A stretch of DNA of 64,000 bases, taken from a candidate division WOR-3 bacterium. Lineage in GTDB: Bacteria > Hydrothermota > Tepidihabitantia > Tepidihabitantales > Tepidihabitantaceae. Of the stretch, positions 1 to 64,000 are shown piece by piece. How positions within the stretch are numbered: position 1 is the first letter of the stretch; each line of letters opens with the position of its first letter. The translations under genes and the position numbers were made by a program. The notes under the pieces were generated by a model. The model did no database searches. It saw nothing but the letters and a program-made list of their open reading frames with translations, and was not told where the DNA came from. The DNA lies in assembly GCA_039801085.1 (NCBI GenBank), contig JBDRTY010000001.1, forward strand, positions 236,354-300,353, given 5' to 3'.

Positions 1-1181
1 ACCATCTGAACAATCTCTCTGGAGGTTGTTCCCCGGACAATTGAATCGTCAACAAGCAGAATATTCTTGTTCTGAATCTGGGAACGCACCGGATTGAGTT
101 TCTGACGGACAGAAACAGAGCGATTGACTGTTGCCGGGGTAATGAAGGTCCGAGCGATGTAGCGGTTCTTGATCAGACCTTCCCGCATCTCGATATTCAG
201 TGCCCGGGCAAGAGCAGCACCCGCCGGTCGGGCAGTATCCGGAACCGGTATTACAATCTCGGGTTGGATGTTACGGCGCATAACCTCGTGAGCGAGTGTA
301 TTACCGAGCCGCAACCGTGCCTCGTAAACTTCAATACCATCGATGACTGAATCAGGCCGGGCAAAATATACATATTCAAAGATGCAAGTGCGGGGTTTAC
401 ATGAATTAAGCAGGTGATGGTGGAGTCGGTGATGACGGTCGATGAAAATGACTTCTCCCGGCTGAACATCACGGAATTCGGTAAAGCCGATCAGATCCAA
501 GGCAACGCTTTCTGAAGCGACGGCGAATTCATAAACCGGTCTTTTCCTCAGTACACTATGGCGTAGGCTGTGCGAACTGTGTTCGGCTGATACCCTCCTT
601 TTTCCCAGCACCAACGGACGGATACCGCTCTGGTCGCGGAAGGCAACCAGACCCTGCTGATGAATGAGCGCTACCACGGAATAGGCACCCTTAGCCCGCT
701 GGAACACTGTTTTCACTGCCTGGTAAATGTGTTCCGGTTTCAGCGGTTCCGAACGGTATTTTTCCAGTTCACTGGCAAAAACATTCAGGATCGGTTCGAC
801 ATCACAGAAACTGGTCAGCTGGCGCAGATCTCTTGTTTCCAATTCGTGTCGTAGGCTGAAATAATTGGTAAGATTGCCGTTATGGACCATACCAATGCCA
901 TAGGGATGATTAACAAAGAATGGCTGGGCATCTTCACTGGTTCCCGGCCCGATCGTCGGGTAACGGGTATGTCCGATCCCCAGTGAACCGGTAAGCCGGG
1001 AAAGATTCTTTTCATTGAACACTCGGCTTACCAGCCCGTTTCCTTTTTTCAAATGAAGTGTAACATCGGAGGTCAGAATTCCGGCAGAGTCCTGTCCCCG
1101 GTGTTGGAGTGCGATCAGGCCAGTAACTAAGTCCGGTGCTACCGGTTGATTAAAGTAGAAAAGGCCGAGAACACCACACAC
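1..1181 (-). CDS. purF: Amidophosphoribosyltransferase (3' end runs off the window)
   Basis: Not in the ORF track. Manual translation from GTG at 1181 gives (M)CGVLGLF...ALQHRGQDSAGI...GIGHTRYPT...HNGNLTN...VIPVPDT...IKNRYIARTFI...LLVDDSIVRGTT: Ntn-hydrolase Cys1 and PRPP-binding motifs. The frame is open to position 1. Confidence 0.95.
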   Translation of the reverse strand, partial: MCGVLGLFYFNQPVAPDLVTGLIALQHRGQDSAGILTSDVTLHLKKGNGLVSRVFNEKNLSRLTGSLGIGHTRYPTIGPGTSEDAQPFFVNHPYGIGMVHNGNLTNYFSLRHELETRDLRQLTSFCDVEPILNVFASELEKYRSEPLKPEHIYQAVKTVFQRAKGAYSVVALIHQQGLVAFRDQSGIRPLVLGKRRVSAEHSSHSLRHSVLRKRPVYEFAVASESVALDLIGFTEFRDVQPGEVIFIDRHHRLHHHLLNSCKPRTCIFEYVYFARPDSVIDGIEVYEARLRLGNTLAHEVMRRNIQPEIVIPVPDTARPAGAALARALNIEMREGLIKNRYIARTFITPATVNRSVSVRQKLNPVRSQIQNKNILLVDDSIVRGTTSREIVQM

Positions 1182-1215
1182 GGGTCTATTTTAAATGATT
1201 CAATTCAGAATGCAA
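1182..1215 (-). promoter_or_regulatory. sigma70-like leaderless promoter of purF
   Basis: TTGCAT-16nt-TAAAAT-6nt-GTG; no Shine-Dalgarno sequence. Confidence 0.6.
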
Positions 1216-1221
1216 ATTTAG

Positions 1222-2472
1222 TTAATCACGCAGTCTGATGTCAAGGTACGGGATTTTCAACCGTTTTGCCATCCCGGGAGAAACGGTTAATGCCATGCCC
1301 GAACCGATTACCTCACTGCCCATGCGTCTTTTTAATAAATCGACTGCCCGATAAAGTCGTTCCATTTTTTCCAAGCGGAGCGGATCGTCAAAGAGTGTAA
1401 TTTGACTGTTACGGGTAGAGACCAGTCGAGTCAGAATGACGCCGGTTTGCCGGTAAACCTTCCCGGGTTGATAGATCGCATCAAACCCCTGTTGAATAAA
1501 TGGAGCTAATAGAAGCGGATACGCTGTTGGTGCGGACAGCTTCAATTCCACTGCGCTTTCCTGAAATTCCTGGGTGCGGAGAAACAGAATCAGACGCTGA
1601 GGTGCCAGCTGATAGCGCCGGGCTTTGAAGCAGGCGGCTTCAAGATTGGCGCTGAGCCTGCTGAAGATCGCAAACCGGCTGGTGGTCGGTGGGAATGTCG
1701 TTGCCTTGCTGATTGACTGGTAGTTGTTCTTGGGTTCGGGATTTACCGGATATACCGGTCGGCCGTTTAGTTCCTGCCAGATTTCGTAGCAGGGTTTAGG
1801 GAGGTGTTTATGGATAAACATTTCGGACCGGCGGGCGAGGTCCAGTGCAGTTCTGATGCCTAGTTTATTACACCAGGCAGCGGTACTGGTTCCGATTCCC
1901 CAGACCGCATCCACGGGCAATTTTTCCAGATACAGGTGAATCTGTCGTCCCGGGATTACTGTCAGGCCCCCGGGTTTTCTGTGCTGAGAGGCGATCTTAG
2001 CGAGAACTTTAGTGAGGCTGATGCCGATGGAAACCGAGATGCCCAGTTCTGTCCGGATTGTTTCCTGAATCCGGAAGCCCAGTTCCTCATAGGAGCAGTG
2101 ATAGGCCCGGCGCAGGCCGGTAATGTCCACAAACGCTTCATCAATTGAGTATTCTTCGACCGCTGGAGAAAATCGGCGGAGAATATCCATCATCCGGATC
2201 GAAAACAGACTGTATTTTTCATAATCGGAGTTAAGAACAATTACCGCTGGATAAAGGTGTTTCACATCCCGGATCCGCATGCCCCGTTTGATACCAAGCA
2301 CCTTGGCTTCATAACTGGCAGCAGTAACAATTCCCCGCTCTCTGCCGACGATCAGCGGTTTACCGGCAAGGTGGGGATTGGTTGCCTGCTCACAGGCAGC
2401 AAAGAAGGCGTCGGCATCTACATGCAGAATCGCATTTTGCCAGTCAAAGACCAGGAGTGGCTGGGTGCTCAT
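1222..2472 (-). CDS. Y-family error-prone DNA polymerase (DinB/UmuC-like)
   Basis: ILHVDADAFFA and YSIDEAFVD catalytic motifs, IMS C-terminal little-finger region. Start moved to the ATG at 2472 (ATGA overlap with the upstream stop); the ORF-track extension to 2607 lies inside lexA. Confidence 0.93.
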   Translation of the reverse strand: MSTQPLLVFDWQNAILHVDADAFFAACEQATNPHLAGKPLIVGRERGIVTAASYEAKVLGIKRGMRIRDVKHLYPAVIVLNSDYEKYSLFSIRMMDILRRFSPAVEEYSIDEAFVDITGLRRAYHCSYEELGFRIQETIRTELGISVSIGISLTKVLAKIASQHRKPGGLTVIPGRQIHLYLEKLPVDAVWGIGTSTAAWCNKLGIRTALDLARRSEMFIHKHLPKPCYEIWQELNGRPVYPVNPEPKNNYQSISKATTFPPTTSRFAIFSRLSANLEAACFKARRYQLAPQRLILFLRTQEFQESAVELKLSAPTAYPLLLAPFIQQGFDAIYQPGKVYRQTGVILTRLVSTRNSQITLFDDPLRLEKMERLYRAVDLLKRRMGSEVIGSGMALTVSPGMAKRLKIPYLDIRLRD

Positions 2473-3053
2473 CGGTATTTCCGGATTACGGCGGTAACCA
2501 CCCCACCGATTCGGAGTTCTGCTCTGGGCTTCAAAGGCGGGTAGTTCGGATTTGCGGGGACGAGGATAATCTGTCCTCCCTGTTTTCTTAAGTACTTGAT
2601 CGTCCATTCACCATCAACCTCAGCAATCACGATATCGCCATTCTTGGGGGTGATTGAGCGGTCGATCAGAACCATGTCTCCCGGGAGAATGCCGGCTTCC
2701 CGCATTGAATTGCCGGTGACCTTCAAGAGGAAGGTAGCGGCTGAGTTGCGTATCAGCCATTCATCAAGTGAAATTTTGTCCAGAAGTTCCTCCTCGGCAG
2801 GGGAGGGAAAGCCGGCTTCAACGGTTCCGAGCAGTTTCAGGGGTGAAAGCAGTTTCTGAGGGATAAGCCTACCTTTTTCATCCTGAGTGATGATCCCCTG
2901 TGCCTTCAGTTTCTTCACCAGCCGGAAAACCGCATTTTTGGAACGCCAGCCAAAGAGCTGCGCAATTTCAGTGTAAGACGGCATCCGGCACCGCTGCCGG
3001 TAGAACTGCCGGAGCTGTTCAATTTTATTGTTCAAGTCAGCACTTCGCCTCAT
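2469..3053 (-). CDS. lexA: LexA-family repressor with UmuD-like S24 peptidase domain
   Basis: N-terminal winged HTH (MPSYTEIAQLFGWRSKNAVFRLVKKL), Ala-Gly cleavage site in EAGFPSPA, catalytic Ser (GNSM) and Lys (WTIKYL). Confidence 0.88.
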   Translation of the reverse strand: MRRSADLNNKIEQLRQFYRQRCRMPSYTEIAQLFGWRSKNAVFRLVKKLKAQGIITQDEKGRLIPQKLLSPLKLLGTVEAGFPSPAEEELLDKISLDEWLIRNSAATFLLKVTGNSMREAGILPGDMVLIDRSITPKNGDIVIAEVDGEWTIKYLRKQGGQIILVPANPNYPPLKPRAELRIGGVVTAVIRKYR

Positions 3054-3088
3054 GAATTAATTATAGTGAACGATTGTTCACTTGTCAA
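3054..3088 (-). promoter_or_regulatory. Consensus sigma70 promoter of the lexA-polymerase cassette (leaderless)
   Basis: TTGACA (3088-3083)-17nt-TATAAT (3065-3060)-6nt-ATG (3053). Confidence 0.9.
3065..3082. promoter_or_regulatory. LexA operator (SOS box) AGTGAAC-GATT-GTTCACT
   Basis: Perfect inverted repeat with 7-bp arms and a GAAC-N4-GTTC core, filling the promoter spacer. Confidence 0.85.
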
Positions 3089-3095
3089 GCAATCT

Positions 3096-3980
3096 TTAGT
3101 TGTCGATGCCCCGGCCTTCAAAGTCCGGGGTGTAGTCGGAGGAAGCGGAGGAAAGTTCCTGCAGAAAACCTTCTTCAAAACCGAGGTCCAGAAAGTAATC
3201 CCTGATCTCCTGATACTCGGAGGGACGGAGGCGCCGGTTCATATCCGGCAGAGTTTCTGCCTGATAGGTCGGATAATACTGTGCCATCAGACTGATCTGG
3301 GTCTGGGGTCCGAGATTGTCCCGGAGCCAGCGGAGGATTTTCTTGGAGTCTTCAATCTGTCCCGGCAGGACGAGATGGCGGACAATCAGCCCCTGTTTAA
3401 TAATTCCCTCCTCGTCGTAGCGGTTTTCTCCAACCTGCCGTTTCATTTCCATGATTGCTGCGGAGGCGTATTTAAAATAGTTCGGTGCGGAGGAGAACTG
3501 CTGTGCCAGTTCGTCGGAAAAATACTTCAGATCAGGAAGATAGATCGAGACCAGACCTCCCAGTTGCCGCAGGGTTTCCACCTTTTCATAGGCGTTGGAG
3601 TTCCAGAGGATGGGAATCCGTAACCGCTGTCTCGCCGCCTCGAGTACCGGGATCAGCTGCAGGGTATAGTGGGTCGGGGTTACGAGGTTGATGTTGTGGG
3701 CACCCTGATTTTCAAGCTGGAGCATGATTTCGACTAAACGCTCCGGTTGCACCTTTCTGCCGAATCCCAGCTGGGAGATATCGTAGTTCTGACAGAAACG
3801 GCAGCGGAGATTGCAGTGGGAAAAGAAGATCGTTCCTGATCCTCTGGTGCCGGATACCGGAGGTTCCTCCCAGAAATGGAGCTGTGCCTGAGCAATTTCA
3901 ATTTCATCGGTTGCCCGGCACCGGCCCGGATGGACCGAGCGGTCAATATTACATTCAAACGGACAGGCGTTGCAGATCAT
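3096..3980 (-). CDS. Radical SAM protein, PflX / PFL-activase-like
   Basis: CNLRCRFC cluster motif, N-terminal CxxCPxxC, GLIVRHLVLPG. The ATG at 3980 is preferred; the TTG at 4016 in the ORF track is the -35 hexamer. Confidence 0.85.
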   Translation of the reverse strand: MICNACPFECNIDRSVHPGRCRATDEIEIAQAQLHFWEEPPVSGTRGSGTIFFSHCNLRCRFCQNYDISQLGFGRKVQPERLVEIMLQLENQGAHNINLVTPTHYTLQLIPVLEAARQRLRIPILWNSNAYEKVETLRQLGGLVSIYLPDLKYFSDELAQQFSSAPNYFKYASAAIMEMKRQVGENRYDEEGIIKQGLIVRHLVLPGQIEDSKKILRWLRDNLGPQTQISLMAQYYPTYQAETLPDMNRRLRPSEYQEIRDYFLDLGFEEGFLQELSSASSDYTPDFEGRGIDN

Positions 3981-4016
3981 GCTTATAATTCTACTTCCCG
4001 AAGGAGGCGGTATCAA
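3981..4016 (-). promoter_or_regulatory. Leaderless promoter of the radical SAM gene
   Basis: TTGATA-17nt-TAGAAT-7nt-ATG. Confidence 0.7.
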
Positions 4017-4070
4017 CTCCGGGTTGGTGCTTGTGATTAGGCGGGCAGGGCAGTGAAACCAGTTTCTGTC

Positions 4071-4104
4071 TTGACCCGGAGCGGAGGCGATTTAGAATAT
4101 CCTG
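4071..4104 (+). promoter_or_regulatory. Leaderless promoter of uvrB
   Basis: TTGACC-16nt-TAGAAT-6nt-ATG; no Shine-Dalgarno sequence next to the start. Confidence 0.7.
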
Positions 4105-6132
4105 ATGCAGGAGCGGTTCCGGTTGAGAGCGCCTTTCCAGCCCGCCGGTGACCAGCCGGAGGCGATTGAGCGGCTGGTTGAATTTATTCAGTCGGGAGCG
4201 AAATATTCCACCCTGCTGGGGGTCACCGGATCGGGCAAGACCTTTGTCATGGCATCAGTAATCGCCCGGCTTAACCGGCCGACGATTGTCATCTCCCATA
4301 ACAAGACACTGGCAGCTCAGCTGTATGGCGAGTTCAGACAGTTCTTTCCGGATAATGCGGTGGAGTACTTCATCTCCTATTATGACTATTACCAGCCTGA
4401 GGCCTATGTGCCGGAACATGACCTTTACATTGAAAAGGACGCCTCTATTAACGAGGAGATTGAGCGGCTCCGCTTACGTGCCACCTCCAGCCTGATTGAG
4501 CGCCGGGATGTGATCGTGGTCGCCTCAGTTTCCTGTATCTATAACCTCGGCGAACCCTGGGAGTTCCGAGAGTCGCTTTTTCCGATTGAACTGAATCGGG
4601 AGCTGGACCGGGAACAGTTACTGGAACAGCTGGTAAAACTGCAATATACCAGAAACGATTTTGAGCCCAAGCGGTCAACCTTCCGGGTCCGGGGTGAGGT
4701 AGTGGAGGTTCACCCTTCGCACCGGGATTACGGGGTGCGGATTGAGTTCCAGGAGGACCGGATTGCCCGGCTGAGTATCTTTGACATTGTATCCGGCGAA
4801 CTGATTGAGCGCCGGGAGCGGGTGGTAATCTATCCGGCACGCCATTTCATTACCGGTAAGGAGCGGATTGAGCGGGCAATCAGATCAATTGAGGCCGAAC
4901 TCCGGCAACGGGTGGCGGAGCTGGAGGCACAGGGAAAATTCCTAGAGGCGCAGCGGCTCAGAACCAGAACCAGATTTGATCTCGAGATGATTCAGGAGTT
5001 CGGCTACTGTCCCGGAATTGAGAATTACTCCCGGCATCTTCTGGGCAAGGCGCCGGGCGAGCGGCCTTACTGCCTTCTGGACTATTTTCCGGCTGACTAC
5101 CTGATGTTCATTGATGAGTCCCATCAGACCGTTCCCCAGATCCAGGGGATGTATAATGGTGACCGGTCAAGAAAGCAGGTGCTGGTCGATTACGGATTCC
5201 GACTGCCCTCCTGTCTGGACAACCGGCCGCTGCGTTTTGACGAGTTTGAGACTCTGATCAATCAGGTGGTCTTTACTTCGGCGACACCGGGAGATTATGA
5301 GCTGGAGCGGAGTCAGGGCCAGGTTGCCGAGCTGATTGTCCGGCCCACCGGACTGGTGGATCCGAAGATGACCATCCGGTCGACCGCCAATCAGGTGGAT
5401 GATCTGCTGAATGAAATCCGGCAGCGGGTGGAGCGCCAGGAGCGGGTGCTGGTGACGACACTAACCAAGCGTATGGCCGAGGACCTAGCGGAGTATCTGA
5501 CTGAGCTGGGCATCCGGGTAAGGTATCTCCATTCCGAGATTGAGCCGCTGGAGCGGGTGGAGATTCTGCGTGGACTGCGGCTCGGCGAATTTGATGTGCT
5601 GGTCGGGATTAACCTTTTGCGTGAAGGGCTTGATCTGCCGGAGGTGTCCTTAGTGGCGGTGCTGGATGCAGACAAGGAGGGGTTTCTGCGTGATGCCCGT
5701 TCCTTGATTCAGACCGCGGGCCGGGCGGCAAGAAATGTCCGGGGCGAGGTAATTCTATATGCCGATAACATCACCCGTTCCATCCGGAATGCCCTTGCTG
5801 AGACCGAGCGGCGGCGGCAGAAGCAGATTGAGTATAACCGCCGGCACGGCATCATTCCCCGCTCAATTGAAAAGACGACGGAACAGGTGCTGGGTACAAC
5901 CGCGGTTGCCGATGCCCGGGATGCAGAAGAGGCGGAAAATAACTGGCAGGTCGCTGAAGATGGAGGCCGAATGGAACTGCTGCTCCGGCTGGAAAAGGAG
6001 ATGCAGCAGGCGGCTCAGAATCTGGAGTTTGAGCGGGCAGCAAAGCTGCGGGACAGAATCCGTGAGCTCCGGCAGCAGATTGATGATGAAGAGTGGCGAA
6101 AAAGCCGGCGCAAACGGCTGAAAAACCGGTGA
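4105..6132 (+). CDS. uvrB: Excinuclease ABC subunit B
   Basis: GVTGSGKT Walker [27 protein letters not shown]-terminal UVR domain. Confidence 0.99.
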
Positions 6133-6168
6133 GGCGTAAGGGTTACCCTTAAAAACAATCCGGCTCAA

Positions 6169-7952
6169 TTAAGGGAGCAGCAGTTCAAAGTAATGAGTTA
6201 TATCACCAGGTGTGGCAGCAAGGCCTATTGCCACCACTCTGTCTTCAGTCAGCCGTAAAAGATAATAGGTGGCGGTTGCTTTTACCACCTGTCGTGGTAG
6301 CAGGAATCGCTCTGTTGTTCTTTTCTGACGGTGGATTTTATAGACCAGAGGTTGTCTGTTATTATTAATGGTAACTAGGACATAGATGCAGCTGCCGGTA
6401 TCAAGAAAATCCACAATCCGCTGGGGGAAGTTGGTGCGCAGTGTTTCAAGCATATAGCGCAGCGGTTCACTGGAGCGGTCAATCTCCGGGGTAACCGGTA
6501 CCGGATTTTCCCAGATCAATACCGAGTCCTCCAATTCAAATTCCTGGTTGAAGATCATAATTTTCCCCGAATAACGATCGGTAGTGTAGGAGCGGTTGTT
6601 CTGTCTGCGGACAAAGGCTTCGCTACCCACGAGATACCCAAGCCGCAGTTCCTCAAACCTGGGATCAAGCCCGCCGATAAAACGGATAAATCTGCCACCG
6701 GTATCATAAACTGCCAGCTGGTGGATGTTCTTGAGATAAAATTCCTCCCGGAAAGGATTCCAGTCCGCGGGCAGGTTTTCATCAAGCATTTCCGAACCCT
6801 GGGCAGGCCAGCCCCGGCAGTAAGGCAGAAACACAATTCCCGTTTCGGAAATGAGGGAGGCATCGGGATGTTCAAAAACGTCGGGAATGGTGTCAGGCCA
6901 GGGTTGAAATTCCACGCACCGTAACATCTGATTGGAATTTATGTTTTTGGTGATCATGACCGGTGCATTGAAGTAGTCAATCTGTACATTCTCGCCTTTG
7001 TCTCTCATCTGAATGCTGGGCAGGGGGGCGGTGATTATTAGCAGGGAATCATCAAGAAACCGGTGACTGAAATACATGGAATTGATAATATTCATTGCCT
7101 TGAGTTTAAGCACAAGCTCTGCCGGCAGACGGATGAAGAGCACCTCTTCCGAACTGTCGGGATAAAGCGCACGCAGCAGCTTTCCAGTTAGAAGATCAAA
7201 GACATAAACATGGGAGGTCATATGGTCGGTAAACGCCAGACGGGTACCGGCGGGATTGAGCGAAAGATAATACGTGCTAGAAATCGGATGTTCATCTGTG
7301 TCCCGAAGTCTTATCCTCCGCCGGAATTGCGGCTTCAGTCTTTTCTCCGGCACCCTTTTTTCTGAAACAGCGACTGCTTTGCTAGCAACTCTCGGGTGGG
7401 AGCTGTCGGCGATGAACTGGGCAACTAAGATGGAGTCAATCCGGCAGCTCAGCGTGCAGGATGAGATCAGCTCCCCGGTTGAGATTTTGAATTTGGTAAC
7501 AAAAGGTACCTGGAGAGTACCGGCGGAAAATTAAAAGTTTCTGAGGAAGTTTTCGTCAACCACCAGAGTATAGTCGGCATTAAAACTCCGGCGCTGGAGA
7601 TAGCGTTCTGCCGCACGGCGGTGATTGGAGACCGCCAGCAAAATGATGTCGTTTTTTACTCCCTGGGCCCGGAGGAGATCGGTAAATGGTTTGATCCCTC
7701 CTTCAATCCGGGCAGCGATCATCGGTGGAACTAAAAAACATACACCGTATCTGATTTGTAGTTAATTCCGAGTTTCTGGAAAAAGCGGTGGATTTCACGA
7801 TTGGTACCTTCAATCTGCGCCATCTGGTGAAGCTGGAGAACCGGATTGAAAACGGAACCGAATAGATAAACAGAGGTTACAAGTATGAGCACAAGGGCAG
7901 GGGCAGTGATTTTACCGCCCCTGCCCGCATGTACCACTGATTTACAGTCCAT
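6169..7952 (-). pseudogene. Disrupted ~594-aa membrane-anchored protein (possible thioredoxin-like N-part plus beta-propeller-like C-part)
   Basis: ORFs 7731-7952, 7531-7722 and 6169-7353 join into one frame by adding one base to the A6 run at 7733-7738 and reading through the in-frame TAA at 7531-7533 (7530 to 7353 is 59 open codons). Confidence 0.65.
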
Positions 7953-7964
7953 GTCCGGGTTACT

Positions 7965-8295
7965 CTATCGTTCTATCGGAACAATCTCCACGACCTTCAG
8001 TTCGTCACCGTAAACCGGAGTTCCATCAAGCGGCAAAGGAGCACCCAGACGGATACGATAACGCTGCCCTGAACTCGGATCCGTACCCGTTAATTCAAGA
8101 AGGGTATCAGGGGATGCATTAAAGGGAAGGGTAATCTCAAGACAGACAATGGAATCTCTGACGGGACAGATCCGAGGAGGAATAACTGTTACCCCCCAGA
8201 ACCATAGAGCTTGATACTGGCAGCGGTAAATGCAGGAATCAGGAGAAAAAGAAGCCCGAGGAAGAGAATACGCAGGTTCGTTAATTTTTAAGCAT
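7965..8295 (-). pseudogene. Disrupted ~110-aa secreted protein
   Basis: AGGAGG precedes ATG 8295, which stops after MLKN. Adding one base to the run at 8285-8289 and one to the run at 8192-8197 restores MLKKLTNLRILFLGLLFLLIPAFTA (signal peptide) in frame with the ORF ending at 7965. Confidence 0.6.
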
Positions 8296-8377
8296 CCTTT
8301 TCCTCCTTTCACAGCCGGAGTTCTTTCCCGACTGCGACTAAATTATAATTATACTACTACTTGTCAACAAATTTAAT

Positions 8378-9478
8378 TTATTTTCTCATTCTCAGCCAGA
8401 AACTGTGTAGGTGGCCGGCGATCGTCATTGCCTTTACCGGGCAGATTTCTGAGCAGCAGAAGCAGCGGATGCATTTGCGACGGTCGATTTCGGGCAAGGG
8501 ACTCATTCTGATCGCCTCTACCGGACAGTTCCGGGCACATTCAGCACAACGGATGCAGCGGTTGTGGTTCAGGACCGGCACGCGGGGGATAATCAGCCGG
8601 TACACCGGCCGGGATAGGCGGGTGATCAGACTGGCGAATCCGGCACCGGGCAGGCGGAACCCGGGAATGGGTGCAAAGTCACCGTGGATCTGAATTGCAG
8701 TCCGGGCTGCCGGTCCGAGCCTGCGACTGGCAGCGATGCGCACGGTCGGGATGGAGTCCGGCTGGGCACCGGCAAGCATCGCCATGACCGCATCCAGGGC
8801 AATACCGTTTTCACTGGCGAGCAGCAGATCCATCTTCCGCACCCTGCCGCCACTCGGTCCGTTGATTCCGTCCATGACCCGGATACCATCCATGATATGG
8901 AGCATTTTTACCGGCACCGTCTGATAGATGTCCACGAGCAGTTCGGCAAACTGTTCGGCACTGGCAGCCAAGGTGTGGAGATACGCCTTGTGCCCGCCGG
9001 GAATGATGCCGAAGATGTTTTTGACCGCACCGGTGAGCAGGGTCAGGGCATGGGTTTTGAATACCGGCAGATTGAGGATGATATCAACTTCGTGAATCAG
9101 GCTGGAGACCGGAATTTCTGGGGTATAGCGGGATGAAAGCGGCAGTTGCACCGGGTTGATTGAGACATTCTGAAAACAGCCCTGACTGGCTTCAATCATA
9201 CCAGTCGGCTTCAGATAGTCTTCAATCCGGTTCCGGCGGGCGCCGGCCGGATTGTCACCGACGATTATCCTTTTGGCGTTGCGCCGTTTGAGCTCGGAGA
9301 TGATCCCATGAACCAGCTCCGGATTGGTGGTAACCCCGGCTTCGGGGGGGTGGGGTGCGAGCAGGTTGGGTTTGACCCAGATCCGTTTGCCGGAGAAGTC
9401 ATAATTAAGAAAGTCAAGCGCCTCAATGACCGTTGCTTGCAGGTCGCCAATTTTCCGGATGAGTACCGAGGCGGGCAT
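8378..9478 (-). CDS. DUF362 domain protein with C-terminal 2x[4Fe-4S] ferredoxin
   Basis: WVKPNLL, VTTNPELV, LPVFKTH, LTGAVKNIFG; CIRCAECARNCP and CIRCFCCSEICP. Confidence 0.85.
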   Translation of the reverse strand: MPASVLIRKIGDLQATVIEALDFLNYDFSGKRIWVKPNLLAPHPPEAGVTTNPELVHGIISELKRRNAKRIIVGDNPAGARRNRIEDYLKPTGMIEASQGCFQNVSINPVQLPLSSRYTPEIPVSSLIHEVDIILNLPVFKTHALTLLTGAVKNIFGIIPGGHKAYLHTLAASAEQFAELLVDIYQTVPVKMLHIMDGIRVMDGINGPSGGRVRKMDLLLASENGIALDAVMAMLAGAQPDSIPTVRIAASRRLGPAARTAIQIHGDFAPIPGFRLPGAGFASLITRLSRPVYRLIIPRVPVLNHNRCIRCAECARNCPVEAIRMSPLPEIDRRKCIRCFCCSEICPVKAMTIAGHLHSFWLRMRK

Positions 9479-9496
9479 TAAGCAGTCGGCAGGGTG

Positions 9497-9688
9497 CTAC
9501 TTGTTATCTTGACCCGGGATGATATAAAGGACATTGGCAAGGGATACCACCGCTTCAGGCTGCCGCTCCCTGCCTTCAGGAATTCCGGTTTCCTTGAAAA
9601 TCACATCCACCATCTTGACGACACCTTCCTTGACGGTGTAACCACCACAAACCGCATAGCCGCCGGATTTGAGATAGACAATCGGCAT
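9497..9688 (-). CDS. Small hypothetical protein (63 aa), possible Sm/LSm-like fold
   Basis: Good RBS (AAGGAG), tightly packed in the operon, beta-rich pattern. Confidence 0.7.
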   Translation of the reverse strand: MPIVYLKSGGYAVCGGYTVKEGVVKMVDVIFKETGIPEGRERQPEAVVSLANVLYIIPGQDNK

Positions 9689-9700
9689 TTTTTCTCCTTT

Positions 9701-10903
9701 CTACATCTCGGGTCGGGGCAGGCTGACCCGAGACGGTTTTTCCTCCCGGAAACCTAGGGCAAAGTCCGCCTGCAGCAGTTTGTGAATCTCCCTGCTCCCC
9801 TCATAAATCTGGGCACCCTTGGCATTCCGGTAGAAGCGTTCTACCGGATATTCGTCGGAAAAGCCGTAGGCACCGAGGGTTTGAACCGCATTACTTGCTG
9901 CCCGTTCGGCCGCCTCACAGGCAAAAAGTTTTGCCGCTGAGGTGGCGCGGGTGGCGGTCCGGCCCTGATTTTTCTCCCAGCCGGCGCGGAGATAGAGCAG
10001 TCTTGCAGCCTGATAGCTGACTGCCATGTCAGCGATCATATCCTTGACAAGCTGATGTTCTGCGAGCGGTTTCCCGAAGCTGCTGCGGGTAAGGGCGTAG
10101 CCGGAAGCCACATCAAGGCAGGCACGGATCAGACCGGCGGCTCCGGCAGCAACGGTGTAGCGGCCCTGGTCAATTGCAAACATGGCGATCCTGAAACCCT
10201 CGTTCTCCCGACCGAGACGGTTGGCTTCCGGGACCCGGACATCGCTCAGGGAAATGGAGCCGGTATTGCCCGCCCGGACGCCGAGTTTGTGATGGATGGT
10301 TGAAGTGGACAGTCCGGCCATGCCCCGTTCGAGGATAAAGGCGGTGATGCCGGTGTGGTCACGCCGCTGCTGTTTTTCCCGGTCAGTCCAGGCAAAAACA
10401 AGGAAGTGGTCGGCGATATCCGCAAGTGAAATCCATGTTTTCTCGCCGTTCAGGATGTAGCAGTTGCCATCCCGGCGTGCGGTCGCCCGGATACCCAGAA
10501 CATCGGAGCCGGCATCCGGTTCGGTCAGACCGAAGGCGGCAAGTTTCTCACCCTTTGCCTGCGGGATCAGGTATCTCTTTTTCTGCGCTTCATCGCCCCA
10601 TGCCAGCAGGGTCAGGCTGACAAGGCCGATATGGACCGAAATGATTACCCGCAGTGAGGTATCAACATACTCCAGCTCCTCACAGGTAAGACCCAGACTG
10701 ATATAGTCACCACCGCTTCCACCCCAGACGGCGGGAATGGTCAGGCCAAGCAGACCCAGCTCCGCCATCTTCCGGGCGATCCGCGGGTCAAAGAACTGGT
10801 TGCGGTCGTTTTCCTGAATTCTGGGTTGAACCTCGTTGCGGGCAAACTCCCGGGCGAGTTTCTGCACGAGCTGCTGTTCTTCGGTGAAGGTGAAGTCGAT
10901 CAC
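9701..10903 (-). CDS. Acyl-CoA dehydrogenase family protein
   Basis: AFGLTEPDAGSD, LNGEKTWIS, QIYEGSREIH; GTG start overlaps the purB stop. Confidence 0.93.
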   Translation of the reverse strand: MIDFTFTEEQQLVQKLAREFARNEVQPRIQENDRNQFFDPRIARKMAELGLLGLTIPAVWGGSGGDYISLGLTCEELEYVDTSLRVIISVHIGLVSLTLLAWGDEAQKKRYLIPQAKGEKLAAFGLTEPDAGSDVLGIRATARRDGNCYILNGEKTWISLADIADHFLVFAWTDREKQQRRDHTGITAFILERGMAGLSTSTIHHKLGVRAGNTGSISLSDVRVPEANRLGRENEGFRIAMFAIDQGRYTVAAGAAGLIRACLDVASGYALTRSSFGKPLAEHQLVKDMIADMAVSYQAARLLYLRAGWEKNQGRTATRATSAAKLFACEAAERAASNAVQTLGAYGFSDEYPVERFYRNAKGAQIYEGSREIHKLLQADFALGFREEKPSRVSLPRPEM

Positions 10904-12195
10904 TTTCTGCCCAGTACCCGGCGGTAGACCGCATCCACATGCCGGACCAGATTCCGCAGTTGGAACACTGCCTCCAACTCAGACGGACTGAGATGGTGCT
11001 GCACGGTGCGGTCATTTCTGGCGAGCTGGCTCAGGGTTGTGCCCGAGCTGATTGCTTCGAATGACAGTTTCTGCACCAGTCTGTAGGCACGGGTGCGGTT
11101 CATACCCTTGTTTACCAGTGCCAGCAGCAGTGCCTGCGAGAAGAAGGTCTCACCGGAGATTTTCAGGTTTTTCTCCATCTGGTCAGGTCTGACCACCAGT
11201 CCGGCGAGGACCCGGTTCATCTGCCGGAGACAGTAGTGGAGGAGGGTAAAGGCCTCGGGAATGATAATCCGCTCGGCGGCAGAGTTGGTCAGATCCCGCT
11301 CGTGCCAGAGGGGGATGTTCTCGTAGCTGGCTAAGGCGTAGGAACGGATTACCCGGGCAAGGGAACAAACTCTTTCGCAGATGATCGGATTTTTCTTATG
11401 GGGCATTGCTGAAGATCCCGCCTGAGATTTGCCAAACGGTTCACTTACCTCCCCGATTTCGGTCCGCTGAAGGTTGCGGATCTCAGTAGCGATCCTTTCT
11501 AGCCCGGCAGCGATCAGTGCCAGCATCGAGAGGAGAAAGGCATGCCGGTCGCGCGGGATCACCTGGGTGGACACCGACTCGACCTTCAGATTAAGCAGTT
11601 TCAAAACCCTTTTTTCCACATCCGGGCTGAGCTGGGTATAGGCGCCGACGGTGCCGGAGATCTTGCCGTAGCCGATTTCCATCCGGGCGAGTTTGATCCG
11701 TTCAATACCCCGATTGATTTCCGCCAGCCAGGACAGGCATTTCAACCCGAAGGTAATCGGTTCTGCATGGACGCCGTGGGTTCTGCCGATCATCGGGGTC
11801 CAGTGGTAGCGGCGGGCAAGATCGGCGGTGGTCTTCTGGAGCTCGAGTAGTGCTGTGTGGATTATATCCAGCGCCTGAACGCAGCGAATCGCCAGGGCGG
11901 TGTCAACCACATCGTAAGAGGTAAGTCCGTAATGGACATACTTGCCTGCCTCGCCGGCACTTTTTGCCACGCTGCGGGTGAAGGCGATCACATCGTGGTT
12001 GGTTTCCTTTTCAAAACGTTCAATCTCACTGATTTTAAAAGTTGCCTGCTGGATTTTTTCTGCTGCCGGCTTCGGGATAATACCCAGTTCACCCTCGACC
12101 TTTGCCACTGCTTTCTCCACGAGCAGCCAGGTCTGAAACTTTGCCTCTTCAGACCAGAGCTGAGCCATTTCCGGTGTCAGGTAGCGGGAGGTCAT
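10900..12195 (-). CDS. purB: Adenylosuccinate lyase
   Basis: GSSAMPHKKNP fumarate-lyase signature, HYGLTSYDVVDT, GRTHGVHAEP. Confidence 0.97.
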   Translation of the reverse strand: MTSRYLTPEMAQLWSEEAKFQTWLLVEKAVAKVEGELGIIPKPAAEKIQQATFKISEIERFEKETNHDVIAFTRSVAKSAGEAGKYVHYGLTSYDVVDTALAIRCVQALDIIHTALLELQKTTADLARRYHWTPMIGRTHGVHAEPITFGLKCLSWLAEINRGIERIKLARMEIGYGKISGTVGAYTQLSPDVEKRVLKLLNLKVESVSTQVIPRDRHAFLLSMLALIAAGLERIATEIRNLQRTEIGEVSEPFGKSQAGSSAMPHKKNPIICERVCSLARVIRSYALASYENIPLWHERDLTNSAAERIIIPEAFTLLHYCLRQMNRVLAGLVVRPDQMEKNLKISGETFFSQALLLALVNKGMNRTRAYRLVQKLSFEAISSGTTLSQLARNDRTVQHHLSPSELEAVFQLRNLVRHVDAVYRRVLGRK

Positions 12196-12200
12196 AAATA

Positions 12201-13331
12201 CTATCTCAGCTGGTAGAGAATTCTTAACTGCTCACCCTTGCGATCAATAATCAGATCAATTGAACCCTGAAGCCGGTTCAGCCGTTCCTGGAGCATCCGG
12301 GCAGAGCTGACTACCTTGCCCTGAAACACCAGAATTACATCGCCCGGCAGCAGGCCGATTTTTTCGGCGACCGAATTTTCATTGACGCCAACGACCACTA
12401 CTCCCTTCGTATGGGCAAGACCGAAGCGGCGCCGGAGCACCGGATTGATATCAGCAACAACAAGACCCAGTCCGGTGCTGAACTTTTCATACTCAATCTG
12501 AGTTTCTCCGAGGGCTTCGCTGACGAACCTTTTAACTTCATTAATGGGCCGGGCGAATCCGACCCCTTCCGAACCACCGGCATGGGAAAAAATGAAGGTG
12601 TTGATACCGATGACCTCGCCCAGCGCATTGACCAGCGGACCGCCCGAATTTCCGGGGTTGATTGCGGCATCGGTCTGAATCATATCGGTATAGACGGCAC
12701 CGCCTCTGCCGGAACGGATGTCCCGGTGCAGTGCGGAGATGACGCCAACGGTGACGGTCGGCTGGGCATCTTCAATCAGGAAGCCGAACGGGTTACCGAT
12801 CGCGATTGCCCATTCGCCGATCAGCAGCTGGTCGGAATTACCTAGGGGTGCTACCGGCAGATTATCGCCCGAAATTTTCAGCAGTGCCAGATCCCGGTCG
12901 GGATCAAGAGCGATAATCTCCGCATCAAAGCTCCGGTTGTCAGGCAGGGTTACCTTGATTTTGGTTGCATTGCTGACAACATGGGCATTGGTAATGATAT
13001 AACCCTTGGCATCTACAATTACCCCCGAACCCATGGATTTGATTTCCTGCCGGAAGGTGTGCCGGGGAAAGAAGTCACGGAAGAAGTCGTCAAACCCGAA
13101 GATATCAAACGGGTCATAGGATACAATCCGCGTCTGAGTCACTACGACTGAGACCACCGCCGGGCTGACCTTCTGAGCAGCGATGACAATCGCATTTACC
13201 CGGGACCGGTCAATTTCTGTATTAACCTGTTCAACTGCAGGCCGGGATGGAGTTTTTTCGGTTGTGGCGCCACAGGCGAGGGGCAGAAACGCCAGCAGTA
13301 ATGTAATTATATTAAGAGGGTCGTATTTCAT
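12201..13331 (-). CDS. HtrA/DegP-family serine protease with one PDZ domain
   Basis: ITNAHVV, DLALLK, INPGNSGGPL triad; probable lipoprotein signal (FLPLAC). Confidence 0.93.
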   Translation of the reverse strand: MKYDPLNIITLLLAFLPLACGATTEKTPSRPAVEQVNTEIDRSRVNAIVIAAQKVSPAVVSVVVTQTRIVSYDPFDIFGFDDFFRDFFPRHTFRQEIKSMGSGVIVDAKGYIITNAHVVSNATKIKVTLPDNRSFDAEIIALDPDRDLALLKISGDNLPVAPLGNSDQLLIGEWAIAIGNPFGFLIEDAQPTVTVGVISALHRDIRSGRGGAVYTDMIQTDAAINPGNSGGPLVNALGEVIGINTFIFSHAGGSEGVGFARPINEVKRFVSEALGETQIEYEKFSTGLGLVVADINPVLRRRFGLAHTKGVVVVGVNENSVAEKIGLLPGDVILVFQGKVVSSARMLQERLNRLQGSIDLIIDRKGEQLRILYQLR

Positions 13332-13366
13332 CAGATTAGTTTAACCGGCAATTGGAGTAAGGTCAA
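13332..13366 (-). promoter_or_regulatory. Leaderless promoter of the htrA-purB operon
   Basis: TTGACC-17nt-TAAACT-6nt-ATG. Confidence 0.75.
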
Positions 13367-13379
13367 GTCTTGCCGGTAC

Positions 13380-13408
13380 TTGACAGGGGAAGAAGACAGA
13401 TTTATAAT
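13380..13408 (+). promoter_or_regulatory. Consensus sigma70 promoter for the secreted-protein genes
   Basis: TTGACA-17nt-TATAAT, followed by a ~80-nt leader with AAGGAGG before ATG 13496. Confidence 0.85.
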
Positions 13409-13495
13409 TTATTAAGGCAGGCAGAAGACATAGGCAGTTCATTTTTTCTTCTCGGGTCTACATCCGGACGGCTTTAAAATTTTAAGGAGGTCATT

Positions 13496-16411
13496 ATGAG
13501 AAATCCGGGTTTGAACTCTGTAATACCCAGTTGCCTACTTTTATCAGTTCTCCTGATAATTTTTATCCCTCAATCTGGAAGGGCGCAGGTTGAGGTCTGG
13601 ACCGCCCGCTATGATGGCGGGGCAGATGACTGGGATGAGGCGACTTCAATGGTGCTGACTCCGGACGGGAATATTGTGGTTACCGGTTTCAGTGTCGGCA
13701 GTGACCACAGCCGGGACATCGCTACCGTCAAGTTTTCCGGAACGGATGGGGAGATTATCTGGAGCCAGCGCTGGGCAAGGAACACCGGATCAAGGGATGA
13801 AGGCTGGAAGGTTTGTAGTGATACCGCAGGCAACATTTTTGTTGCCGGCTGGACAAGAACGACCGGGGCCGACACCGATTTTGTCGTGATCAAGTATTCG
13901 GCTGATGGTGAGGAGCAGTGGGTCTATGTCTATGATTCTGCCGGCGGTCCGGACCGGGCAACCGGCGTGGTGGCAGATGAGGCGGGCGGATGTTATGCTG
14001 CCGGTTATTCCTCCAATGGCACCAACCGTGATTATGTGATTTTTCATTTCCGGCCGGATGGCAGCCGGGACTGGTTCGTGCGGTATAACGGACCGGCGAA
14101 TGGTAATGATCTGGCAAATGCAGTTGCCCGGGATAAAGCGGGGAATATCTATGTCACCGGTTTCTCCTGGGGTGGTTCTGCTGCCCGGCTGGATTATCTG
14201 ACGATGAAGATCAGTCCGGCAGGCGAAACACTCTGGACCCGGCGTTATGATGGCACCGCAGTTGACAGTCTGATCAAGAATGATTTCGGATTTGCCCTTG
14301 CGGTTGATGATTCAGACTATGTGTATGTTACCGGCAGAGCAGGGGAAAGCGGAAGCTGGTATGATGGCACGACAATCAAGTACACCCCATCAGGCCAGGT
14401 GGTCTGGATTAACCGGTTTGACTGGGGTGAAAATGCGCTTGACGGCACGGGTGAGATCAGAATCGGACCGGACCGGAGTGTCTACTGTGCGGGTTATACC
14501 GAGACCAATATCGGCTGGTTTGACATGGTAATTTACAAACTGGCGCCGGACGGGCAGCTGGAATGGCAGCGCAGTTATGATTATGTTGCCGATGATGACA
14601 GTGTGACCGGGTTGTGGGTAGACCGTTTTGGTAACGCCTATCTTACCGGTTATTCCTATGGCGGGGACGGCTGTATGGACTGGGTGACAATGAAATACAA
14701 TCCGAACGGTGCCCTGATCTGGATGGCACGGCACAGTACCTTTGACGAGGATGATCAAAGTTATGATATTGCGGTGAATGGACTGGGTGATGTGCTGGTC
14801 GCCGGGTATGACTATCTGGAGGGGAGCGAGGATTATGCGGTGGTCAAGTATTCCGCACCGGATGTCGGTGCTGCGATGATCATTCAGCCGGTTGATACCT
14901 TCCGGCTGGATGCAGTTGTCACTCCTAGGGTGCGGGTGAAGAACTTCAGCGCGCTCAGCTTCACATTTCCGGTGCGGATTGAGATCGGCAATTTCTATTT
15001 TGACATCCAGCAGGTGCCGGCACTGGCACCATATGATTCCGCGGATGTTACTTTTGCTCCTTGGTTAGTACGTGATCTCGGAGAGCATGCGGTGGTGTGC
15101 TATTCAATGCTTAACGGCGACAAGGAACCCGGTAATGATACGGTCCTGGGTAGGGTGATTACCGTTTCCGCATGGGAGCGGCTTGAGGACATGCCGGCTG
15201 GTGCTCGCGGGAAGGGGGTAAAGGATGGTGGTGCGCTGTCATTTGCCCAGGATAGTCTGGTTTTCGGATTCAAGGGCAATAATACCACCGAATTTTATGC
15301 TTATAATACCCGATCCGGGCGCTGGGTGATCAAAGAGAGTATCCCCGCGGTCGGCAGGAGCGGAAGCCGGAAACGGGTCAAGGGTGGCGCCTGTCTTGCG
15401 GCTGATACCGCAGGAAGTCTGTTTGCTCTCAAAGGCAGTAATACTTTGGAGTTCTGGCGGTATTCAATTGCTGATAACCGCTGGACCCAGCTGCCCGATT
15501 TTCCGACCGGTGGCACGACCAAGCGGGTGAAGAATGGTGCCGGGATGGTTTATGTGCCACAGCTGCACCGGATTTATGCCCTGCGTGGCGCCAATACCAA
15601 CGATTTCTACTGCTATGTAATTGCCCGAGATTCCTGGATGGGGAGAAGGAGCGTTCCTCCTGGAGAGCGCAACCGGCGGATGAAGGATGGAAGTGCGATT
15701 GCCTTTGACGGCGATTCACTGATCTATGCGCTCAAGGGTGGTACCTATGAGTTCTATGCCTACAACATCAGCCGGGATACCTGGATTCAGCTGCCCTATA
15801 TTCCGGACAGCAGGATTCATACCAAGCGCACCAAGATGAAGAAGGGGGCGGCAATGGCTTATGATTACCAGTTCCAGCGGGTATATGCAACCAAGGGTGG
15901 CAAGTCAACCGAGTTCTGGTTCTTTGATGCAATCGGGGACAGCTGGAGTGAGACCCGGGATACCTTTCCCAGGGGCCCGGACAACAAGGCACCCTCCAAT
16001 GGCGGTGCGCTGACCTATGGTGCCGGCAAGGTTTACGCCCTGAAGGGTAACAAGACCCGGGAGTTCTGGCGGTATAATGCCAATTTTCCACTCAATCCGC
16101 CCCTGCCGAGTGTGCAGGCAGAGGTATCAAGCCTGTTACCGCGACTGCGGATGACAGTTATGCCCAATCCGGTCCGGAGTCACGGTCTAATCCGTTACAC
16201 TCTTCCCCAGTCGGGCGCAGTGCGGATGGCGGTCTATGACATCGCCGGCAGGGCGGTCCGGATGGTGAAACGGGATTATTTGCCGGCTGGCGAGCAGACG
16301 GAGCGGTTGGAAACTGCCGGGCTGAGTGCCGGAGTGTATCTGGTTCGGATTGAGGTTCTGGACGGTTCGGGCAGATACGGCGCAACGCAGAAGGTTCTTA
16401 TTACCCGCTAA
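13496..16411 (+). CDS. Secreted protein: SBBP-like beta-propeller + CARDB-like Ig + Kelch propeller + T9SS type-A-like CTD
   Basis: Signal peptide; repeated D..GN.YV.G / W..RYDG blades; six Kelch-like ALKG..T.EFW.Y blades; C-terminal LSAGVYLVRI...QKVLITR. Confidence 0.8.
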   Translation: MRNPGLNSVIPSCLLLSVLLIIFIPQSGRAQVEVWTARYDGGADDWDEATSMVLTPDGNIVVTGFSVGSDHSRDIATVKFSGTDGEIIWSQRWARNTGSRDEGWKVCSDTAGNIFVAGWTRTTGADTDFVVIKYSADGEEQWVYVYDSAGGPDRATGVVADEAGGCYAAGYSSNGTNRDYVIFHFRPDGSRDWFVRYNGPANGNDLANAVARDKAGNIYVTGFSWGGSAARLDYLTMKISPAGETLWTRRYDGTAVDSLIKNDFGFALAVDDSDYVYVTGRAGESGSWYDGTTIKYTPSGQVVWINRFDWGENALDGTGEIRIGPDRSVYCAGYTETNIGWFDMVIYKLAPDGQLEWQRSYDYVADDDSVTGLWVDRFGNAYLTGYSYGGDGCMDWVTMKYNPNGALIWMARHSTFDEDDQSYDIAVNGLGDVLVAGYDYLEGSEDYAVVKYSAPDVGAAMIIQPVDTFRLDAVVTPRVRVKNFSALSFTFPVRIEIGNFYFDIQQVPALAPYDSADVTFAPWLVRDLGEHAVVCYSMLNGDKEPGNDTVLGRVITVSAWERLEDMPAGARGKGVKDGGALSFAQDSLVFGFKGNNTTEFYAYNTRSGRWVIKESIPAVGRSGSRKRVKGGACLAADTAGSLFALKGSNTLEFWRYSIADNRWTQLPDFPTGGTTKRVKNGAGMVYVPQLHRIYALRGANTNDFYCYVIARDSWMGRRSVPPGERNRRMKDGSAIAFDGDSLIYALKGGTYEFYAYNISRDTWIQLPYIPDSRIHTKRTKMKKGAAMAYDYQFQRVYATKGGKSTEFWFFDAIGDSWSETRDTFPRGPDNKAPSNGGALTYGAGKVYALKGNKTREFWRYNANFPLNPPLPSVQAEVSSLLPRLRMTVMPNPVRSHGLIRYTLPQSGAVRMAVYDIAGRAVRMVKRDYLPAGEQTERLETAGLSAGVYLVRIEVLDGSGRYGATQKVLITR

Positions 16412-16439
16412 TGGCAGAGAAAGTTGAGGGAGGTTCAAG

Positions 16440-19400
16440 ATGAAGTTTGCTGTAAAACTGGCCATTCTCGGTCTGATTCCGGTGTTTTTGACCGCCGGCG
16501 CGGTGGATACAATGTGGTTGCGGATTTATCCGGGTTCGGATTCGGCAAGCGGTAACTTTAATCAGGCGGGTGATATCGGGTTTGACCCGCAGGGCAATAT
16601 CATTGTCTGCGGTGCCGGAGAAAAGGGAACTGCGGGCAGTACCGATATGCTGGTTGCTAAGTTCAATCCGTGGGGTGAGACGCTCTGGGTGCGCTCCTAT
16701 GGCGGGATTGTGGGCAGTGAGGAGGATATGGCGCATGCGCTGGCGGTAGATTCGTTCGGAAATATCTATGTGGTCGGAGTCACCGGTCAGTCAGGTCCTT
16801 ATGATCTTGACATCACCTGGCTGAAATTTTCACCAGAAGGCAGTCTTCTCTGGGCGAGAAGGACGATGCTGCCTGATGATGATATCGGTTATGATATTGA
16901 GATCGGCCTGCAGGGCGATATCTATATCTGCGGTGCGGTTACCGATACCCACTTTGTTCTCTCCCGTTACTGGCTTGCCCGGATCAATCCGGCAAATGGC
17001 GATACGGTCTGGACCAGAAGTTATATTTTGGATACGCTGGCGTTTAATGCCAGAAAGGACCGGCACCCGGATTTTGTGATGAGTGACTGGGACCGGTGGG
17101 ACAACTGCGCAGCCGCGCTGGCGATTTCTCCGGACTCCGGACATATCGTTACTACCGGCTTCGGCTACAGCGATAGCCGGAGCTATCAGGTGTGGACGAT
17201 GAAGTTCCTTCCTGACGGCACCCGGCGCTGGCAGCATGAGCATTACTGGTCACTGGATTACGATGACGCCGGATTTGATGTCGCAGTGGCAAACAATGGC
17301 TACATCTTTGTTGCCGGATTTGAGGAGAATGATTACAACTGGTATGATGCCACTCTTTTGCGCTATGCTCCCACCGGCGGTACGCCTTCAGTGCGCAGGG
17401 TTAATGACCCGATGGATGATGAGGATTACTTCTTTGCAGTGACACTTGATGATTCCAATCCTCCGAATGTGTATGCCACCGGTGCCTATTATCAGAGCAC
17501 GACGACCGGATTTGATATCATCACTTACAAGGCGAATGTGGCACTTACCGCCCGCTGGGGAACTGCCGGTGCAATTTTCTCCAGCAATCTTGATGATTAC
17601 GGCTTTGCCATTACCTACAATCAGGGCAAGATTTATGTTGCCGGCAGAAAGGGCAATGACCTGGTGGTATTGTGTTACCGGGCGGACAATACGGTTCCGC
17701 ACGATACCCTCTGGTCATTCAGCTACAATTCCCCTTACAATCAGGAGGATTTTGCCGCGGTAGTGGCGGCGATGGATTCGGATCATGTGTATTTTGCCGG
17801 TCAGGTTGCGCGAACCGGAGTTGCGAACAGTTACACCGATCTTATTGCCGGGAAGCTGTTTTACCCTTATCCTGATGTCGGGGTGGATGCCATTCTTGCG
17901 CCGGCGGGTCTGGTGGGATATCAGGAAACGATCACACCTCAGGTCCGTTTTGTCAACAGTGGTAATTCGCTTGCCCGGTTCAATGCCACTCTGCGTATCG
18001 GCAGTGATTACAGTCAGACCGTAAGCCGGACCACACCGCTCTATCCGGGTGATTCCTGTGTTTTAACCTTCCCGGACTGGGTGGCGCATCCGCTCGGGCA
18101 GGTGACGGTTACCTGTACAGTGGCGATGAGCGGGGATCGGGAACCACTGAATAATCTGCTGACTGGAGCGGTTCAGGTGGTGCTGCGCGATGCCGGCTGT
18201 CTGCGGATCGTGGCACCGGCGGATACCGTGGATTCGGGGGTGGCGGTTACACCGCAGGCATGGGTCCGCAATTACGGCACGGTTCAGGAGAATATCGGCG
18301 TCCGGTTCAGAATCGGCGACGGCTATGTAAATCAGCAGACGGTTCTGGTTGCTCCCGGGGAGAGCGCGCTGGTCCAGTTTGCCCTGTGGCGGCCGGCTGT
18401 GCCCGGTACCTGGGCGCTCCGCTGTTCCACCCTGCTGGCAGGTGATGCCAATCACAGCAATGATTTTGCTGATGGTCTGGTAGTTGTCCGTTCCGGTGGG
18501 GGTGTCTGGCCCGCAGGCTGGCAGGAGGTGGCATCGGTGCTCTCGCCACCCTCCGGCAGAGCGGTCAAGGATGGCGGCTGGCTCGCATTTGACCCGGAGC
18601 AGGGCAGGATTTATGCGGTCAAGGGGTACAAGACTGGAGATTTCTATGTTTACGATATTTATACCAACCGCTGGACCACCCTCACCCCCTGGCCTGCCGG
18701 CACTGAAGGCAAGCTGCCTTATAAGGGTTCTGCGGGCTGTTATGGTGATGGCAGGGTATGGGCGGTCAAGGGGTATAATACGCCGGAGTTCTGGTGTTAT
18801 GATATCAGCACCAGTGAGTGGCGTCAGCTGCAGAATATCCTGCCGGGAAACTCGGGAAAGTACCCCAAGGGCGGGACCGATGTCGTCTATGCCGAGGTGG
18901 ATGGTGTCGGTTATGTGTATCTGCTCAAGGGTTACAAGTGCGATTTCATGCGTTATAATACCGTGACCGGAGTCTGGGAACCGCTGCCGGATGCACCGGG
19001 AGGAATCAAACCCAAGTGGGATAAAGGTTCATGGCTTGCTTTTGACGGTGAAAATACACTTTATGCGCATAAGGCAAAGTATCATGAATTCTGGACCTTT
19101 GATGTCCGGGCAGGGCAGTGGAGTCTGACTCAGCTGCCTAATCTGCCGTTTGCCAGTCAGCGCACCGGCAAAAGCAAGAAGTCCAAGGATGGTGGTGCCG
19201 GTTTCTATTACAACGGTTTCATCTATGCGCTCAAGGGGGGCAATACCTGTGAGTTCTACCGGTTTGACTGCACCGGTCAGACCTGGGCCGAGCTCGACCC
19301 GATGCCGGAGATCGGTTCCACTGGCAGAAAGAAGCGGGTCAAGGCGGGAGGGGATATCGTTGCCGGTGTCAACGCCTGCTGGGCGCTGAAAGGAAATAAA

Positions 19401-19757
19401 ACGCTTGAGTTCTGGCGCTACGGTTTGATTCAGCCTGCAGAACCGGACCGAGGTGCGCCCAGTGCTCAGAGCGGTGAGGTGGCTGGTGCCGGGTGCTGGC
19501 AGTTGATGCCGGTTTACACCCGGGCGGGGGTCGGTTTCCGGTATTCTGCTCCGGAGCCGGTGCGGATTCAGGGACAGCTTTACGACCGGTCGGGCAGGCT
19601 GGTGCTGACTGTGCCGGAGATGCAGATCACCGGCACTGGAACCGTCAAGCCCGATCTCTCCGGTCTCAGTGCCGGGGTTTATCTTCTGAAACTGGAGGCG
19701 GGTGACGGCACAGTTCAGCATAAGAAGCTGATTCTGCGGCCGTCAGTGGAGCAGTAG
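16440..19757 (+). CDS. Secreted protein: beta-propeller + 2 CARDB-like Ig + Kelch propeller + T9SS-like CTD (paralogue of the upstream gene)
   Basis: Same architecture; C-terminal LSAGVYLLKLE...HKKLIL. Confidence 0.8.
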   Translation: MKFAVKLAILGLIPVFLTAGAVDTMWLRIYPGSDSASGNFNQAGDIGFDPQGNIIVCGAGEKGTAGSTDMLVAKFNPWGETLWVRSYGGIVGSEEDMAHALAVDSFGNIYVVGVTGQSGPYDLDITWLKFSPEGSLLWARRTMLPDDDIGYDIEIGLQGDIYICGAVTDTHFVLSRYWLARINPANGDTVWTRSYILDTLAFNARKDRHPDFVMSDWDRWDNCAAALAISPDSGHIVTTGFGYSDSRSYQVWTMKFLPDGTRRWQHEHYWSLDYDDAGFDVAVANNGYIFVAGFEENDYNWYDATLLRYAPTGGTPSVRRVNDPMDDEDYFFAVTLDDSNPPNVYATGAYYQSTTTGFDIITYKANVALTARWGTAGAIFSSNLDDYGFAITYNQGKIYVAGRKGNDLVVLCYRADNTVPHDTLWSFSYNSPYNQEDFAAVVAAMDSDHVYFAGQVARTGVANSYTDLIAGKLFYPYPDVGVDAILAPAGLVGYQETITPQVRFVNSGNSLARFNATLRIGSDYSQTVSRTTPLYPGDSCVLTFPDWVAHPLGQVTVTCTVAMSGDREPLNNLLTGAVQVVLRDAGCLRIVAPADTVDSGVAVTPQAWVRNYGTVQENIGVRFRIGDGYVNQQTVLVAPGESALVQFALWRPAVPGTWALRCSTLLAGDANHSNDFADGLVVVRSGGGVWPAGWQEVASVLSPPSGRAVKDGGWLAFDPEQGRIYAVKGYKTGDFYVYDIYTNRWTTLTPWPAGTEGKLPYKGSAGCYGDGRVWAVKGYNTPEFWCYDISTSEWRQLQNILPGNSGKYPKGGTDVVYAEVDGVGYVYLLKGYKCDFMRYNTVTGVWEPLPDAPGGIKPKWDKGSWLAFDGENTLYAHKAKYHEFWTFDVRAGQWSLTQLPNLPFASQRTGKSKKSKDGGAGFYYNGFIYALKGGNTCEFYRFDCTGQTWAELDPMPEIGSTGRKKRVKAGGDIVAGVNACWALKGNKTLEFWRYGLIQPAEPDRGAPSAQSGEVAGAGCWQLMPVYTRAGVGFRYSAPEPVRIQGQLYDRSGRLVLTVPEMQITGTGTVKPDLSGLSAGVYLLKLEAGDGTVQHKKLILRPSVEQ

Positions 19758-21236
19758 GACCCGGCGCAGCGGCCGGTCTGCAGTTTTAAGGAAGTAGACC
19801 CCGGAGGAAATACGAACCAGCCAGTTCAGACCGGGGGAGAGCTTCGCCACTTTTCTCCCGCTCCGGTCCAGAAGCAGACCGTAATCAGGGACAGTAATCA
19901 CTGGCAGACGATAGATTGAGGGCTGGAGCCTGGTGCCCGGCTTGCGGTCCGGAAGGTCCGCCACCGCGGTAAGAAACCGGGGTTTAAGCATGCCATCGCC
20001 AATAAGGCACATCCCGTAAAACCAGGAGCGTTCCCAGGGTTCAAAACCGCCCTGTGCCTGAGAGGTGAACCAGTCTCGGAATGCGAGTGCCAGCGGCTCA
20101 CCACCGGCAAGGGGCAGATAGAAGTCCTGAAACTCGAGCATCGAGCCGGTTTTGGTGGAGCCGATTGCCGCCAGCCCGGATGATGACTGAAACACATACC
20201 TGCCACCGCAATACCCGGTTTCCACAAACCGGACATTGGAGCAGGCAAACAGGTTGTAAAAGCAGGCTTCAGGATTAATGCGCGGTATCGATTCGCCGTA
20301 GAACCAGTCCCAGCTCTGGCTGTGGTTGTATTTCATCGCATGGCCTCCGGGCCAGGAATGAGCACACAGCTGAATCCACTGATAGGCGGCGGTGTCAATC
20401 CTTGGTTTGTAGTCCCGGACCCGGGTCTGCTCCGAATCGGCGACAAACACCCGCTCCGGATACAGCAGGCCGACATGTGAGTTCCATTCTCCTGCCCAGG
20501 GTGTCCAGTCGTCATCAATATAGGTGAGCGCCCGGTCCCGGATCTGGAGTCTGCCGGTGCGGTAGGCGTGGAGGCGGGCGAGATACTGCTGAATCAGACT
20601 GATATCCGGGCTGATGGTTGAGATGTAAATCCGGGAAATGCCGATCTCCGGCTCAATTGCACCGTAATGGGTGTCATGGATGCGGTCTGAACCGGGGACA
20701 AGTGAGTCCAGCGTATCCAGTCGGACCAGCGTATCCAGCCAGGTGCCATCCAGATCCATCAGGAAGAGATCACAGGGAAACTCCTCGTAGTGCTCATCCG
20801 GATCCCGCCTGCCGTTGCTGTTCCAGTCGTCAATGAGCTGAAACCAGGGCACCGGCAGGTTGCCGATCAGAATGGCGGCGGTCAGACTGGAGTACTGGTA
20901 TTCCCGTACGAAAAAGGCACGCAGTGACTCCGGGCTGGTGCCGGTGATGGCGAAGGCGGCAACCGAGTAGCCTTCACCGGTCAGGTCCGCATAGAGGGTG
21001 TCAAGCCACGGATTCAGGGCGCTGACAAGTGAATCCTGAATCAGGATATCAACCCGCGGGTCAAACCGGCTGCCGGCACCGGCAAGCGGTGAAACCTGCC
21101 ATCGGTCGGTCAGGGGCTGGCGGGCAACGAACTCCTGATAGCTGAGCGGTCTTGATGAGTTTGGGCTCAGCCAGCGCAGGACCGTAACTTCAGGAGGAGC
21201 CATCAGGATGAGCAGGGTGGATATCAGAATTTGCAT
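19743..21236 (-). CDS. Peptidase C25 (gingipain-like) family protein with CTD-like tail
   Basis: LIGNLPVP, PEIGISRI, putative His/Cys dyad (CAHS...LFACSN), AAIGSTK, LIGDG, C-terminal SSGVYFLK. Confidence 0.7.
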   Translation of the reverse strand: MQILISTLLILMAPPEVTVLRWLSPNSSRPLSYQEFVARQPLTDRWQVSPLAGAGSRFDPRVDILIQDSLVSALNPWLDTLYADLTGEGYSVAAFAITGTSPESLRAFFVREYQYSSLTAAILIGNLPVPWFQLIDDWNSNGRRDPDEHYEEFPCDLFLMDLDGTWLDTLVRLDTLDSLVPGSDRIHDTHYGAIEPEIGISRIYISTISPDISLIQQYLARLHAYRTGRLQIRDRALTYIDDDWTPWAGEWNSHVGLLYPERVFVADSEQTRVRDYKPRIDTAAYQWIQLCAHSWPGGHAMKYNHSQSWDWFYGESIPRINPEACFYNLFACSNVRFVETGYCGGRYVFQSSSGLAAIGSTKTGSMLEFQDFYLPLAGGEPLALAFRDWFTSQAQGGFEPWERSWFYGMCLIGDGMLKPRFLTAVADLPDRKPGTRLQPSIYRLPVITVPDYGLLLDRSGRKVAKLSPGLNWLVRISSGVYFLKTADRPLRRVLLLH

Positions 21237-21269
21237 AACTGATTATAATCATCAGCTTAGCGCAGTCAA
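21237..21269 (-). promoter_or_regulatory. Leaderless promoter of the C25-like gene
   Basis: TTGACT-16nt-TATAAT-5nt-ATG. Confidence 0.75.
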
Positions 21270-21449
21270 AGCGGGTTGTGTGATTGCTTAACCATCTTCA
21301 TATCAGATGAGGAAAGCCTTTTTCTCTTTTGGAGACCGGAATGGTAGGACTCTTTTCCTGGGGCTGAGTCCTTGGCATGATTTTCCTTGACAGGTGTGTG
21401 TGTGATTATAATAGGTTCGCCCCCGGTTCCGGACCCGGGGGTGAAATGA

Positions 21450-21944
21450 GTGAAGATGATGTACCGGAGATGGCTGGTGACTGTGATGCTGGCAGTCACC
21501 GCAATACCTGTGGGCAGTGTGGTTGCTGATGACGGGTTAAACCCAGAGGGGCTGTTTCTTGCGGTGTTTAATGCTGATGGCTCCTATGCGGATCGCAGCT
21601 ATGTTGCTGCCTACATTTATGACATCACCTCCACCGAGCCCGCATCCCTATATGTAATCGGCAGCACGGGACCTGGAGAGGGTAATAACAACATCGGGCC
21701 CACCTACAATATCTGCCGGTTTGCCCGTGGCGGTGCGCTTCCGCCCGGTGATGCGATCCCCTGTGATGCCTGCTATCGCTGGCGGTTCTATGCCTGGAAG
21801 GTGATTAACGGCACCACCTATTACAGCAACTGGAGCAAGGAGATGCGCTACTCTGCGCCCGACCATCTGTATGACAGTGACAATCTGTATCTCACCCGGA
21901 CTGCGCCACCGGAGCCGATACCGCCCTACTATGCGAATGAGTGA
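21450..21944 (+). CDS. Hypothetical secreted protein (164 aa)
   Basis: Clear signal peptide; stop overlaps the next start (ATGA); no family recognised. Confidence 0.7.
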   Translation: MKMMYRRWLVTVMLAVTAIPVGSVVADDGLNPEGLFLAVFNADGSYADRSYVAAYIYDITSTEPASLYVIGSTGPGEGNNNIGPTYNICRFARGGALPPGDAIPCDACYRWRFYAWKVINGTTYYSNWSKEMRYSAPDHLYDSDNLYLTRTAPPEPIPPYYANE

Positions 21945-23548
21945 GGTCGGAAATGGGCTTGGGGGAGCGGACTGGCTGGTGGTCAGGAAGGTTGAGCAGG
22001 CTGGTCCTGCTCCCCTTGATTTTCTGTCCGCTGCTTTGGGCACAGGTCTGGATCCGGACCTTTGACGGACCGGCGCACGGGCGGGATATATTGTATTGTC
22101 TTGATATTGATCCGCTGGGAAATGCAATTGTAACTGGTAGTACCAAGATTGTACTCGGGGATGATACCGTGTTAGCAGGTTTGACATTGAAGTATGATCC
22201 GGCAGGTAACCGGCAGTGGGTGCGGATTCAGGACAATAATACTTGGCTGGCGCTGGTGTGTGATGGTCAGGGCAACGCCTATGTTTCCGGCTCTAACGGA
22301 ATTGGCAAATACTATGCCAATGGTGAGCTTGCTTGGTTCTGGGGCAATCGGGTGAATGGCAGTGCTATTGCCCTTGACCGCAGGGGTGATGTGTGTGTTA
22401 CCGGCTTTATTACCGAACCGCCGCCGGTGTGGAATCGTGCCGTCATCGCCAAGTATGACACGGCAGGACGGCTGCTGTGGATGTGGATTGATTCCTTAGG
22501 CTCCCAGATGTATGGTCTGGCACTGGATACACTGGACAACATCTATGTGGTTGGTTCCGATGCCAAGAGAGGTCCGCCTCCCCGGTGGCGGATAATGAAG
22601 TTCAGTCCGGAGGGGCGACTGGTCTGGGACCGGGTTACCAATACTCCCGGGGGTGCGATGAGCATTGCGGTCACTTCTGGTGGAGAGGCGTATGCGACGG
22701 GTGAATACCGGACGGGCACAGAGCCGGAGCGGATTGTGACGGTGAAATACTCGCCGGATGGTGAGGAGCGGTGGCTGCGGTATTATGACGGTCCTGGCTG
22801 GGACTGGGGATATCCGGTCAAGCTGGGTCCGGATGGGTGCTGTTATGTTATCGGTCCGAGTGGCACTCAACCCGGACCCTGGCCGCTGTTTGACTTTGTG
22901 ACGATTAAGTATTCACCGGATGGTGAGGAGTTGTGGGTTAAGCGGTATGACGGGTCGGGCAAGGATGATATGCCGTTTGGGCTGGCGTTTGACTCCAGTG
23001 GTAATATCTATGTTGGTGGCTGGAGTCAGGTGCCGGCGGATTCGGTCAATTACAAGGCGGACTACACCCTGCTAAAATACGATCCGGATGGCAACCTGCT
23101 CTGGGAGGCGCGCTATTCCGGTCCGGATAATCTGGGCGGGTGCATCTACTCAATTGCAATTGATCGGGATAACTTCGTTTACACCGCCGGCAATATTTTT
23201 GTCGGAGCGCGGCCGCTTTACAGCTATGATGCCTGCATTATCAAATACCTTACGACCGGGCCAGGGATGGTGGAGCCGGGCACAGGCAGGGCTGGCAGGT
23301 CGGCACTGGTGCTTAGTCCCAATCCTGCCCGGTTCTGGTTTATGATTACCGGAGCCAGCCGGGTGGGAAATGTCCGGCTCTATGACATCGCCGGCAACCG
23401 GTTGCGGGTTTATGAGCGGGCAGAATCGGGGTGTTTTCCCCTTGCGGGTTTGAAGTCCGGGGTTTATCTGGTGAAGGGCGATACCCCCGAGGGTGAGTTT
23501 ACTCGGAAACTTGTGGTCAGACAAATTTGGGATAATCAGATCAAGTAA
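21941..23548 (+). CDS. SBBP-repeat beta-propeller protein with T9SS-like CTD
   Basis: Repeated D..GN.YV.G...KY.PDG..LW blades; C-terminal LKSGVYLVK...RKLVVR. Confidence 0.8.
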   Translation: MRSEMGLGERTGWWSGRLSRLVLLPLIFCPLLWAQVWIRTFDGPAHGRDILYCLDIDPLGNAIVTGSTKIVLGDDTVLAGLTLKYDPAGNRQWVRIQDNNTWLALVCDGQGNAYVSGSNGIGKYYANGELAWFWGNRVNGSAIALDRRGDVCVTGFITEPPPVWNRAVIAKYDTAGRLLWMWIDSLGSQMYGLALDTLDNIYVVGSDAKRGPPPRWRIMKFSPEGRLVWDRVTNTPGGAMSIAVTSGGEAYATGEYRTGTEPERIVTVKYSPDGEERWLRYYDGPGWDWGYPVKLGPDGCCYVIGPSGTQPGPWPLFDFVTIKYSPDGEELWVKRYDGSGKDDMPFGLAFDSSGNIYVGGWSQVPADSVNYKADYTLLKYDPDGNLLWEARYSGPDNLGGCIYSIAIDRDNFVYTAGNIFVGARPLYSYDACIIKYLTTGPGMVEPGTGRAGRSALVLSPNPARFWFMITGASRVGNVRLYDIAGNRLRVYERAESGCFPLAGLKSGVYLVKGDTPEGEFTRKLVVRQIWDNQIK

Positions 23549-23703
23549 TTTACCTTCCTGCCATTCTGAAGCCAGATTTTGAGGAGACCCCACGGTTATT
23601 CCTTTCCGAGATGAGGTTTCAGTTCCAAATCCGGTCCGGTTTCCAGTTAGGTCGCGTATCATGGTATTAGTAGATTTATTCCGGTTTGGTATTATAATTG
23701 GGC

Positions 23704-25869
23704 ATGCGCCGGATTGTGTTCGGATTTCTGATTGCCGGCTGGGTGCTGGCTGAGCCGGTGCGTATCGGTCTGGCGCTTTCCGGTGGAGCTGCCCTTGGTC
23801 TTGCCCATATCGGTGTGCTGAAGGTGCTGGAGCGGGAGGGGCTGGATTTTGTCGGAATCTCGGGAAACAGCATGGGTTCGCTCGTGGGCGGGGTTTATGC
23901 TGCCGGCTACAGCGCGGCTCAGATTGAGAGCATTGCCCTGAGCGTTGACTGGAACCGGCTTTTCTCCTCTCAGCCCGCCTATGGCGCCCAGTATCTGCAG
24001 GAGAAGCAGCAGGTGGAAAGGTATATCCTGCGCCTGCGACATAACCGGTTTCTGCCCTATCTGCCGGGCGGGCTGATTTCGCTGCAGAATGTTGAGCTTC
24101 TGCTTAACCGGCTGCTGGCTGAGGTTGAATTTAATACCGGATACGATTTTGACCGGCTGCCAGTGCCCTACCGGGCGGTGGCGGTGGATATCCGGGCGGG
24201 CAGGAAGGTGGTCCTGAAGTCGGGCCGGCTGGAGCAGGCGATCCGGGCAAGCATCGCCATTCCCGGGGTTTTTTCGCCTGAGGTAATTGAGGGCCGGGAG
24301 CTGGTGGATGGCGGGGTGCTGGATTATCTGCCTGTGACCGCACTGGAAGATTTTCAGCCCGATTTCATCATTGCGGTTCTGACAATGCGGCGTCAGGAAT
24401 CTCCAGATCAGAGTCTGCTTGATGTCGCCTCCCGGAGTATTGATCTGATGAGTATTGCCAATGTTGAACAGGCGCGGCAGCGGGCGGATGTGGTGATTGA
24501 GCCGGATGTTTCGAGGTTTCTCCATTCCGATTTTGCCCGTGCCCGGGAGCTGATCGCTGCCGGTGAGTCAGCAGCACTACGGGCGTTGCCGGTGATCCGG
24601 GAAAGGCTCAGGGGTAGGGTGCCGGTGCGGAGCAGAAACCGGATTGAACCCCGGTCCGTGCCGGTAGTGCGGCGGGTGGTCTTTGAAGGTCTGAAGCGGA
24701 CCCGGCGCTCGCTTCTTCTACCCTATCTTCGCACCCGGGAGGGTGTAAGGCTGAATTTCGGTCTGCTCCTCGGGGATGTGGAGCGGCTTTTCAATACCGG
24801 GCTGTTTGAGGATGTGAATTTCCGGTTAGGAGAGGTCACCGCGGAGAGTGCCGATGTGATCTTCGAGGTCAATGAGCGGCCGTTCGGGTTCTATGCGTTC
24901 GGGGTGCGCTATGATAATTATGATAATGTGGTGGTCGGGGCTGAGGTCGGGGAGGAGAATATTCTGGGTTTCGGCGCTACGGTCCGTGCCGGCGGTGTGG
25001 TCGGTAATCCGAATGAATTCCGGCTCGGGGTTACCGGCACACGGATTTTCCAGCTGCCTCTAGGATACCGGATTGACGGTTACATCAGCTCGCTGAGCCG
25101 GAGTCTCTGGGAGCAGGGGCGATTTGGTTCGAGTTACTTTGTCCGGGTGCGGGGTGTGGTGACCGAGGCGGGCTACAGCACCGGCAGAAACGGGTTTTTC
25201 AATTTCGGCGCCCGGGTGGAGCGGATCGGTTATGAGGGCATGGCGGTGGAGACCCTGCCCAGTGGCTTGCTTGCCGGTCTGCGGGCAAATCTGGAGTTCA
25301 ATACCTTTGACCGGCTGGAGCTGCCCGGCCGGGGTCTGGGGTACCGGTTGAGCGGGTTTTACTCCAGCCCGAAGGTGCTGAGCCGGTTTGAGTTTCTGAA
25401 GGCGGAGTTTGCAGATGAACAGGTTGTGCCGCTGTCTGCCCGCTGGGCACTGCGCTGGTGGAGCGATATCGGGCTGGTGCTGGGCAGACCGCCGTTCAGT
25501 GAGCAGTTTCTTTCCGGTGGTGAACGGTTTGCCGGTTTTGCGCCCGAGGAGTTTGTTAGTGAGCAGCGGTTGATCGCCGGTTCGGCACTGCGCTGGCGGG
25601 TACTGAACCTGCTGAGCCGGGATGATTATCCGGTATATCTTGAGGCCGGGGTTAATGCCGGAACCTTTGCCCGGCCGGATTCGCTGCTGTTGAGCGACCG
25701 GGTTTTTGAGCAGCTGCACTGGGGCGCCGGTTTCGGGGTGATGACGAACACACCGGCAGGGCCGCTGAAGCTGATCGTCGGACTGGGCAACTTTTTCAAG
25801 CCGACGCCGCATCCGGGCGGGGTGCGGATTTACCTTTCTCTGGGCAAGGAGTTCCGATACCGGCGCTGA
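23704..25869 (+). CDS. Patatin-like phospholipase + POTRA + BamA/TamA-type barrel (PlpD-like)
   Basis: GGAALG oxyanion hole, GNSMG nucleophile, DGG, POTRA-like segment, barrel ending IYLSLGKEF. ATG 23704 lies 5 nt after TATAAT (23693-23698). Confidence 0.85.
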   Translation: MRRIVFGFLIAGWVLAEPVRIGLALSGGAALGLAHIGVLKVLEREGLDFVGISGNSMGSLVGGVYAAGYSAAQIESIALSVDWNRLFSSQPAYGAQYLQEKQQVERYILRLRHNRFLPYLPGGLISLQNVELLLNRLLAEVEFNTGYDFDRLPVPYRAVAVDIRAGRKVVLKSGRLEQAIRASIAIPGVFSPEVIEGRELVDGGVLDYLPVTALEDFQPDFIIAVLTMRRQESPDQSLLDVASRSIDLMSIANVEQARQRADVVIEPDVSRFLHSDFARARELIAAGESAALRALPVIRERLRGRVPVRSRNRIEPRSVPVVRRVVFEGLKRTRRSLLLPYLRTREGVRLNFGLLLGDVERLFNTGLFEDVNFRLGEVTAESADVIFEVNERPFGFYAFGVRYDNYDNVVVGAEVGEENILGFGATVRAGGVVGNPNEFRLGVTGTRIFQLPLGYRIDGYISSLSRSLWEQGRFGSSYFVRVRGVVTEAGYSTGRNGFFNFGARVERIGYEGMAVETLPSGLLAGLRANLEFNTFDRLELPGRGLGYRLSGFYSSPKVLSRFEFLKAEFADEQVVPLSARWALRWWSDIGLVLGRPPFSEQFLSGGERFAGFAPEEFVSEQRLIAGSALRWRVLNLLSRDDYPVYLEAGVNAGTFARPDSLLLSDRVFEQLHWGAGFGVMTNTPAGPLKLIVGLGNFFKPTPHPGGVRIYLSLGKEFRYRR

Positions 25870-25877
25870 GCCGGATT

Positions 25878-26555
25878 TCAGTCGCGGCTGCCCGGACAGG
25901 CGCGGACACACAGCCCGCAGATGAACTGATGGACAAAGTGCTGGCGCTGAAATTCCCTGAGTTTCTCAAAGCAGGCTTGATGATCAAACTCCTCGGGTTT
26001 TTCCCGGATCGCACCCGCAGGGCAGATCGAGATGCAGTTGCGGCATTCACCGCAGTCCCGGTTGAGCGGTGTGCCCGGCTCCAGTTCCAGATCGGTGAGG
26101 ATGGTGACGAGCCGGACCTGAGCACCGTATTCCGGGGTGACGAGCAAATTGTTTCTGCCCAGCCAGCCGAGCCCGGCCTCAATTGCAATCCGCTTGTGGG
26201 AGAGGTGCGCCCGTTGGTTCTGCCAGTCAACAAACTGGGAGGCGGGGATAGGCAGGGCGCGGTAGTCGTTGTGCTGAAGCCAGATGGTGATGTCAAGGGC
26301 AATCCGGTCGAGGGTGAAGTTGACCTGGCGGTAATGATGTTCGTAGAGCAGATCCGGATGATCAGGCAGGGCCTCGAGGATTTCGCGGGCGAGCCGGACC
26401 CCGAGGACAATCGCATAGGGCAGCCGGTCAAGCGTAGTGCGGGGAAGAAGGAAGTCGTCGGTCCGGATTTTGCGCAGGTCGGCAACGCCGATGAGCGCCG
26501 CACCCCGGGCGCGGGCAAGTGATTCCAGTTCGGTACGCAGGCGAATCAGGCTCAT
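25878..26555 (-). CDS. QueG / epoxyqueuosine-reductase-like cobalamin-4Fe-4S protein
   Basis: AGLGWLGRNNLLVTPEYGAQVRLVTILTD, CGECRNCISICP, CGLCVRACP. Confidence 0.75.
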   Translation of the reverse strand: MSLIRLRTELESLARARGAALIGVADLRKIRTDDFLLPRTTLDRLPYAIVLGVRLAREILEALPDHPDLLYEHHYRQVNFTLDRIALDITIWLQHNDYRALPIPASQFVDWQNQRAHLSHKRIAIEAGLGWLGRNNLLVTPEYGAQVRLVTILTDLELEPGTPLNRDCGECRNCISICPAGAIREKPEEFDHQACFEKLREFQRQHFVHQFICGLCVRACPGSRD

Positions 26556-28447
26556 TCGGGCTCCTTAACGATTATATTCGTTGCCGGTTTTTTATCAAGA
26601 TATACCGTAAGGGCAAAGATGGCTGCCGGCGTTATTCCCGGAATCCGCTGTGCCTGACCGACCGATGCGGGTCGGATGCGGCTCAGTTTCTCGCGGACTT
26701 CAGTGGACAGCCCTGGAATCTGATAGTAATCGATGCCGGGAGGAATTCGGATTTCCTCCAGCTCCTGGAAACGGGCGACCTGCCGTTTTGTCCTTTCAAT
26801 ATAGCCTTCATATTTGACCTCAACCTCAATCAGCTCCTGAACCGGCAGGGGCAGCTGGGGTGCGGATTCGGTCAGCCGGCACAAACTCTGCCAGGTAATT
26901 TCGGGCCGGCGCAGCAGTTCTAGGGCTGAAGCCGGTTCCTGAAGCGGAGCGGTTTTGATCTCCTTAAGGATCCGGTTGACCCGGTCTGAAGGTCTGATCC
27001 GGCAGGTGCGCAGCCATTGCATACCCTTCTGGAACTGCTGATTTTTTTCCTCGATCTTGCGGAAGCGCTCCGGGCTGACTAGTCCCAGCTCATAACCCTT
27101 CGGTCCGAGCCGGAGGTCGGCGTTGTCCTCGCGCAACAGCAGCCGGAACTCAACCCGGGCGGTAAACATCCGGTAGGGTTCATCGGTGCCCTTTGTAACC
27201 AGGTCGTCAATCAGGACCCCGATATAGCCATCAGTCCGGGAGAGAACAAAAGGCGGTTTGCCTCTGACCTTCAACACCGCATTGATGCCGGCAACCAGTC
27301 CCTGAACCGCCGCCTCCTCGTAACCGGTCGTGCCGTTAATCTGACCGGCAAAGAAGAGGTTCCGGATCAGCCGGGTCTCCAGGGTCGGGTTGAGTTGGGT
27401 CGGGTCAGAATAGTCGTGTTCAATCGCATATCCGGGCCGGAGCATCCGGCATTCCTCCAGACCCGGGATGGAGTGGAGCATCCTTTCCTGAATTTCCACC
27501 GGCAGTGAGGTGGAGATGCCATTGGGGTAGCATTCGATCGTGTCGGTGCCTTCGGGTTCAATGAAGATGTGGTGGCGTTCCCGTTCAGCGAACTTGACCA
27601 CCTTGTCCTCAATTGAGGGGCAGTAACGGACGCCGCGGCCCTTGATCACGCCGGTGTAGAGCGGGGAGTATTTCAGACCCTTCCGGACAATTTCGTGGGT
27701 TTTGGGGGTAGTATAAGTGAGATAGCAGACCGCCCGGTTCCGGAGCGGCTGTCCGGTCCAGAAGGAAAACGGCCGGGGTGGCTCGTCACCCTCCTGTTTC
27801 TGCAGGACATCAAGCCTGACGGTGCGGATGTCAAGCCGGGGCGGGGTGCCGGTTTTGAATCTGCCGATCCGGAAGCCCAGTTCCTGCAGGTTCCGGCTCA
27901 GAAGGTTTGATGGTGCCTCGCCCAGTCTGCCGGCGGGAAAGCTGACCAGTCCGATGTGGACCAGCCCGGAAAGGAAGGTCCCGGGCGCAAGGATTATCGT
28001 TCTGCCGTAGAACTTCTCGCCGGTTTCGGTTTCAATGCCGATGGCGGTTTTTCCCCGGGTGAGAACCCGGGCGCAGGTTCCCTGCCGGAGAAAGAGGTTT
28101 GCGGTTTTTTCCAGAACTGAGCGCATGAGCTGGCGGTAGAGCTGACGGTCAACCTGAACCCGGGAGGAACGGACCGCTCTGCCCGAACTGGTGTTCAGCT
28201 GGCGGAAGTGAATGCCCGCAAGGTCGGTCACCTGTGCCATCTGCCCACCGAGCGCATCCAGCTCCCGGACGAGCTGTCCCTTGCCGATGCCGCCAACCGC
28301 GGGATTGCAGGACATCAGAGCAATAGTGTCCAGGTTCTGAGTTAAAAGCAGTGTTCTTATGCCCAGCCGGGCACTAACCAGTGCCGCTTCACATCCCGCA
28401 TGGCCGGCACCGACCACGATGACATCAAATTTTTCCGCCGGCATCAC
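26552..28447 (-). CDS. mnmG: tRNA uridine-5-carboxymethylaminomethyl modification enzyme
   Basis: VVGAGHAGCEAA, MSCNPAVGG, KTGTPPR, RYCPSIEDK, AGQINGTTGYEEAA. Confidence 0.98.
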   Translation of the reverse strand: MMPAEKFDVIVVGAGHAGCEAALVSARLGIRTLLLTQNLDTIALMSCNPAVGGIGKGQLVRELDALGGQMAQVTDLAGIHFRQLNTSSGRAVRSSRVQVDRQLYRQLMRSVLEKTANLFLRQGTCARVLTRGKTAIGIETETGEKFYGRTIILAPGTFLSGLVHIGLVSFPAGRLGEAPSNLLSRNLQELGFRIGRFKTGTPPRLDIRTVRLDVLQKQEGDEPPRPFSFWTGQPLRNRAVCYLTYTTPKTHEIVRKGLKYSPLYTGVIKGRGVRYCPSIEDKVVKFAERERHHIFIEPEGTDTIECYPNGISTSLPVEIQERMLHSIPGLEECRMLRPGYAIEHDYSDPTQLNPTLETRLIRNLFFAGQINGTTGYEEAAVQGLVAGINAVLKVRGKPPFVLSRTDGYIGVLIDDLVTKGTDEPYRMFTARVEFRLLLREDNADLRLGPKGYELGLVSPERFRKIEEKNQQFQKGMQWLRTCRIRPSDRVNRILKEIKTAPLQEPASALELLRRPEITWQSLCRLTESAPQLPLPVQELIEVEVKYEGYIERTKRQVARFQELEEIRIPPGIDYYQIPGLSTEVREKLSRIRPASVGQAQRIPGITPAAIFALTVYLDKKPATNIIVKEPE

Positions 28448-28481
28448 AGCTGATTTTAGTTTCTCCTGAGGGAAATGTCAA
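28448..28481 (-). promoter_or_regulatory. Leaderless promoter of mnmG
   Basis: TTGACA-17nt-TAAAAT-5nt-GTG (ATG 3 nt further). Confidence 0.75.
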
Positions 28482-28509
28482 TCAGCCGTCTCTTGGGTGA
28501 TATTCAGAT

Positions 28510-28537
28510 TTGACACCAATCGGGTTCAGGTTAAAAT
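28510..28537 (+). promoter_or_regulatory. Promoter of the barrel/nucleotidase operon
   Basis: TTGACA-16nt-TAAAAT, 9 nt before ATG 28547; no Shine-Dalgarno sequence. Confidence 0.65.
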
Positions 28538-28546
28538 CGTTTAACC

Positions 28547-29365
28547 ATGCGGACGCTCTTGCCCCTGTTTATATTGCTGGGAATGGCGGTAATGCCGGTT
28601 TATGCCCTTTTTGAGGAAAATGCATCTGGAGTCCGGGCAGAGGGGATGGGCGGCAGTTTCTGTGCGGTGGCGGATGATCTCAGTGCGCTCGATTTCAATC
28701 CTGCGGGGCTTGCCTTTGTCCGGGAGAGACAGTTTCAGAGTTTTTACAAGCTGCTTTACAGCGGGGTGGGGGTGAATCTGCACACATTCCATGCCGGTCT
28801 GGCACTCCCCCTGAGCCGGTTCGGTTGTCTGGCAGGGCGGGTCCAGGAGACCGGTTTTGAGCTTCAGTCCCAGCGTTCGCTCAAGCTTGGACATGGCTTT
28901 TTACTGGCAGAGGGACTGGCGTTCGGTTACGGAATAAACGGCTATAATCTCGTTCAGCAGGAGCTGGGTTCCGGATATGCCTTGGGCCTGGATGTAAGCC
29001 TCTTTGCCCGGATTGCCCGTTACTGGACCGTGGGGTTTTATGGTCATAATATCAACCTGCCGAAAATCGGTTCTTCAGAACTGCCGTCAGTGCTTGTCCT
29101 GGGACTGGGGTTTTCTCCCCGGCAGGGCATTCAGTCATCGCTGCAGGTGAGCAAGGAGCCCGGGATGCCTACCAGAATTGCTCTGGGGCAGGAGTTTGAG
29201 GTTGTCTCCGATTATCTTATCCTGCGTGCCGGTGTCCAGAATGAACCGGTCCGGTTCGCCTTCGGACTGAGTACCGGTTTGCGGCGGGTCGGAATTGACT
29301 ATGCGCTGATCACCCATCCGGTTCTACCCTTTACTCATAACTTCGGACTGCGGGTGAAATTTTAG
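28547..29365 (+). CDS. PorV/PorQ-family (FadL-fold) outer-membrane barrel
   Basis: Signal peptide; family signature RAEGMGG...ADDLSALDFNPAGLA; ends FGLRVKF. Confidence 0.7.
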   Translation: MRTLLPLFILLGMAVMPVYALFEENASGVRAEGMGGSFCAVADDLSALDFNPAGLAFVRERQFQSFYKLLYSGVGVNLHTFHAGLALPLSRFGCLAGRVQETGFELQSQRSLKLGHGFLLAEGLAFGYGINGYNLVQQELGSGYALGLDVSLFARIARYWTVGFYGHNINLPKIGSSELPSVLVLGLGFSPRQGIQSSLQVSKEPGMPTRIALGQEFEVVSDYLILRAGVQNEPVRFAFGLSTGLRRVGIDYALITHPVLPFTHNFGLRVKF

Positions 29366-29369
29366 CCTG

Positions 29370-31754
29370 ATGCTGCTGGTCTTTGTCTGGCTATTGGGTC
29401 TGTGGACAGCAGATAATCAGCTGGATATCAACCGGGCAAACCGGGCGGAAATCGGTCAGCTGCCGGTGGATTCCATGACCGCGGACCGGATCTATGAGTA
29501 TCTGCAGCTTTACGGCCGGTTCAACAGTATCTATGATCTGCTGCAGGTTCCCGGAATTACCCCCGAGAAACTGGATGAGCTGAAGCCGGTGATTTACATC
29601 CGGCCCCGGACTTGGGAGGAGCGGGCAACAGAGAATGTCCAGCGGATTCAGCGCCGGCTGGCAGCTGAGGACAGTCCGGGCAGGGCGGTAGTGGAGGAGT
29701 GGCAGGATCTGCTGCTGGATCCGCTCAACATTAACCGCGCAACGGTAGATGAGCTGCTGCTGCTGGAGAATGTGTCGCTGGTTGATGCGGTGGCGGTCGT
29801 GAATTTCATCCGGCAGGGAGGGAGGATCACGAGCCGTCGGGATCTGGCGAGCCAGGTTCCCGGTCTTTCAACCTATGGGTATCGGGGGATGCGGAATTAT
29901 GTGACCTTTCAGGACCGGGCTGATACTGCCCGGGTCAGGATCTGGAGCGGGAACTACCGGTTGAAATACGAGAGCGGGCAGGACTGGGAGGTGCTTACCA
30001 GTGCAGAGGAGTTTACCGCAGCATTGAACAGCTTGGTTCAGGACAGCGCCCGGTTCCGGGAGGCTGGGTTTACCGAGCCGGAGCTGGCATTTTACCGGGA
30101 GAGGTTGACCCAGGAGCTGGAGTTTCGAAAAAACATGGGCAATACGGGCATAATGCGCCACCGGTTACGGGCACGGATTGGTGAACAGATCCGGGCTGGC
30201 GGACTGGTGGAGCAGAATTTATACGAAAAGCCGGGTTTCAGCGGTGTCAGGGGGTATGTGACTGTTGACAAAATCGGTCCGGTCCGGCGGCTGCTCGTCG
30301 GTGATTACCGGCTGACTCTGGGGCAGGGACTTTTAATCGATAACAATTTTGAGCTGATGGCAAGGACGCATAAGCGAACCGCCGGGCTTTTCGGCGAGCT
30401 GAATGAAAATCCCGGTTTTGGGCTCAGAGGAGCGGCGGTTGAGCTGAAATTATATCGGTCCGGCTTATTGGGATTTTATTCGCTGGCAAAGCGGGACGGA
30501 ATTCTAAATCCGGACAGCACGGTAAACTGGTATATCATTTCCACACCACGCTACCCGACATTTAAAAATTTATTCGGTCAGACCGATGCCGGAGCCAGCT
30601 GGTCCGCTGATCTTTCCCAGCTGGTGTTTCTGCCACTCGGAACGCGCCTGGGTGTAAACGGTCTTTTTTCCCGCACCAGCCGGAGTCTGCAACCGGCTGC
30701 CCGCTATCTTGAACTTCCTGGTGATGCGGAGGTCATTGATGATCCGAACTGGGCCCGGCTGGATACGGGCAGAACCCGGCTGTTTTATTCTGCCGATTTC
30801 CGGACGGTGATTAACAATTTTGCCCTGGAGGGGGAGGTTGCTCATCAGCATCGGGGTGGCAGTGCCTATCTGCTGAAGGGTTATCTGCAGCATGATCTGC
30901 TGAATCTGACCGTGCTTTACCGGCATTATGATGTCAGTTATGTCAATCCGTATAACCGCGGGTTCTGTGAGGAGCTGCGGTTTGAGGATACACCACTGGA
31001 AAAGCCCTACCGGCTCATTGACCCGGCGTATGCTGCGCTCCAGAATTTCCCGATGCCCAAAGCGGAGCAGGGGTTTTTTGCCGAGATGCGCTATCAGATC
31101 TCCCGGCAGATTACCTTTACCCGTGCCTATCTTGATGTCTGGCGCAACCTTGCATATGGGGCGGACAATTTCCGGTTTCAGGCGGAAATGGAATACCGCC
31201 CGGTTTTTCCACTGCGGCTGCGCTTCCGGCAGAAGGTTCAGTTGAAGGAGCGACCGAGGCTGGTGCTGGGAACCGGCTCACTGTCCCTTGAGTCCTCACT
31301 GCGGGCACTGGTTTCGCTTTCCAACTGGGACTATCTGACTGGCGAACTGCGGTACAGCAGAACCCGGCTGACGCCAACGATGAAATACGATGACCGGGCG
31401 AGTATTGACGGCGACTTTGTGCTCGTGCAGTGGGAGCACAATTTTTCGGACGATTTTCAGGGGGAGCTGGGAATTGCCGGCTGGCGCAGCGGCGGCATGT
31501 CGAACTGGATGTTTGAGGACAACGGGATTGATTTTGTTGACGGCGACGGGTGCAAGTGGTATCTGGCATTGACTAACCGCCTGACCAATAATCTCCTTGT
31601 TTACCTGAAGTTCCGGCAGAAGTTAAGCATATTTCCCCATACCGGGCTGAGTGGAAATGAGGGCATCCATTATCCGGAAGGCATGCCGGTTCGGGATTTT
31701 ATGAGTCAGAGCCGGCGGTTTGATATCTGGCTGCAGATTGATTTTCTCTGGTGA
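29370..31754 (+). CDS. Two ComEA-like helix-hairpin-helix domains fused to a large outer-membrane barrel
   Basis: LDINRANRAEIGQLP...LLQVPGIT and PLNINRATVDELLLL... HhH_3-like repeats; amphipathic strands; C-terminal WLQIDFLW. Confidence 0.75.
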   Translation: MLLVFVWLLGLWTADNQLDINRANRAEIGQLPVDSMTADRIYEYLQLYGRFNSIYDLLQVPGITPEKLDELKPVIYIRPRTWEERATENVQRIQRRLAAEDSPGRAVVEEWQDLLLDPLNINRATVDELLLLENVSLVDAVAVVNFIRQGGRITSRRDLASQVPGLSTYGYRGMRNYVTFQDRADTARVRIWSGNYRLKYESGQDWEVLTSAEEFTAALNSLVQDSARFREAGFTEPELAFYRERLTQELEFRKNMGNTGIMRHRLRARIGEQIRAGGLVEQNLYEKPGFSGVRGYVTVDKIGPVRRLLVGDYRLTLGQGLLIDNNFELMARTHKRTAGLFGELNENPGFGLRGAAVELKLYRSGLLGFYSLAKRDGILNPDSTVNWYIISTPRYPTFKNLFGQTDAGASWSADLSQLVFLPLGTRLGVNGLFSRTSRSLQPAARYLELPGDAEVIDDPNWARLDTGRTRLFYSADFRTVINNFALEGEVAHQHRGGSAYLLKGYLQHDLLNLTVLYRHYDVSYVNPYNRGFCEELRFEDTPLEKPYRLIDPAYAALQNFPMPKAEQGFFAEMRYQISRQITFTRAYLDVWRNLAYGADNFRFQAEMEYRPVFPLRLRFRQKVQLKERPRLVLGTGSLSLESSLRALVSLSNWDYLTGELRYSRTRLTPTMKYDDRASIDGDFVLVQWEHNFSDDFQGELGIAGWRSGGMSNWMFEDNGIDFVDGDGCKWYLALTNRLTNNLLVYLKFRQKLSIFPHTGLSGNEGIHYPEGMPVRDFMSQSRRFDIWLQIDFLW

Positions 31755-31763
31755 GGAGGTACA

Positions 31764-32864
31764 GTGAAATTGAGATTCTGGAAAGTTCTGCTCAGCTTAC
31801 TTGCCGGTGGAACCGGTGCATTTGCCAGTGTGCCGGTGCGAAACTGGTGGGGCGAGGAGCTGACTGTTGAGCCATCAGGCATATTCCTTTATCCTTCAAA
31901 ACTGACGGGTTACCGCGGAGCAGCAGTCTTTGCCGGACTGGGCAGCAGCATGCTGAGCGAGGAGCGGACCCGGCTGGTATACGACCAGTTTGAGAATACG
32001 ATCGGCGAGGCGGCGTATGCAGATAACATCAGCTGGTCGCTGTATTTCGGACCTTTTGCCGGTGTTTATCGCTGGAGGGGATTCGGTTTCGGTGCCGGGC
32101 TGGCACAGATCCGGGATTTCAGCTATCAGTACCTGAAGGAATATCTGGACGATTTTTATGTGAAAATCGGTGAGGACCGGGTTGAGCAGTCAGGCGGCAT
32201 CTGGAACGGAGTGCTTGCGGTCGGATACAGTCCGGTTTCGTGGCTTGAGATCGGTGCCGGAGGAAGATATCTTTATGGTCAGCGCAGACTGGAACAGGTG
32301 CACATCCGGGTACCGGAGACCTCAGTGGTCAGCTTGAAAAACAGCATCAGGGGTGCGGGCTGGCAGGCAGGTGCGGGGTTTGTTTCCCGCGCCGGCTGGA
32401 GGGTGGATGCGTGTTACCAGTCAGGTGTCCGGTTTGGCAGCGAGGATTCAGATGCACTCAGGAAACTACCCTGGTGTGCCGGTATCGCTGCGGAATTGAA
32501 TGTCCCGGGTGCGCTGCCAGCAAGAATGCTTGCGGAGGCAAAGCTGTCCGGCTGGTCTGAAGTGGATTCCGGTTTCCGGAATGTGCTGAGCGTGCGGGCG
32601 GGGATTGAGCATCGGCTGCTCAATCGGGTGCGGATGAGCTACGGGTTCGGTGTCGACCCGCTCTTTTCCAATTCCGCGGTGCACCGGCTTCTGGGGCGGT
32701 TCGGGCTTGGATTTGATGTCAGCCGGCTGCGGCTGGATTTTAATCTTCAGGCGAGCCGGGAGGAACTTGATGCCGGAGATTTTGCCCTGCCGGTGGAACC
32801 GGCAGACATACGGGTTTATCAGGACCGAATCTGTCTGATGCTTAATTTCCGTTATGATATTTAG
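31764..32864 (+). CDS. Putative outer-membrane beta-barrel (FadL/OmpP1-like)
   Basis: Signal peptide, alternating aromatic/Gly strands, C-terminal LMLNFRYDI. Confidence 0.55.
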   Translation: MKLRFWKVLLSLLAGGTGAFASVPVRNWWGEELTVEPSGIFLYPSKLTGYRGAAVFAGLGSSMLSEERTRLVYDQFENTIGEAAYADNISWSLYFGPFAGVYRWRGFGFGAGLAQIRDFSYQYLKEYLDDFYVKIGEDRVEQSGGIWNGVLAVGYSPVSWLEIGAGGRYLYGQRRLEQVHIRVPETSVVSLKNSIRGAGWQAGAGFVSRAGWRVDACYQSGVRFGSEDSDALRKLPWCAGIAAELNVPGALPARMLAEAKLSGWSEVDSGFRNVLSVRAGIEHRLLNRVRMSYGFGVDPLFSNSAVHRLLGRFGLGFDVSRLRLDFNLQASREELDAGDFALPVEPADIRVYQDRICLMLNFRYDI

Positions 32865-32870
32865 GGGCAG

Positions 32871-34409
32871 ATGGGAAGAAAACAGGTGAAGTTCCGCCGT
32901 TTCGGGCTGTTCGTCAGTCTGCTGCTGGTCACCGCTGCGGCAGATGCTGAAATTCAGCATCTGATTATTGTCCATACCAATGATATCCATGGGGCCCTGC
33001 TGCCGGCTGAGGCTTACTGGCTGGATAACAACTTTCCGCCCCCGCTGGCTAACGCCGCAGGAGCGGTGACGGTAATTCGGGAGTTGCGGGATTCAGCGGT
33101 TCGGCACGGATACGGATTTCTGCTGCTGGATGGTGGTGATATCTTCAAGGGAACGCCGGTAGGGGATTTCACCCGCGGCCAGGCGGTCATCGACTTTTTC
33201 CGGCAGGCAGGGTATGATGCGGTTGCGCCTGGCAATCACGATTTTGATTTCGGCTGGCAGGTGCTGAAGGAGCTGGCTGATTCCTCCCGGATTCCTTGGA
33301 TCGCAACCAATGTCCGGGTACCGGATGGCGACAGTCCGCCCGGTTATCTGAAGCGGAGCTGCATTTTTGAACGGGGCGGTATCAAGATTGGCATCCTGGG
33401 GTTTTTGACCAAGTATCTTTACGGTATGGTGAACGAGTCGCTGACGGGCGGGCTTAATATTCTCCCTTATTATGATATTGCCCGGGAAGAGGTGACGAAA
33501 CTGCGGGAAGCCGGGGCTGAGATCGTCATTGCACTCAATCATATCGGTTACACCCACGATCAGCGGTTTGCCGATTCAGTATCCGGGGTGGATGTGATTA
33601 TCGGTGCGCACAGCCATACCGGTGTTGAGCCGCCTTACGAGAGTCCGAAGAACCATGTCATCATCCAGCAGGCGTATTCAAAACTGAGTTCAATCGGGGT
33701 GCTGGATATCCGTTTTGACACCAGAAGTCGACGCATTGTCGGTTATGAGGGCAGGTTGATTGATCTGCTCGCCGATGAGGTGCCCATGGATTCTATTTAT
33801 TCCCGGCGGCTGGATTCAATCCGGCAGACTGCGGAGAAGGGGTTTGATGAGGTTCTGGGCTATTCACGGCGTGAGCTGACCCGGGGCGGATTTACCGAAA
33901 CACCGATGGGGAATCTGATTACCGATGCCATGCGGGAGCGCTTCGGCACGGAAATTGCGGTGCACAATTCCGCCGGTATCCGGGCAAACATCCCTGCCGG
34001 TCCGGTGACCTATCGCCACATTTATCAGGTGGATGTTTTCGGGAATACCGTGGTTACCGGCAGGTATACCGGCAGACAGATCAGGGAGATTCTGGAGGTG
34101 TCGGTAAACGGACATCATGCAATCTTTCAGGTTTCAGGGGTGAAAATGAGATACTCGCTGAAGCGGCCGATCGGGGAAAGAGTATTGTGGGTGGAAGTTA
34201 ATGGTGCCCCGCTTGACTCGAACCGGATTTATACTCTGGCAACCAATTCCTATCTGGCGTCCGGGACCGGTGAATACCACATCTTTGCTGAGGGCGCTGA
34301 TCTGGAGGACAGCTTTCTCCCGTTGCGCGATGTGCTGGCGGACTACATCCGGCGTCATTCTCCGGTGGATGCCAGGATTGAGGGCAGAATTGTGCTGATT
34401 GACCAATGA
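32871..34409 (+). CDS. Exported bifunctional metallophosphatase / 5'-nucleotidase (UshA-like)
   Basis: HTNDIHG, LDGGD, PGNHDFD, LNHIG, GAHSH; 5'-nucleotidase C-terminal domain (NSAGIRA, FQVSG). Confidence 0.92.
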   Translation: MGRKQVKFRRFGLFVSLLLVTAAADAEIQHLIIVHTNDIHGALLPAEAYWLDNNFPPPLANAAGAVTVIRELRDSAVRHGYGFLLLDGGDIFKGTPVGDFTRGQAVIDFFRQAGYDAVAPGNHDFDFGWQVLKELADSSRIPWIATNVRVPDGDSPPGYLKRSCIFERGGIKIGILGFLTKYLYGMVNESLTGGLNILPYYDIAREEVTKLREAGAEIVIALNHIGYTHDQRFADSVSGVDVIIGAHSHTGVEPPYESPKNHVIIQQAYSKLSSIGVLDIRFDTRSRRIVGYEGRLIDLLADEVPMDSIYSRRLDSIRQTAEKGFDEVLGYSRRELTRGGFTETPMGNLITDAMRERFGTEIAVHNSAGIRANIPAGPVTYRHIYQVDVFGNTVVTGRYTGRQIREILEVSVNGHHAIFQVSGVKMRYSLKRPIGERVLWVEVNGAPLDSNRIYTLATNSYLASGTGEYHIFAEGADLEDSFLPLRDVLADYIRRHSPVDARIEGRIVLIDQ

Positions 34410-36028
34410 AAATCTGGCAGTTGAAACCGGCGGACGAAAGGCAGATTCAGAGTGTGGCTGAGGGGTGTGGTATTTCCCGGGAGTTTGCCCGGATGCTGGT
34501 TGTGCGCGGGGTTACGACCGGAGACGATGTTCGCATCTGGCTGCACCCGCGCCTCTCCGACCTCCATCCCAGCGAGCTCCTGCCGGATTTCGAGCCGGCA
34601 GTGAACCGGATTCAGCAGGCGATTGCACACCGGGAGCGGATTCTGGTCTGGGGGCATGATGACCTGGACGGGATTACTGCGGTTCTGGTCATGGTGAAGG
34701 TGCTGAGCAGTCTGCAGGCGGATGTTGATTATCATATTCCGGTAAAGGGCAGAGATAAGCATGGGCTTGATGCCCGGCTGGTGGCAGGTCTGCCGGCAGA
34801 AAAGAAACCGGGGCTGATCATCACGGTTGACTGCGGAATTTCCAATCACAGCGATATTGCCGGGCTGAGACAGCAGGGGGTGGAGGTAATTGTCACGGAT
34901 CATCATGAGGTGGTCATGCCTTTACCGCCAGCGCTGGCGGTGGTTGATCCGAAGCGCAGTGACAGCGAATATCCCTACAGACAGCTGACCGGTGCCGGCG
35001 TGGCACTGAAGCTGATGATGGGGCTGGTGGCACACCGGCTCGGCTTGAGCGTTACTCAGTTTGTTTCCGCTCAGCCGGAGCTGCTGGAGCTGGTGACACT
35101 GGGGACAGTGGCGGACCGGGCGCCCCTGACCGGTGAAAACCGCATTCTGGTGAAACTGGGGTTTGACCGGCTGATGAAGACCAGGCTGCCGGCGCTGCGC
35201 GCGGTGCTGGACAACTTGAGAAACGGGAATGAACCGTTGACGGTATCAACATTTCTTACTGAGCTGCTGCCGCTGTTTGCCGCGGCGAACGGCAGTGAGG
35301 GGGTAAGAAAATTTCTTTCCCGGGATCTGGCAGAAGTGCAGGCGTGGGTGAAAGAATTGACAGTCCGCAGTCAGGAGTGGCGGCAGGAGGCGGAAAGGAC
35401 ATTTCAGCTGGCACAGGCGCATGTCCGGCTCGGTGACGGCATTCTGTTTGTTCAGCATCCGGAGCTGTCGCTCCGGGCGCTGGGGTTCAGTGCCGCACGA
35501 TTGAAGGACCGGTATCAGGTGCCGGCAATTGTCATCGGCCGGCGGGATGATGTCTGGGTCGGCGAGTGCCGGGGTATTGAGGGTGTGGATCTGATGGAGC
35601 TTTTGCGTGCCCACCGCAACTTCTTTATTGATTTCGGCGGGCACAAGAAGGCAGCCGGATTTACCATCAGCCCGGACCGGGTGGATGAGTTCATCATTTC
35701 GGCGGAGCGGTTCGCCCACGAAAACTTTGCCGGCAGAATCATGCCGGAGAATCAGCTGACTGCAGATGCAGCCCTGCCCTTTTCCCGGTTCAATACCGAG
35801 ATCTGCCGGCTGGCACCGTTTGGGGAGGGGAACCCGGAGCCGGTTCTGATTTCCGAGCCGGTCCGCCTGATTCTCCAAGATAAGGGCTTTGTGCCTGACA
35901 CCCGCCCGGATTTGGTTCTCTTCTGCCGTCGGAGCGGTCTGGAGATTCAGCCGGAGATTTCCTATTCGGTCCTGTATTCCGTTGATGACCTGTGCCGGCT
36001 CTGGCTCATTGATCTCCAGCCCGTATAA
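34406..36028 (+). CDS. recJ: Single-stranded DNA exonuclease RecJ-like (DHH/DHHA1)
   Basis: GHDDLDG, ITVDCG, VTDHH, GTVAD, FGGHKKAAG, LAPFGEGNPEP; central region divergent. Confidence 0.8.
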   Translation: MKIWQLKPADERQIQSVAEGCGISREFARMLVVRGVTTGDDVRIWLHPRLSDLHPSELLPDFEPAVNRIQQAIAHRERILVWGHDDLDGITAVLVMVKVLSSLQADVDYHIPVKGRDKHGLDARLVAGLPAEKKPGLIITVDCGISNHSDIAGLRQQGVEVIVTDHHEVVMPLPPALAVVDPKRSDSEYPYRQLTGAGVALKLMMGLVAHRLGLSVTQFVSAQPELLELVTLGTVADRAPLTGENRILVKLGFDRLMKTRLPALRAVLDNLRNGNEPLTVSTFLTELLPLFAAANGSEGVRKFLSRDLAEVQAWVKELTVRSQEWRQEAERTFQLAQAHVRLGDGILFVQHPELSLRALGFSAARLKDRYQVPAIVIGRRDDVWVGECRGIEGVDLMELLRAHRNFFIDFGGHKKAAGFTISPDRVDEFIISAERFAHENFAGRIMPENQLTADAALPFSRFNTEICRLAPFGEGNPEPVLISEPVRLILQDKGFVPDTRPDLVLFCRRSGLEIQPEISYSVLYSVDDLCRLWLIDLQPV

Positions 36029-36033
36029 ATCCT

Positions 36034-37200
36034 GTGTCCCCGGCAAAAATTTCCATTACCCGCCGGAAATCGGCACGCGGCCATCTCTGGGTGTTCGCGG
36101 ATGAAATTAAGAGAATTGAAGGGGAGCCGGGTAAAGGTGATCTGGTCCGGGTATATGAGCACGGCAGGCTGGTCGGTTCCGGGATGTTCAATCCCGATTC
36201 GCTGATCCGGGTCCGGCTTTACTCGTTCCGCGATGAGGAGCTGGATGAGGAGCTGCTGGTTCAGCGGCTGACGGCAGCGCATCGGCGGCGCCAGCAGAAA
36301 CTGCCTCAGGAACAGGATTTCCGGCTGGTATTCGGAGAGAGTGATTTTCTGCCCGGACTGGTGATTGACAAATATGGCGATCACTTTGCGGTTCAGGTTT
36401 ATGCTGCGGGGTTTGACCGCCGCATCGAAATGGTGGTCAGTGCGCTGTGCCGGCTGTTTCCGGCAAAGGCGATCTATGAGAAGGATGACATCAAGCTCCG
36501 GGAGCCCGAAGGACTGGAGCGCCGGGAACGGCTGCTATACGGTCAGCCGAATCCGGACCTCATCATCTCGGAGAATGGAGTCCGGTTTTATGTGGACATC
36601 GCCGGCGGGCAGAAGACCGGTTACTTCTTCGACCACCGGCTCACCCGCAGGAAGGTCCGGCGTCTGGCACGAAACCGCCGGGTGCTGGATGTGTTCTGCT
36701 ACACCGGTTCCTTTGCAATTAATGCGGCACTGGGCGGGGCAACCGAGGTGATTGCGGTTGATATTTCGTCCGAAGCCTGCCGCTGGGCAGAGCGGAACGC
36801 CCGCCTGAACGGGGTTGAGGCGCGCTGCCGGTTTGTCACCGCCGATGCCTTTGAATACCTGCAGGAACTTCAGGCGTGCGGTGAGCGGTTTGACCTGATC
36901 AATCTTGACCCGCCCGCATTTATCAAGAGCCAGAAGCAGAAGGTGTCCGGGATCCGGGGCTATGAGAAGATCAACCGGCTGGCACTGGCACTACTGAAAC
37001 CCGGCGGGATTCTGGTCTCTTCATCCTGTTCCCATTATCTGTTCTGGCAGGACCTGCTGGATGTGGTCAGCAATGCCGCCGCCGAACTTAACCGGCAGTT
37101 TGTTATCCTTGACCGTTCCACTCAGGGCCCGGACCATCCGGTTCTGCCGCAGATGCCCGAATCTGAATACCTGCGCTGTCTCATTGTTCAGGTGAATTAG
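36034..37200 (+). CDS. RlmI-family PUA-domain SAM-dependent rRNA m5C methyltransferase
   Basis: GHLWVF, GESDFLPGLVID, GQKTGYFFD, LDVFCYTGSF, LDPPAF, SSCS. Confidence 0.9.
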   Translation: MSPAKISITRRKSARGHLWVFADEIKRIEGEPGKGDLVRVYEHGRLVGSGMFNPDSLIRVRLYSFRDEELDEELLVQRLTAAHRRRQQKLPQEQDFRLVFGESDFLPGLVIDKYGDHFAVQVYAAGFDRRIEMVVSALCRLFPAKAIYEKDDIKLREPEGLERRERLLYGQPNPDLIISENGVRFYVDIAGGQKTGYFFDHRLTRRKVRRLARNRRVLDVFCYTGSFAINAALGGATEVIAVDISSEACRWAERNARLNGVEARCRFVTADAFEYLQELQACGERFDLINLDPPAFIKSQKQKVSGIRGYEKINRLALALLKPGGILVSSSCSHYLFWQDLLDVVSNAAAELNRQFVILDRSTQGPDHPVLPQMPESEYLRCLIVQVN

Positions 37201-37703
37201 ACCTGAAATTTTACCTTTCTGCTGAAGATTGAGTCTGATATCACCAGAAGAGGATCCGGCAGGAAGACACGGGCGACCGGTGGCAGGACACTGCGGGGAG
37301 CCGGGCAGACAGCAGAACCGAAAACCGAGGGCGAGACAGGGGTTGAACTGGGATGCGGAGTTCGGCCTGAACTGAGGCTGGCGTCAGGCTTCTGAGCGAG
37401 CGTCGGGGCAGGACCTGCAGCCGGACCGGGGCTAGCCCCCGGCTACCCCCTCCGAAACAAATTCCGGGTATAACATTGTTTTAAGTGCCAGCCTGATAAT
37501 TACTTAGAGACAGAAGTTAAACGATACATTAACAAGAAGTAGTTATGGAGGTGAAAGGGAAGGGGAGGTGTAAGCAAGAGGCTCGGTTTAACTGTCACCC
37601 GGGTGGTTTGTTTCCGGTTACGGTCCGGCAGTCATGCATCGGGTTAATTATTCCTTAAATTTTCTTGACTTGTAGTCTTGCTGATTTATCATATTTTCTT
37701 AGC

Positions 37704-38096
37704 ATGAGTTCACAGGACAACTCCCAGCTTGTTTCCCAAATTGAAGAGTTGAGCGGTCAGCGTGTCAGTGAGTGTTACCAGTGCGGCTGCTGTACTGCGG
37801 GCTGTCCGGTTGGCGAGCTGATGGATCCGCCACCGAACCGGGCGATCCGGTTGCTGCAGCTCGGCCGGGCGCAGGAGCTTTTGGCAAGTGAAGGGATCTG
37901 GGTGTGTGCCAGCTGTCTTGTGTGCGGGAACCGCTGTCCGCGCAATGTGGATTATGCCAAAATTGCCGAGGCGTGCCGGGCACTGATTCTGCGGGCAAAG
38001 CGGAGCCAGGTTGATCCCGATGTGGTGAATGATCAGGACCTGCAGGATGTGCCGCAGCAGGCGTTTATCGCCAGTTTCCGGAAGTTTTCGGTATGA
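37704..38096 (+). CDS. hdrC: Heterodisulfide reductase subunit C
   Basis: CYQCGCCTAGCP and CASCLVCGNRCP. ATG 37704 preferred; the TTG at 37665 matches a -35 hexamer. Confidence 0.9.
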   Translation: MSSQDNSQLVSQIEELSGQRVSECYQCGCCTAGCPVGELMDPPPNRAIRLLQLGRAQELLASEGIWVCASCLVCGNRCPRNVDYAKIAEACRALILRAKRSQVDPDVVNDQDLQDVPQQAFIASFRKFSV

Positions 38097-38950
38097 AGTA
38101 TCCCTACTATCCGGGCTGTACCCTTTATTCCAAGGCGAGAAATCTGGACCGGTGCGGCCGGCTCGCAGCGGCGCGGGCAGGTTTTGAGCTTGAGGAGCTG
38201 CCTTCCTGGAACTGCTGTGGTGCAATTTACAATACCAATACTGATGATCTGGCAGCTCAGGTCGGACCGGTCCGGGTGCTGGCAAAGGCAAGTCAGCAGG
38301 GCAGACGGCTGGTGACCCTTTGTGCCGCCTGTTACAATGTGCTGAAGCGGGCGAATGAGCGTCTGCATGCCACCGGTTTTGAGCAGGACCGGCAGCGGAT
38401 TCTGGAGTTTGTTGATGAGCCATTTGAACAGGATGTTGAGGTTGTGCATTACCTTGAGGTGCTCAAGGAGCTGGGCTGGGATGCTTTAAGAGCGCGGGTG
38501 GTGCGTTCCCTGAACGGTCTGAAGGTGGCATCCTATTACGGCTGTCTGATGGTGCGGCCCAGGGAGGTGCTGAAGTTTGATGATCCGGAGAATCCGGTGG
38601 TGATGGATCAGCTGATTGCGGCGCTGGGCGGAGAGCCGGTGCGGTTTGATTTCAAGGCGGAGTGCTGTGGCGGGTATCTGGTGGTGAACCGGCGTCCGGT
38701 TGCCGATGCCTGCTCCCTGCGGGTGGTGGAGAACGCCCGGACCTGGGGGGCAGAGGCGCTCGTGACCACCTGTCCGCTCTGTCAGTACAATCTGGAAACC
38801 GCCCAGCTGCGCCGGGAAACAGTACTGACACCGGTTTTTTATTTCACTCAGCTGCTCGGCTTGGCGCTGGGGCTGGAGCCACCGGAGCTGGGTTTTGAGG
38901 ATAACAGGTCGGACCCGGTGCCGTTTCTGAAGGAGAAGGGGCTGTTGTGA
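38093..38950 (+). CDS. hdrB: Heterodisulfide reductase subunit B
   Basis: Two CCG domains: YYPGC/WNCCG/CAAC and YYGC/ECCGG/CPLC. Confidence 0.93.
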   Translation: MKYPYYPGCTLYSKARNLDRCGRLAAARAGFELEELPSWNCCGAIYNTNTDDLAAQVGPVRVLAKASQQGRRLVTLCAACYNVLKRANERLHATGFEQDRQRILEFVDEPFEQDVEVVHYLEVLKELGWDALRARVVRSLNGLKVASYYGCLMVRPREVLKFDDPENPVVMDQLIAALGGEPVRFDFKAECCGGYLVVNRRPVADACSLRVVENARTWGAEALVTTCPLCQYNLETAQLRRETVLTPVFYFTQLLGLALGLEPPELGFEDNRSDPVPFLKEKGLL

Positions 38951-40887
38951 AGCGCCGGATCGGGGTTTTTGTCTGTCACTGCGGGATCAATATTGCGGGG
39001 GTGGTCAGGGTGCCGGAGCTGGTCGAGCGGGCAAAAAATATTCCCGGCGTGGTGACGGCGCTGGATTATGTCTACTGCTGTTCGGATCCGGGGCAGCGGT
39101 TGATCCGGGAGACAATTGAGCGGGAACGGCTGGAGGGGATTGTGGTCGCCTGCTGTTCCCCCAATCTTCATGAGACCACCTTCCGCAAGGCGGCGGCTGA
39201 GGCCGGTCTCAACCCCTATCTCTGTGAGATCGCCAATATCCGGGAGCAGTGCTCCTGGGTGACTTCTGACCGGGATGCTGCCACGGACAAGGCGGAGGGA
39301 ATTGTCCGGACAATGGTGGCGAAGGTGAGTCATGATCAGCCGCTCGTGCGGCTCGGTGTGCCGATTGTCAAGCGGGCGCTGGTGGTCGGAGCAGGCATTG
39401 CCGGCATCCAGGCAGCGCTGGACATCGCCAACGCCGGTTATGAGGTGGTGCTGGTGGAGAAGGAGCCGTCAATCGGCGGACATATGGCGCAGCTTTCTGA
39501 GACCTTTCCGACGCTCGACTGCTCCCAGTGCATTCTGACCCCGAAGACGGTGGAGGCGGGCCGTCATCCGAAAATCCGGCTTCTGACCTATTCCGAGGTT
39601 GCCGAGGTCTCCGGATTTGTCGGCAACTTCCGGGTGAAGATCCGGCAGAAGCCGCGCTATGTTGACCTTGACGCCTGCACCGGCTGCGGTATCTGTCTCG
39701 AGAAGTGTCCGGTGCGGGTGGAGTCGGCGTTTGACCGGAATCTGACCCGGCGCCGGGCGATCTACCGGCTCTTTCCGCAGGCGGTGCCGAACAAGGTGGT
39801 GATTGATGCGGAAAACTGCCGGCAGCTCCAAGGTAAGAAGTGCGGAGTATGTGCCAAGGTCTGTCCGGCGCAGGCGATCCGGTATGATGACCAGGAGCGG
39901 ATTGTCGAGGAGGAGGTGGGAGCGATCGTGCTTGCCACCGGCTATGAGCTTTTTGACAGCCGCCGGCTGGGTGCCTACGGGCTGGGGGTGGTGCCGGATG
40001 TAATTGACAGCCTCGCCTTTGAGCGCATCCTTTCTGCCTCCGGACCTTTTGCCGGTGAGGTGCGCCGGCCTTCGGATGGCAGAGTGCCGAAGCGGGTGGT
40101 TTTTGTCCAGTGTGCCGGTTCCCGGGATTCAAACCAGGGTGTGCCCTACTGTTCGAAGATCTGCTGTATGTACACCGCCAAGCATGCCCTGCTTTACCGG
40201 CACCGGGTCCATGATGGTGAGGCGATTGTCTGCTATATTGATGTCCGGACCCCGGGCAAGGGTTTTGAGGAGTTTTACCGCCGGGCAACGGATGAGGGGG
40301 TCCAGTATCTCCGGGGCAAGGTGTCCAAGATCTTCCGGCGCGGCGACCGGGTGGTGGTCTGGGCAGCCGATACCCTGGCAGGCAAGAAGCTGGAAATTGA
40401 GGCGGATATGGTGGTGCTGGCAAGTGCGGTCGTGCCCAATCCTGAGGGCGTGGCGCTGGCACGCAGGCTGAAAATTCCGGTAGACAGCTGGGGGTTTCTG
40501 TCTGAAGCCCATCCGAAGCTCCGGCCGGTGGAGACGCTGACCGCCGGCTTCTTCCTCTGCGGCTGCGGTCAGGGACCGAAGGACATTCCGGAGACGGTGG
40601 CGCAGGCGTCAGGTGCTGCTGCCAAGGTGCTGGCGATGTTCGGGCAGAGTGAGCTGTATCATGAGCCGGTGACCGCAGTGGTGGATGAGGAGATCTGTGT
40701 CGGGTGCGGGAACTGTGAGCGGACCTGTGCCTATGAGGCGGTCAAGGTTGACCGGCAGCTGGGCAGGGCGGTGGTGCAGGCGGTGATGTGTGAAGGGTGC
40801 GGTGCCTGTTCGGTTGCCTGCCCGGCTGGCGCAATCAACCTGAAGAACTTCACCAAACAGGCGCTGACTGAAATGGTGGATGTATGA
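38947..40887 (+). CDS. hdrA: Heterodisulfide reductase subunit A (canonical length, 646 aa)
   Basis: IGVFVCHCG, GAGIAG, TFPTLDCSQCI, QCAGSRD...CSKICC, EAHPKLRP, GPKDIPETV, inserted and C-terminal ferredoxins. Confidence 0.95.
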   Translation: MKRRIGVFVCHCGINIAGVVRVPELVERAKNIPGVVTALDYVYCCSDPGQRLIRETIERERLEGIVVACCSPNLHETTFRKAAAEAGLNPYLCEIANIREQCSWVTSDRDAATDKAEGIVRTMVAKVSHDQPLVRLGVPIVKRALVVGAGIAGIQAALDIANAGYEVVLVEKEPSIGGHMAQLSETFPTLDCSQCILTPKTVEAGRHPKIRLLTYSEVAEVSGFVGNFRVKIRQKPRYVDLDACTGCGICLEKCPVRVESAFDRNLTRRRAIYRLFPQAVPNKVVIDAENCRQLQGKKCGVCAKVCPAQAIRYDDQERIVEEEVGAIVLATGYELFDSRRLGAYGLGVVPDVIDSLAFERILSASGPFAGEVRRPSDGRVPKRVVFVQCAGSRDSNQGVPYCSKICCMYTAKHALLYRHRVHDGEAIVCYIDVRTPGKGFEEFYRRATDEGVQYLRGKVSKIFRRGDRVVVWAADTLAGKKLEIEADMVVLASAVVPNPEGVALARRLKIPVDSWGFLSEAHPKLRPVETLTAGFFLCGCGQGPKDIPETVAQASGAAAKVLAMFGQSELYHEPVTAVVDEEICVGCGNCERTCAYEAVKVDRQLGRAVVQAVMCEGCGACSVACPAGAINLKNFTKQALTEMVDV

Positions 40888-43800
40888 GCGGTAATGGTGA
40901 TCAGAGACCGATGACCGGTGCGGCGCTGGTGGTCGGCGCGGGAATTGCCGGCATTCAGACAGCCCTTGAGCTGGCTGAGTCCGGTTTCAAGGTCTATCTT
41001 GCCGACTCCTCACCGGCGATCGGCGGGGTGATGGCGATGCTGGACAAGACCTTCCCGACCAATGACTGCTCAATGTGCATTCTGGCACCGAAGCTGGTGG
41101 GTACGGGCCGGCATCCGAATATTGAGCTTTTGAACTGCGCTGAGCTTCTGGAGCTCCGGGGCGAGCCGGGCAACTTTACCGCCCGCATCCGGCAGCGGCC
41201 GCGGTATGTGCTTCTGGACAAGTGCACCGGCTGTCTGGACTGCACCAAGGTTTGTCCGGTCCGGGTTCCCGATGAATACAACCAGCGGCTTTCGGAAAGG
41301 GGTGCGATTTATAAACGTTTTGCCCAGGCGATTCCCAATGCGGTGGCGATTGACAAGGGTGAGCGCCGGGCACCCTGCCGGCTTGCCTGTCCGGCCGGGG
41401 TTAATGCCCAAGCTTATATTGCGCTGACCCGCGCCCGCAAGTTCAAGGAGGGGTATCTCAAGGTCCGGGAAAGGCTGCCGTTTGTTGGCATCTGTGGCCG
41501 GGTGTGCCATCACCCGTGTGAACAGGAGTGTAACCGGCAGCAGGTTGATGGTGAGCCGCCGGTGGCGATCAGGACGATCAAGCGGTTTCTTGCCGACTAT
41601 GCGGCGGCTCAGGGCGGTGTGCCCTATCCCGCACCGGCAGCGGAGCGGGAGGAGCGGATTGCGGTCATCGGTGCCGGACCGGCAGGACTGACCTGCGCGC
41701 TGGATCTACGGCTTAAGGGTTATCAGGTCACCGTTTTTGAGGCTGCGGACCAGCCCGGTGGTATGATGCGCTGGGGAATTCCTGCCTACCGTCTGCCGCG
41801 GAATGTGCTCGATCAGGAGATTAAGGATATCCTTGATACTGGAATTGAGCTGAAGCTGAATACACCGGTCAGAACAACCGCGGAACTGCAGGAGTTACGC
41901 AATCAGGGCTACCGGGCGGTTTTCGTTGCCCTTGGTGCCCAGCGCAGCCGGACGCTGAACATTCCGGGTATGGAGCTTGAGGGGGTTTTGCACGGAATTG
42001 AGTTTCTGCGCCAGGTTAACCGGGGTGAGGTGCCGGCGGTGGGCAGACGGGTGGTGGTTATCGGCGGTGGTAATGTCGCAGTCGATGTGGCGATGTGTGC
42101 CCGGCGCGCCGGTGCTGAGGAAGTAACGATGGTATGTCTGGAGCAGCGGGAGGAGATGCCGGCGCACGAATGGGAGATTGAGGAGGCGCTGGCTGAGGGC
42201 ATCAAGATCATGCCGGGCTGGGGTCCGGCAGCGATCCGGGGAGAAAACGGCAGCGTCAAGGGTCTGGAAACGGTAGAATGCGTCCGGGTGTTTGATGAAC
42301 AGCGCCGGTTCAATCCGGCGTTCAACCCGGAGCATACCGGATTTGTGTCCGCAGATACGGTAATTCTGGCAATCGGACAGCAGGTGGCGGCTGAAGGGTT
42401 TGAAGGTATTGAACGGGGAGCGGGAGGAACATTCAGGGTTGATCCGGTGACGCTGGAGGTCAGCGGGCTGGAAGGTGTTTTTGCCGGTGGCGATCTGGTG
42501 AGCGGACCGGCATCAGTAATTGAGGCAGTCCAGGCAGGGCATGAGGCGGCGATTTCTATTGACCGTTTTATCCGGGGGGAGGATCTGCGTGCAGGCAGAC
42601 CGGAGCCGAAGCCGGAGAAGGCAGGGCTTGAGGATTCTGCCGGATATCGGACCGGAATCAGAAAACAGCCCCGGACCGGGGAACCGGTTCTGCCGCCTGG
42701 TGAACGCAGTGGTGAGCAGGAGATTAACCTTGGTTTCTCTGAGGAACAGGCGGTCCTTGAGGCACAGCGGTGTCTGGACTGCGGAGTGTGCTGCGAGTGT
42801 CTGCAGTGTGTTGCCGCCTGTGAAGCGGGGGCAATTGATCACCTCCAGCAGGTGCAGGAACGGGAGCTGCAGATCGGGGCGGTGATTCTTGCCGGCGGGT
42901 TCACCGAGCACAAGCCGGTTGCTGATGTCAGTCTGGGATATGGCCGGCACCCGAACATTATCACCAGTCTGGAGTTTGAGCGGATCCTTTCCGCCACCGG
43001 TCCTTATGAGGGACATGTGCGCCGGCCTGGAGACCGGACTCAGCCGAAAAAGATTGCCTGGGTGCAGTGTGTCGGCTCAAGAAATCAGGAGCATTATTAC
43101 TGTTCTTCGGTCTGCTGCATGTTCGCAACCAAGGAGGCGGTGATTGCCAAGGAGCACTGCCTCGGTGATCTGGAGTGCCATATCTACTACATGGACATGC
43201 GCTGCTTCGGCAAGGGGTTTGAGCGCTATTACGAACGGGCGGAGAAGGAGTACGGGGTGGTCTTCCGCCGGTCAAGGGTGAGTGCCATCCGTGCTGTGCC
43301 CGATTCCGGTGATCTGATTATCTCCTATGAGGATGATCAGGGTCAGCTTCATGATGAGGTTTACAACCTGGTGGTGCTCTCCAGCGCGCTCGTGCCCAGC
43401 CCGGAGATGAAAAGCCTCTGCGAACGGCTCGGGGTCAAGACCGATGAACAGGGTTTTGTCCGGACCGAGACCTACTATCCGGTGGCGACGAGCCGGAGCG
43501 GGGTTTTTGCCTGCGGGGTGCTGACCGAGCCCAAGGACATTCCGGAAACGGTCACCGAGGCGACCGGCTGTGCCGGTGCGGTTGCCGGGCTGCTCAGTTC
43601 CGCCCGGAATACGCTGGTGAGCAAGAAGAGTTATCCCGCAGAGCGGGATGTCAGCCTGGAGGAGCCGAGAATCGGGGTTTTTGTCTGTAACTGCGGGATC
43701 AATATCGGCGGGGTGGTGCGGGTGCCAGAGGTGGTGGAGTATGCGCAGAATCTGCCTGGTGTGGTGCATGCGGAGGAAAATCTGTTTACCTGTTCGCAGG

Positions 43801-45329
43801 ACACCCAGGAGAAGATCAAGCGGGTGATCCAGGAACAGCGGTTGAACCGGGTGGTGGTGGCATCCTGTACCCCCAGAACCCATGAACCGCTGTTTCAGGA
43901 GACGCTGGCAGAAGCCGGACTCAACCGGTATCTTTTCACGATGGCAAACATCCGGGATCAGTGTTCCTGGGTGCATATGCATCTGCCCGCTGAGGCAACT
44001 GCAAAGGCAAAGGAGCTGGTGCGGATGGCGGTTGCCAATGCCCGCCGACTCAAGCCGCTGGGCTCTTCCTCCCAGAAGGTCATTCAGCGGGCGCTGGTCA
44101 TTGGCGGTGGTGTTGCCGGTATGACCGCGGCAATGTCAATTGCCGAGCAGGGGTTTGAGGTTTATCTGGTGGAACGGGAAAAGGAGCTGGGTGGTAATCT
44201 GCGCCGGTTACGCTACGATGAGGCCGGTAATCAGACCGCCGAGCTTGCGAGCCGGCTGGAGCGTCAGGTCCGTTCCCACCCCCGAATCCGGGTGCTGACC
44301 GGAGTCGAGATTACCGGGGTTAACGGTTACATCGGTAACTACCGGACAGCGGTGCGGCCGGTGGCAAGTTCTGATGCTGGTGAAGAAATTCTGGAGCACG
44401 GGGTCTATGTTGTGGCGGTAGGGGCAAATGAATATGTGCCCAGGGAGTATTTCTACCGCGAGGACGAGCGGGTCAAGACTCAGCTGGAGCTGGAGGCTTT
44501 GCTGGAGCAGGGGACTGATTTCAATTCGCAGACAGTTGTGATGATTCAGTGTGTCGGTTCCAGAAACAGCGAGCATCCCTGGTGTTCCCGGGTCTGCTGT
44601 ACTGAGGCAGTCAAGAATGCGCTGGCGATCCGGCGGCGCTATCCGCAGTCGCGGGTTTACATCTTCTACCGGGATATGCGGACCTACGGTTTCCGGGAGG
44701 CGTTGTACCGTGAAGCTCGGCGTGCCGGCGTTGTTTTCATTCATTACGAGCCTGATGATCTGAAGGTGGAGAAGCGGGATGGCAGAATTGTTGTCTCCAG
44801 CTATGATCCGGTGCTGGCACAGCGGATTGCAGCTGCTGCTGACTGGCTGGTGCTTTCAACCGGAGTTGTGCCCGCACCGGTGAACTCCCAGCTGGCAAAG
44901 ATGCTCAAGGTGCCGTTAAATGAGGATGGATTCTTCCTTGAAGCCCATATGAAGCTCCGGCCGGTGGACTTCAACACCGCCGGCATCTTCATGGCCGGAA
45001 TGTGTCACAGTCCGCGTTTTATTTCCGAAACCATCGCTCAGGCGCTGGCAGCAGCGGCGCGTGCCGGTTCAGTGATCAGTCAGGACACTATTACCACATC
45101 GGCGGTGGTTGCCCGGGTTAATACCCGCTGGTGTGCGGGCTGCGGAATCTGTGAGCAGGTTTGCCAGTACGAGGCGGCACGGCTCAATCCCGAAACCGGG
45201 AAATCGGAGGTGACTCCTGTGCTCTGTCAGGGCTGCGGGGCGTGTGCAGCTGCCTGTCCATCAAATGCAATTGAACTTCAGGGGTTTGAATCAAAGCAGC
45301 TGCTGGCAATGATTGAGGAGGCGCTGTGA
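40884..45329 (+). CDS. HdrL-like protein: double HdrA module with an inserted GltD/NfnB-type FAD/NAD(P) oxidoreductase
   Basis: Two HdrA FAD modules (QCVGSRN twice); insert with CPAGVN...CGRVCHHPCE, GAGPAG, GGGNVA, GGDLVSGP, EAQRCLDC. Confidence 0.88.
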   Translation: MSGNGDQRPMTGAALVVGAGIAGIQTALELAESGFKVYLADSSPAIGGVMAMLDKTFPTNDCSMCILAPKLVGTGRHPNIELLNCAELLELRGEPGNFTARIRQRPRYVLLDKCTGCLDCTKVCPVRVPDEYNQRLSERGAIYKRFAQAIPNAVAIDKGERRAPCRLACPAGVNAQAYIALTRARKFKEGYLKVRERLPFVGICGRVCHHPCEQECNRQQVDGEPPVAIRTIKRFLADYAAAQGGVPYPAPAAEREERIAVIGAGPAGLTCALDLRLKGYQVTVFEAADQPGGMMRWGIPAYRLPRNVLDQEIKDILDTGIELKLNTPVRTTAELQELRNQGYRAVFVALGAQRSRTLNIPGMELEGVLHGIEFLRQVNRGEVPAVGRRVVVIGGGNVAVDVAMCARRAGAEEVTMVCLEQREEMPAHEWEIEEALAEGIKIMPGWGPAAIRGENGSVKGLETVECVRVFDEQRRFNPAFNPEHTGFVSADTVILAIGQQVAAEGFEGIERGAGGTFRVDPVTLEVSGLEGVFAGGDLVSGPASVIEAVQAGHEAAISIDRFIRGEDLRAGRPEPKPEKAGLEDSAGYRTGIRKQPRTGEPVLPPGERSGEQEINLGFSEEQAVLEAQRCLDCGVCCECLQCVAACEAGAIDHLQQVQERELQIGAVILAGGFTEHKPVADVSLGYGRHPNIITSLEFERILSATGPYEGHVRRPGDRTQPKKIAWVQCVGSRNQEHYYCSSVCCMFATKEAVIAKEHCLGDLECHIYYMDMRCFGKGFERYYERAEKEYGVVFRRSRVSAIRAVPDSGDLIISYEDDQGQLHDEVYNLVVLSSALVPSPEMKSLCERLGVKTDEQGFVRTETYYPVATSRSGVFACGVLTEPKDIPETVTEATGCAGAVAGLLSSARNTLVSKKSYPAERDVSLEEPRIGVFVCNCGINIGGVVRVPEVVEYAQNLPGVVHAEENLFTCSQDTQEKIKRVIQEQRLNRVVVASCTPRTHEPLFQETLAEAGLNRYLFTMANIRDQCSWVHMHLPAEATAKAKELVRMAVANARRLKPLGSSSQKVIQRALVIGGGVAGMTAAMSIAEQGFEVYLVEREKELGGNLRRLRYDEAGNQTAELASRLERQVRSHPRIRVLTGVEITGVNGYIGNYRTAVRPVASSDAGEEILEHGVYVVAVGANEYVPREYFYREDERVKTQLELEALLEQGTDFNSQTVVMIQCVGSRNSEHPWCSRVCCTEAVKNALAIRRRYPQSRVYIFYRDMRTYGFREALYREARRAGVVFIHYEPDDLKVEKRDGRIVVSSYDPVLAQRIAAAADWLVLSTGVVPAPVNSQLAKMLKVPLNEDGFFLEAHMKLRPVDFNTAGIFMAGMCHSPRFISETIAQALAAAARAGSVISQDTITTSAVVARVNTRWCAGCGICEQVCQYEAARLNPETGKSEVTPVLCQGCGACAAACPSNAIELQGFESKQLLAMIEEAL

Positions 45330-45363
45330 AAGGCAAATATTGGTGCGCGGCAGGAGGTGACAG

Positions 45364-45783
45364 ATGAGCTTTGAACCCAAGATCGTCGGTTTTCTCTGTA
45401 ACTGGTGCACCTATGCGGGTGCGGATCTGGCAGGAACTTCACGGCTCCAGTATCCGCCGAATATGCGGCCGATCCGGGTGATGTGTTCCGGGGCAGTGGA
45501 CTCGGTTTACATCCTCCGGGCACTGCTGGAAGGGGCAGATGGGGTCTTCATCGGCGGTTGTCATCCGGGTGACTGCCACTATGTTTCCGGTAACTACAAG
45601 ACCAGGCGCCGGATGGTGCTGTTCAATTCAATCATGCGGGCACTCGGGCTGGATGAGGGGCGGGTGCTGTTGCGCTGGATATCTGCTGCTGAGGGCAAGA
45701 AATTTGCTGATACGGTAACGGAGATGACCGAGCGGTTGCGTCAGCTCGGTCCCAGTCCGTTCCGGAAGCTGTGGGAGGTGTGA
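45364..45783 (+). CDS. mvhD: MvhD/FlxD [2Fe-2S] subunit
   Basis: FLCNWCTYAGADLAG, VMCSG, GCHPGDCHY; all ligands are Cys (no UGA). Confidence 0.93.
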   Translation: MSFEPKIVGFLCNWCTYAGADLAGTSRLQYPPNMRPIRVMCSGAVDSVYILRALLEGADGVFIGGCHPGDCHYVSGNYKTRRRMVLFNSIMRALGLDEGRVLLRWISAAEGKKFADTVTEMTERLRQLGPSPFRKLWEV

Positions 45784-45784
45784 T

Positions 45785-46924
45785 TTGGGCAAGATCGGTC
45801 TGCTGCCAGTAAAAGACAACCGTCCGGTTCAGACGCTGCGTGAACTTTTTGTCCGCTGGCTGGAATCGGGTCATGTGTCTGCCCTGCTGGTGCCGGCGGT
45901 TTCCCCGGCCGGGGTGGTGGCGCCGGTGCTCTGGTCTGATCCGGAAAAAGCATTACAGATTTATCCGCTTTTGCCGGTGATGGGAATTAACAGTGCTGGT
46001 GTGGTGGCAGAGATTGCCGCGGATAAGGCGGAAGGCAGCCGGCTGGGAGTGGTATTAAGACCCTGTGAGATGCGGGCGGTGGTGGAGCTGATTAAGCTTC
46101 AGCAGATTGCCCGGGACAATCTGGTTCTGATCGGCGTGGACTGTGCAGGAACATACAAGCCGACCACCTTGGGATCTGAGCTTAAAAATGATGCGGGGGA
46201 ACTTGAGAACTGGATTACCGGGTTTCTGACCGCTCAGGACCGGTATCTGAAGGATGAGCGGTTACGCCGTGCCTGCCAGCTGTGTGAATTTCCAGTTCCG
46301 CTCGTTTATGATGTGGCGCTCGGCTTTCTCGGGGTCAATCCGAAGGAGCAGCTGCTGATTCAGTCTGCCAGTGAGCTGGGAGATATGCTGCTGACCGAAG
46401 TGAACATTTCGCCAGTCGCAGCAGTGCCGGCAGAGAGGCAAACGTATCTCGACCATTTCATTTCCAAGCGTCAGGAGCAGGCAGTCCGGGCGATTGCCGA
46501 TTTTGACCGGGCTGCTCTTGGTCCGGAAAATCTGGTGCGCTATTTTGCCTCCTGCATCAACTGCCATAACTGCATGAAGGTGTGTCCGGTCTGTTACTGC
46601 CGGGAATGTTTCTTTGACTCGGAGGTTCTGAAGCGGGACCTGGATGGTTATATCCGGGTGTCCCGGCGTAAGGGGCTGAACCGGATGCCGGCAGACACAC
46701 TGCTGTTTCATCTGACCAGAATGAACCACATGATGACCTCCTGTGTCCAGTGTGGCATCTGTGAGGATTCCTGTCCAGCCGGGATCGGTTTAAGCGTCAT
46801 GTTCAAGAAGGTTTCCCGGGAGGCGCAGGCAGCATTTGAATATCTATCCGGTCGCTCGCTTGAGGAGCCGTTGCCGCTGACCACCTTCCGTGAGGATGAG
46901 TTCCGGCAGATCGGGGAGGATTAG
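45785..46924 (+). CDS. FdhB/FrhB-family (FlxC-like) Fe-S flavoprotein subunit
   Basis: RPCEMRA, IGVDCAG, CINCHNCMKVCPVCYCREC, CVQCGICEDSCP. Confidence 0.8.
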   Translation: MGKIGLLPVKDNRPVQTLRELFVRWLESGHVSALLVPAVSPAGVVAPVLWSDPEKALQIYPLLPVMGINSAGVVAEIAADKAEGSRLGVVLRPCEMRAVVELIKLQQIARDNLVLIGVDCAGTYKPTTLGSELKNDAGELENWITGFLTAQDRYLKDERLRRACQLCEFPVPLVYDVALGFLGVNPKEQLLIQSASELGDMLLTEVNISPVAAVPAERQTYLDHFISKRQEQAVRAIADFDRAALGPENLVRYFASCINCHNCMKVCPVCYCRECFFDSEVLKRDLDGYIRVSRRKGLNRMPADTLLFHLTRMNHMMTSCVQCGICEDSCPAGIGLSVMFKKVSREAQAAFEYLSGRSLEEPLPLTTFREDEFRQIGED

Positions 46925-46926
46925 TC

Positions 46927-47598
46927 ATGGCAGAACTGCTCCTGAACGAACTGGATGCCAGTTTCAAGCACCGGATTGCAGAACGGATGGGCGATGACAG
47001 TTTTCTCAACTGTTTTGCCTGCGGTTCCTGCACCGCTTCCTGTCCGGTGCGCCGGCTGGAGGAGAAATACAATCCCCGCCGGCTGATCAGGATGGCGATT
47101 CTGGGAATGAAGGAGGAGGTTTACCGCTCGGAATTCCTCTGGCTCTGTTCCTATCACTCTACCTGCCATTATCGCTGTCCGCAGAAGGTGAATATCGGAG
47201 CAGTCTGCGATGCGGTGGTGCGGATCCGGCAGGAGCGGGACGAAAATCACTGGCCGGCAGGTCCTACCCGTGAATTTCGCCAGCGGGTGCTGCGGGAGGT
47301 TTCCGGCGTGAGCGCCTGTTTTGTCTGCGGAACCTGCACCGCGGTCTGTCCCGAAAGTTTTCTTGATCCTTCGCGGGATCCAAGAAAGTTCATCCGCAAG
47401 GTTAATCTCGGTCTGGCACAGGCGGCACTGGCCGATGAGTTCAAGGATATCTGCGCCACCCATTTACGGTGTGAGAGCCGCTGTCCGCAGGGGGTGAAGA
47501 TCAGCCGGGTGATGCAGGCACTGCGCGAGCTGGCGCTGGAAGACGGTTTTTCCTGTCCAGAATCGTTAAACTTTCTGAAAAATCAGACAGATGACTGA
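46927..47598 (+). CDS. Tandem (double) HdrC-like ferredoxin
   Basis: Two HdrC repeats: CFACGSCTASCP/CSYHSTCHYRCP and CFVCGTCTAVCP/CATHLRCESRCP. Confidence 0.85.
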   Translation: MAELLLNELDASFKHRIAERMGDDSFLNCFACGSCTASCPVRRLEEKYNPRRLIRMAILGMKEEVYRSEFLWLCSYHSTCHYRCPQKVNIGAVCDAVVRIRQERDENHWPAGPTREFRQRVLREVSGVSACFVCGTCTAVCPESFLDPSRDPRKFIRKVNLGLAQAALADEFKDICATHLRCESRCPQGVKISRVMQALRELALEDGFSCPESLNFLKNQTDD

Positions 47599-50500
47599 GC
47601 CGAAATTTTCGGACCGGGTGTTAGTTATCGGTGGCGGGATCGGCGGTGTTCAGGCAGCGCTTGATCTCGCCGATACCGGCAGAAAGGTTTACTTGGTGGA
47701 AAGTGCGCCGGCGATTGGTGGCTATATGGCGATGCTGGATAAAACTTTTCCCACTAACGACTGTTCGATGTGCATTCTCAGCCCGAAGCTGGTCAGTTGT
47801 GCCCGGCATCCGAATGTGGAACTGATGACACTGAGCCGGCTCGTGGCACTCAGCGGTGAGCCGGGCAGGTTTCGGATACGGATACTTCGCCATGCCCGCT
47901 CGGTGGACCTTTCCCGGTGCACCGGCTGTGGTGACTGTCTGGAGAAGTGTCCGGTCAAAGTACCGAATGAGTTTGAGGGCGGTCTGGCACAACGCCGAGC
48001 AATCTACCGGCTCTATGCCCAGGCGGTACCCAATGCACCGGTGATTGACCGCCGCTTCTGTCTCAAATTCACCAAGGACCGCTGTGGCAACTGTGCCCGG
48101 GTGTGCAAGGCCGGGGCGATTGATTACCGCCAGCAGGATGAGGAGATTGAACTGGAAGTCGGTGCGGTGATCAATGCAAGCGGCAGTGTGATTGCTGATC
48201 CGCAACTCCGGCAGGAGTTCGGACACCGGCGCCTCGCCAATGTAGTTACCGCACTGGAGTTTGAGCGTATTCTTTCCGCCTCAGGTCCTTATTCCGGGCA
48301 TGTCCTCCGTCCTGGTGATGGTAAGGAGCCGAAACGCATCGCCTGGGTTCAGTGTTTCGGTTCCAGGGATGAGTCAATTGATCACGGTTACTGTTCGTCG
48401 GTCTGCTGCATGTATGCGGTCAAGGAGGCGGTGATCGCCCGCGAGCACAATCCGGCGATTGAACCGACGGTTTTCTATATGGACATCCGGGCTTACGGCA
48501 AGGAGTTTGACCGCTATATTGAACGGGCACAGAAGCAGTACGGGGTGAGGTTCGTCCAGGCGCGGGTGGCGGAAATTCTTGAGCAGAAGGAGAGCGGGAG
48601 TCTGATTGTCCGCTACGCTGATACCGGGGGTCAGCGTTCTGAGCTGTTTGATCTGGTAGTGCTGTCCTGCGGGCTCAGTGCCCGGGAGTTTGCTGGTATG
48701 ACGGTAGAAAGGGATAGTGCCGGATTTCCTGTGACCAGGTTGACCGAGCCGGTCAGTAGTTCCAGCGCCGGGGTATTTCTGGCCGGCAGCTGTGCGGCGC
48801 CGGTGGCGATCCCCGAGACGGTGATGGCAGCATCAGCAGCAGCGCTGAAGGCGATGACGCTGACCGTTCCGGCGGCGAAAGCCGTATCTGAAGAGCAGAG
48901 TGGTTTTGAACTTGATGTTGCCGGTGCTCCACCCCGAATCGGTGTTTTTGTCTGCAACTGCGGGATTAATATCGGCGGGGTGGTGCGGGTGCCGGAGGTG
49001 GTGGAGTATGCTCGGACACTGCCCGGAGTGGTTTATGCCGAAGAAAATCTCTATTCCTGTTCGGCGGATACGCTGGAGAAGCTCAAGCAGAGGGTCAGGG
49101 AGTATAACCTGAACCGGGTGGTGGTGGCATCCTGTTCCCCCCGGACGCACGAACCGCTGTTCCAGCAGACACTGGCTGAAGCAGGATTGAATCCGCATCT
49201 GTTTGCGATGGCAAACATCCGGGACCAGTGTTCTTGGGTGCATCCGGACCGGGATAGGGCAACAGAAAAGGCAAAGGATCTGGTCAAGATGGCGGTCGCC
49301 AGAGTACGCCGGCAGCTACCGCTCAAACCGGTGAAACTGCCGGTTACTAGGGCGGCACTGGTCGTCGGCGGCGGTATCAGTGGTATGGCGGCAGCGCTGG
49401 CGCTTGCTGACACCGGGGTTGATGTTTGTTTGGTGGAACGGGAGCCGGTTCTTGGGGGCATGGCAAGAAGAATTTACGAGACCATTGAAGGCGAGGACGT
49501 CCAACGGCTTCTGGCAGAAATGGAGGAACGAGTGAGGTCGCATCCCCGGATCCGGATTTTTACCGGAGCGGAAATCAGGCGCGTCAATGGCTTTGTTGGT
49601 TCATTTGAAACTACGGTTGCAGTTGCGGGCAGAGAGGAGATAGTGCGTCACGGGGTTGTGATTGTTGCCACCGGTGCTCAATACCGTCAGCCTGACGAAT
49701 ATCTTTATGGACAGGATCCGAGAATCCGGACCCAGCAGGAGCTGGAGGAGATTATTGCCCGCCAGCCTGAGGAGCTGAAGCGATTGGATAAGGTCGTGAT
49801 GATTCAGTGTGTTGGTTCGCGGGAGGGGAAACATAACTATTGTTCCCGGGTGTGCTGTACGGAGGCGGTCAAGAATGCGCTGGCAATCAAGCGCATTAAT
49901 CCGGATTGCGATATATACATTCTTTACCGGGATATCCGTACTTACGGTATACTGGAGCGGTATTACCGCCAGGCACGGGAGGCAGGGGTGATATTTGTCC
50001 GCTATGAGGAGACGGATAAACCTCGGGTGAAAGTGTCTGACGGAAAACTGCAGGTTGAGCTGCTCGAACCCGTACTGAAGATGCCCCTGACACTGCAACC
50101 GGATTGGTTGATTCTTTCCAGTGGAGTAACGCCTTATTCTGATGCCTCAATACTGGGACAGTTGCTGAAGGTACCGTTGCAGCAGGACGGATTTTTCCTT
50201 GAGGCGCATGCCAAGCTCCGGCCCGTGGATTTTGCCACTGATGGGGTATTTGTTGCCGGAATGTGCCATTATCCCAAGTTCATCCCCGAGGCGGTGGCAT
50301 CGGCACAGGCGGCTGCCGGCAGGGCGGCAACCGTTCTCGCCCGGGAGTATATTGAGGCTGAACCCTATCAGGCGGTGGTTAATCCGGAGCGCTGCTCTGC
50401 CTGCGGGATGTGTGAAAAACTGTGTGCCTATCGGGCAATTGAAGTGCAGGTGATTGATGAGCGTTCCGGCAGGCGGGCAGCAGTTGTCAATCAGGCGATG

Positions 50501-50614
50501 TGCAAGGGCTGTGGTGCCTGTGCCGCCAATTGCCGGTCGGCGGCAATTGATATCCGGGGTTTTGTTGCCGAAAACATCAGTCGCGAGCTTGCCGCACTTT
50601 TTGCTGAAGATTAA
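47591..50614 (+). CDS. Double-module HdrA paralogue (1007 aa)
   Basis: GGGIGG, TFPTNDCSMCI, QCFGSRD, IGVFVCNCG, QCVGSRE, EAHAKLRP, C-terminal ferredoxin. Confidence 0.9.
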   Translation: MTEPKFSDRVLVIGGGIGGVQAALDLADTGRKVYLVESAPAIGGYMAMLDKTFPTNDCSMCILSPKLVSCARHPNVELMTLSRLVALSGEPGRFRIRILRHARSVDLSRCTGCGDCLEKCPVKVPNEFEGGLAQRRAIYRLYAQAVPNAPVIDRRFCLKFTKDRCGNCARVCKAGAIDYRQQDEEIELEVGAVINASGSVIADPQLRQEFGHRRLANVVTALEFERILSASGPYSGHVLRPGDGKEPKRIAWVQCFGSRDESIDHGYCSSVCCMYAVKEAVIAREHNPAIEPTVFYMDIRAYGKEFDRYIERAQKQYGVRFVQARVAEILEQKESGSLIVRYADTGGQRSELFDLVVLSCGLSAREFAGMTVERDSAGFPVTRLTEPVSSSSAGVFLAGSCAAPVAIPETVMAASAAALKAMTLTVPAAKAVSEEQSGFELDVAGAPPRIGVFVCNCGINIGGVVRVPEVVEYARTLPGVVYAEENLYSCSADTLEKLKQRVREYNLNRVVVASCSPRTHEPLFQQTLAEAGLNPHLFAMANIRDQCSWVHPDRDRATEKAKDLVKMAVARVRRQLPLKPVKLPVTRAALVVGGGISGMAAALALADTGVDVCLVEREPVLGGMARRIYETIEGEDVQRLLAEMEERVRSHPRIRIFTGAEIRRVNGFVGSFETTVAVAGREEIVRHGVVIVATGAQYRQPDEYLYGQDPRIRTQQELEEIIARQPEELKRLDKVVMIQCVGSREGKHNYCSRVCCTEAVKNALAIKRINPDCDIYILYRDIRTYGILERYYRQAREAGVIFVRYEETDKPRVKVSDGKLQVELLEPVLKMPLTLQPDWLILSSGVTPYSDASILGQLLKVPLQQDGFFLEAHAKLRPVDFATDGVFVAGMCHYPKFIPEAVASAQAAAGRAATVLAREYIEAEPYQAVVNPERCSACGMCEKLCAYRAIEVQVIDERSGRRAAVVNQAMCKGCGACAANCRSAAIDIRGFVAENISRELAALFAED

Positions 50615-50638
50615 CAGACGACACTATTAGGGGACAGG

Positions 50639-51073
50639 ATGAATTCTGATTCTCTCCCTTACCGACTTCTCGACCATACAGCGGATTTAAAAGTGGAAAT
50701 ATACGGGCAGGAGTTGAAGGAACTGTTTTGCAACGCTGCCTTCATGATTTTTGATGTCATGCTGGATTTGAAACAGGTGCGTGAACAGGGGAACTATGAA
50801 ATATCGCTGCAATCGGCAGACCTGCCTGAACTCTTTCTGGACTGGCTCCGCGAACTGCTTTTCCTTTTTTCAACCCGCAGTTTTGTCACCAGACGGGTTG
50901 AAATTTCGGCATTGCAGAGCGAACCTGCGCTGCTGAAAGCAGTAGTCTACGGCGAAAGTTATGACCCGGACCGGCACGGATTGAAAATTGAGATTAAAAC
51001 GCCTACCTATCATCAGTATCAGATTGAACGGATGCAGGAGGGCTATCGGGCAACCGTAATCTTTGATGTATAG
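50639..51073 (+). CDS. Archease family protein
   Basis: LDHTAD N-terminal motif, IKTPTYH C-terminal motif, ATVIFDV end. Confidence 0.9.
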   Translation: MNSDSLPYRLLDHTADLKVEIYGQELKELFCNAAFMIFDVMLDLKQVREQGNYEISLQSADLPELFLDWLRELLFLFSTRSFVTRRVEISALQSEPALLKAVVYGESYDPDRHGLKIEIKTPTYHQYQIERMQEGYRATVIFDV

Positions 51074-51076
51074 CTA

Positions 51077-52246
51077 TTAGCCGCCGGGCTTTAAAGGCGA
51101 GATTTCCCTTAACCGTTTTACAACCCGTTCCATCACCTCAACCGCGTAATCAATTTCCACTTCGGTATTTTCCTCTCCCAGTGAGAAGCGGATGACGGAA
51201 TTTCGATAGATTTCCGGTACACCGATCGCCTTGACGGTCGGGGAGGGTTCAGGTTCACCGGAAGAACAGGCAGAACCGGAGGCAACGGCAATGCCCTCCA
51301 GATCCAGATTCATCAGCAGTGCCTCTCCTTCCACATATGCGACGCTGAAATGGCTGGTGTTGGGTAATCTTTTCTCCGGATGACCATTAAGTCGCACTTC
51401 AGAAATCCGTTCCAGAATGCCCTTTTCCAGCCGGTCCCGCAGCTGCCGGATACGGGCGACATTCTGTTGCCATTCCTCTTTAAGAATTTCACATGCCTTG
51501 CCGATACCGATGATGCCGATGACATTTTCGGTGCCGGCGCGCAGACCCCGCTGATGATGGCCGCCGTGAATCAGGGGTACAATCGGAGTTCCAGAACGGA
51601 TGAAGAGCACGCCGATTCCCTTAGGGGCATGAATTTTATGACCTGATATGGTCATCAGATCAACTCCCAGATTCTGGACATCAATTTCGATCTTGCCGGC
51701 GGCAGAGACCGCATCGGTATGTACTAATACCTCATGTTCATGACAAATTCGGACAATTTCCTTTAGCGGTTCAATTGTGCCGATCTCGTTATTGGCAAGC
51801 ATTACACTGACAAGCACGGTCTGGGGAGTGATTGCCTTGCGTACCGCTTCCGGGTCGACGATACCATAAGCATCTACTGGCAGGTAGGTGACCTGCCAGC
51901 CCATTTCCGCAAGATAGTGGGTACTTCCCAGTACAGAGGCGTGTTCAATCGGACTGGTGATAATGTGTCGTCCCTTTTTCAGCATCAGTGCGGCAGCGAC
52001 ACCCTTGATTGCCCAGTTATTGGCTTCAGTGCCGCCACTGGTAAAGAATATTTCTGCTGGCTTGGCGTTGATAAATGCCGCGACCTGCTCCCGGGCTCTT
52101 TCAATCCCTTCAGCGCATTCCCGGCCGAATGAGTGCAGGTTCGAGGGATTGCCGAAAATATCAGTCAGGTAAGGTGCAATTGCTTCCCTGACCCGCGGAT
52201 CGATCGGGGTGGTTGAGTTGTTGTCCAGATAGACACGCATTTTCAT
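51077..52246 (-). CDS. iscS: Cysteine desulfurase (IscS/NifS)
   Basis: YLDNNSTT, GNPSNLH, FTSGGTEANN, SGHKIHAPKG, SGSACSS. Confidence 0.93.
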   Translation of the reverse strand: MKMRVYLDNNSTTPIDPRVREAIAPYLTDIFGNPSNLHSFGRECAEGIERAREQVAAFINAKPAEIFFTSGGTEANNWAIKGVAAALMLKKGRHIITSPIEHASVLGSTHYLAEMGWQVTYLPVDAYGIVDPEAVRKAITPQTVLVSVMLANNEIGTIEPLKEIVRICHEHEVLVHTDAVSAAGKIEIDVQNLGVDLMTISGHKIHAPKGIGVLFIRSGTPIVPLIHGGHHQRGLRAGTENVIGIIGIGKACEILKEEWQQNVARIRQLRDRLEKGILERISEVRLNGHPEKRLPNTSHFSVAYVEGEALLMNLDLEGIAVASGSACSSGEPEPSPTVKAIGVPEIYRNSVIRFSLGEENTEVEIDYAVEVMERVVKRLREISPLKPGG

Positions 52247-52769
52247 TTTTTTGCTCCTTCTTTTTTCTCGATTTTAATCCTCCGATGAATTCATAAAGTA
52301 GGATCAGGATTACGCCGGTTACTACAAAGGCATCCGCCAGATTAAATGTAAACCAGCGGAATCCGAGTGAACGGATTTCAAAGTCAATGAAATCGATGAC
52401 ATGACCCAGCCGTACCCGGTCCACGAGATTACCCAACGCACCGCCCAGAATAATGCCATAGGCACAGCCGAGATAGGTGCTACGGGTCTTTAATGCCAGC
52501 AGCAGTACCAATATAATCCCGGTGAGCTGCAACAGGTAATGGAGCCAGACCGCGCCGAATGATATCCCGAATACCCCGAAGGGGTTGGTATTATAGGAAA
52601 TTTTAAGCAGATCACCTATTATCCGGATTGAAACGGGTGCTGCCGGCCTGTTGAAAATCCCGTAGACAAGATTTTTTGTTATCTGGTCAGCAAACAAAGC
52701 CAGAATGCTGGTCCAGACAAAAGAACGACCCAGCACCGGTGTGCAGCGGACGGGTTCTGAATTGGACAT
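52161..52769 (-). CDS. lspA: Lipoprotein signal peptidase (signal peptidase II)
   Basis: DQITK, GGALGNLVDR, VIDFID, FNLAD; the C-terminal tail overlaps iscS by 86 nt. Confidence 0.92.
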   Translation of the reverse strand: MSNSEPVRCTPVLGRSFVWTSILALFADQITKNLVYGIFNRPAAPVSIRIIGDLLKISYNTNPFGVFGISFGAVWLHYLLQLTGIILVLLLALKTRSTYLGCAYGIILGGALGNLVDRVRLGHVIDFIDFEIRSLGFRWFTFNLADAFVVTGVILILLYEFIGGLKSRKKKEQKNENACLSGQQLNHPDRSAGQGSNCTLPD

Positions 52770-53719
52770 CAGGATGTCTTTTCTGCGGCAGCAATAAGCT
52801 GGTCGAGCTGATCAGGGGGATAAACTCGGATATGATAGTGCTGGGCAAACTGTTGTGCTTCGGGGCTTAATGCGGTCCCGGCGATCAGAATAATATCCTG
52901 CGCACCGACATCATATGCCTTGGCATAAAGCTTTATTACTTCCTCGGCCGGTATTTCGGTCGCCCCGGCGGCAAATCCGATAACGACTTGGTGTTCCAGC
53001 GGACCGGATCGCTTGACCGCGAGAATGTCAATCAAATGTCTTGCTCCAGACCGGCCCGATACAGTAACCGCTTCCCGAACATCATACCCTTCCTGAGTTA
53101 GCAGGTTCTTTACCCGGCTCCGGGGTATCCTTTCCTCCTGTATCTTTTTCAACTGTTCAGGATTAACACAATATTTATAGAGCACAAGTTCGCGTACACC
53201 ATTTTTTTCATACAGCTGACTGCATCCGCTGCAGTGCCAGCGTTCTACCGGGGACCGGGTTAATTCGCGGCAGTGAGGGCACCGGTACCGGTAACCCAGA
53301 TCTTCATAATCACTGCCCAGCAGCAGCAATTCATCACGGCATTTCGGACAGACCCTCCGGTTATAGCGAAGAAAATCATCCGCCGGTCCGGAATAACCGC
53401 AAGTTCGATGTTTTAATACTCTGGTGCGAAGAATTTCCGGAGAGTGGCACTTGGGACAGAAAAAAACAAGCTTCAGCCGATCGGCATTACATCGTGGACA
53501 AAGAAATATTCTTTCCGCGAACTGGCGTTCCAAATATCCGAGCCGGGAGAGATCCTCGAGAAGCTGGACCGCAGCTTGAGCATCGATTTTCAGGTGTGAT
53601 TCTACGAGTGGATAGCTGATGCCCTCAGGGGTATGAGGAGCAAAGACCGGTTCCAGCGATCGGTCCGGTTTTTCTGTCAGCAGTTCAAAAAGTTTCAGCA
53701 GGTTGCTGTCAGTTTCCAT
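52769..53719 (-). CDS. Multi-zinc-ribbon (TackOD1-like) protein with C-terminal Mrr-like restriction-endonuclease fold
   Basis: CPRC, CPKC, HxxC, CPKC, CPHC, CSGC; C-terminal GRSGARHLIDILA...VIKLYAKAYDVG...ALSPEAQQFA. Confidence 0.6.
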   Translation of the reverse strand: METDSNLLKLFELLTEKPDRSLEPVFAPHTPEGISYPLVESHLKIDAQAAVQLLEDLSRLGYLERQFAERIFLCPRCNADRLKLVFFCPKCHSPEILRTRVLKHRTCGYSGPADDFLRYNRRVCPKCRDELLLLGSDYEDLGYRYRCPHCRELTRSPVERWHCSGCSQLYEKNGVRELVLYKYCVNPEQLKKIQEERIPRSRVKNLLTQEGYDVREAVTVSGRSGARHLIDILAVKRSGPLEHQVVIGFAAGATEIPAEEVIKLYAKAYDVGAQDIILIAGTALSPEAQQFAQHYHIRVYPPDQLDQLIAAAEKTS

Positions 53720-53739
53720 TCCGGAGCTCCTTGTGTGTT

Positions 53740-53767
53740 ATTATAAACTTAATTTCACCTCAGTCAA
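53740..53767 (-). promoter_or_regulatory. Promoter of the zinc-ribbon/lspA/iscS operon
   Basis: TTGACT-16nt-TATAAT, then AAGGAG before ATG 53719. Confidence 0.7.
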
Positions 53768-53781
53768 ATAAGTTTGCTCGA

Positions 53782-53817
53782 TTGACAATTGCGATTTTGA
53801 TGTTTAACTTTAAAACT
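53782..53817 (+). promoter_or_regulatory. Leaderless promoter of the Na/Pi transporter gene
   Basis: TTGACA-17nt-TAACTT-7nt-GTG (53818). Confidence 0.65.
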
Positions 53818-55833
53818 GTGCAGAGTTTTATTGTACTCATCGCAATTCTGTTTGCTGTTGTTAGTGGGAAAGCTTTTCCCGGCTATCAATTAAAATTTGC
53901 TACCGTGGGAGATGAGGATATTTCCGGTAATAATCAGGTGGGAGAGACCGGAAGTGATTTGCCCCGCTGCTTGGCACTGCAGGTTTTAGACCGGGGGAAA
54001 CCTGTTGTCCATATTCCGGTGCATTTTTCCATTTTAAGCGAACCGGTAGAAAACAGTTACCCGGGTAATTTCCGTGCCCGGCTTTCAGACACCGTTGTTT
54101 ATACCGATCAGCTTGGTATCGCCCGGACGAGACTGAGACTGGGAAGTAATACTGGTGAATATCTGATTAAAGGAGAAACGGCGGGCAGTGAACTGGTGTT
54201 TGTGATCCGGGGGTTGAAACATCGCTGGTATCTCGGGACAATTCTGGAAATTATCGGCGGGACAGCAATTTTTCTCTTCGGTTTGTATTACGGTTCAAAA
54301 GGGTTAAGGCGACTGGCAGGTGATAGACTGCGGCAGGTCCTTTTTGCACTGATTCCCAACCGGCTACTCGGGGTCTTAGTGGGAATTATTGTCACCGCAA
54401 TTTTCCAGTCCTCCAGCGCCACGGTCGGGCTTTTAATGTCGCTTGCCTCTTCCGGACTGATTACGGTGGGACAATCACTGGGGGTCATTCTGGGGGCTGA
54501 TATCGGTACAACAATTACAATCCAGCTGCTTTCATTCCGGATATACGAATACGCCCTTTTTGCTGTGGCAGTCGGATTGCTTTTAATGAATTCAAGCTGG
54601 CGGCTGAAGGATATCGGTCAGGTAATTTTCGGATTCGGGCTGGTATTTTTTTCCATGAAGATGGTTCTGAGTGCAGTGGAACCGGTAAAGTATCTGCCCC
54701 AATTTCAGGCGTTTTTCCGTGCGGGCACTATGCATCCTTTCTACTCGTTCGTGCTGGCACTGGTTTTTACCGCACTCGTGCGTTCTTCGGCAGCGACGAT
54801 CGGAATGACGGTCGGACTGTCTTTTTCGGGAATAATCGGGCTGGAAAGTGCAATTCCTTTGATCCTGGGGGCGAACGTTGGCAGCGGTTTAACAGCACTG
54901 GTTACAGCATGGAATACCAAGTCTGCAGGCAGACGGGTGGCGCTCGCCCAGCTCCTGTTTAAATTGATTACTACCCTGATGATTATTCCGGTAATCCCAC
55001 CAGCCACAGTTTTTTTCTCCCGGACCTCGCCAATCACTGCCCGGCAGATTGCCAATGCCCATACACTGATCAACATAGCGGCAGCAGTGATTTTTCTTCC
55101 GTTACTTGGCATCATCGAGAAACTGCTGGAGGTGATTATTCCGGAGCAGGCGGATACTGAAGCGGGTCCACGGTATCTTGATACCGCAGCGCTTGATAGT
55201 CCGGAACTGGCACTGGCACAGGGGACCCGGGAAATACTGAGAATGGGAGAGATGGTGCAGAATATGCTGGAAAAGTCACTGCTCTTTTTCCTGGAGAATG
55301 ATAAAGAAGGCTGTCGCTGGTTGGCATTGGAGGATGACCGGGTCGACCGGCTCGAAGAAGAGCTGATGGTTTTTTTATCAAAGATTCCTCCGGAATCACA
55401 GAATCCGGAGACATCAAAACGTACGCGGACACTGTTCTATATAACTGAGGAGCTGGAACATATTGCGGACATTGTTTCCAAAAACATGGTGGTATACATC
55501 AGAAAAAGGATAAACCACAACCTGGCTTTTTCTCCTGCTGGTCTGGAAGAGATCAAGAATTTTCACCAGCAAGTTCTGAAAAACCTGACAATGGCACTTG
55601 GCTGCATTGCCACCTGGGATGGAAAGATGGCACAGCAGTTAGCAGAAAAAAGGGTTTGGGGCATCGAGAGAAAACAGGAATTGCAAAACCGTCACCTTGA
55701 AAGGCTGGCACTCGGTTTAAAGGAAACTTTGGATACTTCCTCGATTCACCTGGATTTGATTTCGGATCTCGAAAGAATCAATTTCCACTGTAGCCAGATA
55801 GGTGCTGCAATAGCAAGTGTTGCAGAAGGCTAA
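53818..55833 (+). CDS. Na+/Pi cotransporter family protein with N-terminal Ig-like domain and PhoU-like C-terminal domains
   Basis: FQSSSAT and VRSSAAT repeats, LGADIGTT, LGANVGS, AHTLIN; PhoU-like helical repeats. GTG 53818 gives a signal peptide. Confidence 0.88.
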   Translation: MQSFIVLIAILFAVVSGKAFPGYQLKFATVGDEDISGNNQVGETGSDLPRCLALQVLDRGKPVVHIPVHFSILSEPVENSYPGNFRARLSDTVVYTDQLGIARTRLRLGSNTGEYLIKGETAGSELVFVIRGLKHRWYLGTILEIIGGTAIFLFGLYYGSKGLRRLAGDRLRQVLFALIPNRLLGVLVGIIVTAIFQSSSATVGLLMSLASSGLITVGQSLGVILGADIGTTITIQLLSFRIYEYALFAVAVGLLLMNSSWRLKDIGQVIFGFGLVFFSMKMVLSAVEPVKYLPQFQAFFRAGTMHPFYSFVLALVFTALVRSSAATIGMTVGLSFSGIIGLESAIPLILGANVGSGLTALVTAWNTKSAGRRVALAQLLFKLITTLMIIPVIPPATVFFSRTSPITARQIANAHTLINIAAAVIFLPLLGIIEKLLEVIIPEQADTEAGPRYLDTAALDSPELALAQGTREILRMGEMVQNMLEKSLLFFLENDKEGCRWLALEDDRVDRLEEELMVFLSKIPPESQNPETSKRTRTLFYITEELEHIADIVSKNMVVYIRKRINHNLAFSPAGLEEIKNFHQQVLKNLTMALGCIATWDGKMAQQLAEKRVWGIERKQELQNRHLERLALGLKETLDTSSIHLDLISDLERINFHCSQIGAAIASVAEG

Positions 55834-55860
55834 AAAAAGAGCCCCGAAGAGTCGGGGCTC
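55832..55860 (-). terminator. Rho-independent terminator with its U-tract on the minus strand
   Basis: GAGCCCCGA-4nt-TCGGGGCTC stem with an A7 run on the plus-strand 5' side. Confidence 0.75.
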
Positions 55861-56160
55861 AGGTGCAGAGCTGCGACGCATCTCACCCCTTTCGCCGCTC
55901 CCTCAATTTACTAACTCCTAGATAAGCAAAAAATATGCCAAACAATGTCGCATGGCGTGTATTGCATAATTATTTTTAAATTAATAACTTATCATGCGTG
56001 GGCAAAGTTTTCGTCAGCAGCCACATATTTTTAATGCTTATAAAATCAGCATTACTGCCGCATTTTTCTGCGGTGTCTTGAATTTTTCGATTTTATTGTT
56101 AATGGAGTTTATCTTGACTGCTGGGGAGTTTTGTTGTATTATAATTAAAAAGGAGTGGCG

Positions 56161-56811
56161 ATGAAAGTATATGCAAAGATGTTTTGGGGTTTGTTAGTGG
56201 TTTTGTTCCCGGTTTACGCACAATCCCGAATCGATACATTAGCTGTTCCTTTCGATTCTTTAATGGATTATCGGGTAACAGTTGACGGCTATATAGATGC
56301 AGAAGATAATGAATATCCCGCAAGTTTCCGTGATCCGGCAACAGGGATTACTGTTTACTGGGGGCACGATGATAGCCTCGTTTATGTAGGCATGGAGGCA
56401 AAGGGGAAAGGCTGGCTGGCGATCGGATTCGGCTCTCCGGTAATGAGCGGGTCCAATATGATAATTGGCCTTTATTCGGACGATTCACTGGCGGTATTTA
56501 ATCATATCGGAGGAGAAAGAGGTCATCGTGCAGTTAGTGGTGACATCGGTCTGATTGAAGACTGGGAGATTGACTATGACGATGAAACCAATACTGTGGT
56601 AATGGAATTTGTTTATCCCTTGCGCTGGCGGGGACTGGAAGGGACCGCAGTCAAGTCTCTTGAACCAGGCAATGTCTATGACTTCATACTTGCCCGTAAT
56701 CCCCGTAGTATCTCGCTCAAGTCAAAGCACGCGCAGAAGTCGCACCGGGTGTTCAGAATTGAAGCAGGTCTGATTCCGCAGGATTCTACATTGTCTCCAA
56801 AGGGTAACTGA
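56161..56811 (+). CDS. Secreted DOMON-domain protein
   Basis: Signal peptide; GWLAIGFG..MSGSNMIIG DOMON pattern; AGGAG RBS; promoter TTGACT-17-TATTAT at 56114-56142. Confidence 0.7.
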   Translation: MKVYAKMFWGLLVVLFPVYAQSRIDTLAVPFDSLMDYRVTVDGYIDAEDNEYPASFRDPATGITVYWGHDDSLVYVGMEAKGKGWLAIGFGSPVMSGSNMIIGLYSDDSLAVFNHIGGERGHRAVSGDIGLIEDWEIDYDDETNTVVMEFVYPLRWRGLEGTAVKSLEPGNVYDFILARNPRSISLKSKHAQKSHRVFRIEAGLIPQDSTLSPKGN

Positions 56812-56858
56812 TTATACTGCTGACACTTACGATTTGCACATTATTCTGCATTTCGGAG

Positions 56859-57566
56859 GTGGATTTTTCCCGATTGCACGCTGATTCAATTGACGCTGAT
56901 GTTGTGCTGGTAGTTCATTTCGGGGGGTGGGGCAATGTCCCGCTGATGCTGGCCAGTGAGTTCGTGCCGTTAGTCTTGGGTGTTGAACGTTGTCTTCAGA
57001 GGCGCGGGTTCCGCACGCTCATTGCATCCTATCATCGTGCACCTGCTGATTTCCCCGATCCCCCGGATCTGGGTGTGCAGCTGGCAGTTTTGACCGAGAT
57101 GTTCGGGTTTCATAAAACCCGGGTGCGCAGGTTTGCAGTGCTGCTGGAAACGCTGGCGGTAAGAAATCCCGATGTTCATTTCATCCTGTTGGGTCAGTCG
57201 AATGGTGCAATCTTTGTTGATGATGCAATTAAATTGCTGTCTTCACGTTTTGACCGGCGGGTGGCAGGTATTGTTGTCGGAATGCCGTTCTGGAAGCACG
57301 CCAGTGGTTGTGAGAATATACTCTATCTTGATAATGACGGGGATGATGAGTTGACAACGGGTGAGGTTGGCGAGATTTTCGGCACGGTATTGCAGCGGCT
57401 TTATCAACGGATGGCAGCAGCCTTGGGTTTCAGAATCCGGGAATATGAGCGGATATGGTATCTGCCAGGCCATGATTATGAGTGGCAGCGGGTGGAACCG
57501 GAAGTAACAGCATTCCTTGATCGTCTCCCGTTAAAGAAGCCGAAGGCTTCATCCGTTGACAATTAG
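56859..57566 (+). CDS. Hypothetical alpha/beta-hydrolase-fold protein
   Basis: GQSNG nucleophile elbow after FILL strand; late PGHDY His. Confidence 0.55.
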   Translation: MDFSRLHADSIDADVVLVVHFGGWGNVPLMLASEFVPLVLGVERCLQRRGFRTLIASYHRAPADFPDPPDLGVQLAVLTEMFGFHKTRVRRFAVLLETLAVRNPDVHFILLGQSNGAIFVDDAIKLLSSRFDRRVAGIVVGMPFWKHASGCENILYLDNDGDDELTTGEVGEIFGTVLQRLYQRMAAALGFRIREYERIWYLPGHDYEWQRVEPEVTAFLDRLPLKKPKASSVDN

Positions 57567-57626
57567 AATCTGTTTGATAAATTTTGAGATTGTGGTGATG
57601 ACAACAGTTGATAAAAAGGAGGAGTT

Positions 57627-59090
57627 ATGCACACCCGGTCAGGTATGCTGATGTTGCTAATTGCCGGATTACTGATATTTACCGGTTGTCCTAAACCACC
57701 ATTACAGCCAGAAACACCGCATGGGTCAGAGATTGTATTTCAGAATACGGTTTATTCGTGCACGACGCTAACCTCTGATCCCGCGGGCTTAAAAGTGGCA
57801 TATCAGTTTGACTGGGGAGATGGCGTGAGGTCAGAATGGTCCAGCTGGGTTGAAAGCGGTACGCCCTATGCCGACACTCATACCTATGTGCAAAGCGGTG
57901 AAGTCAGTATCGTGGTCCGGGCTAAGAACACTAAGGGCAGGATTTCGAGCTGGTCCGAGCCGCTGGTAGTTAATGTCAGCCCGGGTGAGGGCAATGTGCT
58001 CTGGAAATTCGGTTATTATGATCCTGAGGAACCGGAGGATTCGGCTGATTTTACCAATCATACTTTTGCCATTGGTCCGGAAGGACAGATTTATATCGGT
58101 TCCGGCGATATTTGCGCGCTACTCTGTCGAAAAGCCAACGGTGCCCGGCGTTGGGAGTTCATTGACCCGGAGGAGGAGGAGTTCTCTTCTGCACCGGCGA
58201 TCGCCGAGGACGGCACAATTTATGCCGGAACCGAAGGAGGAAAGTTCTACGCACTGACATCATCCGGGACCAAAAAGTGGGAAATTGATTTTCGTTCCGC
58301 CATACTGACCGCGCCGGCAATCGGTGCCGATGGAACAGTTTACATTCAACCCGAGGACGATACAGTTTATGCAATTGACCCTGCTAATGGCGCCCGGAAG
58401 TGGACGTTTTATGCCGGCGGCGGAGTGCGGTCACCAGTGATCGGTGCTGACGGAACGGTTTATATTTCTCAGGATGATACCCTGTTTGCGCTGGATCCGG
58501 CTAATGGCAGTATCAAATGGCGCTATGGTATGAGGCAGGCGATCGCAGTTTCACCGGCAGTTGACGCCAGCCGTAATGTGCTGTATGTCATGGATGAAGA
58601 TGGGTGGCTGGCATCTGTAAACCTCGCGGACGGCAGTGAAAACTGGCAGGTCTGGATCAGTGGTGACGCCACAGCCCCGGTGATAGATGAGAATGGGAGA
58701 GTCTATATCACCGGCGGGGGACGGCTGCATGCAATAAATCCGGTAAATGGGGCTGTTGAGTGGGACTGGGTTGCTCCGGTTTTGGAGGAAATGACGATGC
58801 CGGCGGTATCAAGTGAAGGGGTAATCTACTTCCTGGTGTTCTCTTCGGCGGTAACCGGCGCAACTGATACGCTGTATGCGGTGAACCGGGATGGCAGTCG
58901 GCGCTGGGCAGTAGGGTTAGCATCCGGAACACCCTTGGATTTCGTATCTGCCCCCAAAATTGATTCCCGGGGACTGGTGTATATCGGTGACGGAACAAGA
59001 GCCTGGTGTGTGGTGGGCAAGGGTGGTCCGGCAGCTTCATCCTGGCCTATGTTTCAGGCGGATATCAGAAATTCAGGACGGGCACGGTAA
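57627..59090 (+). CDS. Lipoprotein with PKD-like domain and PQQ-type beta-propeller (BamB-like repeats)
   Basis: Lipobox IFTGC, FDWGDG, repeated PAIGADGTVY...LYA.D...G..KW blades. Confidence 0.8.
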   Translation: MHTRSGMLMLLIAGLLIFTGCPKPPLQPETPHGSEIVFQNTVYSCTTLTSDPAGLKVAYQFDWGDGVRSEWSSWVESGTPYADTHTYVQSGEVSIVVRAKNTKGRISSWSEPLVVNVSPGEGNVLWKFGYYDPEEPEDSADFTNHTFAIGPEGQIYIGSGDICALLCRKANGARRWEFIDPEEEEFSSAPAIAEDGTIYAGTEGGKFYALTSSGTKKWEIDFRSAILTAPAIGADGTVYIQPEDDTVYAIDPANGARKWTFYAGGGVRSPVIGADGTVYISQDDTLFALDPANGSIKWRYGMRQAIAVSPAVDASRNVLYVMDEDGWLASVNLADGSENWQVWISGDATAPVIDENGRVYITGGGRLHAINPVNGAVEWDWVAPVLEEMTMPAVSSEGVIYFLVFSSAVTGATDTLYAVNRDGSRRWAVGLASGTPLDFVSAPKIDSRGLVYIGDGTRAWCVVGKGGPAASSWPMFQADIRNSGRAR

Positions 59091-59104
59091 ACCGGGAATA
59101 GGAT

Positions 59105-62086
59105 ATGGATAATCGGGTGCCTTCCAACTCACCACCGAAAACAGTTTTTCAGCCAGTACCGTCTCAGCCGGACTATCAGGAAATTCAGCGCCGGATTCTG
59201 AAATTTTGGGAGCAGGGCCGGCATTTTTACCGGCTGATGGCACGGAACCGCGGTAATCCGAAATTCAAGTTTCTTGACGGTCCGATTACAGCCAACGGTC
59301 CGATGGGGGTGCATCATGCCTGGGGCAGAACCTACAAGGATCTCTTCCAGCGATACAAAGCGATGCAGGGTTTTGATCAGCGCTTCCAGAACGGTTTTGA
59401 CTGTCAGGGGCTCTGGGTTGAGGTAGAGGTAGAAAAGGAGCTGGGTTTCAAGTCCAAGCGGGACATTGAGAAGTTCGGGATCGACCGGTTTGTGGAGAAA
59501 TGCAAGGAGCGGGTGCTGCGTTTCTCCCGGATTCAGACTCAGCAGTCAATTCTGATTGGACAGTGGATGGACTGGGAGAATTCATATTATACCATGTCGG
59601 AAGAAAACAACTACTCCATCTGGTATTTTCTCAAGGAGTGTCATCGCCGCGGGTTGATTTATGAGGGGACCGATGTCATGCCCTGGTGTGCCCGGTGCGG
59701 GACTGCGATTTCTGATATGGAGATCGCCACCGAGGGCTACCGGGAACTGACTCATCCGGCAGTTTATGTTAAATTCCCTCTTATTGAAAGAGAAGGTGAA
59801 AGTCTGCTGGTCTGGACGACGACCCCCTGGACTCTGAGTTCCAATACCGGGGCTGCGGTTCATCCGGATCTGACCTATGTCCGGGCAAAACTCGGGGATG
59901 AGGTGCTGATCCTGGCGCAGGATCGACTGGCGGTGCTGGGCACTGATTTCCGGGTGCTTGAAGAGGTTCCCGGTTCGGAACTTGCCGGGCTGAAGTATCG
60001 TGGTCCTTTTGACGAACTGCCTGCTCAGCAGGGTGTCGAGCACCGGGTTGTTCTCTGGGAGGATGTCAGTGCTAATGAAGGTACGGGTATTGTGCACATC
60101 GCACCCGGATGCGGCAAGGAGGATTTTCTTCTGGGAAAGGAGCAGGGGCTGGCGGTAATTGCTCCGCTGCTGGAAGACGGCACATTCCAAGAGGGATTTG
60201 ACTGGCTGACCGGCAGGTTTGCGGGGGAAGTTGCACCCGATATTTTTGAAAACTTACGGAGCAAGGGACTGCTTTTCCGCGTTGAGGATTATACTCACCG
60301 CTATCCGGTCTGCTGGCGTTGCGGTCAGGAGCTGGTCTTCCGGCTCGTTGATGAGTGGTTCATCCGGATGGATCCGTTGCGGGAGGAGATAATGAATTCG
60401 GCACGACAGGTGCGCTGGATTCCTGAGTTCGGGTTGGACCGTGAACTGGACTGGTTGCGCAATATGTCCGACTGGTGCATCTCCAAGAAGCGTTACTGGG
60501 GTCTGGCGCTGCCGATTTTCAAATGCGGCTGTGGCTGGTTTGATGTCATCGGCTCACGGGATGAGCTGAGACAGCGGGCAATAGCCGGCTGGGAACGGTT
60601 TGAGGGTCACACACCTCACCGTCCGTGGGTCGATGAGGTGAAAATTGCCTGCCCCCAATGTGGCAGTGCAGTTTCCCGGATTAAGGATGTCGGTAACCCC
60701 TGGCTGGATGCAGGGATTGTGCCCTTTTCTACGACCCATTATTTGAGCGACCGTCAATACTGGCAGGAGTGGTTTCCATTTGATTTTATCACCGAATCGT
60801 TTCCAGGACAGTTCCGAAACTGGTTCTATGCGATTCTGGCGATGAGTACGGTGCTGGAAAAATGTTCACCTTTCAAGACGGTGCTGGGCTATGCGACGAT
60901 GAAGGCGGAGGACGGACGGGAGATGCATAAATCGTGGGGAAATGCGATTGAGGTTGAGGAGGCGGTTGAGAAGATGGGGGCGGATGTGATGCGCTGGGTA
61001 TTTGCCCGTCACAACCCGGTTCAGAATCTGCTTTTCGGTTTCAAAGTTGGGCAGGAGGTCCGACGCAAACTGCTGACCTTCTGGAATGTTTACGGATTTT
61101 TTGTCACCTATGCCAACATTGATCAGATCAATCCGGTGAAACTTCGGGTTGAGCCGGATGACCTGACTCTCCTGGATCGCTGGATTCTATCCCGCCTGAA
61201 TTCGGTGGTGAAGCTGGCACGCAACCGGCTTGATGATTACGACTGTATGAGTGTGGCACTGGCAGTTGAGGATTTTATTGAGGATCTGTCCACCTGGTAT
61301 GTACGCCGGAACCGGCGGCGCTTCTGGAAATCGGCCGAAGACCGGGATAAAGCAGCTGCCTACTATACACTCTATCAGTGTATAGTGACGCTGATCAAGC
61401 TGGTGGCGCCGATCATGCCATTCATAACTGAGGATATATATCAGAATCTCGTCCGGAGCTGTGATGCCGATGCCCCGGATAGCATCCATCTGTGTTTTTA
61501 CCCCGAACCGGATGAGAAAATGATCAACCTGGAACTGGAGCGGGAGATGAAGATGGTCCGGGCGCTGGTTTCCCTTGGTCATGCGGCGCGGGAAAAGGCA
61601 CAGATCAAGGTTCGTCAACCTCTTTCCCGGATGATCGTGAGTATGAAATCAGCCGGCAGCCGGGACTGGTTGCTCCCATACGCTGACATCATCCGGGATG
61701 AGCTCAATATCCGGGAGCTTCAGTTTGCCGACTCTGATGAGCTGCCCGGTGCGGGACTGATAATTCAGGAGGATGAGAATTTTGCCATCGGGCTGGATAC
61801 CAGTTTAACTCCGGAGCTGGAGTATGAAGGTATTGCCCGGGAACTGGTGCGCAAGATTCAGAATATGCGCAAATCCGCCGGGTTTGAAGTCGTCGACCGG
61901 ATTGCACTCAGCTGCCAGTGTGCGGGTAAACTGGAGGCCGCGATCCGGATGTTTTCCGACTATATCCGTCAGGAAACTCTTGCGCAGGATATCACTTTTG
62001 CACCACTGGCGGATTATGACTCGGTCGCCGAGTTTGCCATCAATAACTGTCCCATCCGGGTGGAAATAAAGAGAGAGAGGAAGTAA
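59105..62086 (+). CDS. ileS: Isoleucyl-tRNA synthetase, type 2
   Basis: DGPITANG, WTTTPWTL, GTGIVHIAPG, DWCISKKRYWG, FPGQFRNWF; HIGH variant GVHH and KMSKS variant EMHKS. Confidence 0.96.
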   Translation: MDNRVPSNSPPKTVFQPVPSQPDYQEIQRRILKFWEQGRHFYRLMARNRGNPKFKFLDGPITANGPMGVHHAWGRTYKDLFQRYKAMQGFDQRFQNGFDCQGLWVEVEVEKELGFKSKRDIEKFGIDRFVEKCKERVLRFSRIQTQQSILIGQWMDWENSYYTMSEENNYSIWYFLKECHRRGLIYEGTDVMPWCARCGTAISDMEIATEGYRELTHPAVYVKFPLIEREGESLLVWTTTPWTLSSNTGAAVHPDLTYVRAKLGDEVLILAQDRLAVLGTDFRVLEEVPGSELAGLKYRGPFDELPAQQGVEHRVVLWEDVSANEGTGIVHIAPGCGKEDFLLGKEQGLAVIAPLLEDGTFQEGFDWLTGRFAGEVAPDIFENLRSKGLLFRVEDYTHRYPVCWRCGQELVFRLVDEWFIRMDPLREEIMNSARQVRWIPEFGLDRELDWLRNMSDWCISKKRYWGLALPIFKCGCGWFDVIGSRDELRQRAIAGWERFEGHTPHRPWVDEVKIACPQCGSAVSRIKDVGNPWLDAGIVPFSTTHYLSDRQYWQEWFPFDFITESFPGQFRNWFYAILAMSTVLEKCSPFKTVLGYATMKAEDGREMHKSWGNAIEVEEAVEKMGADVMRWVFARHNPVQNLLFGFKVGQEVRRKLLTFWNVYGFFVTYANIDQINPVKLRVEPDDLTLLDRWILSRLNSVVKLARNRLDDYDCMSVALAVEDFIEDLSTWYVRRNRRRFWKSAEDRDKAAAYYTLYQCIVTLIKLVAPIMPFITEDIYQNLVRSCDADAPDSIHLCFYPEPDEKMINLELEREMKMVRALVSLGHAAREKAQIKVRQPLSRMIVSMKSAGSRDWLLPYADIIRDELNIRELQFADSDELPGAGLIIQEDENFAIGLDTSLTPELEYEGIARELVRKIQNMRKSAGFEVVDRIALSCQCAGKLEAAIRMFSDYIRQETLAQDITFAPLADYDSVAEFAINNCPIRVEIKRERK

Positions 62087-62478
62087 TGGCACAAAAGAAA
62101 CAGAGAGCCGGTTCTCCCCTGAGCAAAAAGGACCTGCTGCGGCTGGAAAAGGCACTGCTGGAGGAGAAACAGCGGGTGCTCCGTCAGAGCAGTTTCACTC
62201 AGCAGGTTATGGACACACCTGCTGCTGCCGGTGATCTTTCCAGCCATCGCACCCATGTTGCTGATCAGGGGACGGAAAACTACCAGCGGGAACTGGCATC
62301 CCAGCTTAAGTCAATTGAGTCCGATGCCCTGCGGGAGATTGACGCTGCCCTGGACCGGATTGCCCGTGGAACCTACGGAATCTGCGAGCGCTGTGGTGAG
62401 CCGATACCACTGGCACGCCTGGAAGTGATACCCTATGCCCGGCTGTGTATGAAGTGTCTGAAAAGTCGGCAGAGTTAA
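62086..62478 (+). CDS. TraR/DksA C4-type zinc-finger protein
   Basis: Coiled coil with HVADQGT tip; GTYGICERC...RLEVIPYARLCMKC. Confidence 0.9.
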   Translation: MAQKKQRAGSPLSKKDLLRLEKALLEEKQRVLRQSSFTQQVMDTPAAAGDLSSHRTHVADQGTENYQRELASQLKSIESDALREIDAALDRIARGTYGICERCGEPIPLARLEVIPYARLCMKCLKSRQS

Positions 62479-63254
62479 ACCCCGAATTCATACCGAGGCA
62501 GCGGACTGACACTGCCCGGTCGGATCGCCGGTGGGAGCGGAATATCCGTCTGACAATTGAGTTTGACGGCACCGCCTATGCCGGGTGGCAAATTCAATCC
62601 AACTGCCAGACGGTGCAGGGCATGCTTACCGCAGCTGTTGAGGCGGTTCTGGGTACAAAGGTTGTAATCCATGGCTGCAGCCGGACCGATGCAGGGGTGT
62701 CGGCGCGGAACTATGTGGCTAATTTCCGCTGTCCGGTAAAAATGCCGGTTGAGCGTATTCCACCGGCACTTAATCACCACCTGCCCGATGATATTTTTGT
62801 TAAAGATGCTGAAGTCGTTGCCGACGATTTTCACGCCCGTTACAGTGCCCGGGGAAAGGTTTATTCCTATTACATTGTCTGCGGGCGGTCGCCGTTAAGG
62901 CGCCGGTTTGCCTGGGAATATACGGGCAGAATTGATATCGAAAGACTGAAAAACTGTCGGCAGCTGTTTCTGGGTACCAGCGATTTCAGCCGGTTCTGCT
63001 ATGACCGTTCGGGCGGTGGCTGGTGCACGGTGCGGTCAATTACAGTCCAGCAGCGTCACGATGAGCTGGTCGTAACCGTGCGGGGTGACCGGTTTCTCTA
63101 TAAGATGGTGCGGCGGATTGTCGGCGCACTGGTGGCGTATGCCACCGGCAGAATCACTAAAAGGGATATCCGAGCCGCACTGAACGGCAGAAAGCACCGT
63201 CCTTTCGTCACCGCACCCGCGTGCGGTCTGATCCTCGAACGGGTGATTTATTGA
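62445..63254 (+). CDS. truA: tRNA pseudouridine(38-40) synthase
   Basis: IEFDGTAYAGWQ, SRTDAGVSA, FHARYSA, FLYKMVRRIVG, APACGL; start uncertain. Confidence 0.93.
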   Translation: MYEVSEKSAELNPEFIPRQRTDTARSDRRWERNIRLTIEFDGTAYAGWQIQSNCQTVQGMLTAAVEAVLGTKVVIHGCSRTDAGVSARNYVANFRCPVKMPVERIPPALNHHLPDDIFVKDAEVVADDFHARYSARGKVYSYYIVCGRSPLRRRFAWEYTGRIDIERLKNCRQLFLGTSDFSRFCYDRSGGGWCTVRSITVQQRHDELVVTVRGDRFLYKMVRRIVGALVAYATGRITKRDIRAALNGRKHRPFVTAPACGLILERVIY

Positions 63255-63273
63255 TAGCTGACCTGCAGATCTG

Positions 63274-64000
63274 TTACTGCTGCCGGTAGCGCCGGGCGGC
63301 ATCATCCAGAGCCTGTTTCGGAGTTTTTGCTCCCAGTGTCGCCGCCTCCAGTTCTTCCACCAGCGCTTTTCTGCCGGCAAGCCACTTCAAGCCCCGGGGC
63401 TCGAAAACTCCGTATTCGAGCTGCCGGTAGGCGGCAAGCAGTCCCGGCGTGGTGGCAAAGCGCTCCTGAAGTTGCGGATCGTCAAGACAGGAACGGTGAA
63501 TCGGCACATACCACGTGCCCAGCGACCATTTTACCTGCTGTTTCGGAGCAATGAACCATTTGATAAACCGCCAAGCCGCCTTTTTTTCTGCCGGTGAAGC
63601 CTTCTTGAACATGCCGATGTTTGTGCCATAGATGATGGCGGCGGGTTTACCTTCCACCGGAATCGGTGCCATGCCGACGGGAAATTTTTCCTGTCCGGCA
63701 ATCGGGGCGCGCCAGGTGGAGCTGCCGGTGATGGTGGCGATTCTGCCGACAAGAAATTCTTCCATCGGGTTTCTGCCGGTGGCAGTAGTCTGGATACTGT
63801 CCCGGAATATCAGGTCAAGCTGAAAGGAAAGCACCTCAACGCCGAGCGGGCTGTTGAATTCCGGTTCGCCATCCTCCTGGCTGAGAAATCTGCCGCCGCG
63901 CTGGAGGAGCATGGAACCGAAAATCCAGATATCGGTACCGTTGGCGGTTGCCCAAGTTGCGATCGTGCCGTCAGGATTCCGGCGCAGCAGTTTCCGGCAC
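63274..64000 (-). CDS. ABC transporter extracellular solute-binding protein, family 1 (5' part outside the window)
   Basis: The frame stays open to the window edge; GTNIGMFKK...AAWRFIKWF...W...TWYVP pattern of sugar-binding proteins. Confidence 0.8.
   Translation of the reverse strand, partial: CRKLLRRNPDGTIATWATANGTDIWIFGSMLLQRGGRFLSQEDGEPEFNSPLGVEVLSFQLDLIFRDSIQTTATGRNPMEEFLVGRIATITGSSTWRAPIAGQEKFPVGMAPIPVEGKPAAIIYGTNIGMFKKASPAEKKAAWRFIKWFIAPKQQVKWSLGTWYVPIHRSCLDDPQLQERFATTPGLLAAYRQLEYGVFEPRGLKWLAGRKALVEELEAATLGAKTPKQALDDAARRYRQQ

What the first reader, a model, noticed from the sequence alone, without database searches (positions are those of the whole stretch)
1182..53820. Pervasive leaderless gene architecture: -10 box 5-7 nt before the start codon
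Nine genes show TANNNT 5-7 nt before the start with no Shine-Dalgarno sequence, eight of them with a TTG-type -35 at 16-17 nt: purF (TTGCAT-16-TAAAAT-6-GTG), lexA (TTGACA-17-TATAAT-6), radical SAM (TTGATA-17-TAGAAT-7), uvrB (TTGACC-16-TAGAAT-6), htrA (TTGACC-17-TAAACT-6), C25 protease (TTGACT-16-TATAAT-5), patatin (TATAAT-5, no clear -35), mnmG (TTGACA-17-TAAAAT-5-GTG) and Na/Pi (TTGACA-17-TAACTT-7-GTG). Other operon leaders (13496, 53719, 56161, 57627) use strong SD sequences. Leaderless mRNA is well known in Actinomycetota, Deinococcus and archaea; such a high share in this lineage may be undescribed. It also corrects several ORF-track starts that are really -35 hexamers.
Basis: partly seen in the sequence, partly recalled or inferred. 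Interest (0 to 1): 0.65.

Follow-up and report, generated by a model that had tools for sequence, protein, structure and literature searches.

The report
Leaderless-type promoters in a WOR-3 bacterium
In this uncultured hot-spring bacterium (candidate division WOR-3), about a quarter of transcription units have a complete promoter ending 6 bases before the start codon, so their mRNAs most likely have no leader or ribosome-binding site; this layout is well known in other bacteria but I found no report of it for WOR-3.

Summary
All nine promoter/start layouts are at the stated coordinates. One correction: mnmG starts at ATG 28444, 8 nt after the -10 box, not at GTG 28447.

The pattern holds across the 1.91-Mb genome. 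TTGNNN-16..18-TANNNT is followed by an ATG/GTG opening a long ORF with a sharp peak 6 nt downstream. About 185 genes exceed background (11% of genes):
- about 28% of divergently transcribed first genes
- about 1% of operon-internal genes

Further points:
- The excess exists for ATG and GTG but not TTG.
- It occurs only with a TTG-type -35.
- Coding potential rises exactly at these starts.
- PurF's catalytic Cys directly follows the start codon.
- Orthologous purF and mnmG genes keep the layout across the family.
- SD-led genes and a canonical anti-SD coexist with it.

This matches a known type, the mixed leaderless/SD genome (GeneMarkS-2 "group C"; Zheng 2011 "TA-led" genes). The lineage is candidate division WOR-3, for which I found no report.

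Caveats:
- "Pervasive" overstates the genome-wide share; it is about half of units in this window.
- Public gene calls already use 11 of the 12 starts looked up.

Verdict: a new member of a known kind, of modest interest.

The parts
1179..1215 (-). purF leaderless-type promoter and start: -35 TTGCAT 1215..1210, -10 TAAAAT 1193..1188, 6-nt gap, GTG 1181..1179
   Evidence: The start is fixed by the Ntn nucleophile Cys directly after the initiator (V/M-C-G-V). The layout is kept in all six family-f1 genomes recovered (five relatives plus own).
3051..3088 (-). lexA promoter and start: -35 TTGACA 3088..3083, -10 TATAAT 3065..3060, 6-nt gap, ATG 3053..3051. The spacer holds a GAAC-N4-GTTC palindrome.
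   Evidence: 12/12 consensus match. The public call is the same 194-aa protein. The upstream region is identical in four other assemblies.
3978..4016 (-). Radical-SAM gene promoter and start: -35 TTGATA 4016..4011 (its TTG is the longest-ORF 'start'), -10 TAGAAT 3993..3988, 7-nt gap, ATG 3980..3978
   Evidence: The public call is the 294-aa ATG form; the 306-aa TTG form is not in the collection.
4071..4107 (+). uvrB promoter and start: -35 TTGACC 4071..4076, -10 TAGAAT 4093..4098, 6-nt gap, ATG 4105. It lies back to back with the radical-SAM promoter in a 124-nt divergent gap.
   Evidence: The N-terminus aligns from residue 1-5 with UvrB of many phyla. Same public call.
13329..13366 (-). htrA-like protease promoter and start: -35 TTGACC 13366..13361, -10 TAAACT 13343..13338, 6-nt gap, ATG 13331..13329
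   Evidence: Same 376-aa public call.
21234..21269 (-). C25 (gingipain-like) gene promoter and start: -35 TTGACT 21269..21264, -10 TATAAT 21247..21242, 5-nt gap, ATG 21236..21234
   Evidence: Same 497-aa public call.
23693..23706 (+). Patatin-POTRA-Omp85 gene: -10 TATAAT 23693..23698, 5-nt gap, ATG 23704. No clear -35. The longest-ORF TTG (23698) overlaps the -10.
   Evidence: The public call is the 721-aa ATG form.
28442..28481 (-). mnmG promoter and start: -35 TTGACA 28481..28476, -10 TAAAAT 28458..28453; GTG 28447 (5 nt) and ATG 28444 (8 nt). ATG is the likely start.
   Evidence: Orthologues keep -35/-10 and start 5-10 nt downstream; CTG or TTA replaces the GTG. The public call is the 630-aa ATG form.
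28510..28549 (+). Additional candidate, PorV/PorQ-like gene: -35 TTGACA 28510..28515, -10 TAAAAT 28532..28537, 9-nt gap, ATG 28547 (leader of 0-3 nt). It is divergent from mnmG across a 99-nt gap.
   Evidence: Same 272-aa public call.
37665..37706 (+). Additional candidate, 4Fe-4S gene. Two readings: TTGACT 37665..37670 -16- TATCAT 37687..37692 -11- ATG 37704, or TTGTAG-16-TATTTT-6-ATG. The longest-ORF TTG (37665) is the -35.
   Evidence: The public call is the 130-aa ATG form; the TTG form is absent.
53782..53820 (+). Na/Pi cotransporter promoter and start: -35 TTGACA 53782..53787 (an in-frame TTG), -10 TAACTT 53805..53810, 7-nt gap, GTG 53818
   Evidence: The public call is the 671-aa GTG form; the 700-aa TTG form is absent.
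13380..13498 (+). Contrast case, a leadered SD-type unit: TTGACA-17-TATAAT (13380..13408), a leader of about 80 nt, then TAAGGAGG and ATG 13496
57610..57629 (+). Contrast case: AAAGGAGGAGTT-ATG 57627 (strong SD). 53719 (-) and 56161 (+) are similar.

Best explanation
**Organism.** This is a thermophile-associated member of candidate division WOR-3. Its genome is 1.9 Mb with 53% GC.

**Proposed mechanism.** The primary sigma-70-type RNA polymerase holoenzyme recognises ordinary promoters: TTGAC(A/T/C), a 16-17 nt spacer, then TAnnnT. For about 180 genes these promoters are placed so that the canonical +1 position, 7 nt after the -10 hexamer, is the A or G of the start codon.
- The transcripts would therefore begin at, or 1-3 nt before, AUG/GUG and carry no Shine-Dalgarno site.
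- By analogy with mycobacteria, Deinococcus and Thermus, they would be translated by direct binding of a ribosome with initiator tRNA to the 5'-terminal start codon.
- The remaining genes use a classical SD paired to an intact anti-SD. These are all operon-internal genes and roughly three quarters of first genes.

**Shown here, from sequence:**
- the geometry of the promoters relative to start codons
- their genome-wide enrichment
- restriction to first genes of transcription units
- dependence on a purine-initial start codon (ATG/GTG, not TTG)
- dependence on a -35 element
- correct start codons
- conservation at orthologous genes

**Inferred, not shown:**
- the actual transcription start sites
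- the mode of translation
For: 1. **Promoter-anchored profile.** After TTGNNN-16..18-TANNNT, ATG/GTG codons opening ORFs of 100 codons or more number 37, 94, 54, 39 and 44 at 5-9 nt. The background is about 16 per offset. The peak is at 6 nt for both 16- and 17-nt spacers.
2. **Gene-anchored count.** 260 genes carry the pattern against about 76 at control offsets.
3. **Genomic context.** Background-corrected shares are:
   - 28% of divergent first genes
   - 27% of co-directional genes with a 40-99 nt gap
   - 3% of co-directional genes with a gap of 100 nt or more
   - 1% with gaps under 40 nt
4. **Start codon.** The excess is +134 for ATG, +46 for GTG, +3 for TTG and none for CTG. TTG makes up 7-14% of SD-led starts.
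5. **-35 element.** All of the excess lies in -10 boxes with a TTG -35 (+185). There is none without one.
6. **Coding potential.** The in-frame coding score jumps from -0.53 to +0.25/+0.37 exactly at these starts, as it does at strong-SD starts.
7. **purF.** The catalytic Cys1 directly follows the start codon, which fixes the start.
8. **Conservation.** purF and mnmG keep -35/-10/start in all family genomes while the spacer sequence diverges.
9. **Divergent pairs.** 32 divergent pairs have the pattern on both sides. Their gaps start at 74 nt and 19 of them are 74-124 nt, about the size of two back-to-back promoters.
10. **Classical initiation coexists.** The SD signal is strong and the 16S rRNA ends ...GATCACCTCCTTTC.
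11. **Public gene calls.** Independent public gene calls use 11 of the 12 starts checked.
Against:
- About 76 of the 260 pattern-positive genes are expected by chance, so individual assignments are uncertain.
- 69 pattern-positive genes also have an SD-like candidate start downstream. That is 26.5%, close to the 21% chance rate.
- Sites with 8-9 nt gaps (mnmG, the PorV-like gene) may have 1-3 nt leaders and not be strictly leaderless.
- Gene calls come from my own simple gene finder, not a validated one.
Confidence: 0.8

Rival explanations
1. The AT-rich TAnnnT element is a non-SD translation signal inside a longer leader, as in Bacteroidota (GeneMarkS-2 group B). The mRNAs would be leadered and transcribed from promoters further upstream.
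For: WOR-3 groups near the FCB bacteria (closest UvrB hits), and 90% of FCB genomes were assigned to group B (PMC6028130).
Against: - A translation signal should also precede operon-internal genes, yet only about 1% of those carry it.
- The element occurs only with a TTGAC-type -35 at 16-17 nt.
- TTG starts show no excess.
- In 19 of the 32 divergent pairs with the pattern on both sides the gap is only 74-124 nt, which leaves little room for further upstream promoters.
- The anti-SD is intact and SD is widely used.
Confidence: 0.06
2. The start codons are mis-assigned. Translation really begins at a downstream codon with an SD, so the promoters give ordinary short leaders that happen to be in frame.
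For: 69 of 260 pattern-positive genes have a downstream candidate start with an SD-like match of 5 nt or more.
Against: - The 26.5% rate is close to the 21% found in random internal windows.
- Coding potential rises exactly at the proposed starts.
- PurF needs Cys directly after the initiator.
- The GIDA domain of MnmG begins at residue 8.
- Public gene callers chose the same starts.
Confidence: 0.05
3. The transcripts start a few nucleotides upstream, giving 1-5 nt leaders, and are not exactly at the A/G of the start codon. This is a variant of the main explanation and not an opposite of it.
For: A shoulder of sites lies at 7-9 nt. mnmG has 8 nt and the PorV-like gene 9 nt.
Against: The dominant peak is at 6 nt for both spacer classes. 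The lack of TTG starts argues that the start codon's first base is usually the initiating purine.
Confidence: 0.08
4. Chance co-occurrence of AT-rich hexamers and start codons in intergenic DNA.
For: TANNNT alone is frequent: 32,808 copies, with no detectable excess without a -35.
Against: - There is a 3.4-fold excess over offset controls (binomial p = 3e-19 for this genome).
- The signal is conserved at orthologous genes.
Confidence: 0.01

Closest known systems
GeneMarkS-2 'group C' bacterial genomes (Mycobacterium tuberculosis, Streptomyces, Corynebacterium; Lomsadze et al. 2018, PMC6028130)
   Same: - A dual start model applies. A Pribnow box sits about 10 nt from the start of first genes in operons, and an SD-type RBS precedes the other genes.
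- A predicted 25-50% of transcripts are leaderless. Here the share is about 21-28% of units.
   Different: - The lineage is WOR-3, near the FCB group, where 90% of genomes were group B in that survey.
- GC content is 53%, not high GC.
- The leaderless promoters here carry a strong TTGACA-type -35.
- The share is at the low end of group C.
Deinococcus-Thermus '-10 motif adjacent to ORF' genes (de Groot 2014; PMC12340547, 2025)
   Same: - The -10 box lies a few nt before ATG/GTG with no SD.
- The trait is lineage-wide.
- The organisms are associated with thermophily.
   Different: - In Deinococcus the -10 motif alone suffices and about 30-40% of ORFs carry it (PMC12340547; PMC3160421).
- Here the whole excess requires a -35, and only about 11% of genes are involved.
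'TA-led' leaderless genes of Zheng et al. 2011 (PMC3160421)
   Same: - The signature is identical: TANNNT about 12 nt, counted from its first T, before the start.
- The TAtaaT-type logo is as they describe for medium-GC genomes such as Aquificae.
- Orthologues switch between leaderless and SD-led forms with phylogenetic distance. purF does this here.
   Different: - WOR-3 was not in their data set.
- In their table only 1 of 37 Bacteroidetes/Chlorobi genomes had such genes (2.4%).
Bacteroidota / FCB non-SD initiation (GeneMarkS-2 group B)
   Same: - It is a phylogenetic neighbour.
- Many genes there lack an SD.
   Different: - In group B one non-SD motif precedes all genes, including internal ones.
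- Here the motif is a promoter restricted to first genes, and SD/anti-SD pairing is intact.

Membership tests
Leaderless-rich bacterial genome (GeneMarkS-2 group C / Zheng 'TA-led' genes) | A -10 box (TANNNT) sharply localised so that its end lies about 6-7 nt before the start codon | tested here: met
   The peak is at 6 nt (94 against a background of about 16). The peak is the same for 16- and 17-nt spacers.
Leaderless-rich bacterial genome (GeneMarkS-2 group C / Zheng 'TA-led' genes) | The signal is confined to first genes of operons, while internal genes use an RBS | tested here: met
   Corrected share is 28% of divergent genes against 1% of genes with an upstream gap under 40 nt. SD classes dominate internal genes.
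Leaderless-rich bacterial genome (GeneMarkS-2 group C / Zheng 'TA-led' genes) | A substantial share of transcripts is leaderless (25-50% in group C; more than 20% of genes in the richest phyla) | tested here: inconclusive
   About 185 genes (11%), or 21-28% of transcription units. This is the low end. It is a lower bound because a TTG -35 was required. GeneMarkS-2 itself could not be run.
Leaderless-rich bacterial genome (GeneMarkS-2 group C / Zheng 'TA-led' genes) | Start codons of leaderless genes are AUG or GUG at the mRNA 5' end | tested here: met
   There is an excess for ATG (+134) and GTG (+46) but not TTG (+3) or CTG. The 5'-end position itself is inferred.
Leaderless-rich bacterial genome (GeneMarkS-2 group C / Zheng 'TA-led' genes) | Mapped transcription start sites coincide with the start codons | not testable with these tools
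The Logan contigs retrieved were DNA assemblies.
Deinococcus-Thermus type (-10 motif alone as promoter) | The -10 motif works without a -35 element | tested here: not met
   The excess is +185 with a TTG -35 and none without. Of the 230 sites at 5-8 nt that carry a TTG -35, 153 have a -35 that reads TTGAC(A/T/C/G).
Bacteroidota-type non-SD initiation (group B) | The same non-SD motif precedes first and internal genes, with a weak or sequestered anti-SD role | tested here: not met
   The motif is absent from internal genes. GGAGG/AGGAG peaks strongly 4-6 nt before starts. The 16S 3' end is canonical.

The most novel reading that the evidence does not exclude
Leaderless expression from complete -35/-10 promoters may be an ancestral, clade-wide trait of a large part of candidate division WOR-3.
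- It is strongest in this genome's class, where the d5-8/d22-25 ratio is 2.6-3.5 in all 11 genomes sampled.
- It is significant in 35 of 61 sampled genomes.
- It appears lost, or replaced by SD-only initiation, in several families.

That would make WOR-3 an undescribed mixed leaderless/SD lineage next to the Bacteroidota, which mostly avoid SD. Back-to-back leaderless promoters of 74-124 nt would serve as the minimal divergent intergenic unit of these streamlined genomes. WOR-3 could then be a natural system for studying gains and losses of leaderless initiation.
Probability: 0.55. Interest if true: 0.4.

Novelty: new member of a known kind. Interest (0 to 1): 0.3.

Why it matters
**Practical value.** Gene-start prediction and promoter annotation in WOR-3 genomes should use a dual leaderless/SD model. 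A naive longest-ORF call mistakes -35 hexamers for TTG starts, as in the radical-SAM, Na/Pi and 4Fe-4S genes here.

**Biological value.**
- It adds an uncultured, thermophile-associated phylum to the list of bacteria with many leaderless genes.
- The trait varies between WOR-3 families, and orthologues such as purF switch to SD leaders. This gives material for studying how translation-initiation modes evolve.

**Limits.** It does not change the understanding of the mechanism. The same signature has been noted in many other uncultured lineages in this scan.

Tried and rejected
- **RNA evidence.** I tried look-up of encoding contigs on lexA hoping for transcript contigs ending at the start codon. 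Only DNA metagenome contigs came back.
- **-10 box alone, without a -35.** This shows no usable excess, because 30,597 TANNNT copies and codon periodicity swamp it. Leaderless promoters lacking a TTG -35, such as patatin, therefore cannot be counted, and the total is a lower bound.
- **The d22-25 offset control across the phylum.** It is inflated by real short SD-bearing leaders, especially in AT-rich families. The ratios are therefore conservative.
- **ORF-anchored profiles on sampled DNA of two relatives.**
  - G017: 21 against 6 sites, of which 11 against 1 open long ORFs. This supports the trait, but the sample is small.
  - G006 (family f8): no TTGAC-type signal and an SD-dominated upstream logo. 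Its mnmG still shows TTGGTT-17-TATCAT-7-ATG, so a different -35 consensus may hide some cases there.
- **Extended -10 (TGn).** Not enriched.
- **Second-codon and 5' composition.** No striking difference from SD genes.
- **Rfam and tRNA scans of the window.** Empty, so no riboswitch leaders complicate the picture.
- **SOS boxes at other leaderless promoters.** Only lexA has one.
- **Literature.** Searches for WOR-3 with 'leaderless' or 'Shine-Dalgarno' returned nothing. A broader search for leaderless mRNA surveys over GTDB/MAGs found none.

Full report
**What the window is.** The 64-kb window is C1:236354-300353 of a 1.91-Mb, seven-contig genome with 53% GC. MnmG is 93-94% identical to proteins of hot-spring MAGs labelled candidate division WOR-3. 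Named cluster members of several window proteins are also WOR-3. UvrB is at most 64% identical to anything outside the lineage; its closest hits are FCB-type MAGs. The 16S rRNA gene ends ...GATCACCTCCTTTC, a canonical anti-Shine-Dalgarno tail.

**Checking the observation.** A regex scan and direct reading reproduce all the described layouts:

| Gene | Layout | Start, strand |
|---|---|---|
| purF | TTGCAT-16-TAAAAT-6-GTG | 1181, - |
| lexA | TTGACA-17-TATAAT-6-ATG | 3053, - |
| radical SAM | TTGATA-17-TAGAAT-7-ATG | 3980, - |
| uvrB | TTGACC-16-TAGAAT-6-ATG | 4105, + |
| htrA | TTGACC-17-TAAACT-6-ATG | 13331, - |
| C25 | TTGACT-16-TATAAT-5-ATG | 21236, - |
| patatin | TATAAT-5-ATG, no -35 | 23704, + |
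| mnmG | TTGACA-17-TAAAAT-5-GTG | 28447, - |
| Na/Pi | TTGACA-17-TAACTT-7-GTG | 53818, + |

- Pfam confirms the gene identities.
- The tool's independent promoter scan finds 25 promoter-like sites in 1..20000, against 12.5 +/- 3.8 in shuffles. The promoters of lexA, uvrB, radical SAM, purF and htrA are all among them: lexA scores 12 of 12, uvrB and radical SAM 10 of 12, the purF -10 box and htrA 9 of 12.
- I found three more candidates:
  - a PorV-like gene at 28547 with a 9-nt gap
  - a 4Fe-4S gene at 37704
  - a solute-binding-protein gene whose start lies just past the window end
- In this window about half of the transcription units are of this type.

**Are the start codons right?**
- PurF is an Ntn amidotransferase whose catalytic Cys must directly follow the initiator. 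The gene reads GTG-TGT-GGT (V/M-C-G-V), so the start is fixed.
- The GIDA domain of MnmG begins at residue 8.
- UvrB aligns from residues 1-5 with UvrB of many phyla.
- Exact look-ups show that public gene calls use 11 of the 12 starts checked. These are lexA, radical SAM, uvrB, htrA, C25, patatin, Na/Pi, the PorV-like gene, the 4Fe-4S gene and the ATG form of mnmG. The longer TTG-start versions are not in the collection.
- The 'corrected starts' are therefore right, but they are corrections only to a naive ORF track.
Orthologues have CTG or TTA in place of the GTG and all start 15 nt before the FDV(I/V)V motif. The public call is the 630-aa form.

**Genome-wide test.** I laid the whole genome and built a simple dicodon gene finder, which called 1,617 genes.
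- *Promoter-anchored.* After TTGNNN-16..18-TANNNT, ATG/GTG codons that open ORFs of 100 codons or more number 37, 94, 54, 39 and 44 at 5-9 nt, against about 16 per offset elsewhere.
- *Gene-anchored.* 260 genes have the pattern before a candidate start, against 72-81 at four control offsets. This gives about 185 true cases, or 11% of genes.
- *Geometry.* The peak is at 6 nt for both 16- and 17-nt spacers. The first base of the start codon therefore sits at the canonical +1.

**Is it a promoter or a translation signal?** Four internal tests all favour a promoter:
1. *Context.* Background-corrected shares are as follows:

| Upstream context | Corrected share |
|---|---|
| divergent first genes | 28% |
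| co-directional, 40-99 nt gap | 27% |
| co-directional, gap of 100 nt or more | 3% |
| gap under 40 nt | 1% |

2. *Start codon.* The excess is +134 for ATG, +46 for GTG, +3 for TTG and none for CTG. TTG makes up 7-14% of SD-led starts. This is expected if the start codon's first base is the initiating purine.
3. *-35 dependence.* All of the excess lies in -10 boxes with a TTG -35 (+185), and none without. The -35 is mostly TTGACA/T/C and the -10 mostly TAAAAT or TATAAT.
4. *Coding potential.* The in-frame coding score jumps at the proposed starts exactly as at strong-SD starts. The rate of alternative downstream SD-like starts (26.5%) is near the chance rate of 21%.

In addition, 32 divergent pairs have the pattern on both sides. 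Their gaps begin at 74 nt and 19 lie between 74 and 124 nt, about the size of two back-to-back promoters. Window examples are the radical-SAM/uvrB pair (124 nt) and the mnmG/PorV-like pair (99 nt). Classical initiation coexists: GGAGG/AGGAG peak strongly 4-6 nt before starts.

**Comparative evidence.**
- *mnmG.* All family relatives and many other WOR-3 MAGs keep TTGAC(A/T)-16/17-TA(A/C/G)AAT followed by 5-10 nt and ATG/GTG, while the spacer sequence diverges. A few distant genomes have SD leaders instead.
- *purF.* Here the start is unambiguous. All six family-f1 genomes recovered keep -35/-10 and a 6-nt gap. Family f5 has leaders of about 22-25 nt with an SD. Others are intermediate.
- *Phylum scan.* I searched 61 WOR-3 genomes with TTGACN-16..18-TANNNT-5..8-RTG and compared with the same pattern at 22-25 nt:

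| Group | Ratio d5-8 / d22-25 |
|---|---|
| this genome | 3.4 (197 vs 58) |
| its family | 2.75-3.4 |
| family f2, same order | 2.6-3.5 |
| family f3, same class | 3.4 |
| f7, f8, f13, f14, f17, f19 | about 1 |

  - 35 of the 61 genomes are enriched at p < 0.001, and 24 have ratios of 2 or more.
- *Sampled DNA.* G017 (f3) gives 21 against 6 sites, of which 11 against 1 open long ORFs. G006 (f8) gives no signal and has an SD-dominated upstream logo.
- The trait is therefore lineage-wide in this genome's class and variable across the phylum.

**What could not be done.** The Logan contigs carrying lexA were DNA assemblies. The leaderless reading thus rests on sequence statistics and conservation only.

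**Comparison with what is known.**
- TANNNT about 10 nt before the start as the mark of bacterial leaderless genes was described by Zheng et al. 2011 (PMC3160421):
  - 207 of 953 genomes carried it
  - Deinococcus-Thermus averaged 39% of genes, Aquificae 26%, Actinobacteria 19% and delta-proteobacteria 16%
  - Bacteroidetes/Chlorobi had it in 1 of 37 genomes
- GeneMarkS-2 models it as 'group C' (PMC6028130):
  - 1,028 of 4,769 bacteria fell in this group
  - 25-50% of their transcripts were predicted leaderless
  - 90% of FCB genomes were instead group B
- A 2025 study showed that in Deinococcus-Thermus the -10 motif alone drives such genes (PMC12340547).
- The genome here fits group C at its low end. 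It differs from Deinococcus in requiring a full -35, and from Bacteroidota-type genomes in keeping SD/anti-SD pairing.
- I found no paper mentioning WOR-3 together with leaderless mRNA or Shine-Dalgarno.
- Notes from this scan report the same signature in many other uncultured lineages, including CPR, SAR86 and Phycisphaerae. Those are unchecked AI notes, but they lowered my estimate of how unusual this is.

**Verdict.**
- the share is about a quarter of transcription units, not 'pervasive'
- mnmG starts one codon later
- public annotation already uses these starts

This is a new member of a known kind. Confidence that these genes are expressed as leaderless mRNAs, or with leaders of 3 nt or less, is about 0.8. 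Interest is 0.3.

Noticed in passing
window 3065..3082 (- strand), within the lexA promoter: An 18-nt perfect palindrome, AGTGAACAATCGTTCACT (GAAC-N4-GTTC, Cheo-type SOS box), fills the spacer between -35 and -10 of the lexA promoter, implying autorepression. It is the only such box at a promoter in the genome. The lexA stop overlaps the start of a Y-family polymerase gene (about 2472).
   Followed up: partly
window 37201..37660: A non-coding gap of about 460 nt, purine- and GC-rich, lies between a methyltransferase-like gene and the 4Fe-4S gene. It has no Rfam match and only short ORFs. The predicted fold is more stable than shuffles (z = -2.7). It may be an unclassified RNA or a degraded gene.
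   Followed up: partly
window 26556..26600 (- strand) and 56120..56163 (+ strand): These promoters would put the SD at the very 5' end of the mRNA, giving leaders of about 10-12 nt: TATAAT-cgttAAGGAGcccga-ATG (26555, -) and TATTAT-aattaaAAAGGAGtggcg-ATG (56161, +). This is a second compact layout beside the leaderless one.
   Followed up: no
window 23704..25869 (+): One protein combines patatin-like phospholipase, POTRA and Omp85 domains. This is the architecture of PlpD-type (type Vd) autotransporters.
   Followed up: no
window 52769..53719 (-): A protein joins a TackOD1 ('thaumarchaeal output domain 1') to an Mrr-type restriction endonuclease domain. It is an unusual pairing in a bacterial genome, is SD-led, and lies divergent from the Na/Pi gene.
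   Followed up: no
window 21395..21450 (+): The unit starting at GTG 21450 has a TATAAT box followed by a GC-rich hairpin (CCCCCGG...CCGGGGG) in its short leader. It is divergent from the leaderless C25 gene and may be a regulatory or pausing structure.
   Followed up: no
Relatives G006, G013, G020, G026, G038, G043 (family f8); G032, G053 (f17); G048 (f19): These WOR-3 families have very few TTGAC-N17-TANNNT sites at all: 18-48 per genome, against about 200 in this genome's family. G006 has an SD-dominated upstream logo. Their mnmG promoters read TTGGTT-17-TATCAT, so the promoter consensus may differ within the phylum.
   Followed up: partly

Follow-up and report, generated by a model that had tools for sequence, protein, structure and literature searches.

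A predicted self-repressed SOS operon pairing a LexA protein with a Y-family DNA polymerase in an uncultured WOR-3 bacterium

A predicted two-gene DNA-damage operon, in which lexA is followed by the gene of a Y-family polymerase (polY), was identified on the minus strand of the window, the 64,000-nucleotide stretch of genome from an uncultured WOR-3 bacterium that was analysed here. This cassette is most probably a self-contained, ordinary self-repressed SOS module, and cassettes of this kind are widespread and already recognised. For the WOR-3 lineage, the analysis predicts an SOS operator of the GAAC-N4-GTTC type and a minimal SOS regulon of one operon. The LexA protein belongs to a cross-phylum clade whose peptidase domain stands midway between LexA and UmuD and which is nearly always paired with one clade of polymerases, the latter carrying clamp and RecA motifs like those of UmuC and a tail of their own. 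The pair lends itself to studying the origin of UmuD from a repressor and the possible use of accessory subunits by translesion polymerases of bacteria other than Proteobacteria.

Organization of the lexA–polY operon

The first gene, lexA (2469..3053, minus strand), encodes a protein of 194 amino acids with a winged helix-turn-helix DNA-binding domain (residues ~1–66), a linker and an S24 self-cleaving domain. The second gene, polY (1222..2472, minus strand), encodes a polymerase of 416 amino acids that appears catalytically intact by sequence and falls in a Geobacter-PolY-like clade. The stop codon of lexA and the start codon of polY overlap in an ATGA (2469..2472, minus strand), an arrangement of translational coupling, and zero-gap junctions of the ATGA type were also found at several orthologous loci (L033–L037, L041 and L053). 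A longer polymerase frame opening at 2607 was discarded as an unused start because the orthologues begin at the overlap. No further gene of the cassette was found between or after lexA and polY in the window. Thus, ORF and Pfam analyses on the minus strand bore out the reading of the first-pass annotation that an HTH-S24 protein of LexA type with the motif EAGFPSPAEE is coupled through ATGA to a Y-family polymerase.

The same annotation had noted that a separate umuD was missing, and this holds for the whole genome (1.91 Mb, 96.8% complete), in which one S24 peptidase and one Y-family (IMS) polymerase were counted; genome-wide searches returned no second S24 peptidase, no separate umuD, no second Y-family polymerase and no YolD. 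A recA gene is present, and its product is 63% identical to E. coli RecA. The order lexA then Y-family polymerase was found at 26 of the 30 WOR-3 loci examined.

Domain structure and self-cleavage site of LexA

The lexA frame contains ...LLGTVEAGFPSPAEEELLDK..., which includes the EAGFPSPAEE motif. Pfam recognised Peptidase_S24 (1e-29), with a weak LexA_DNA_bind match below threshold (17.8 vs a cut-off of 23.7), and the NCBIfam lexA model TIGR00498 was passed with a score of 124.0 over residues 13–193 (cut-off 111; exactly 110.95). With phmmer, residues 12–191 aligned with residues 13–197 of E. coli LexA. The AlphaFold2 model has helices at residues 2–21, 27–34 and 39–51, a hairpin at 55–65 and, in addition, a beta domain; its top Foldseek matches were the full-length LexA structures 3JSO and 3K2Z, and the LexA DNA-binding domain 1LEA also matched with a TM score of 0.67. 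The protein therefore has the N-terminal winged helix-turn-helix domain of a LexA and would be expected to bind DNA.

The predicted self-cleavage bond in EA|GFPSPAEEEL lies between Ala80 and Gly81 (codons at 2811..2816, minus strand) and aligns with A84-G85 of E. coli LexA and with C24-G25 of UmuD. Cleavage there would release a C-terminal fragment of 114 amino acids, compared with 115 in UmuD'. The catalytic serine of the S24 Ser-Lys dyad is Ser116 in a GNSM context (2706..2708, minus strand; aligned with LexA Ser119) and the general base is Lys153 (2595..2597, minus strand; aligned with LexA Lys156). In an alignment of 55 homologues, both dyad residues were invariant, as were A80, G81, P83, P85, A86, E87 and E88 of the site. 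With the dyad and the Ala-Gly site of a LexA both in place, RecA-dependent self-cleavage of the protein is inferred.

A LexA clade between canonical LexA and UmuD

The C-terminal domain (residues 79–191) also passed the UmuD model NF007621, scoring 127.2 against a cut-off of 110. On this model, E. coli LexA and canonical WOR-3 LexAs reached 79–99 and true UmuDs 163–172, whereas UmuDs scored 83–96 on TIGR00498. The impression of a LexA/UmuD hybrid in the first-pass annotation thus agrees with the passing of both NCBIfam cut-offs, although the double pass is a trait of the whole clade and not of this single gene. Its view of the cleavage region as UmuD-like was likewise upheld by the GFPSPA context and the S24 profile scores; by sequence comparison, GFPSPA and the strand after it are common to the C-terminal domain and UmuD.

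AGFPSPAEEEL marks a large clade of LexA proteins from Geobacter, Syntrophales, Patescibacteria, the PVC group, Nitrospirota and Nitrospinota, and most genomes with a LexA of this type also have no short UmuD. The S24 domain of the window protein is 41.5% identical to canonical LexAs and 42.8% to UmuDs. In a tree of S24 domains, the UmuD clade, which took in E. coli, plasmid, Synechocystis, Chlorohelix, Arthrobacter and WOR-3 UmuDs, was supported at 91/99 and excluded the window protein, which fell in a clade of its own with homologues from many phyla. AU tests on this clade gave p 0.48 for a position as sister to UmuD and p 0.56 for sister to canonical LexA. A UmuD has a short N-terminal arm, no DNA-binding domain and ~140 amino acids in total; the present protein has 194, with an 80-residue N-terminal region of LexA type. 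For a LexA, the S24 domain is unusually UmuD-like.

A recent chimera, formed by recombination of a UmuD peptidase domain onto a LexA DNA-binding domain as proposed for the origin of UmuDAb, could account for the passing of both cut-offs and for a resemblance to UmuD motifs that is strongest at residues 74–113. However, the similarity follows a mild gradient without a sharp breakpoint, the S24 domain sits in its own deep, many-phyla clade outside UmuD, the AU tests favour neither sister position, and the trait is clade-wide and old. A recent chimera was therefore rejected as highly improbable.

Promoter, operator and predicted regulon

The lexA–polY promoter has a −35 hexamer TTGACA (3083..3088, minus strand) and a −10 hexamer TATAAT (3060..3065, minus strand), a 12/12 match to consensus with a 17-nt spacer. 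A perfect promoter is no rarity in this genome, because 56 perfect TTGACA-N16-18-TATAAT sites exist in it. The −10 hexamer ends 6 nt before the lexA ATG, which suggests a leaderless or near-leaderless lexA mRNA. Orthologous lexA promoters likewise have 6–10 nt from the −10 hexamer to the start codon, without a Shine-Dalgarno sequence, and TTGACA is also kept.

The promoter spacer is filled by a predicted LexA operator, GTGAAC-GATT-GTTCAC (3066..3081, palindromic and assigned to no strand), which was read directly from the sequence and is of the GAAC-N4-GTTC type. This promoter-operator design recurs upstream of ~50 lexA orthologues spread over at least seven phyla, and autoregulation through a fixed-spacer operator in lexA's own promoter is predicted.

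In a PSSM scan, the operon's own operator was the top site of the genome with 27.1 bits, and the second-best site, with 18.7 bits, lay within an ORF of 360 amino acids. The scan, which may miss degenerate operator sites, returned no credible second operator genome-wide and none upstream of recA or uvrB. The remaining top intergenic candidates precede ORFs unlike classical SOS genes, as judged from raw translations. GAAC-N4-GTTC occurs 44 times in the genome against 28 expected, and nearly all copies are intragenic. A wider LexA regulon was rejected since the scan gave no credible second site and both recA and uvrB were negative, and the regulon appears, on this motif scan, to be limited to the lexA–polY operon. 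PMC8565304 defines LexA functionally by its control of a canonical SOS regulon with recA, uvr genes and further members, and the scan did not reveal such a regulon here. A regulon of one operon is unusual for a LexA.

According to the proposed mechanism, the strong consensus promoter would drive a leaderless lexA mRNA, and a LexA dimer bound to GTGAAC-N4-GTTCAC in the promoter spacer would keep the operon off. Upon DNA damage, RecA filaments would provoke self-cleavage of LexA at Ala80-Gly81 through Ser116/Lys153, repression would be lost, lexA and the translationally coupled polymerase gene would be expressed together, and newly made LexA would close the loop. As the operator lies inside the operon's own promoter, cleavage should derepress the operon. 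In this respect, the earlier proposal of a repressor that opens its own operon by one cleavage event gains support from the operator, whereas the identity of the genes as a umuDC pair, to which it had been tied, is unsupported.

Genomic context of the cassette

The cassette is flanked by purF on one side and by a radical-SAM gene on the other, two genes that are adjacent in a relative. It is an insertion relative to genome G046 and is sited elsewhere in genus g2, so that lexA and polY act as a portable pair: the purF/radical-SAM junction, conserved in other respects, occurs with and without them. These insertion differences, together with a regulon that seems to be its own operon alone, would also suit a mobile-element regulator dedicated to its cassette, unresponsive to RecA or no true SOS repressor. 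This explanation is very unlikely. Against it stand the invariant cleavage site and dyad, the fact that the protein is the sole LexA in the genome, and the surroundings of the cassette, where no integrase, transposase or repeat boundaries were found beside purF and the radical-SAM gene; a foreign base composition was also ruled out, as the GC content matches that of the neighbouring genes.

A polymerase of the GeoPolY-like group

Pfam detected the IMS, IMS_HHH and IMS_C domains in the polymerase, and its top PDB sequence matches were Pol IV and Dpo4. The AlphaFold2 model (mean pLDDT 86) shows palm, fingers, thumb and little finger, and D19, D21, D111 and E112 were invariant among orthologues. 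With the catalytic carboxylates and the fold of the Y family, the protein would be expected to carry out lesion bypass.

The polymerase reached the cut-off of neither established type: it scored 172.6 on the UmuC model NF002955 (cut-off 431), and its best scores on Pol IV models (NF002677 and related) were 230 vs 381, 225 vs 371 and 212 vs 256. In the polymerase tree, the UmuD-linked polymerases formed one clade (100/100) with the window polymerase outside it, in a third clade (83/93) apart from the DinB/Dpo4 clade (100/99). Measured by path length, it lay closer to DinB/Dpo4 than to UmuC. The third clade joins the window polymerase with orthologues from Geobacter (L078 and L083; 47–49% identity to Geobacter), Patescibacteria, the PVC group and Nitrospirota. 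By tree and profile, the polymerase belongs to the GeoPolY-like group, which Timinskas and Venclovas (2019; PMC6511836) described within PolY-core, and it is neither UmuC nor an E. coli-type DinB.

The polymerase also has features in common with UmuC beyond the little finger. A pentapeptide of beta-clamp-binding type, QITLF (residues 357–361; 1390..1404, minus strand), in which Q357, L360 and F361 are nearly invariant, aligned by hhalign with the QLNLF region of UmuC. It is followed by a helix resembling the RecA N-terminus, corresponding to the N-terminal half of DUF4113 (residues ~364–390; 1303..1383, minus strand), a motif described in PMC6511836 and modelled by AlphaFold2 as a helix at residues 364–384. 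The hhalign comparison with UmuC C-termini gave a probability of 97% and an E value of 7e-11 over 48 columns, so the UmuC order of clamp motif and then RecA-N-terminus-like motif is present. Given these two elements, the polymerase probably works beside RecA on the sliding clamp, unaided by a UmuD' subunit.

The likeness to UmuC ends there. Polymerase orthologues matched DUF4113 weakly and at positions 5–25 only, and the window polymerase had no DUF4113 match, whereas a WOR-3 UmuC used as control matched positions 2–51 with 82.5 bits. The complete DUF4113 extension with the UmuD'-binding tail of UmuC is lacking, and the alignment to UmuC by hhalign does not reach this tail, to which UmuD' mainly binds in UmuC (PMC6511836). 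In its place the polymerase has a clade-specific C-terminal tail, ...AKRLKIPYLDIRLRD (residues 397–416; 1225..1284, minus strand), which gave no alignment to the UmuC tail with hhalign. The pattern [LIM]-x-[LIMV]-P-x-[LIMVFW] occurs within the last 14 amino acids in 67 of 79 polymerase orthologues. Docking of the tail on its own polymerase was rejected, as AlphaFold2 leaves it disordered.

Membership of the polymerase in UmuC was therefore rejected on the tree, the profile scores and the absent tail. The grouping with UmuC implied by the first-pass annotation was not recovered in the tree, which is one half of what it had named as speaking against its own proposal. Its umuDC-type pair fails on both members, with the polymerase outside the UmuC clade (100/100), at 173 vs 431 and without the tail, and the S24 domain outside the UmuD clade (91/99).

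Pairing of the two clades

Among 80 polymerase orthologues, a lexA of the AGFPSPAEEEL type was located upstream in 57, and the operator alone in 12 more. Unlinked polymerase orthologues in Syntrophales bear operators of 26–27.5 bits. LexA of the AGFPSPAEEEL type would thus regulate unlinked polymerase copies through their operators, and a purely regulatory link suffices for the pairing. An attempt to dissociate the two clades, as a test of a dual use of LexA, failed because they nearly always co-occur.

In such a dual use, the C-terminal dimer of 114 amino acids left by self-cleavage would bind the co-translated polymerase, perhaps via the polymerase tail, and form a Pol V-like complex with RecA. 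Several observations fit this proposal, namely the UmuD'-sized fragment, the S24 domain above the UmuD cut-off (127 vs 110) with its GFPSPA and following strand, the lack of UmuD or YolD in this genome and of a short UmuD in most genomes of the clade, the ATGA coupling, the almost constant co-occurrence, and a polymerase whose tail is conserved and disordered behind a RecA-N-terminus-like helix as in UmuC. Nevertheless, co-occurrence is fully explained by regulation, given the operators of the unlinked copies, the polymerase is excluded from the UmuC clade and lacks the tail through which UmuC mainly holds UmuD', and the S24 domain, placed apart from the UmuD clade, is as near to canonical LexAs as to UmuDs. 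In E. coli, moreover, LexA fragments are quickly degraded. Taken together, a dual use is considered unlikely. The conserved, disordered polymerase tail and the UmuD-like S24 domain do allow for a further role in protein-protein contacts.

A fuller version of the proposal, in which a retained UmuD'-sized LexA dimer docks on the disordered tail, one RecA-triggered cut both opens the operon and assembles a mutasome of LexA C-terminal dimer, PolY and RecA, and the clade is a surviving intermediate form linking LexA to UmuD, is quite unlikely. Were the cleaved LexA fragment to serve the polymerase, the textbook view of LexA as a repressor and nothing else would have to change.

Comparison with known systems

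Among the closest known systems are the lexA-(imuB-C)-polY operons of Geobacter sulfurreducens. As described in PMC6511836, Jara et al. (2003) found the Geobacter lexA-...-polY operon to be damage-induced and transcribed as a unit, with a LexA that does not bind to the recA promoter. The two systems share the LexA clade (LexAs from Geobacter MAGs are 49–52% identical and carry AGFPSPAEEEL), the polymerase clade (47–49% identity), a lexA in first position that is, here by prediction, autoregulated, and the lack of a LexA site at recA, which follows from the PSSM scan for WOR-3 and from the paper title of Jara et al. in the case of Geobacter. In contrast, the WOR-3 genes are joined by ATGA with nothing between them, whereas the Geobacter MAG loci examined here have a gene for a 474-residue exonuclease/GIY-YIG protein in that place, and the literature, as summarised in PMC6511836, places an ImuB-C gene between lexA and polY. 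In addition, the tail of the window polymerase is shortened, and the LexA motif published for Geobacter is GGTT-N10-AACC (PMC8565304), compared with GAAC-N4-GTTC in the promoters analysed here.

The cassette resembles E. coli umuDC (Pol V) in the order of an S24 protein and a Y-family polymerase, in the overlap of stop and start codons, in the GFPSPA cleavage context, and in the clamp motif and RecA-N-terminus-like helix of the polymerase. It differs in that the WOR-3 S24 protein carries an 80-residue LexA DNA-binding domain and is outside the UmuD clade, and in that the polymerase, which does not group with UmuC, has no W-x-M-K-R...SPRYTT tail. True umuD-umuC pairs exist in other WOR-3 genomes (L011, L013, L014 and L024), and they are different in appearance.

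UmuDAb of Acinetobacter, compared by published description, is also a self-cleaving S24 repressor with a UmuD-like domain, and it controls the genes of error-prone polymerases in a genome that lacks any other LexA (PMC11332147). UmuDAb clusters with Moraxellaceae UmuD, and its N-terminal domain is not recognised as an HTH by sequence searches; it requires the co-repressor DdrR and binds TTGA-N4-GTWAC-N4-TCAA (PMC11332147, PMC8565304). The WOR-3 protein, unlike UmuDAb, is recognisable as LexA along its whole length, and its predicted operator is of the GAAC-N4-GTTC type.

This operator has the core palindrome and spacing of the Gram-positive, Bacillus-type SOS box, with the WOR-3 copy placed in the promoter spacer. 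Here, however, the box occurs in WOR-3 and other diderm or candidate phyla with another LexA clade, and its flanking bases are GT/AC or TA/TA, as opposed to CGAAC...GTTCG. The C-terminal domain is 34% identical to that of a B. subtilis LexA sequence.

Within WOR-3, the canonical lexA-dinB pairs differ from the present one in both members: their LexAs have cleavage sites of the AAGxPxLA type and are 33–40% identical, and their polymerases group with DinB/Dpo4. A complete pair of AGFPSPAEEEL/PolY type stands in genera g1 and g2 in place of the canonical lexA-dinB of the sister genera.

A lexA-polY operon with a putative operator within its promoter

The genes for the LexA-like protein P0001 (lexA, 3053..2469, minus strand, 194 aa) and the Y-family polymerase P0002 (polY, 2472..1222, minus strand, 416 aa) share an ATGA, in which the polymerase ATG overlaps the lexA TGA. 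A longer polymerase ORF from 2607 was rejected as the real start, as orthologues start at the overlap. A radical-SAM gene lies upstream of lexA, at a distance of just 42 nt, and this gap contains the promoter TTGACA-17 nt-TATAAT (3088..3060, minus strand; 12/12 match to the sigma-70 consensus), the whole 17-nt spacer of which is filled by the palindrome GTGAAC-GATT-GTTCAC (3066-3081), a putative LexA operator. As the genome contains 56 perfect TTGACA-N16-18-TATAAT promoters (chance expectation <1), such a promoter is no rarity here; the informative part is the operator within it. Other perfect promoters are found, for example, at C1:372309, C1:376326, C3:21842 and C2:546706 (contig:position); among the 56, TTGACAGAATTCAAATTCTGCTTATAAT appears in three identical copies and one near-copy, which may be part of repeated operons (rRNA, tRNA) or of a repeated element.

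Only 6 nt (3054-3059) separate the end of the -10 hexamer from the lexA ATG, and no Shine-Dalgarno sequence precedes this codon in the window, which suggests that the lexA message is probably leaderless. The -10 hexamer is also located 6-10 nt ahead of the lexA start codon, without Shine-Dalgarno, at the loci of the LexA clade to which P0001 belongs, so that the lack of a leader may characterise the lexA mRNAs of the entire clade.

P0001 is the sole LexA of the organism

P0001 was matched by Peptidase_S24 (1e-29) and weakly by LexA_DNA_bind in Pfam. Its full-length match to lexA TIGR00498 (124.0 vs 111) and the match of residues 79-191 to UmuD NF007621 (127.2 vs 110) both exceeded the curated NCBIfam cut-offs. 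Escherichia coli LexA could be aligned to residues 12 to 191, winged HTH included. In the AF2 model (pLDDT 79), three helices and a hairpin are followed by a flexible linker and a beta-rich domain; the closest structural matches of this model were the full-length LexA of E. coli and of Thermotoga, and the C-terminal domain alone fitted the UmuD' and LexA C-domains equally. Ala80-Gly81, Ser116 and Lys153 are invariant across 55 homologues. The source genome, a 1.91-Mb WOR-3 MAG that is 96.8% complete, has exactly one S24 peptidase, exactly one Y-family polymerase and no YolD. P0001 is therefore the only LexA present, and the first-pass annotation was right that there is no separate umuD.

P0001 carries AGFPSPAEEEL, the motif that typifies a large clade of LexAs. 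The protein search returned 6,839 matches, and homologues with 49-72% identity were found in a few WOR-3 genera, Patescibacteria, Nitrospinota, Nitrospirota, Kiritimatiellae, Lentisphaerae, Verrucomicrobia, Syntrophales and Geobacter. A canonical LexA (33-40% identity, AAGxPxLA-type cleavage sites) takes its place in most WOR-3 genomes, among them those of sister genera within the family. In profile scores the clade is midway between LexA and UmuD: its members score 125-132 with the LexA model and 113-127 with the UmuD model, compared to 166-290 and 79-99 for canonical LexAs and 83-96 and 163-172 for UmuDs.

The S24-domain tree gave three groups, UmuD (91/99), canonical LexA (90/90) and the AGFPSPAEEEL clade, and AU tests rejected 0/3 of their possible pairings (p 0.48 and 0.56). 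The S24 domain of P0001 shows 42.8% identity with UmuDs and 41.5% identity with canonical LexAs; the slight excess of UmuD-likeness is limited to residues 74-113, and no breakpoint between LexA-like and UmuD-like parts was detected along the protein. The initial description of a LexA/UmuD hybrid thus holds for motif and profile; nevertheless, P0001 belongs to an old LexA lineage and is neither a chimera nor a UmuD.

Some WOR-3 genomes have true short UmuDs with SAGFPSPADDYIDKK. True umuD-umuC pairs with this motif are present in other WOR-3 genomes at loci L011, L013, L014, L024 and L008, where the polymerases belong to the UmuC clade and have the full DUF4113 tail; therefore, both types of system exist within the phylum. 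At L008 and L014, the UmuD-like ORF has a long N-terminal extension, which may represent an over-called start or an extra domain.

P0002 is not a UmuC-type polymerase

P0002 carries the IMS, IMS_HHH and IMS_C domains, and its catalytic residues D19, D21, D111 and E112 are invariant among orthologues. It reached none of the curated Pol IV and UmuC cut-offs (best Pol IV model, 230 vs 381; UmuC model, 173 vs 431). A tree of 53 Y-family polymerases separated a UmuC clade (100/100), with all UmuD-linked enzymes, a DinB/Dpo4 clade (100/99), with those linked to canonical WOR-3 LexAs, and a third group (83/93), with P0002 and all the enzymes linked to AGFPSPAEEEL LexAs, Geobacter's included. The third group corresponds to the 'GeoPolY-like' part of PolY-core (Timinskas and Venclovas, PMC6511836).

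P0002 and UmuC have in common a clamp motif (QITLF, residues 357-361 of P0002) and a RecA-N-terminus-like helix, and over these two elements hhalign showed the C-terminal extension of P0002 to be homologous to that of UmuC (probability 97%, E 7e-11). The alignment ends before the W-x-M-K-R...SPRYTT tail of UmuC, which is the main UmuD'-binding site of that protein (PMC6511836). Pfam DUF4113 matched a WOR-3 UmuC completely (82.5 bits), P0002 orthologues at positions 5-25 only, and P0002 itself not at all. The clade has an extreme C-terminal tail of its own, [LIM]-x-[LIMV]-P-x-[LIMVFW] within the last 14 residues, in 67/79 orthologues; its version in P0002, ...AKRLKIPYLDIRLRD, is disordered in the AF2 model. 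This tail resembles the hexapeptide clamp motifs of Hda and DinB type and, loosely, the LexA strand preceding the cleavage site.

Regulation and pairing of lexA and polY

In ~50 lexA promoters of the clade, TTGACA and the -10 hexamer enclose a GAAC-N4-GTTC palindrome, and a PSSM was built from these sites. When the genome was scanned with it, the window operator scored 27.1 bits and the next best site, intragenic, 18.7 bits, without any site upstream of recA or uvrB. The predicted regulon of this organism appears to be the lexA-polY operon itself. Another palindrome, GTGAAAC-CA-GTTTC (4053-4068), is placed directly upstream of the TTGACC-16-TAGAAT promoter preceding uvrB; AGTGAA is common to this palindrome and the LexA operator, but both of its half-sites are altered symmetrically, and the PSSM gave it no score.

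In Syntrophales, lexA and the polymerase gene are unlinked, and the latter has its own putative operator (26-27.5 bits). An AGFPSPAEEEL-type lexA is located <=2.5 kb upstream in 57/80 polymerase orthologues, and 12 more have the operator only. The pairing is thus ancient and near-universal, and the predicted regulatory link suffices as its explanation. According to Jara et al. (2003), as cited in PMC6511836, the Geobacter lexA-...-polY operon is damage-induced and forms one transcription unit, and the recA promoter is not bound by the LexA it encodes; the present results match this. In Geobacter MAGs, a 474-aa gene (loci L078, 884-2317; L083, 968-2410; L086, 4561-6000) lies between lexA and polY, a position held in the literature by an ImuB-C gene (PMC6511836); its translation, judged by eye alone, resembles a DnaQ-type exonuclease plus a GIY-YIG (Cho/UvrC-like) domain.

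A cleaved LexA serving also as polymerase subunit would suit a UmuD-like peptidase domain, a cleavage fragment of UmuD' size, a genome without UmuD, the tight coupling of both genes, the co-occurrence of both clades and a polymerase tail without assigned partner. Nevertheless, such a double use seems quite improbable, since P0002 does not belong to UmuC and has no UmuD'-binding tail, and since regulation already accounts for the pairing. The operon is most probably an ordinary self-repressed, RecA-triggered SOS module of LexA and a translesion polymerase that would stand alone, probably working with clamp and RecA.

Origin of the cassette

With a gap of ~50 nt, purF adjoins the radical-SAM gene in G046, a LexA-free genome from the same family (locus L127, G046:C4, 5239-5291). 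In the corresponding stretch of the window (1182-3095), the 1.87-kb lexA-polY cassette lies exactly between these two genes; the G046 junction is thus a clean empty site for it. Sister genera have a canonical lexA-dinB pair in place of the cassette, and in WOR-3 genus g2 cassette and radical-SAM gene are on different contigs. The LexA and polymerase trees agree on the pairs window gene+L035, L036+L037 and L005+L006, and both recover the PVC and Patescibacteria groups; the two genes therefore move and are replaced as a unit. The cassette has the GC content of the neighbouring genes, and no flanking mobility genes were found in the window. A lexA-polY cassette with an operator of 28.5 bits was also detected on a 385-kb contig labelled Candidatus Bathyarchaeia archaeon (L190, DATKWK010000017.1), which could be due to misbinning or to bacterial-to-archaeal transfer.

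Follow-up and report, generated by a model that had tools for sequence, protein, structure and literature searches.

The window analysed here is the whole stretch of 64,000 nucleotides, from an uncultured WOR-3 bacterium. Within it, six genes (g1 to g6) follow one another on the same strand behind a single promoter-like site (Table 1). The -10 box of this site ends 10 nt before the ATG of g1, which would leave hardly any leader or none. The gaps from g1 to g6 are 4, 9, 6, -4, and 5 nt, the negative value being an ATGA overlap of g4 and g5. Hydrophobic, signal-like N-termini were recognized by eye on g1, g2, g3, and g4, and none on g5. A hairpin followed by a T-run lies over the stop codon of g6, but it is weak evidence of a terminator because such sites were not enriched here relative to shuffled sequences. 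The six open reading frames, their spacing, and the promoter had been described in an original prediction from the DNA letters; all were re-found exactly, and the gene types named there agreed with domain calls and structure models.

Table 1. Location of the genes, domains and sites discussed in the text. Positions are those of the window unless a contig (C1, C2) is given.
Feature	Position	Strand	Description
Promoter-like site	28510..28537	+	TTGACA-16-TAAAAT; 11/12 matches
g1	28547..29365	+	PorV/PorQ-family (FadL-superfamily) outer-membrane barrel, 272 aa
g2	29370..31754	+	Two HHH_3 domains and a barrel of ~24 strands, 794 aa
g2, HhH domain 1	29415..29594	+	Residues 16-75; hairpins LP[IV][DS]S and PG[IM]T in place of canonical G-h-G
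g2, HhH domain 2	29712..29903	+	Residues ~115-178; hairpins N-V-S-L and PG-L-S
g2, beta-barrel	29943..31751	+	Residues 192-794; ~24 strands (DSSP on model)
g3	31764..32864	+	14-strand FadL-fold barrel, 366 aa
g4	32871..34409	+	Exported UshA-type 5'-nucleotidase
g5	34406..36028	+	Cytoplasmic RecJ-like DHH/DHHA1 paralogue
g6	36034..37200	+	RlmI-like 23S rRNA m5C methyltransferase
Terminator-like hairpin, then T-run	37187..37207	+	Over g6 stop
Second UgpB-like binding-protein gene, 3' part	63274..64000	-	Continues past the window end to G000:C1:300874
OB-fold/DUF5689 cargo gene of this genome	C2:498099-499733		OB fold, T9SS C-terminal domain; DUF5689 28 bits, just under the cut-off of 28.6

The last two genes of the row stand apart from the others. 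g5 has DHH and DHHA1 domains and scored 327 bits with the recJ model TIGR00644 (cut-off 396.9); its RecJ_OB match covered residues 461-488 only, most of the OB domain being missing. We rejected g5 as a canonical RecJ, since it falls under this cut-off and the true RecJ of the genome, with 545 bits and a full OB domain, is encoded at C1:15205-16941. g6 carries PUA_3 and Methyltrans_SAM, is RlmI-like, and is the sole copy in the genome. Because both g5 and g6 were kept in 41 of 41 relatives, 15 of these without g2, and because the g5-g6 pair directly adjoins mnmG in a congeneric genome lacking g1-g4, g5 is not coupled to the genes in front of it. The two genes are a pre-existing housekeeping pair, co-transcribed as passengers behind the module formed by g1-g4.

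This module was surveyed in 80 species loci of at least seven candidate phyla, with denominators varying per feature. The synteny comparison proposed with the original prediction was thereby carried out, and the arrangement g1-g4 recurs across phyla: some 80 species have it, from WOR-3, TA06, Edwardsbacteria, Fermentibacteria/Aegiribacteria, Cloacimonadota, and other groups. The row g1-g2-g3-g4 was kept in 18/18 loci of the same order, with g2 identity down to 46%. g1 lies directly 5' of g2 in at least 57 of 70 loci, and g3 lies 3' of g2 in at least 50 of 72. Where there was room on both sides, 40 of 43 loci had at least one gene for an OB-fold/DUF5689 protein secreted as T9SS cargo, a nucleotidase, or a PLD protein. 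About a quarter of the loci, from a WOR-3 subclade, consist of cargo-g1-g2 without g3 or g4, and the Edwardsbacteria locus has genes of a CUT1 ABC importer on its flanks. Presence and absence were also compared among 41 relatives. Orthologues of g2 and g4 were both present in 25 and both absent in 15, the one exception lying at a contig end; for g2 and the unlinked cargo gene, both were present in 26 and both absent in 15, with no exceptions.

The arrangement is far beyond chance, and the functional unit is the four genes g1-g4, not six. The original prediction had taken the first four or five genes as the unit; the co-conservation of g1-g4 and their nucleic-acid theme bear out the smaller of these, and the distribution of g5 removes the fifth gene. 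It might be argued that unrelated outer-membrane biogenesis or porin genes simply share a promoter with housekeeping genes, as g5 and g6 are truly unrelated passengers and no barrel of the locus received a curated family assignment above cut-off in Pfam/NCBIfam-type domain calls. Such a chance neighbourhood is, however, very improbable, given that the synteny spans phyla and that g2, g4, and the unlinked cargo agree almost perfectly in their phyletic patterns.

The central gene, g2, has a short, signal-like N-terminus and ends in IDFLW. HHH_3 matched two stretches of it (E 2.7e-14; 53.4 bits against a Pfam cut-off of 27) and was carried by 60 of 60 aligned family members. In the structure model (pLDDT 85), a pair of helical HhH domains precedes about 24 beta-strands; DSSP places a helical insert (residues 212-254) after strand 1 and before strand 2, and there is no plug domain. 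In our reading of the DSSP output, the strands would be joined by long loops on one side of the barrel and by short turns on the opposite side. On this monomer model, loop parity would place the HhH domains in the periplasm, and the barrel is predicted to be an open pore.

The HhH column consensus of the g2 family is LP[IV][DS]S, PG[IM]T, NVSL, and PGLS; in each domain, the sole glycine retained is that at hairpin position one of the second motif. Since the G-h-G hairpins, whose canonical form contacts DNA phosphates, are degenerate, DNA binding is not assured and may be altered or lost. In the second domain, D139 is invariant and R175 nearly so. The family profile matched the tandem HhH domains of EEPD1 (9yi2, E 1.6e-16) and ComEA (8dfk, 8dss), and weak PsbU matches were seen in 3 of 60 members. 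Some proteins with HHH_3 are not DNA binders.

For the barrel of g2, no sequence match was found in Pfam or PDB, where the profile search returned only HhH proteins, and its Foldseek comparisons reached a TM of 0.33 at most. Plug, TonB_dep_Rec, and CarboxypepD_reg were matched by none of the 60 family members. Two other identities were rejected. As a full-length comEA equivalog (TIGR01259), g2 scored 35.3 bits against a cut-off of 152, and its domain is fused to a barrel of about 600 residues. SprA is a separate gene in this genome, is found also in relatives without g2, and has no sequence similarity to g2.

The barrels on both sides of g2 are related to each other: the g1 and g3 families are homologous, with 97.7% probability in hhalign. 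g1 gave 33.8 bits with the PorV/PorQ model NF033709, not reaching the cut-off of 90, and weak matches to Toluene_X and UPF0164. PorV_fam was matched by 36 of 36 g1 family members at E <= 0.01 (best 1e-25), so g1 is a distant relative although the copy in the window is below cut-off. The AF2 model of g3 (pLDDT 91.8) was a 14-strand FadL-fold barrel with Foldseek TM of 0.60-0.66 to FadL and 0.61-0.64 to the BamG chains 9hiv_F, 9hjm_F, and 9n2d_B. Its sequence matched BamG weakly (E 6e-5; 22 bits against a cut-off of 250); with a score so far under the cut-off, the fold is common to both, but g3 is not a BamG equivalog.

g4 matched Metallophos and 5_nucleotid_C, both over the Pfam cut-offs, and no NCBIfam equivalog at or over its cut-off. 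Its translation contains the motifs DIH, GD, GNHD, and GAHSH, and a signal peptide that ends in AADA before EIQ. A 5'-nucleotidase-type enzyme is encoded 3' in 43 of 59 loci, and genes for exported PLDc_2 (NucT/Nuc-like) proteins in 6 of 59. TA06-type loci have, in place of the full nucleotidase, a short metallophosphoesterase and genes for exported Nuc/NucT-like PLD proteins; these PLD proteins have signal peptides and, among small single-HKD proteins, match NucT and Nuc best. No gene for an exported endonuclease or other nuclease was found in the operon of the window.

The cargo gene lies directly 5' of g1 in other phyla (33 of 53 loci) and is unlinked in this genome. Its family (n=26) showed PF01336 OB folds in 16 members, DUF5689 in 14 (best E 1.9e-13), LTD in 6, and T9SS C-terminal domains in 20, and the OB fold matched the N-terminus of ExeM/NucH. 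From the position of g1 3' of such cargo genes in other phyla, binding of the T9SS cargo C-terminal domain is a candidate role of g1; we propose that g1 is the partner of g2 and the dock for this domain of the OB-fold cargo. A UgpB-like binding-protein gene adjoins the cargo gene and has the same phyletic pattern as g2 and the cargo. The closest PDB relative of this binding protein is the 7c0f series, which we take to bind dinucleotides. PMC12718374 supports this assumption only indirectly. A second UgpB-like protein, encoded across the end of the window, is 44-46% identical to the one beside the cargo.

The substrate could also be another phosphorylated or polyanionic compound (for example, nucleotide sugars, NAD, glycerophosphodiesters, polyphosphate, or teichoic-acid-like polymers), with the HhH and OB domains acting as generic polyanion binders. 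UshA-type enzymes also hydrolyse UDP-sugars and NAD, as their family names state, phospholipases and polyphosphate kinase domains are among the PLD-fold enzymes, the binding protein resembles UgpB, and the HhH hairpins are non-canonical. We nevertheless consider such a substrate quite unlikely, given that the HhH profile of g2 matches EEPD1 and ComEA, the best matches of the PLD proteins among small single-HKD proteins are NucT and Nuc, and the OB fold of the cargo matches the N-terminus of extracellular nucleases. DUF5689, moreover, has been tied experimentally to DNA systems, and proteins with this domain have been proposed to bind DNA in the Ddb and Riemerella systems (PMC12478041, PMC8459023).

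The association with T9SS cargo raises the question of whether g1-g3 serve secretion. The original prediction had named, as a finding that could refute it, that the barrels are T9SS accessory parts unrelated to nucleotides. This genome encodes SprA at C1:886206-889889, in an open frame of 1883 aa, and 36 of 41 relatives have it, genomes without g2 among them. Because it lies elsewhere, the barrels are not the translocon. They could still be a T9SS-related complex for surface attachment or assembly of cargo, comparable to PorQ/PorZ or SprF/SprB, with no import through g2 and with DNA or nucleotides processed at the surface or by g4 alone. The PorV/PorQ family membership of g1, the fold that g3 shares with PorV, FadL, and BamG, the T9SS C-terminal domain of the cargo, and the PorV-like paralogues that adjoin genes for such cargo elsewhere in the genome would fit this. 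We judge it improbable, as it leaves unexplained the fusion of a ~600-residue barrel to two HhH domains, the strict co-loss of g2 with g4, a nucleotidase that carries a signal peptide, and the exported PLD nucleases and flanking ABC importer, and as SprA, the real translocon, is present regardless of g2.

Competence genes were also examined. ComEC was found in 20 of 21 relatives, among them this genome, which further encodes a secretin and a small ComEA-like protein (C1:884086-884277). The module might thus serve natural transformation, with g2 letting DNA into the periplasm and passing it on to ComEA and ComEC, a course also proposed for the pilus-independent system of Riemerella, and with nutrition as a by-product. 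For its transformation, Riemerella requires an outer-membrane barrel and two further proteins, one with DUF5689 and the other a periplasmic HhH protein (PMC8459023). However, relatives have ComEC and the secretin whether or not g2 is present, so competence genes are not distributed as the module is; the steady partners of the module are the 5'-nucleotidase, PLD nucleases, and ABC importer, not ComEC, ComF, or DprA. Transformation is accordingly an unlikely main function. The presence of a secretin and ComEC also means that the "pilus-independent route" of the original prediction cannot be read as the sole route in this genome.

Gene content, folds, synteny, and phyletic coupling establish g1-g4 as a module, and we infer that it binds and imports DNA. 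We consider it fairly probable that the module, with parts in the outer membrane and the periplasm, serves to acquire nucleic acid or oligonucleotides from outside the cell and is a non-Bacteroidota counterpart of a DNA-utilization locus. The OB-fold/DUF5689 protein would be exported by T9SS, be held at the surface through its C-terminal domain on g1, and capture DNA. The g2 barrel, between the FadL-fold barrels g1 and g3, would be the outer-membrane conduit, and its N-terminal HhH pair in the periplasm could grip the incoming strand like ComEA. Periplasmic processing would be performed by g4 here and by exported PLD nucleases of Nuc/NucT type in TA06-type loci, and the products may be taken up by a CUT1 ABC importer whose UgpB-like binding protein is encoded beside the cargo. 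Counting against this reading, the operon in the window lacks an exported endonuclease, the HhH hairpins are degenerate, and about a quarter of the loci have neither g3 nor g4. A genome with purC, a secretin, ComEC, and Plug-bearing TonB-dependent receptors (n=8, elsewhere in the genome) also has no need of salvage or of an additional channel for DNA. Overall, the interpretation given in the original prediction is partly supported.

Several known systems resemble parts of this module. The large barrel gene beside or between FadL-fold barrels of the PorV/PorQ/BamG kind recalls SprA-PorV and BamA-BamG of Bacteroidota. SprA has 36 strands and BamA has 16, whereas g2 has about 24, has no sequence similarity to either, and occurs with a separately encoded SprA. 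ComEA, the competence DNA receptor and ratchet of, e.g., Vibrio cholerae (PMC3879209), shares HHH_3 and the presumed periplasmic site at the mouth of an outer-membrane channel; in g2, however, the domains are in tandem and fused to the channel, G-h-G is replaced in three of four motifs, and the partner is not the PilQ secretin. A periplasmic UshA-type 5'-nucleotidase is likewise the last step of extracellular DNA phosphate scavenging by UshA/CpdB in V. cholerae (PMC4714964), and ExeM/NucH-type nucleases have an N-terminal OB fold like that of the surface cargo, but those systems use general porins and secreted nucleases with no dedicated barrel module.

The closest systems are the transformation genes RA0C_RS04920, RS04915, and RS02645 of Riemerella anatipestifer (Huang et al. 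2021, PMC8459023) and the Bacteroidales DNA-utilization locus ddbABCDEF (Sharan et al., PNAS 2025, PMC12478041). In the former, the same three roles are filled by a surface protein with DUF5689, a barrel in the outer membrane, and an HhH protein in the periplasm. There, the HhH protein is a separate gene, the barrel is a TonB-type receptor with a carboxypeptidase regulatory domain, and the phenotype links the system to ComEC, ComF, and DprA; here, HhH is fused to a new barrel and competence genes do not follow the module. The ddb locus shares a PUL-like nucleic-acid logic, a surface DUF5689 (OB-like) binder of DNA, exported phosphoesterases, and a barrel in the outer membrane. In that locus, DdbC is a TonB-dependent transporter, whereas g2 has no match to TonB-dependent transporters, Plug, or CarboxypepD_reg, and has fused HhH domains and two flanking FadL-fold barrels. 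A barrel of the Ddb/Riemerella type was defined by Plug with a 22-strand barrel and by CarboxypepD_reg, and g2 is not of this type. DdbD is a proposed, directly adjacent substrate-binding subunit, whereas the binder here is T9SS cargo with a C-terminal sorting domain, and the locus in the window has a 5'-nucleotidase and no endonuclease. The original prediction knew of no described system of this composition; a related kind is thus known, but its barrel differs. The genes g1-g4 appear to be an undescribed nucleic-acid scavenging route in several uncultured phyla related to Bacteroidota, which, compared with the Ddb and Riemerella systems, combines the same DUF5689 binder with a non-TonB barrel carrying fused HhH domains.

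The six plus-strand genes (g1-g6) were separated by spacers of 4, 9, 6, -4 and 5 nt. ORF calling and a promoter scan reproduced exactly the six reading frames, positions, spacers and promoter from which the original prediction had proposed a DNA and nucleotide capture-and-salvage operon, and profile searches agreed with its domain assignments for g1-g6. The -10 box ends 10 nt upstream of the g1 ATG, which suggests that the g1 transcript would be leaderless or nearly so, with no space for a Shine-Dalgarno sequence. The mnmG gene lies upstream of g1 in divergent orientation, and positions 28453-28537 hold two near-consensus promoters back to back (TTGACA ... TAAAAT, each 11/12) for mnmG and g1. 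At the other end, a terminator-like hairpin overlapped the stop codon of g6. The names attached to close homologues mark the organism as a WOR-3 bacterium, and its assembly comprises 1.9 Mb in 7 contigs.

Positions of the six genes and of the promoter-like site in the window
Feature	Position	Strand	Basis
Promoter-like site of g1, TTGACA-16-TAAAAT	28510-28537		11/12 consensus matches
g1, PorV/PorQ-type barrel	28547-29365	+	ORF call
g2, HhH barrel	29370-31754	+	ORF call
g3, FadL/BamG-fold barrel	31764-32864	+	ORF call
g4, 5'-nucleotidase	32871-34409	+	ORF call
g5, RecJ-like	34406-36028	+	ORF call
g6, RlmI-like	36034-37200	+	ORF call

Domain searches found two HHH_3 stretches in g2. An AlphaFold2 model built with 60 homologues (pLDDT 85, pTM 0.81) began with a short hydrophobic N-terminus. 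Two helical HhH domains followed (residues 16-75 and about 115-178), and the rest of the protein, starting at residue 192 and ending in ...IDFLW, formed a barrel of about 24 long beta-strands with a helical insert (residues 212-254) between strands 1 and 2. DSSP on this model showed a strict alternation of turns of 2-5 residues with loops of 8-45 residues. In other outer-membrane proteins the C-terminus faces the periplasm; if g2 has the same orientation, this alternation in the monomer model would place the HhH domains in the periplasm. Foldseek against PDB returned only generic large barrels (FimD, PapC, MtrB, SlpA and TonB-dependent transporters) with TM-scores of at most 0.33. The family profile matched HhH proteins in PDB and no barrel, and in Pfam no family beyond the HhH families was matched; on these comparisons the g2 barrel is a new family. 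The HhH profile matched ComEA and, at E 1.6e-16, the tandem HhH of EEPD1, a protein of the nuclease family, and the hairpins were non-canonical across the family (LP[IV][DS]S, PG[IM]T, NVSL, PGLS).

The other two barrels were related to each other (hhalign, probability 97.7%). By domain search g1 was a distant relative of PorV/PorQ and FadL, and all 36 of 36 g1 relatives matched the PorV/PorQ family model. The sequence of g3 gave only a weak BamG match; its model (pLDDT 92) was a FadL-fold barrel of 14 strands, with TM-scores of 0.60-0.66 to FadL and 0.61-0.64 to Bacteroidota BamG.

We found 106 full-length-type relatives of g2 in the protein collection, named only "helix-hairpin-helix domain-containing" or "ComE-like", and 209 relatives among about 185,000 species genomes, with each species represented by a single genome. 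The best 80 of these 209 came from WOR-3, TA06, Edwardsbacteria, Fermentibacteria/Aegiribacteria, Cloacimonadota, Hydrothermota, Latescibacterota and Stahlbacteria. Synteny across related genomes, the check proposed for the original prediction, showed co-conservation: the order g1-g2-g3-g4 was kept in 18/18 loci of the window's order, and the arrangement recurred across phyla. Among the best 80 species loci, counting those with contig room, g1 was directly upstream of g2 in at least 57 of 70 and g3 directly downstream in at least 50 of 72, while the downstream genes included a 5'-nucleotidase-type enzyme in at least 43 of 59, PLD genes in at least 6 of 59 and a g5-like gene in at least 17 of 50; these tallies are lower bounds because ORF calling in the related loci was simple. 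The gene just upstream of g1 coded for a large secreted protein, hereafter the cargo, in at least 33 of 53 loci, and one WOR-3 subclade had cargo-g1-g2 only.

We scored g2, g4, g5 and the cargo in 41 genomes of the same order. The OB-fold/DUF5689 cargo followed g2 without exception (both present in 26, both absent in 15). The g4 orthologue followed it with a single exception (both present in 25, both absent in 15); the exceptional genome, G009, was 63% complete and its contig ended less than 0.7 kb from the end of g2. Among the genomes without g2, g4 and the cargo were five from the organism's own family, two of them congeners. In one congener (locus L121, G002:C31, 4853-8379) g1-g4 were absent and mnmG lay about 90 nt from the recJ-like/rlmI pair. 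The direct abutting of mnmG and g5-g6 there shows that g1-g4 are a discrete unit of gain or loss.

The original prediction had joined the first four or five genes in one function. Synteny and phyletic match upheld a unit of g1-g4, and g5 fell outside, since its paralogue was present in 41/41 genomes, whether or not they had g2. The domains of g5 were DHH and DHHA1, and those of g6 were PUA and an RlmI-type methyltransferase domain. We considered g5 as the nuclease of the module and rejected it: it has no signal peptide, it is the second RecJ-like gene of a genome with a canonical RecJ elsewhere (C1:15205-16941), and with g6 it abuts mnmG in the congener without g1-g4. Among the 18 loci of the window's order, g5-g6 were 3' of the module in the window's family only. 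We concluded that g5-g6 form a housekeeping pair of their own. A looser link of g5 to the module may exist, because a g5-like DHH gene recurred in three Edwardsbacteria loci. In g4, Metallophos and 5_nucleotid_C domains were found with intact metal motifs and a signal peptide.

In the window's genome the cargo gene is on another contig (C2:498099-499733), where it overlaps by 4 nt the gene of a UgpB-type lipoprotein binding protein, whose phyletic pattern was the same as that of g2. On the phyletic patterns and the abutting of mnmG and g5-g6 in the congener, the unit is g1-g4 with the cargo and its adjacent binding protein. Among 26 cargo members scanned, T9SS C-terminal domains were found in 20, OB folds (PF01336) in 16, DUF5689 in 14 and lamin-tail domains in 6, and the OB region matched the N-terminus of the extracellular nucleases ExeM/NucH. 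The closest solved relative of the binding protein was a Thermus thermophilus protein (PDB 7c0f series, E 9e-37), probably the one that Chandravanshi et al. 2021 reported to bind dinucleotides. A second UgpB-like paralogue was found in the window at 63274-64000 (-), extending to C1:300874, and shares 44-46% identity with the binding protein beside the cargo; it was more widespread and occurred also in several genomes without the module.

Some loci varied in ways that hint at the substrate. TA06-type loci had, in place of the full nucleotidase, two PLDc_2 proteins of about 190 aa with signal peptides and a 300-aa metallophosphoesterase; the best named relatives of the PLD proteins included NucT, Nuc, Zucchini and DrmC. 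An Edwardsbacteria locus was flanked on both sides by a CUT1 ABC importer: genes for two permeases and for a binding protein lay on its upstream side and one for a MalK-like ATPase on its downstream side. This locus also contained a g5-like DHH gene. Single orthologues of these permeases and of the ATPase were scattered over the contigs of the window's genome; its only CUT1 permease pair (C1:679124-680816) and the MalK-like ATPase (C2:262406-263470) were linked to neither binding protein. Cargo domains, PLD variants and the HhH profile together make the proposed nucleic-acid theme of the module well supported by comparison.

Some further genes were observed near the module or resembled its parts. 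In Edwardsbacteria and some WOR-3 loci (L033:13343-14686 and homologues, a cluster of 10 loci), the nucleotidase was followed by a secreted protein of about 450 aa with an N-terminal HAHTSYSDG and a T9SS C-terminal domain, and then by another g1-like barrel. The Edwardsbacteria member (448 aa) looked PHP-like by eye, and no Pfam or PDB match supported PHP. Outside the window, C1:425078-426748 (-) (L114:4078-5748) encodes a 555-aa protein that joins HhH and nucleotidase functions in a single polypeptide, a 5'-nucleotidase-like metallophosphoesterase with a canonical C-terminal ComEA HHH_3 (E 1.5e-24), beside a Por_Secre_tail protein; the fusion was kept in relatives with and without g2 and is thus independent of the module. 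A small ComEA-like gene (C1:884086-884277, in a 149-aa open frame) and the gene of the T9SS translocon SprA (C1:886206-889889), both also outside the window, are separated by about 2 kb, and this neighbourhood recurred in several relatives. At C4:74048-80340 (L119:4048-10340) the ComEC gene is flanked by two PorV-like g1 paralogues, one of which has a FlgD_ig match and lies 3' of a 569-aa T9SS C-terminal-domain protein. We considered these paralogues as a second module and rejected this, as they are ordinary cargo-and-barrel neighbours; the arrangement fits a general pattern of this genome, a cargo gene beside a PorV-like barrel gene.

Other readings of the module were weighed. Identity of g2 with the T9SS translocon was rejected, because SprA was present irrespective of g2. 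A TonB-dependent system was rejected too: a Plug domain is missing from g2, and the genome encodes 8 Plug-bearing receptors elsewhere. On the same 8 Plug domains, a lack of TonB-dependent receptors was rejected as the cause of the new barrel. Purine auxotrophy was unsupported as the driver, since purC was present in this genome and in 33/33 high-quality relatives. The predicted pilus-independent route does not stand as the sole possible DNA route, because secretin and ComEC were found in all or nearly all relatives.

The original interpretation was supported in part, and we favor, with moderate confidence, the reading of g1-g4 as a nucleic-acid acquisition system with putative DNA binding and transport. 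A bolder proposal, tentative and rather unlikely, is that g2 is the first member of a new translocon class for DNA or oligonucleotides in the outer membrane. In this view its barrel of about 24 strands would have no plug and would include its own periplasmic ratchet of the ComEA kind; two FadL-fold partner barrels would gate or assist it, and an OB-fold DNA catcher displayed through the T9SS would feed it. Neither TonB energy nor a type IV pilus would be needed, and the translocon would be the main route for environmental DNA in several uncultured Bacteroidota-related phyla (WOR-3, TA06, Edwardsbacteria, Fermentibacteria, Cloacimonadota and others). In sediments and hot springs, much phosphorus, nitrogen and carbon is present as extracellular DNA, which is a major pool of all three. 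To the best of our knowledge, only pilus-secretin machines and one TonB-dependent Bacteroidota system (2021-2025) are known to pass DNA across the diderm outer membrane. The module would be a third architecture for outer-membrane DNA uptake, in which the channel bears its own ComEA-like domains. It would also give a role to a conserved, hitherto unannotated barrel family in phyla known from metagenomes alone, and a genomic marker of DNA-foraging lineages.

The composition had been thought to match no described system. Our literature search found no description of this module, and systems of a related kind have been described. Transformation genes of Riemerella anatipestifer code for a DUF5689 surface protein, a barrel with a carboxypeptidase-regulatory domain and a periplasmic HhH protein (PMC8459023). 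Bacteroides ddbABCDEF is needed for DNA depletion and includes secreted nucleases and the DUF5689 protein DdbD, a predicted DNA binder that modelling places on the TonB-dependent DdbC (PMC12478041). Features that the module has in common with one or other of these systems are a DUF5689/OB binder, an HhH element and exported phosphoesterases. The module differs in that its barrel is a different and new one, carries the HhH domains as a fusion and is accompanied by two FadL-fold partner barrels, and in that its putative DNA binder is displayed via T9SS.
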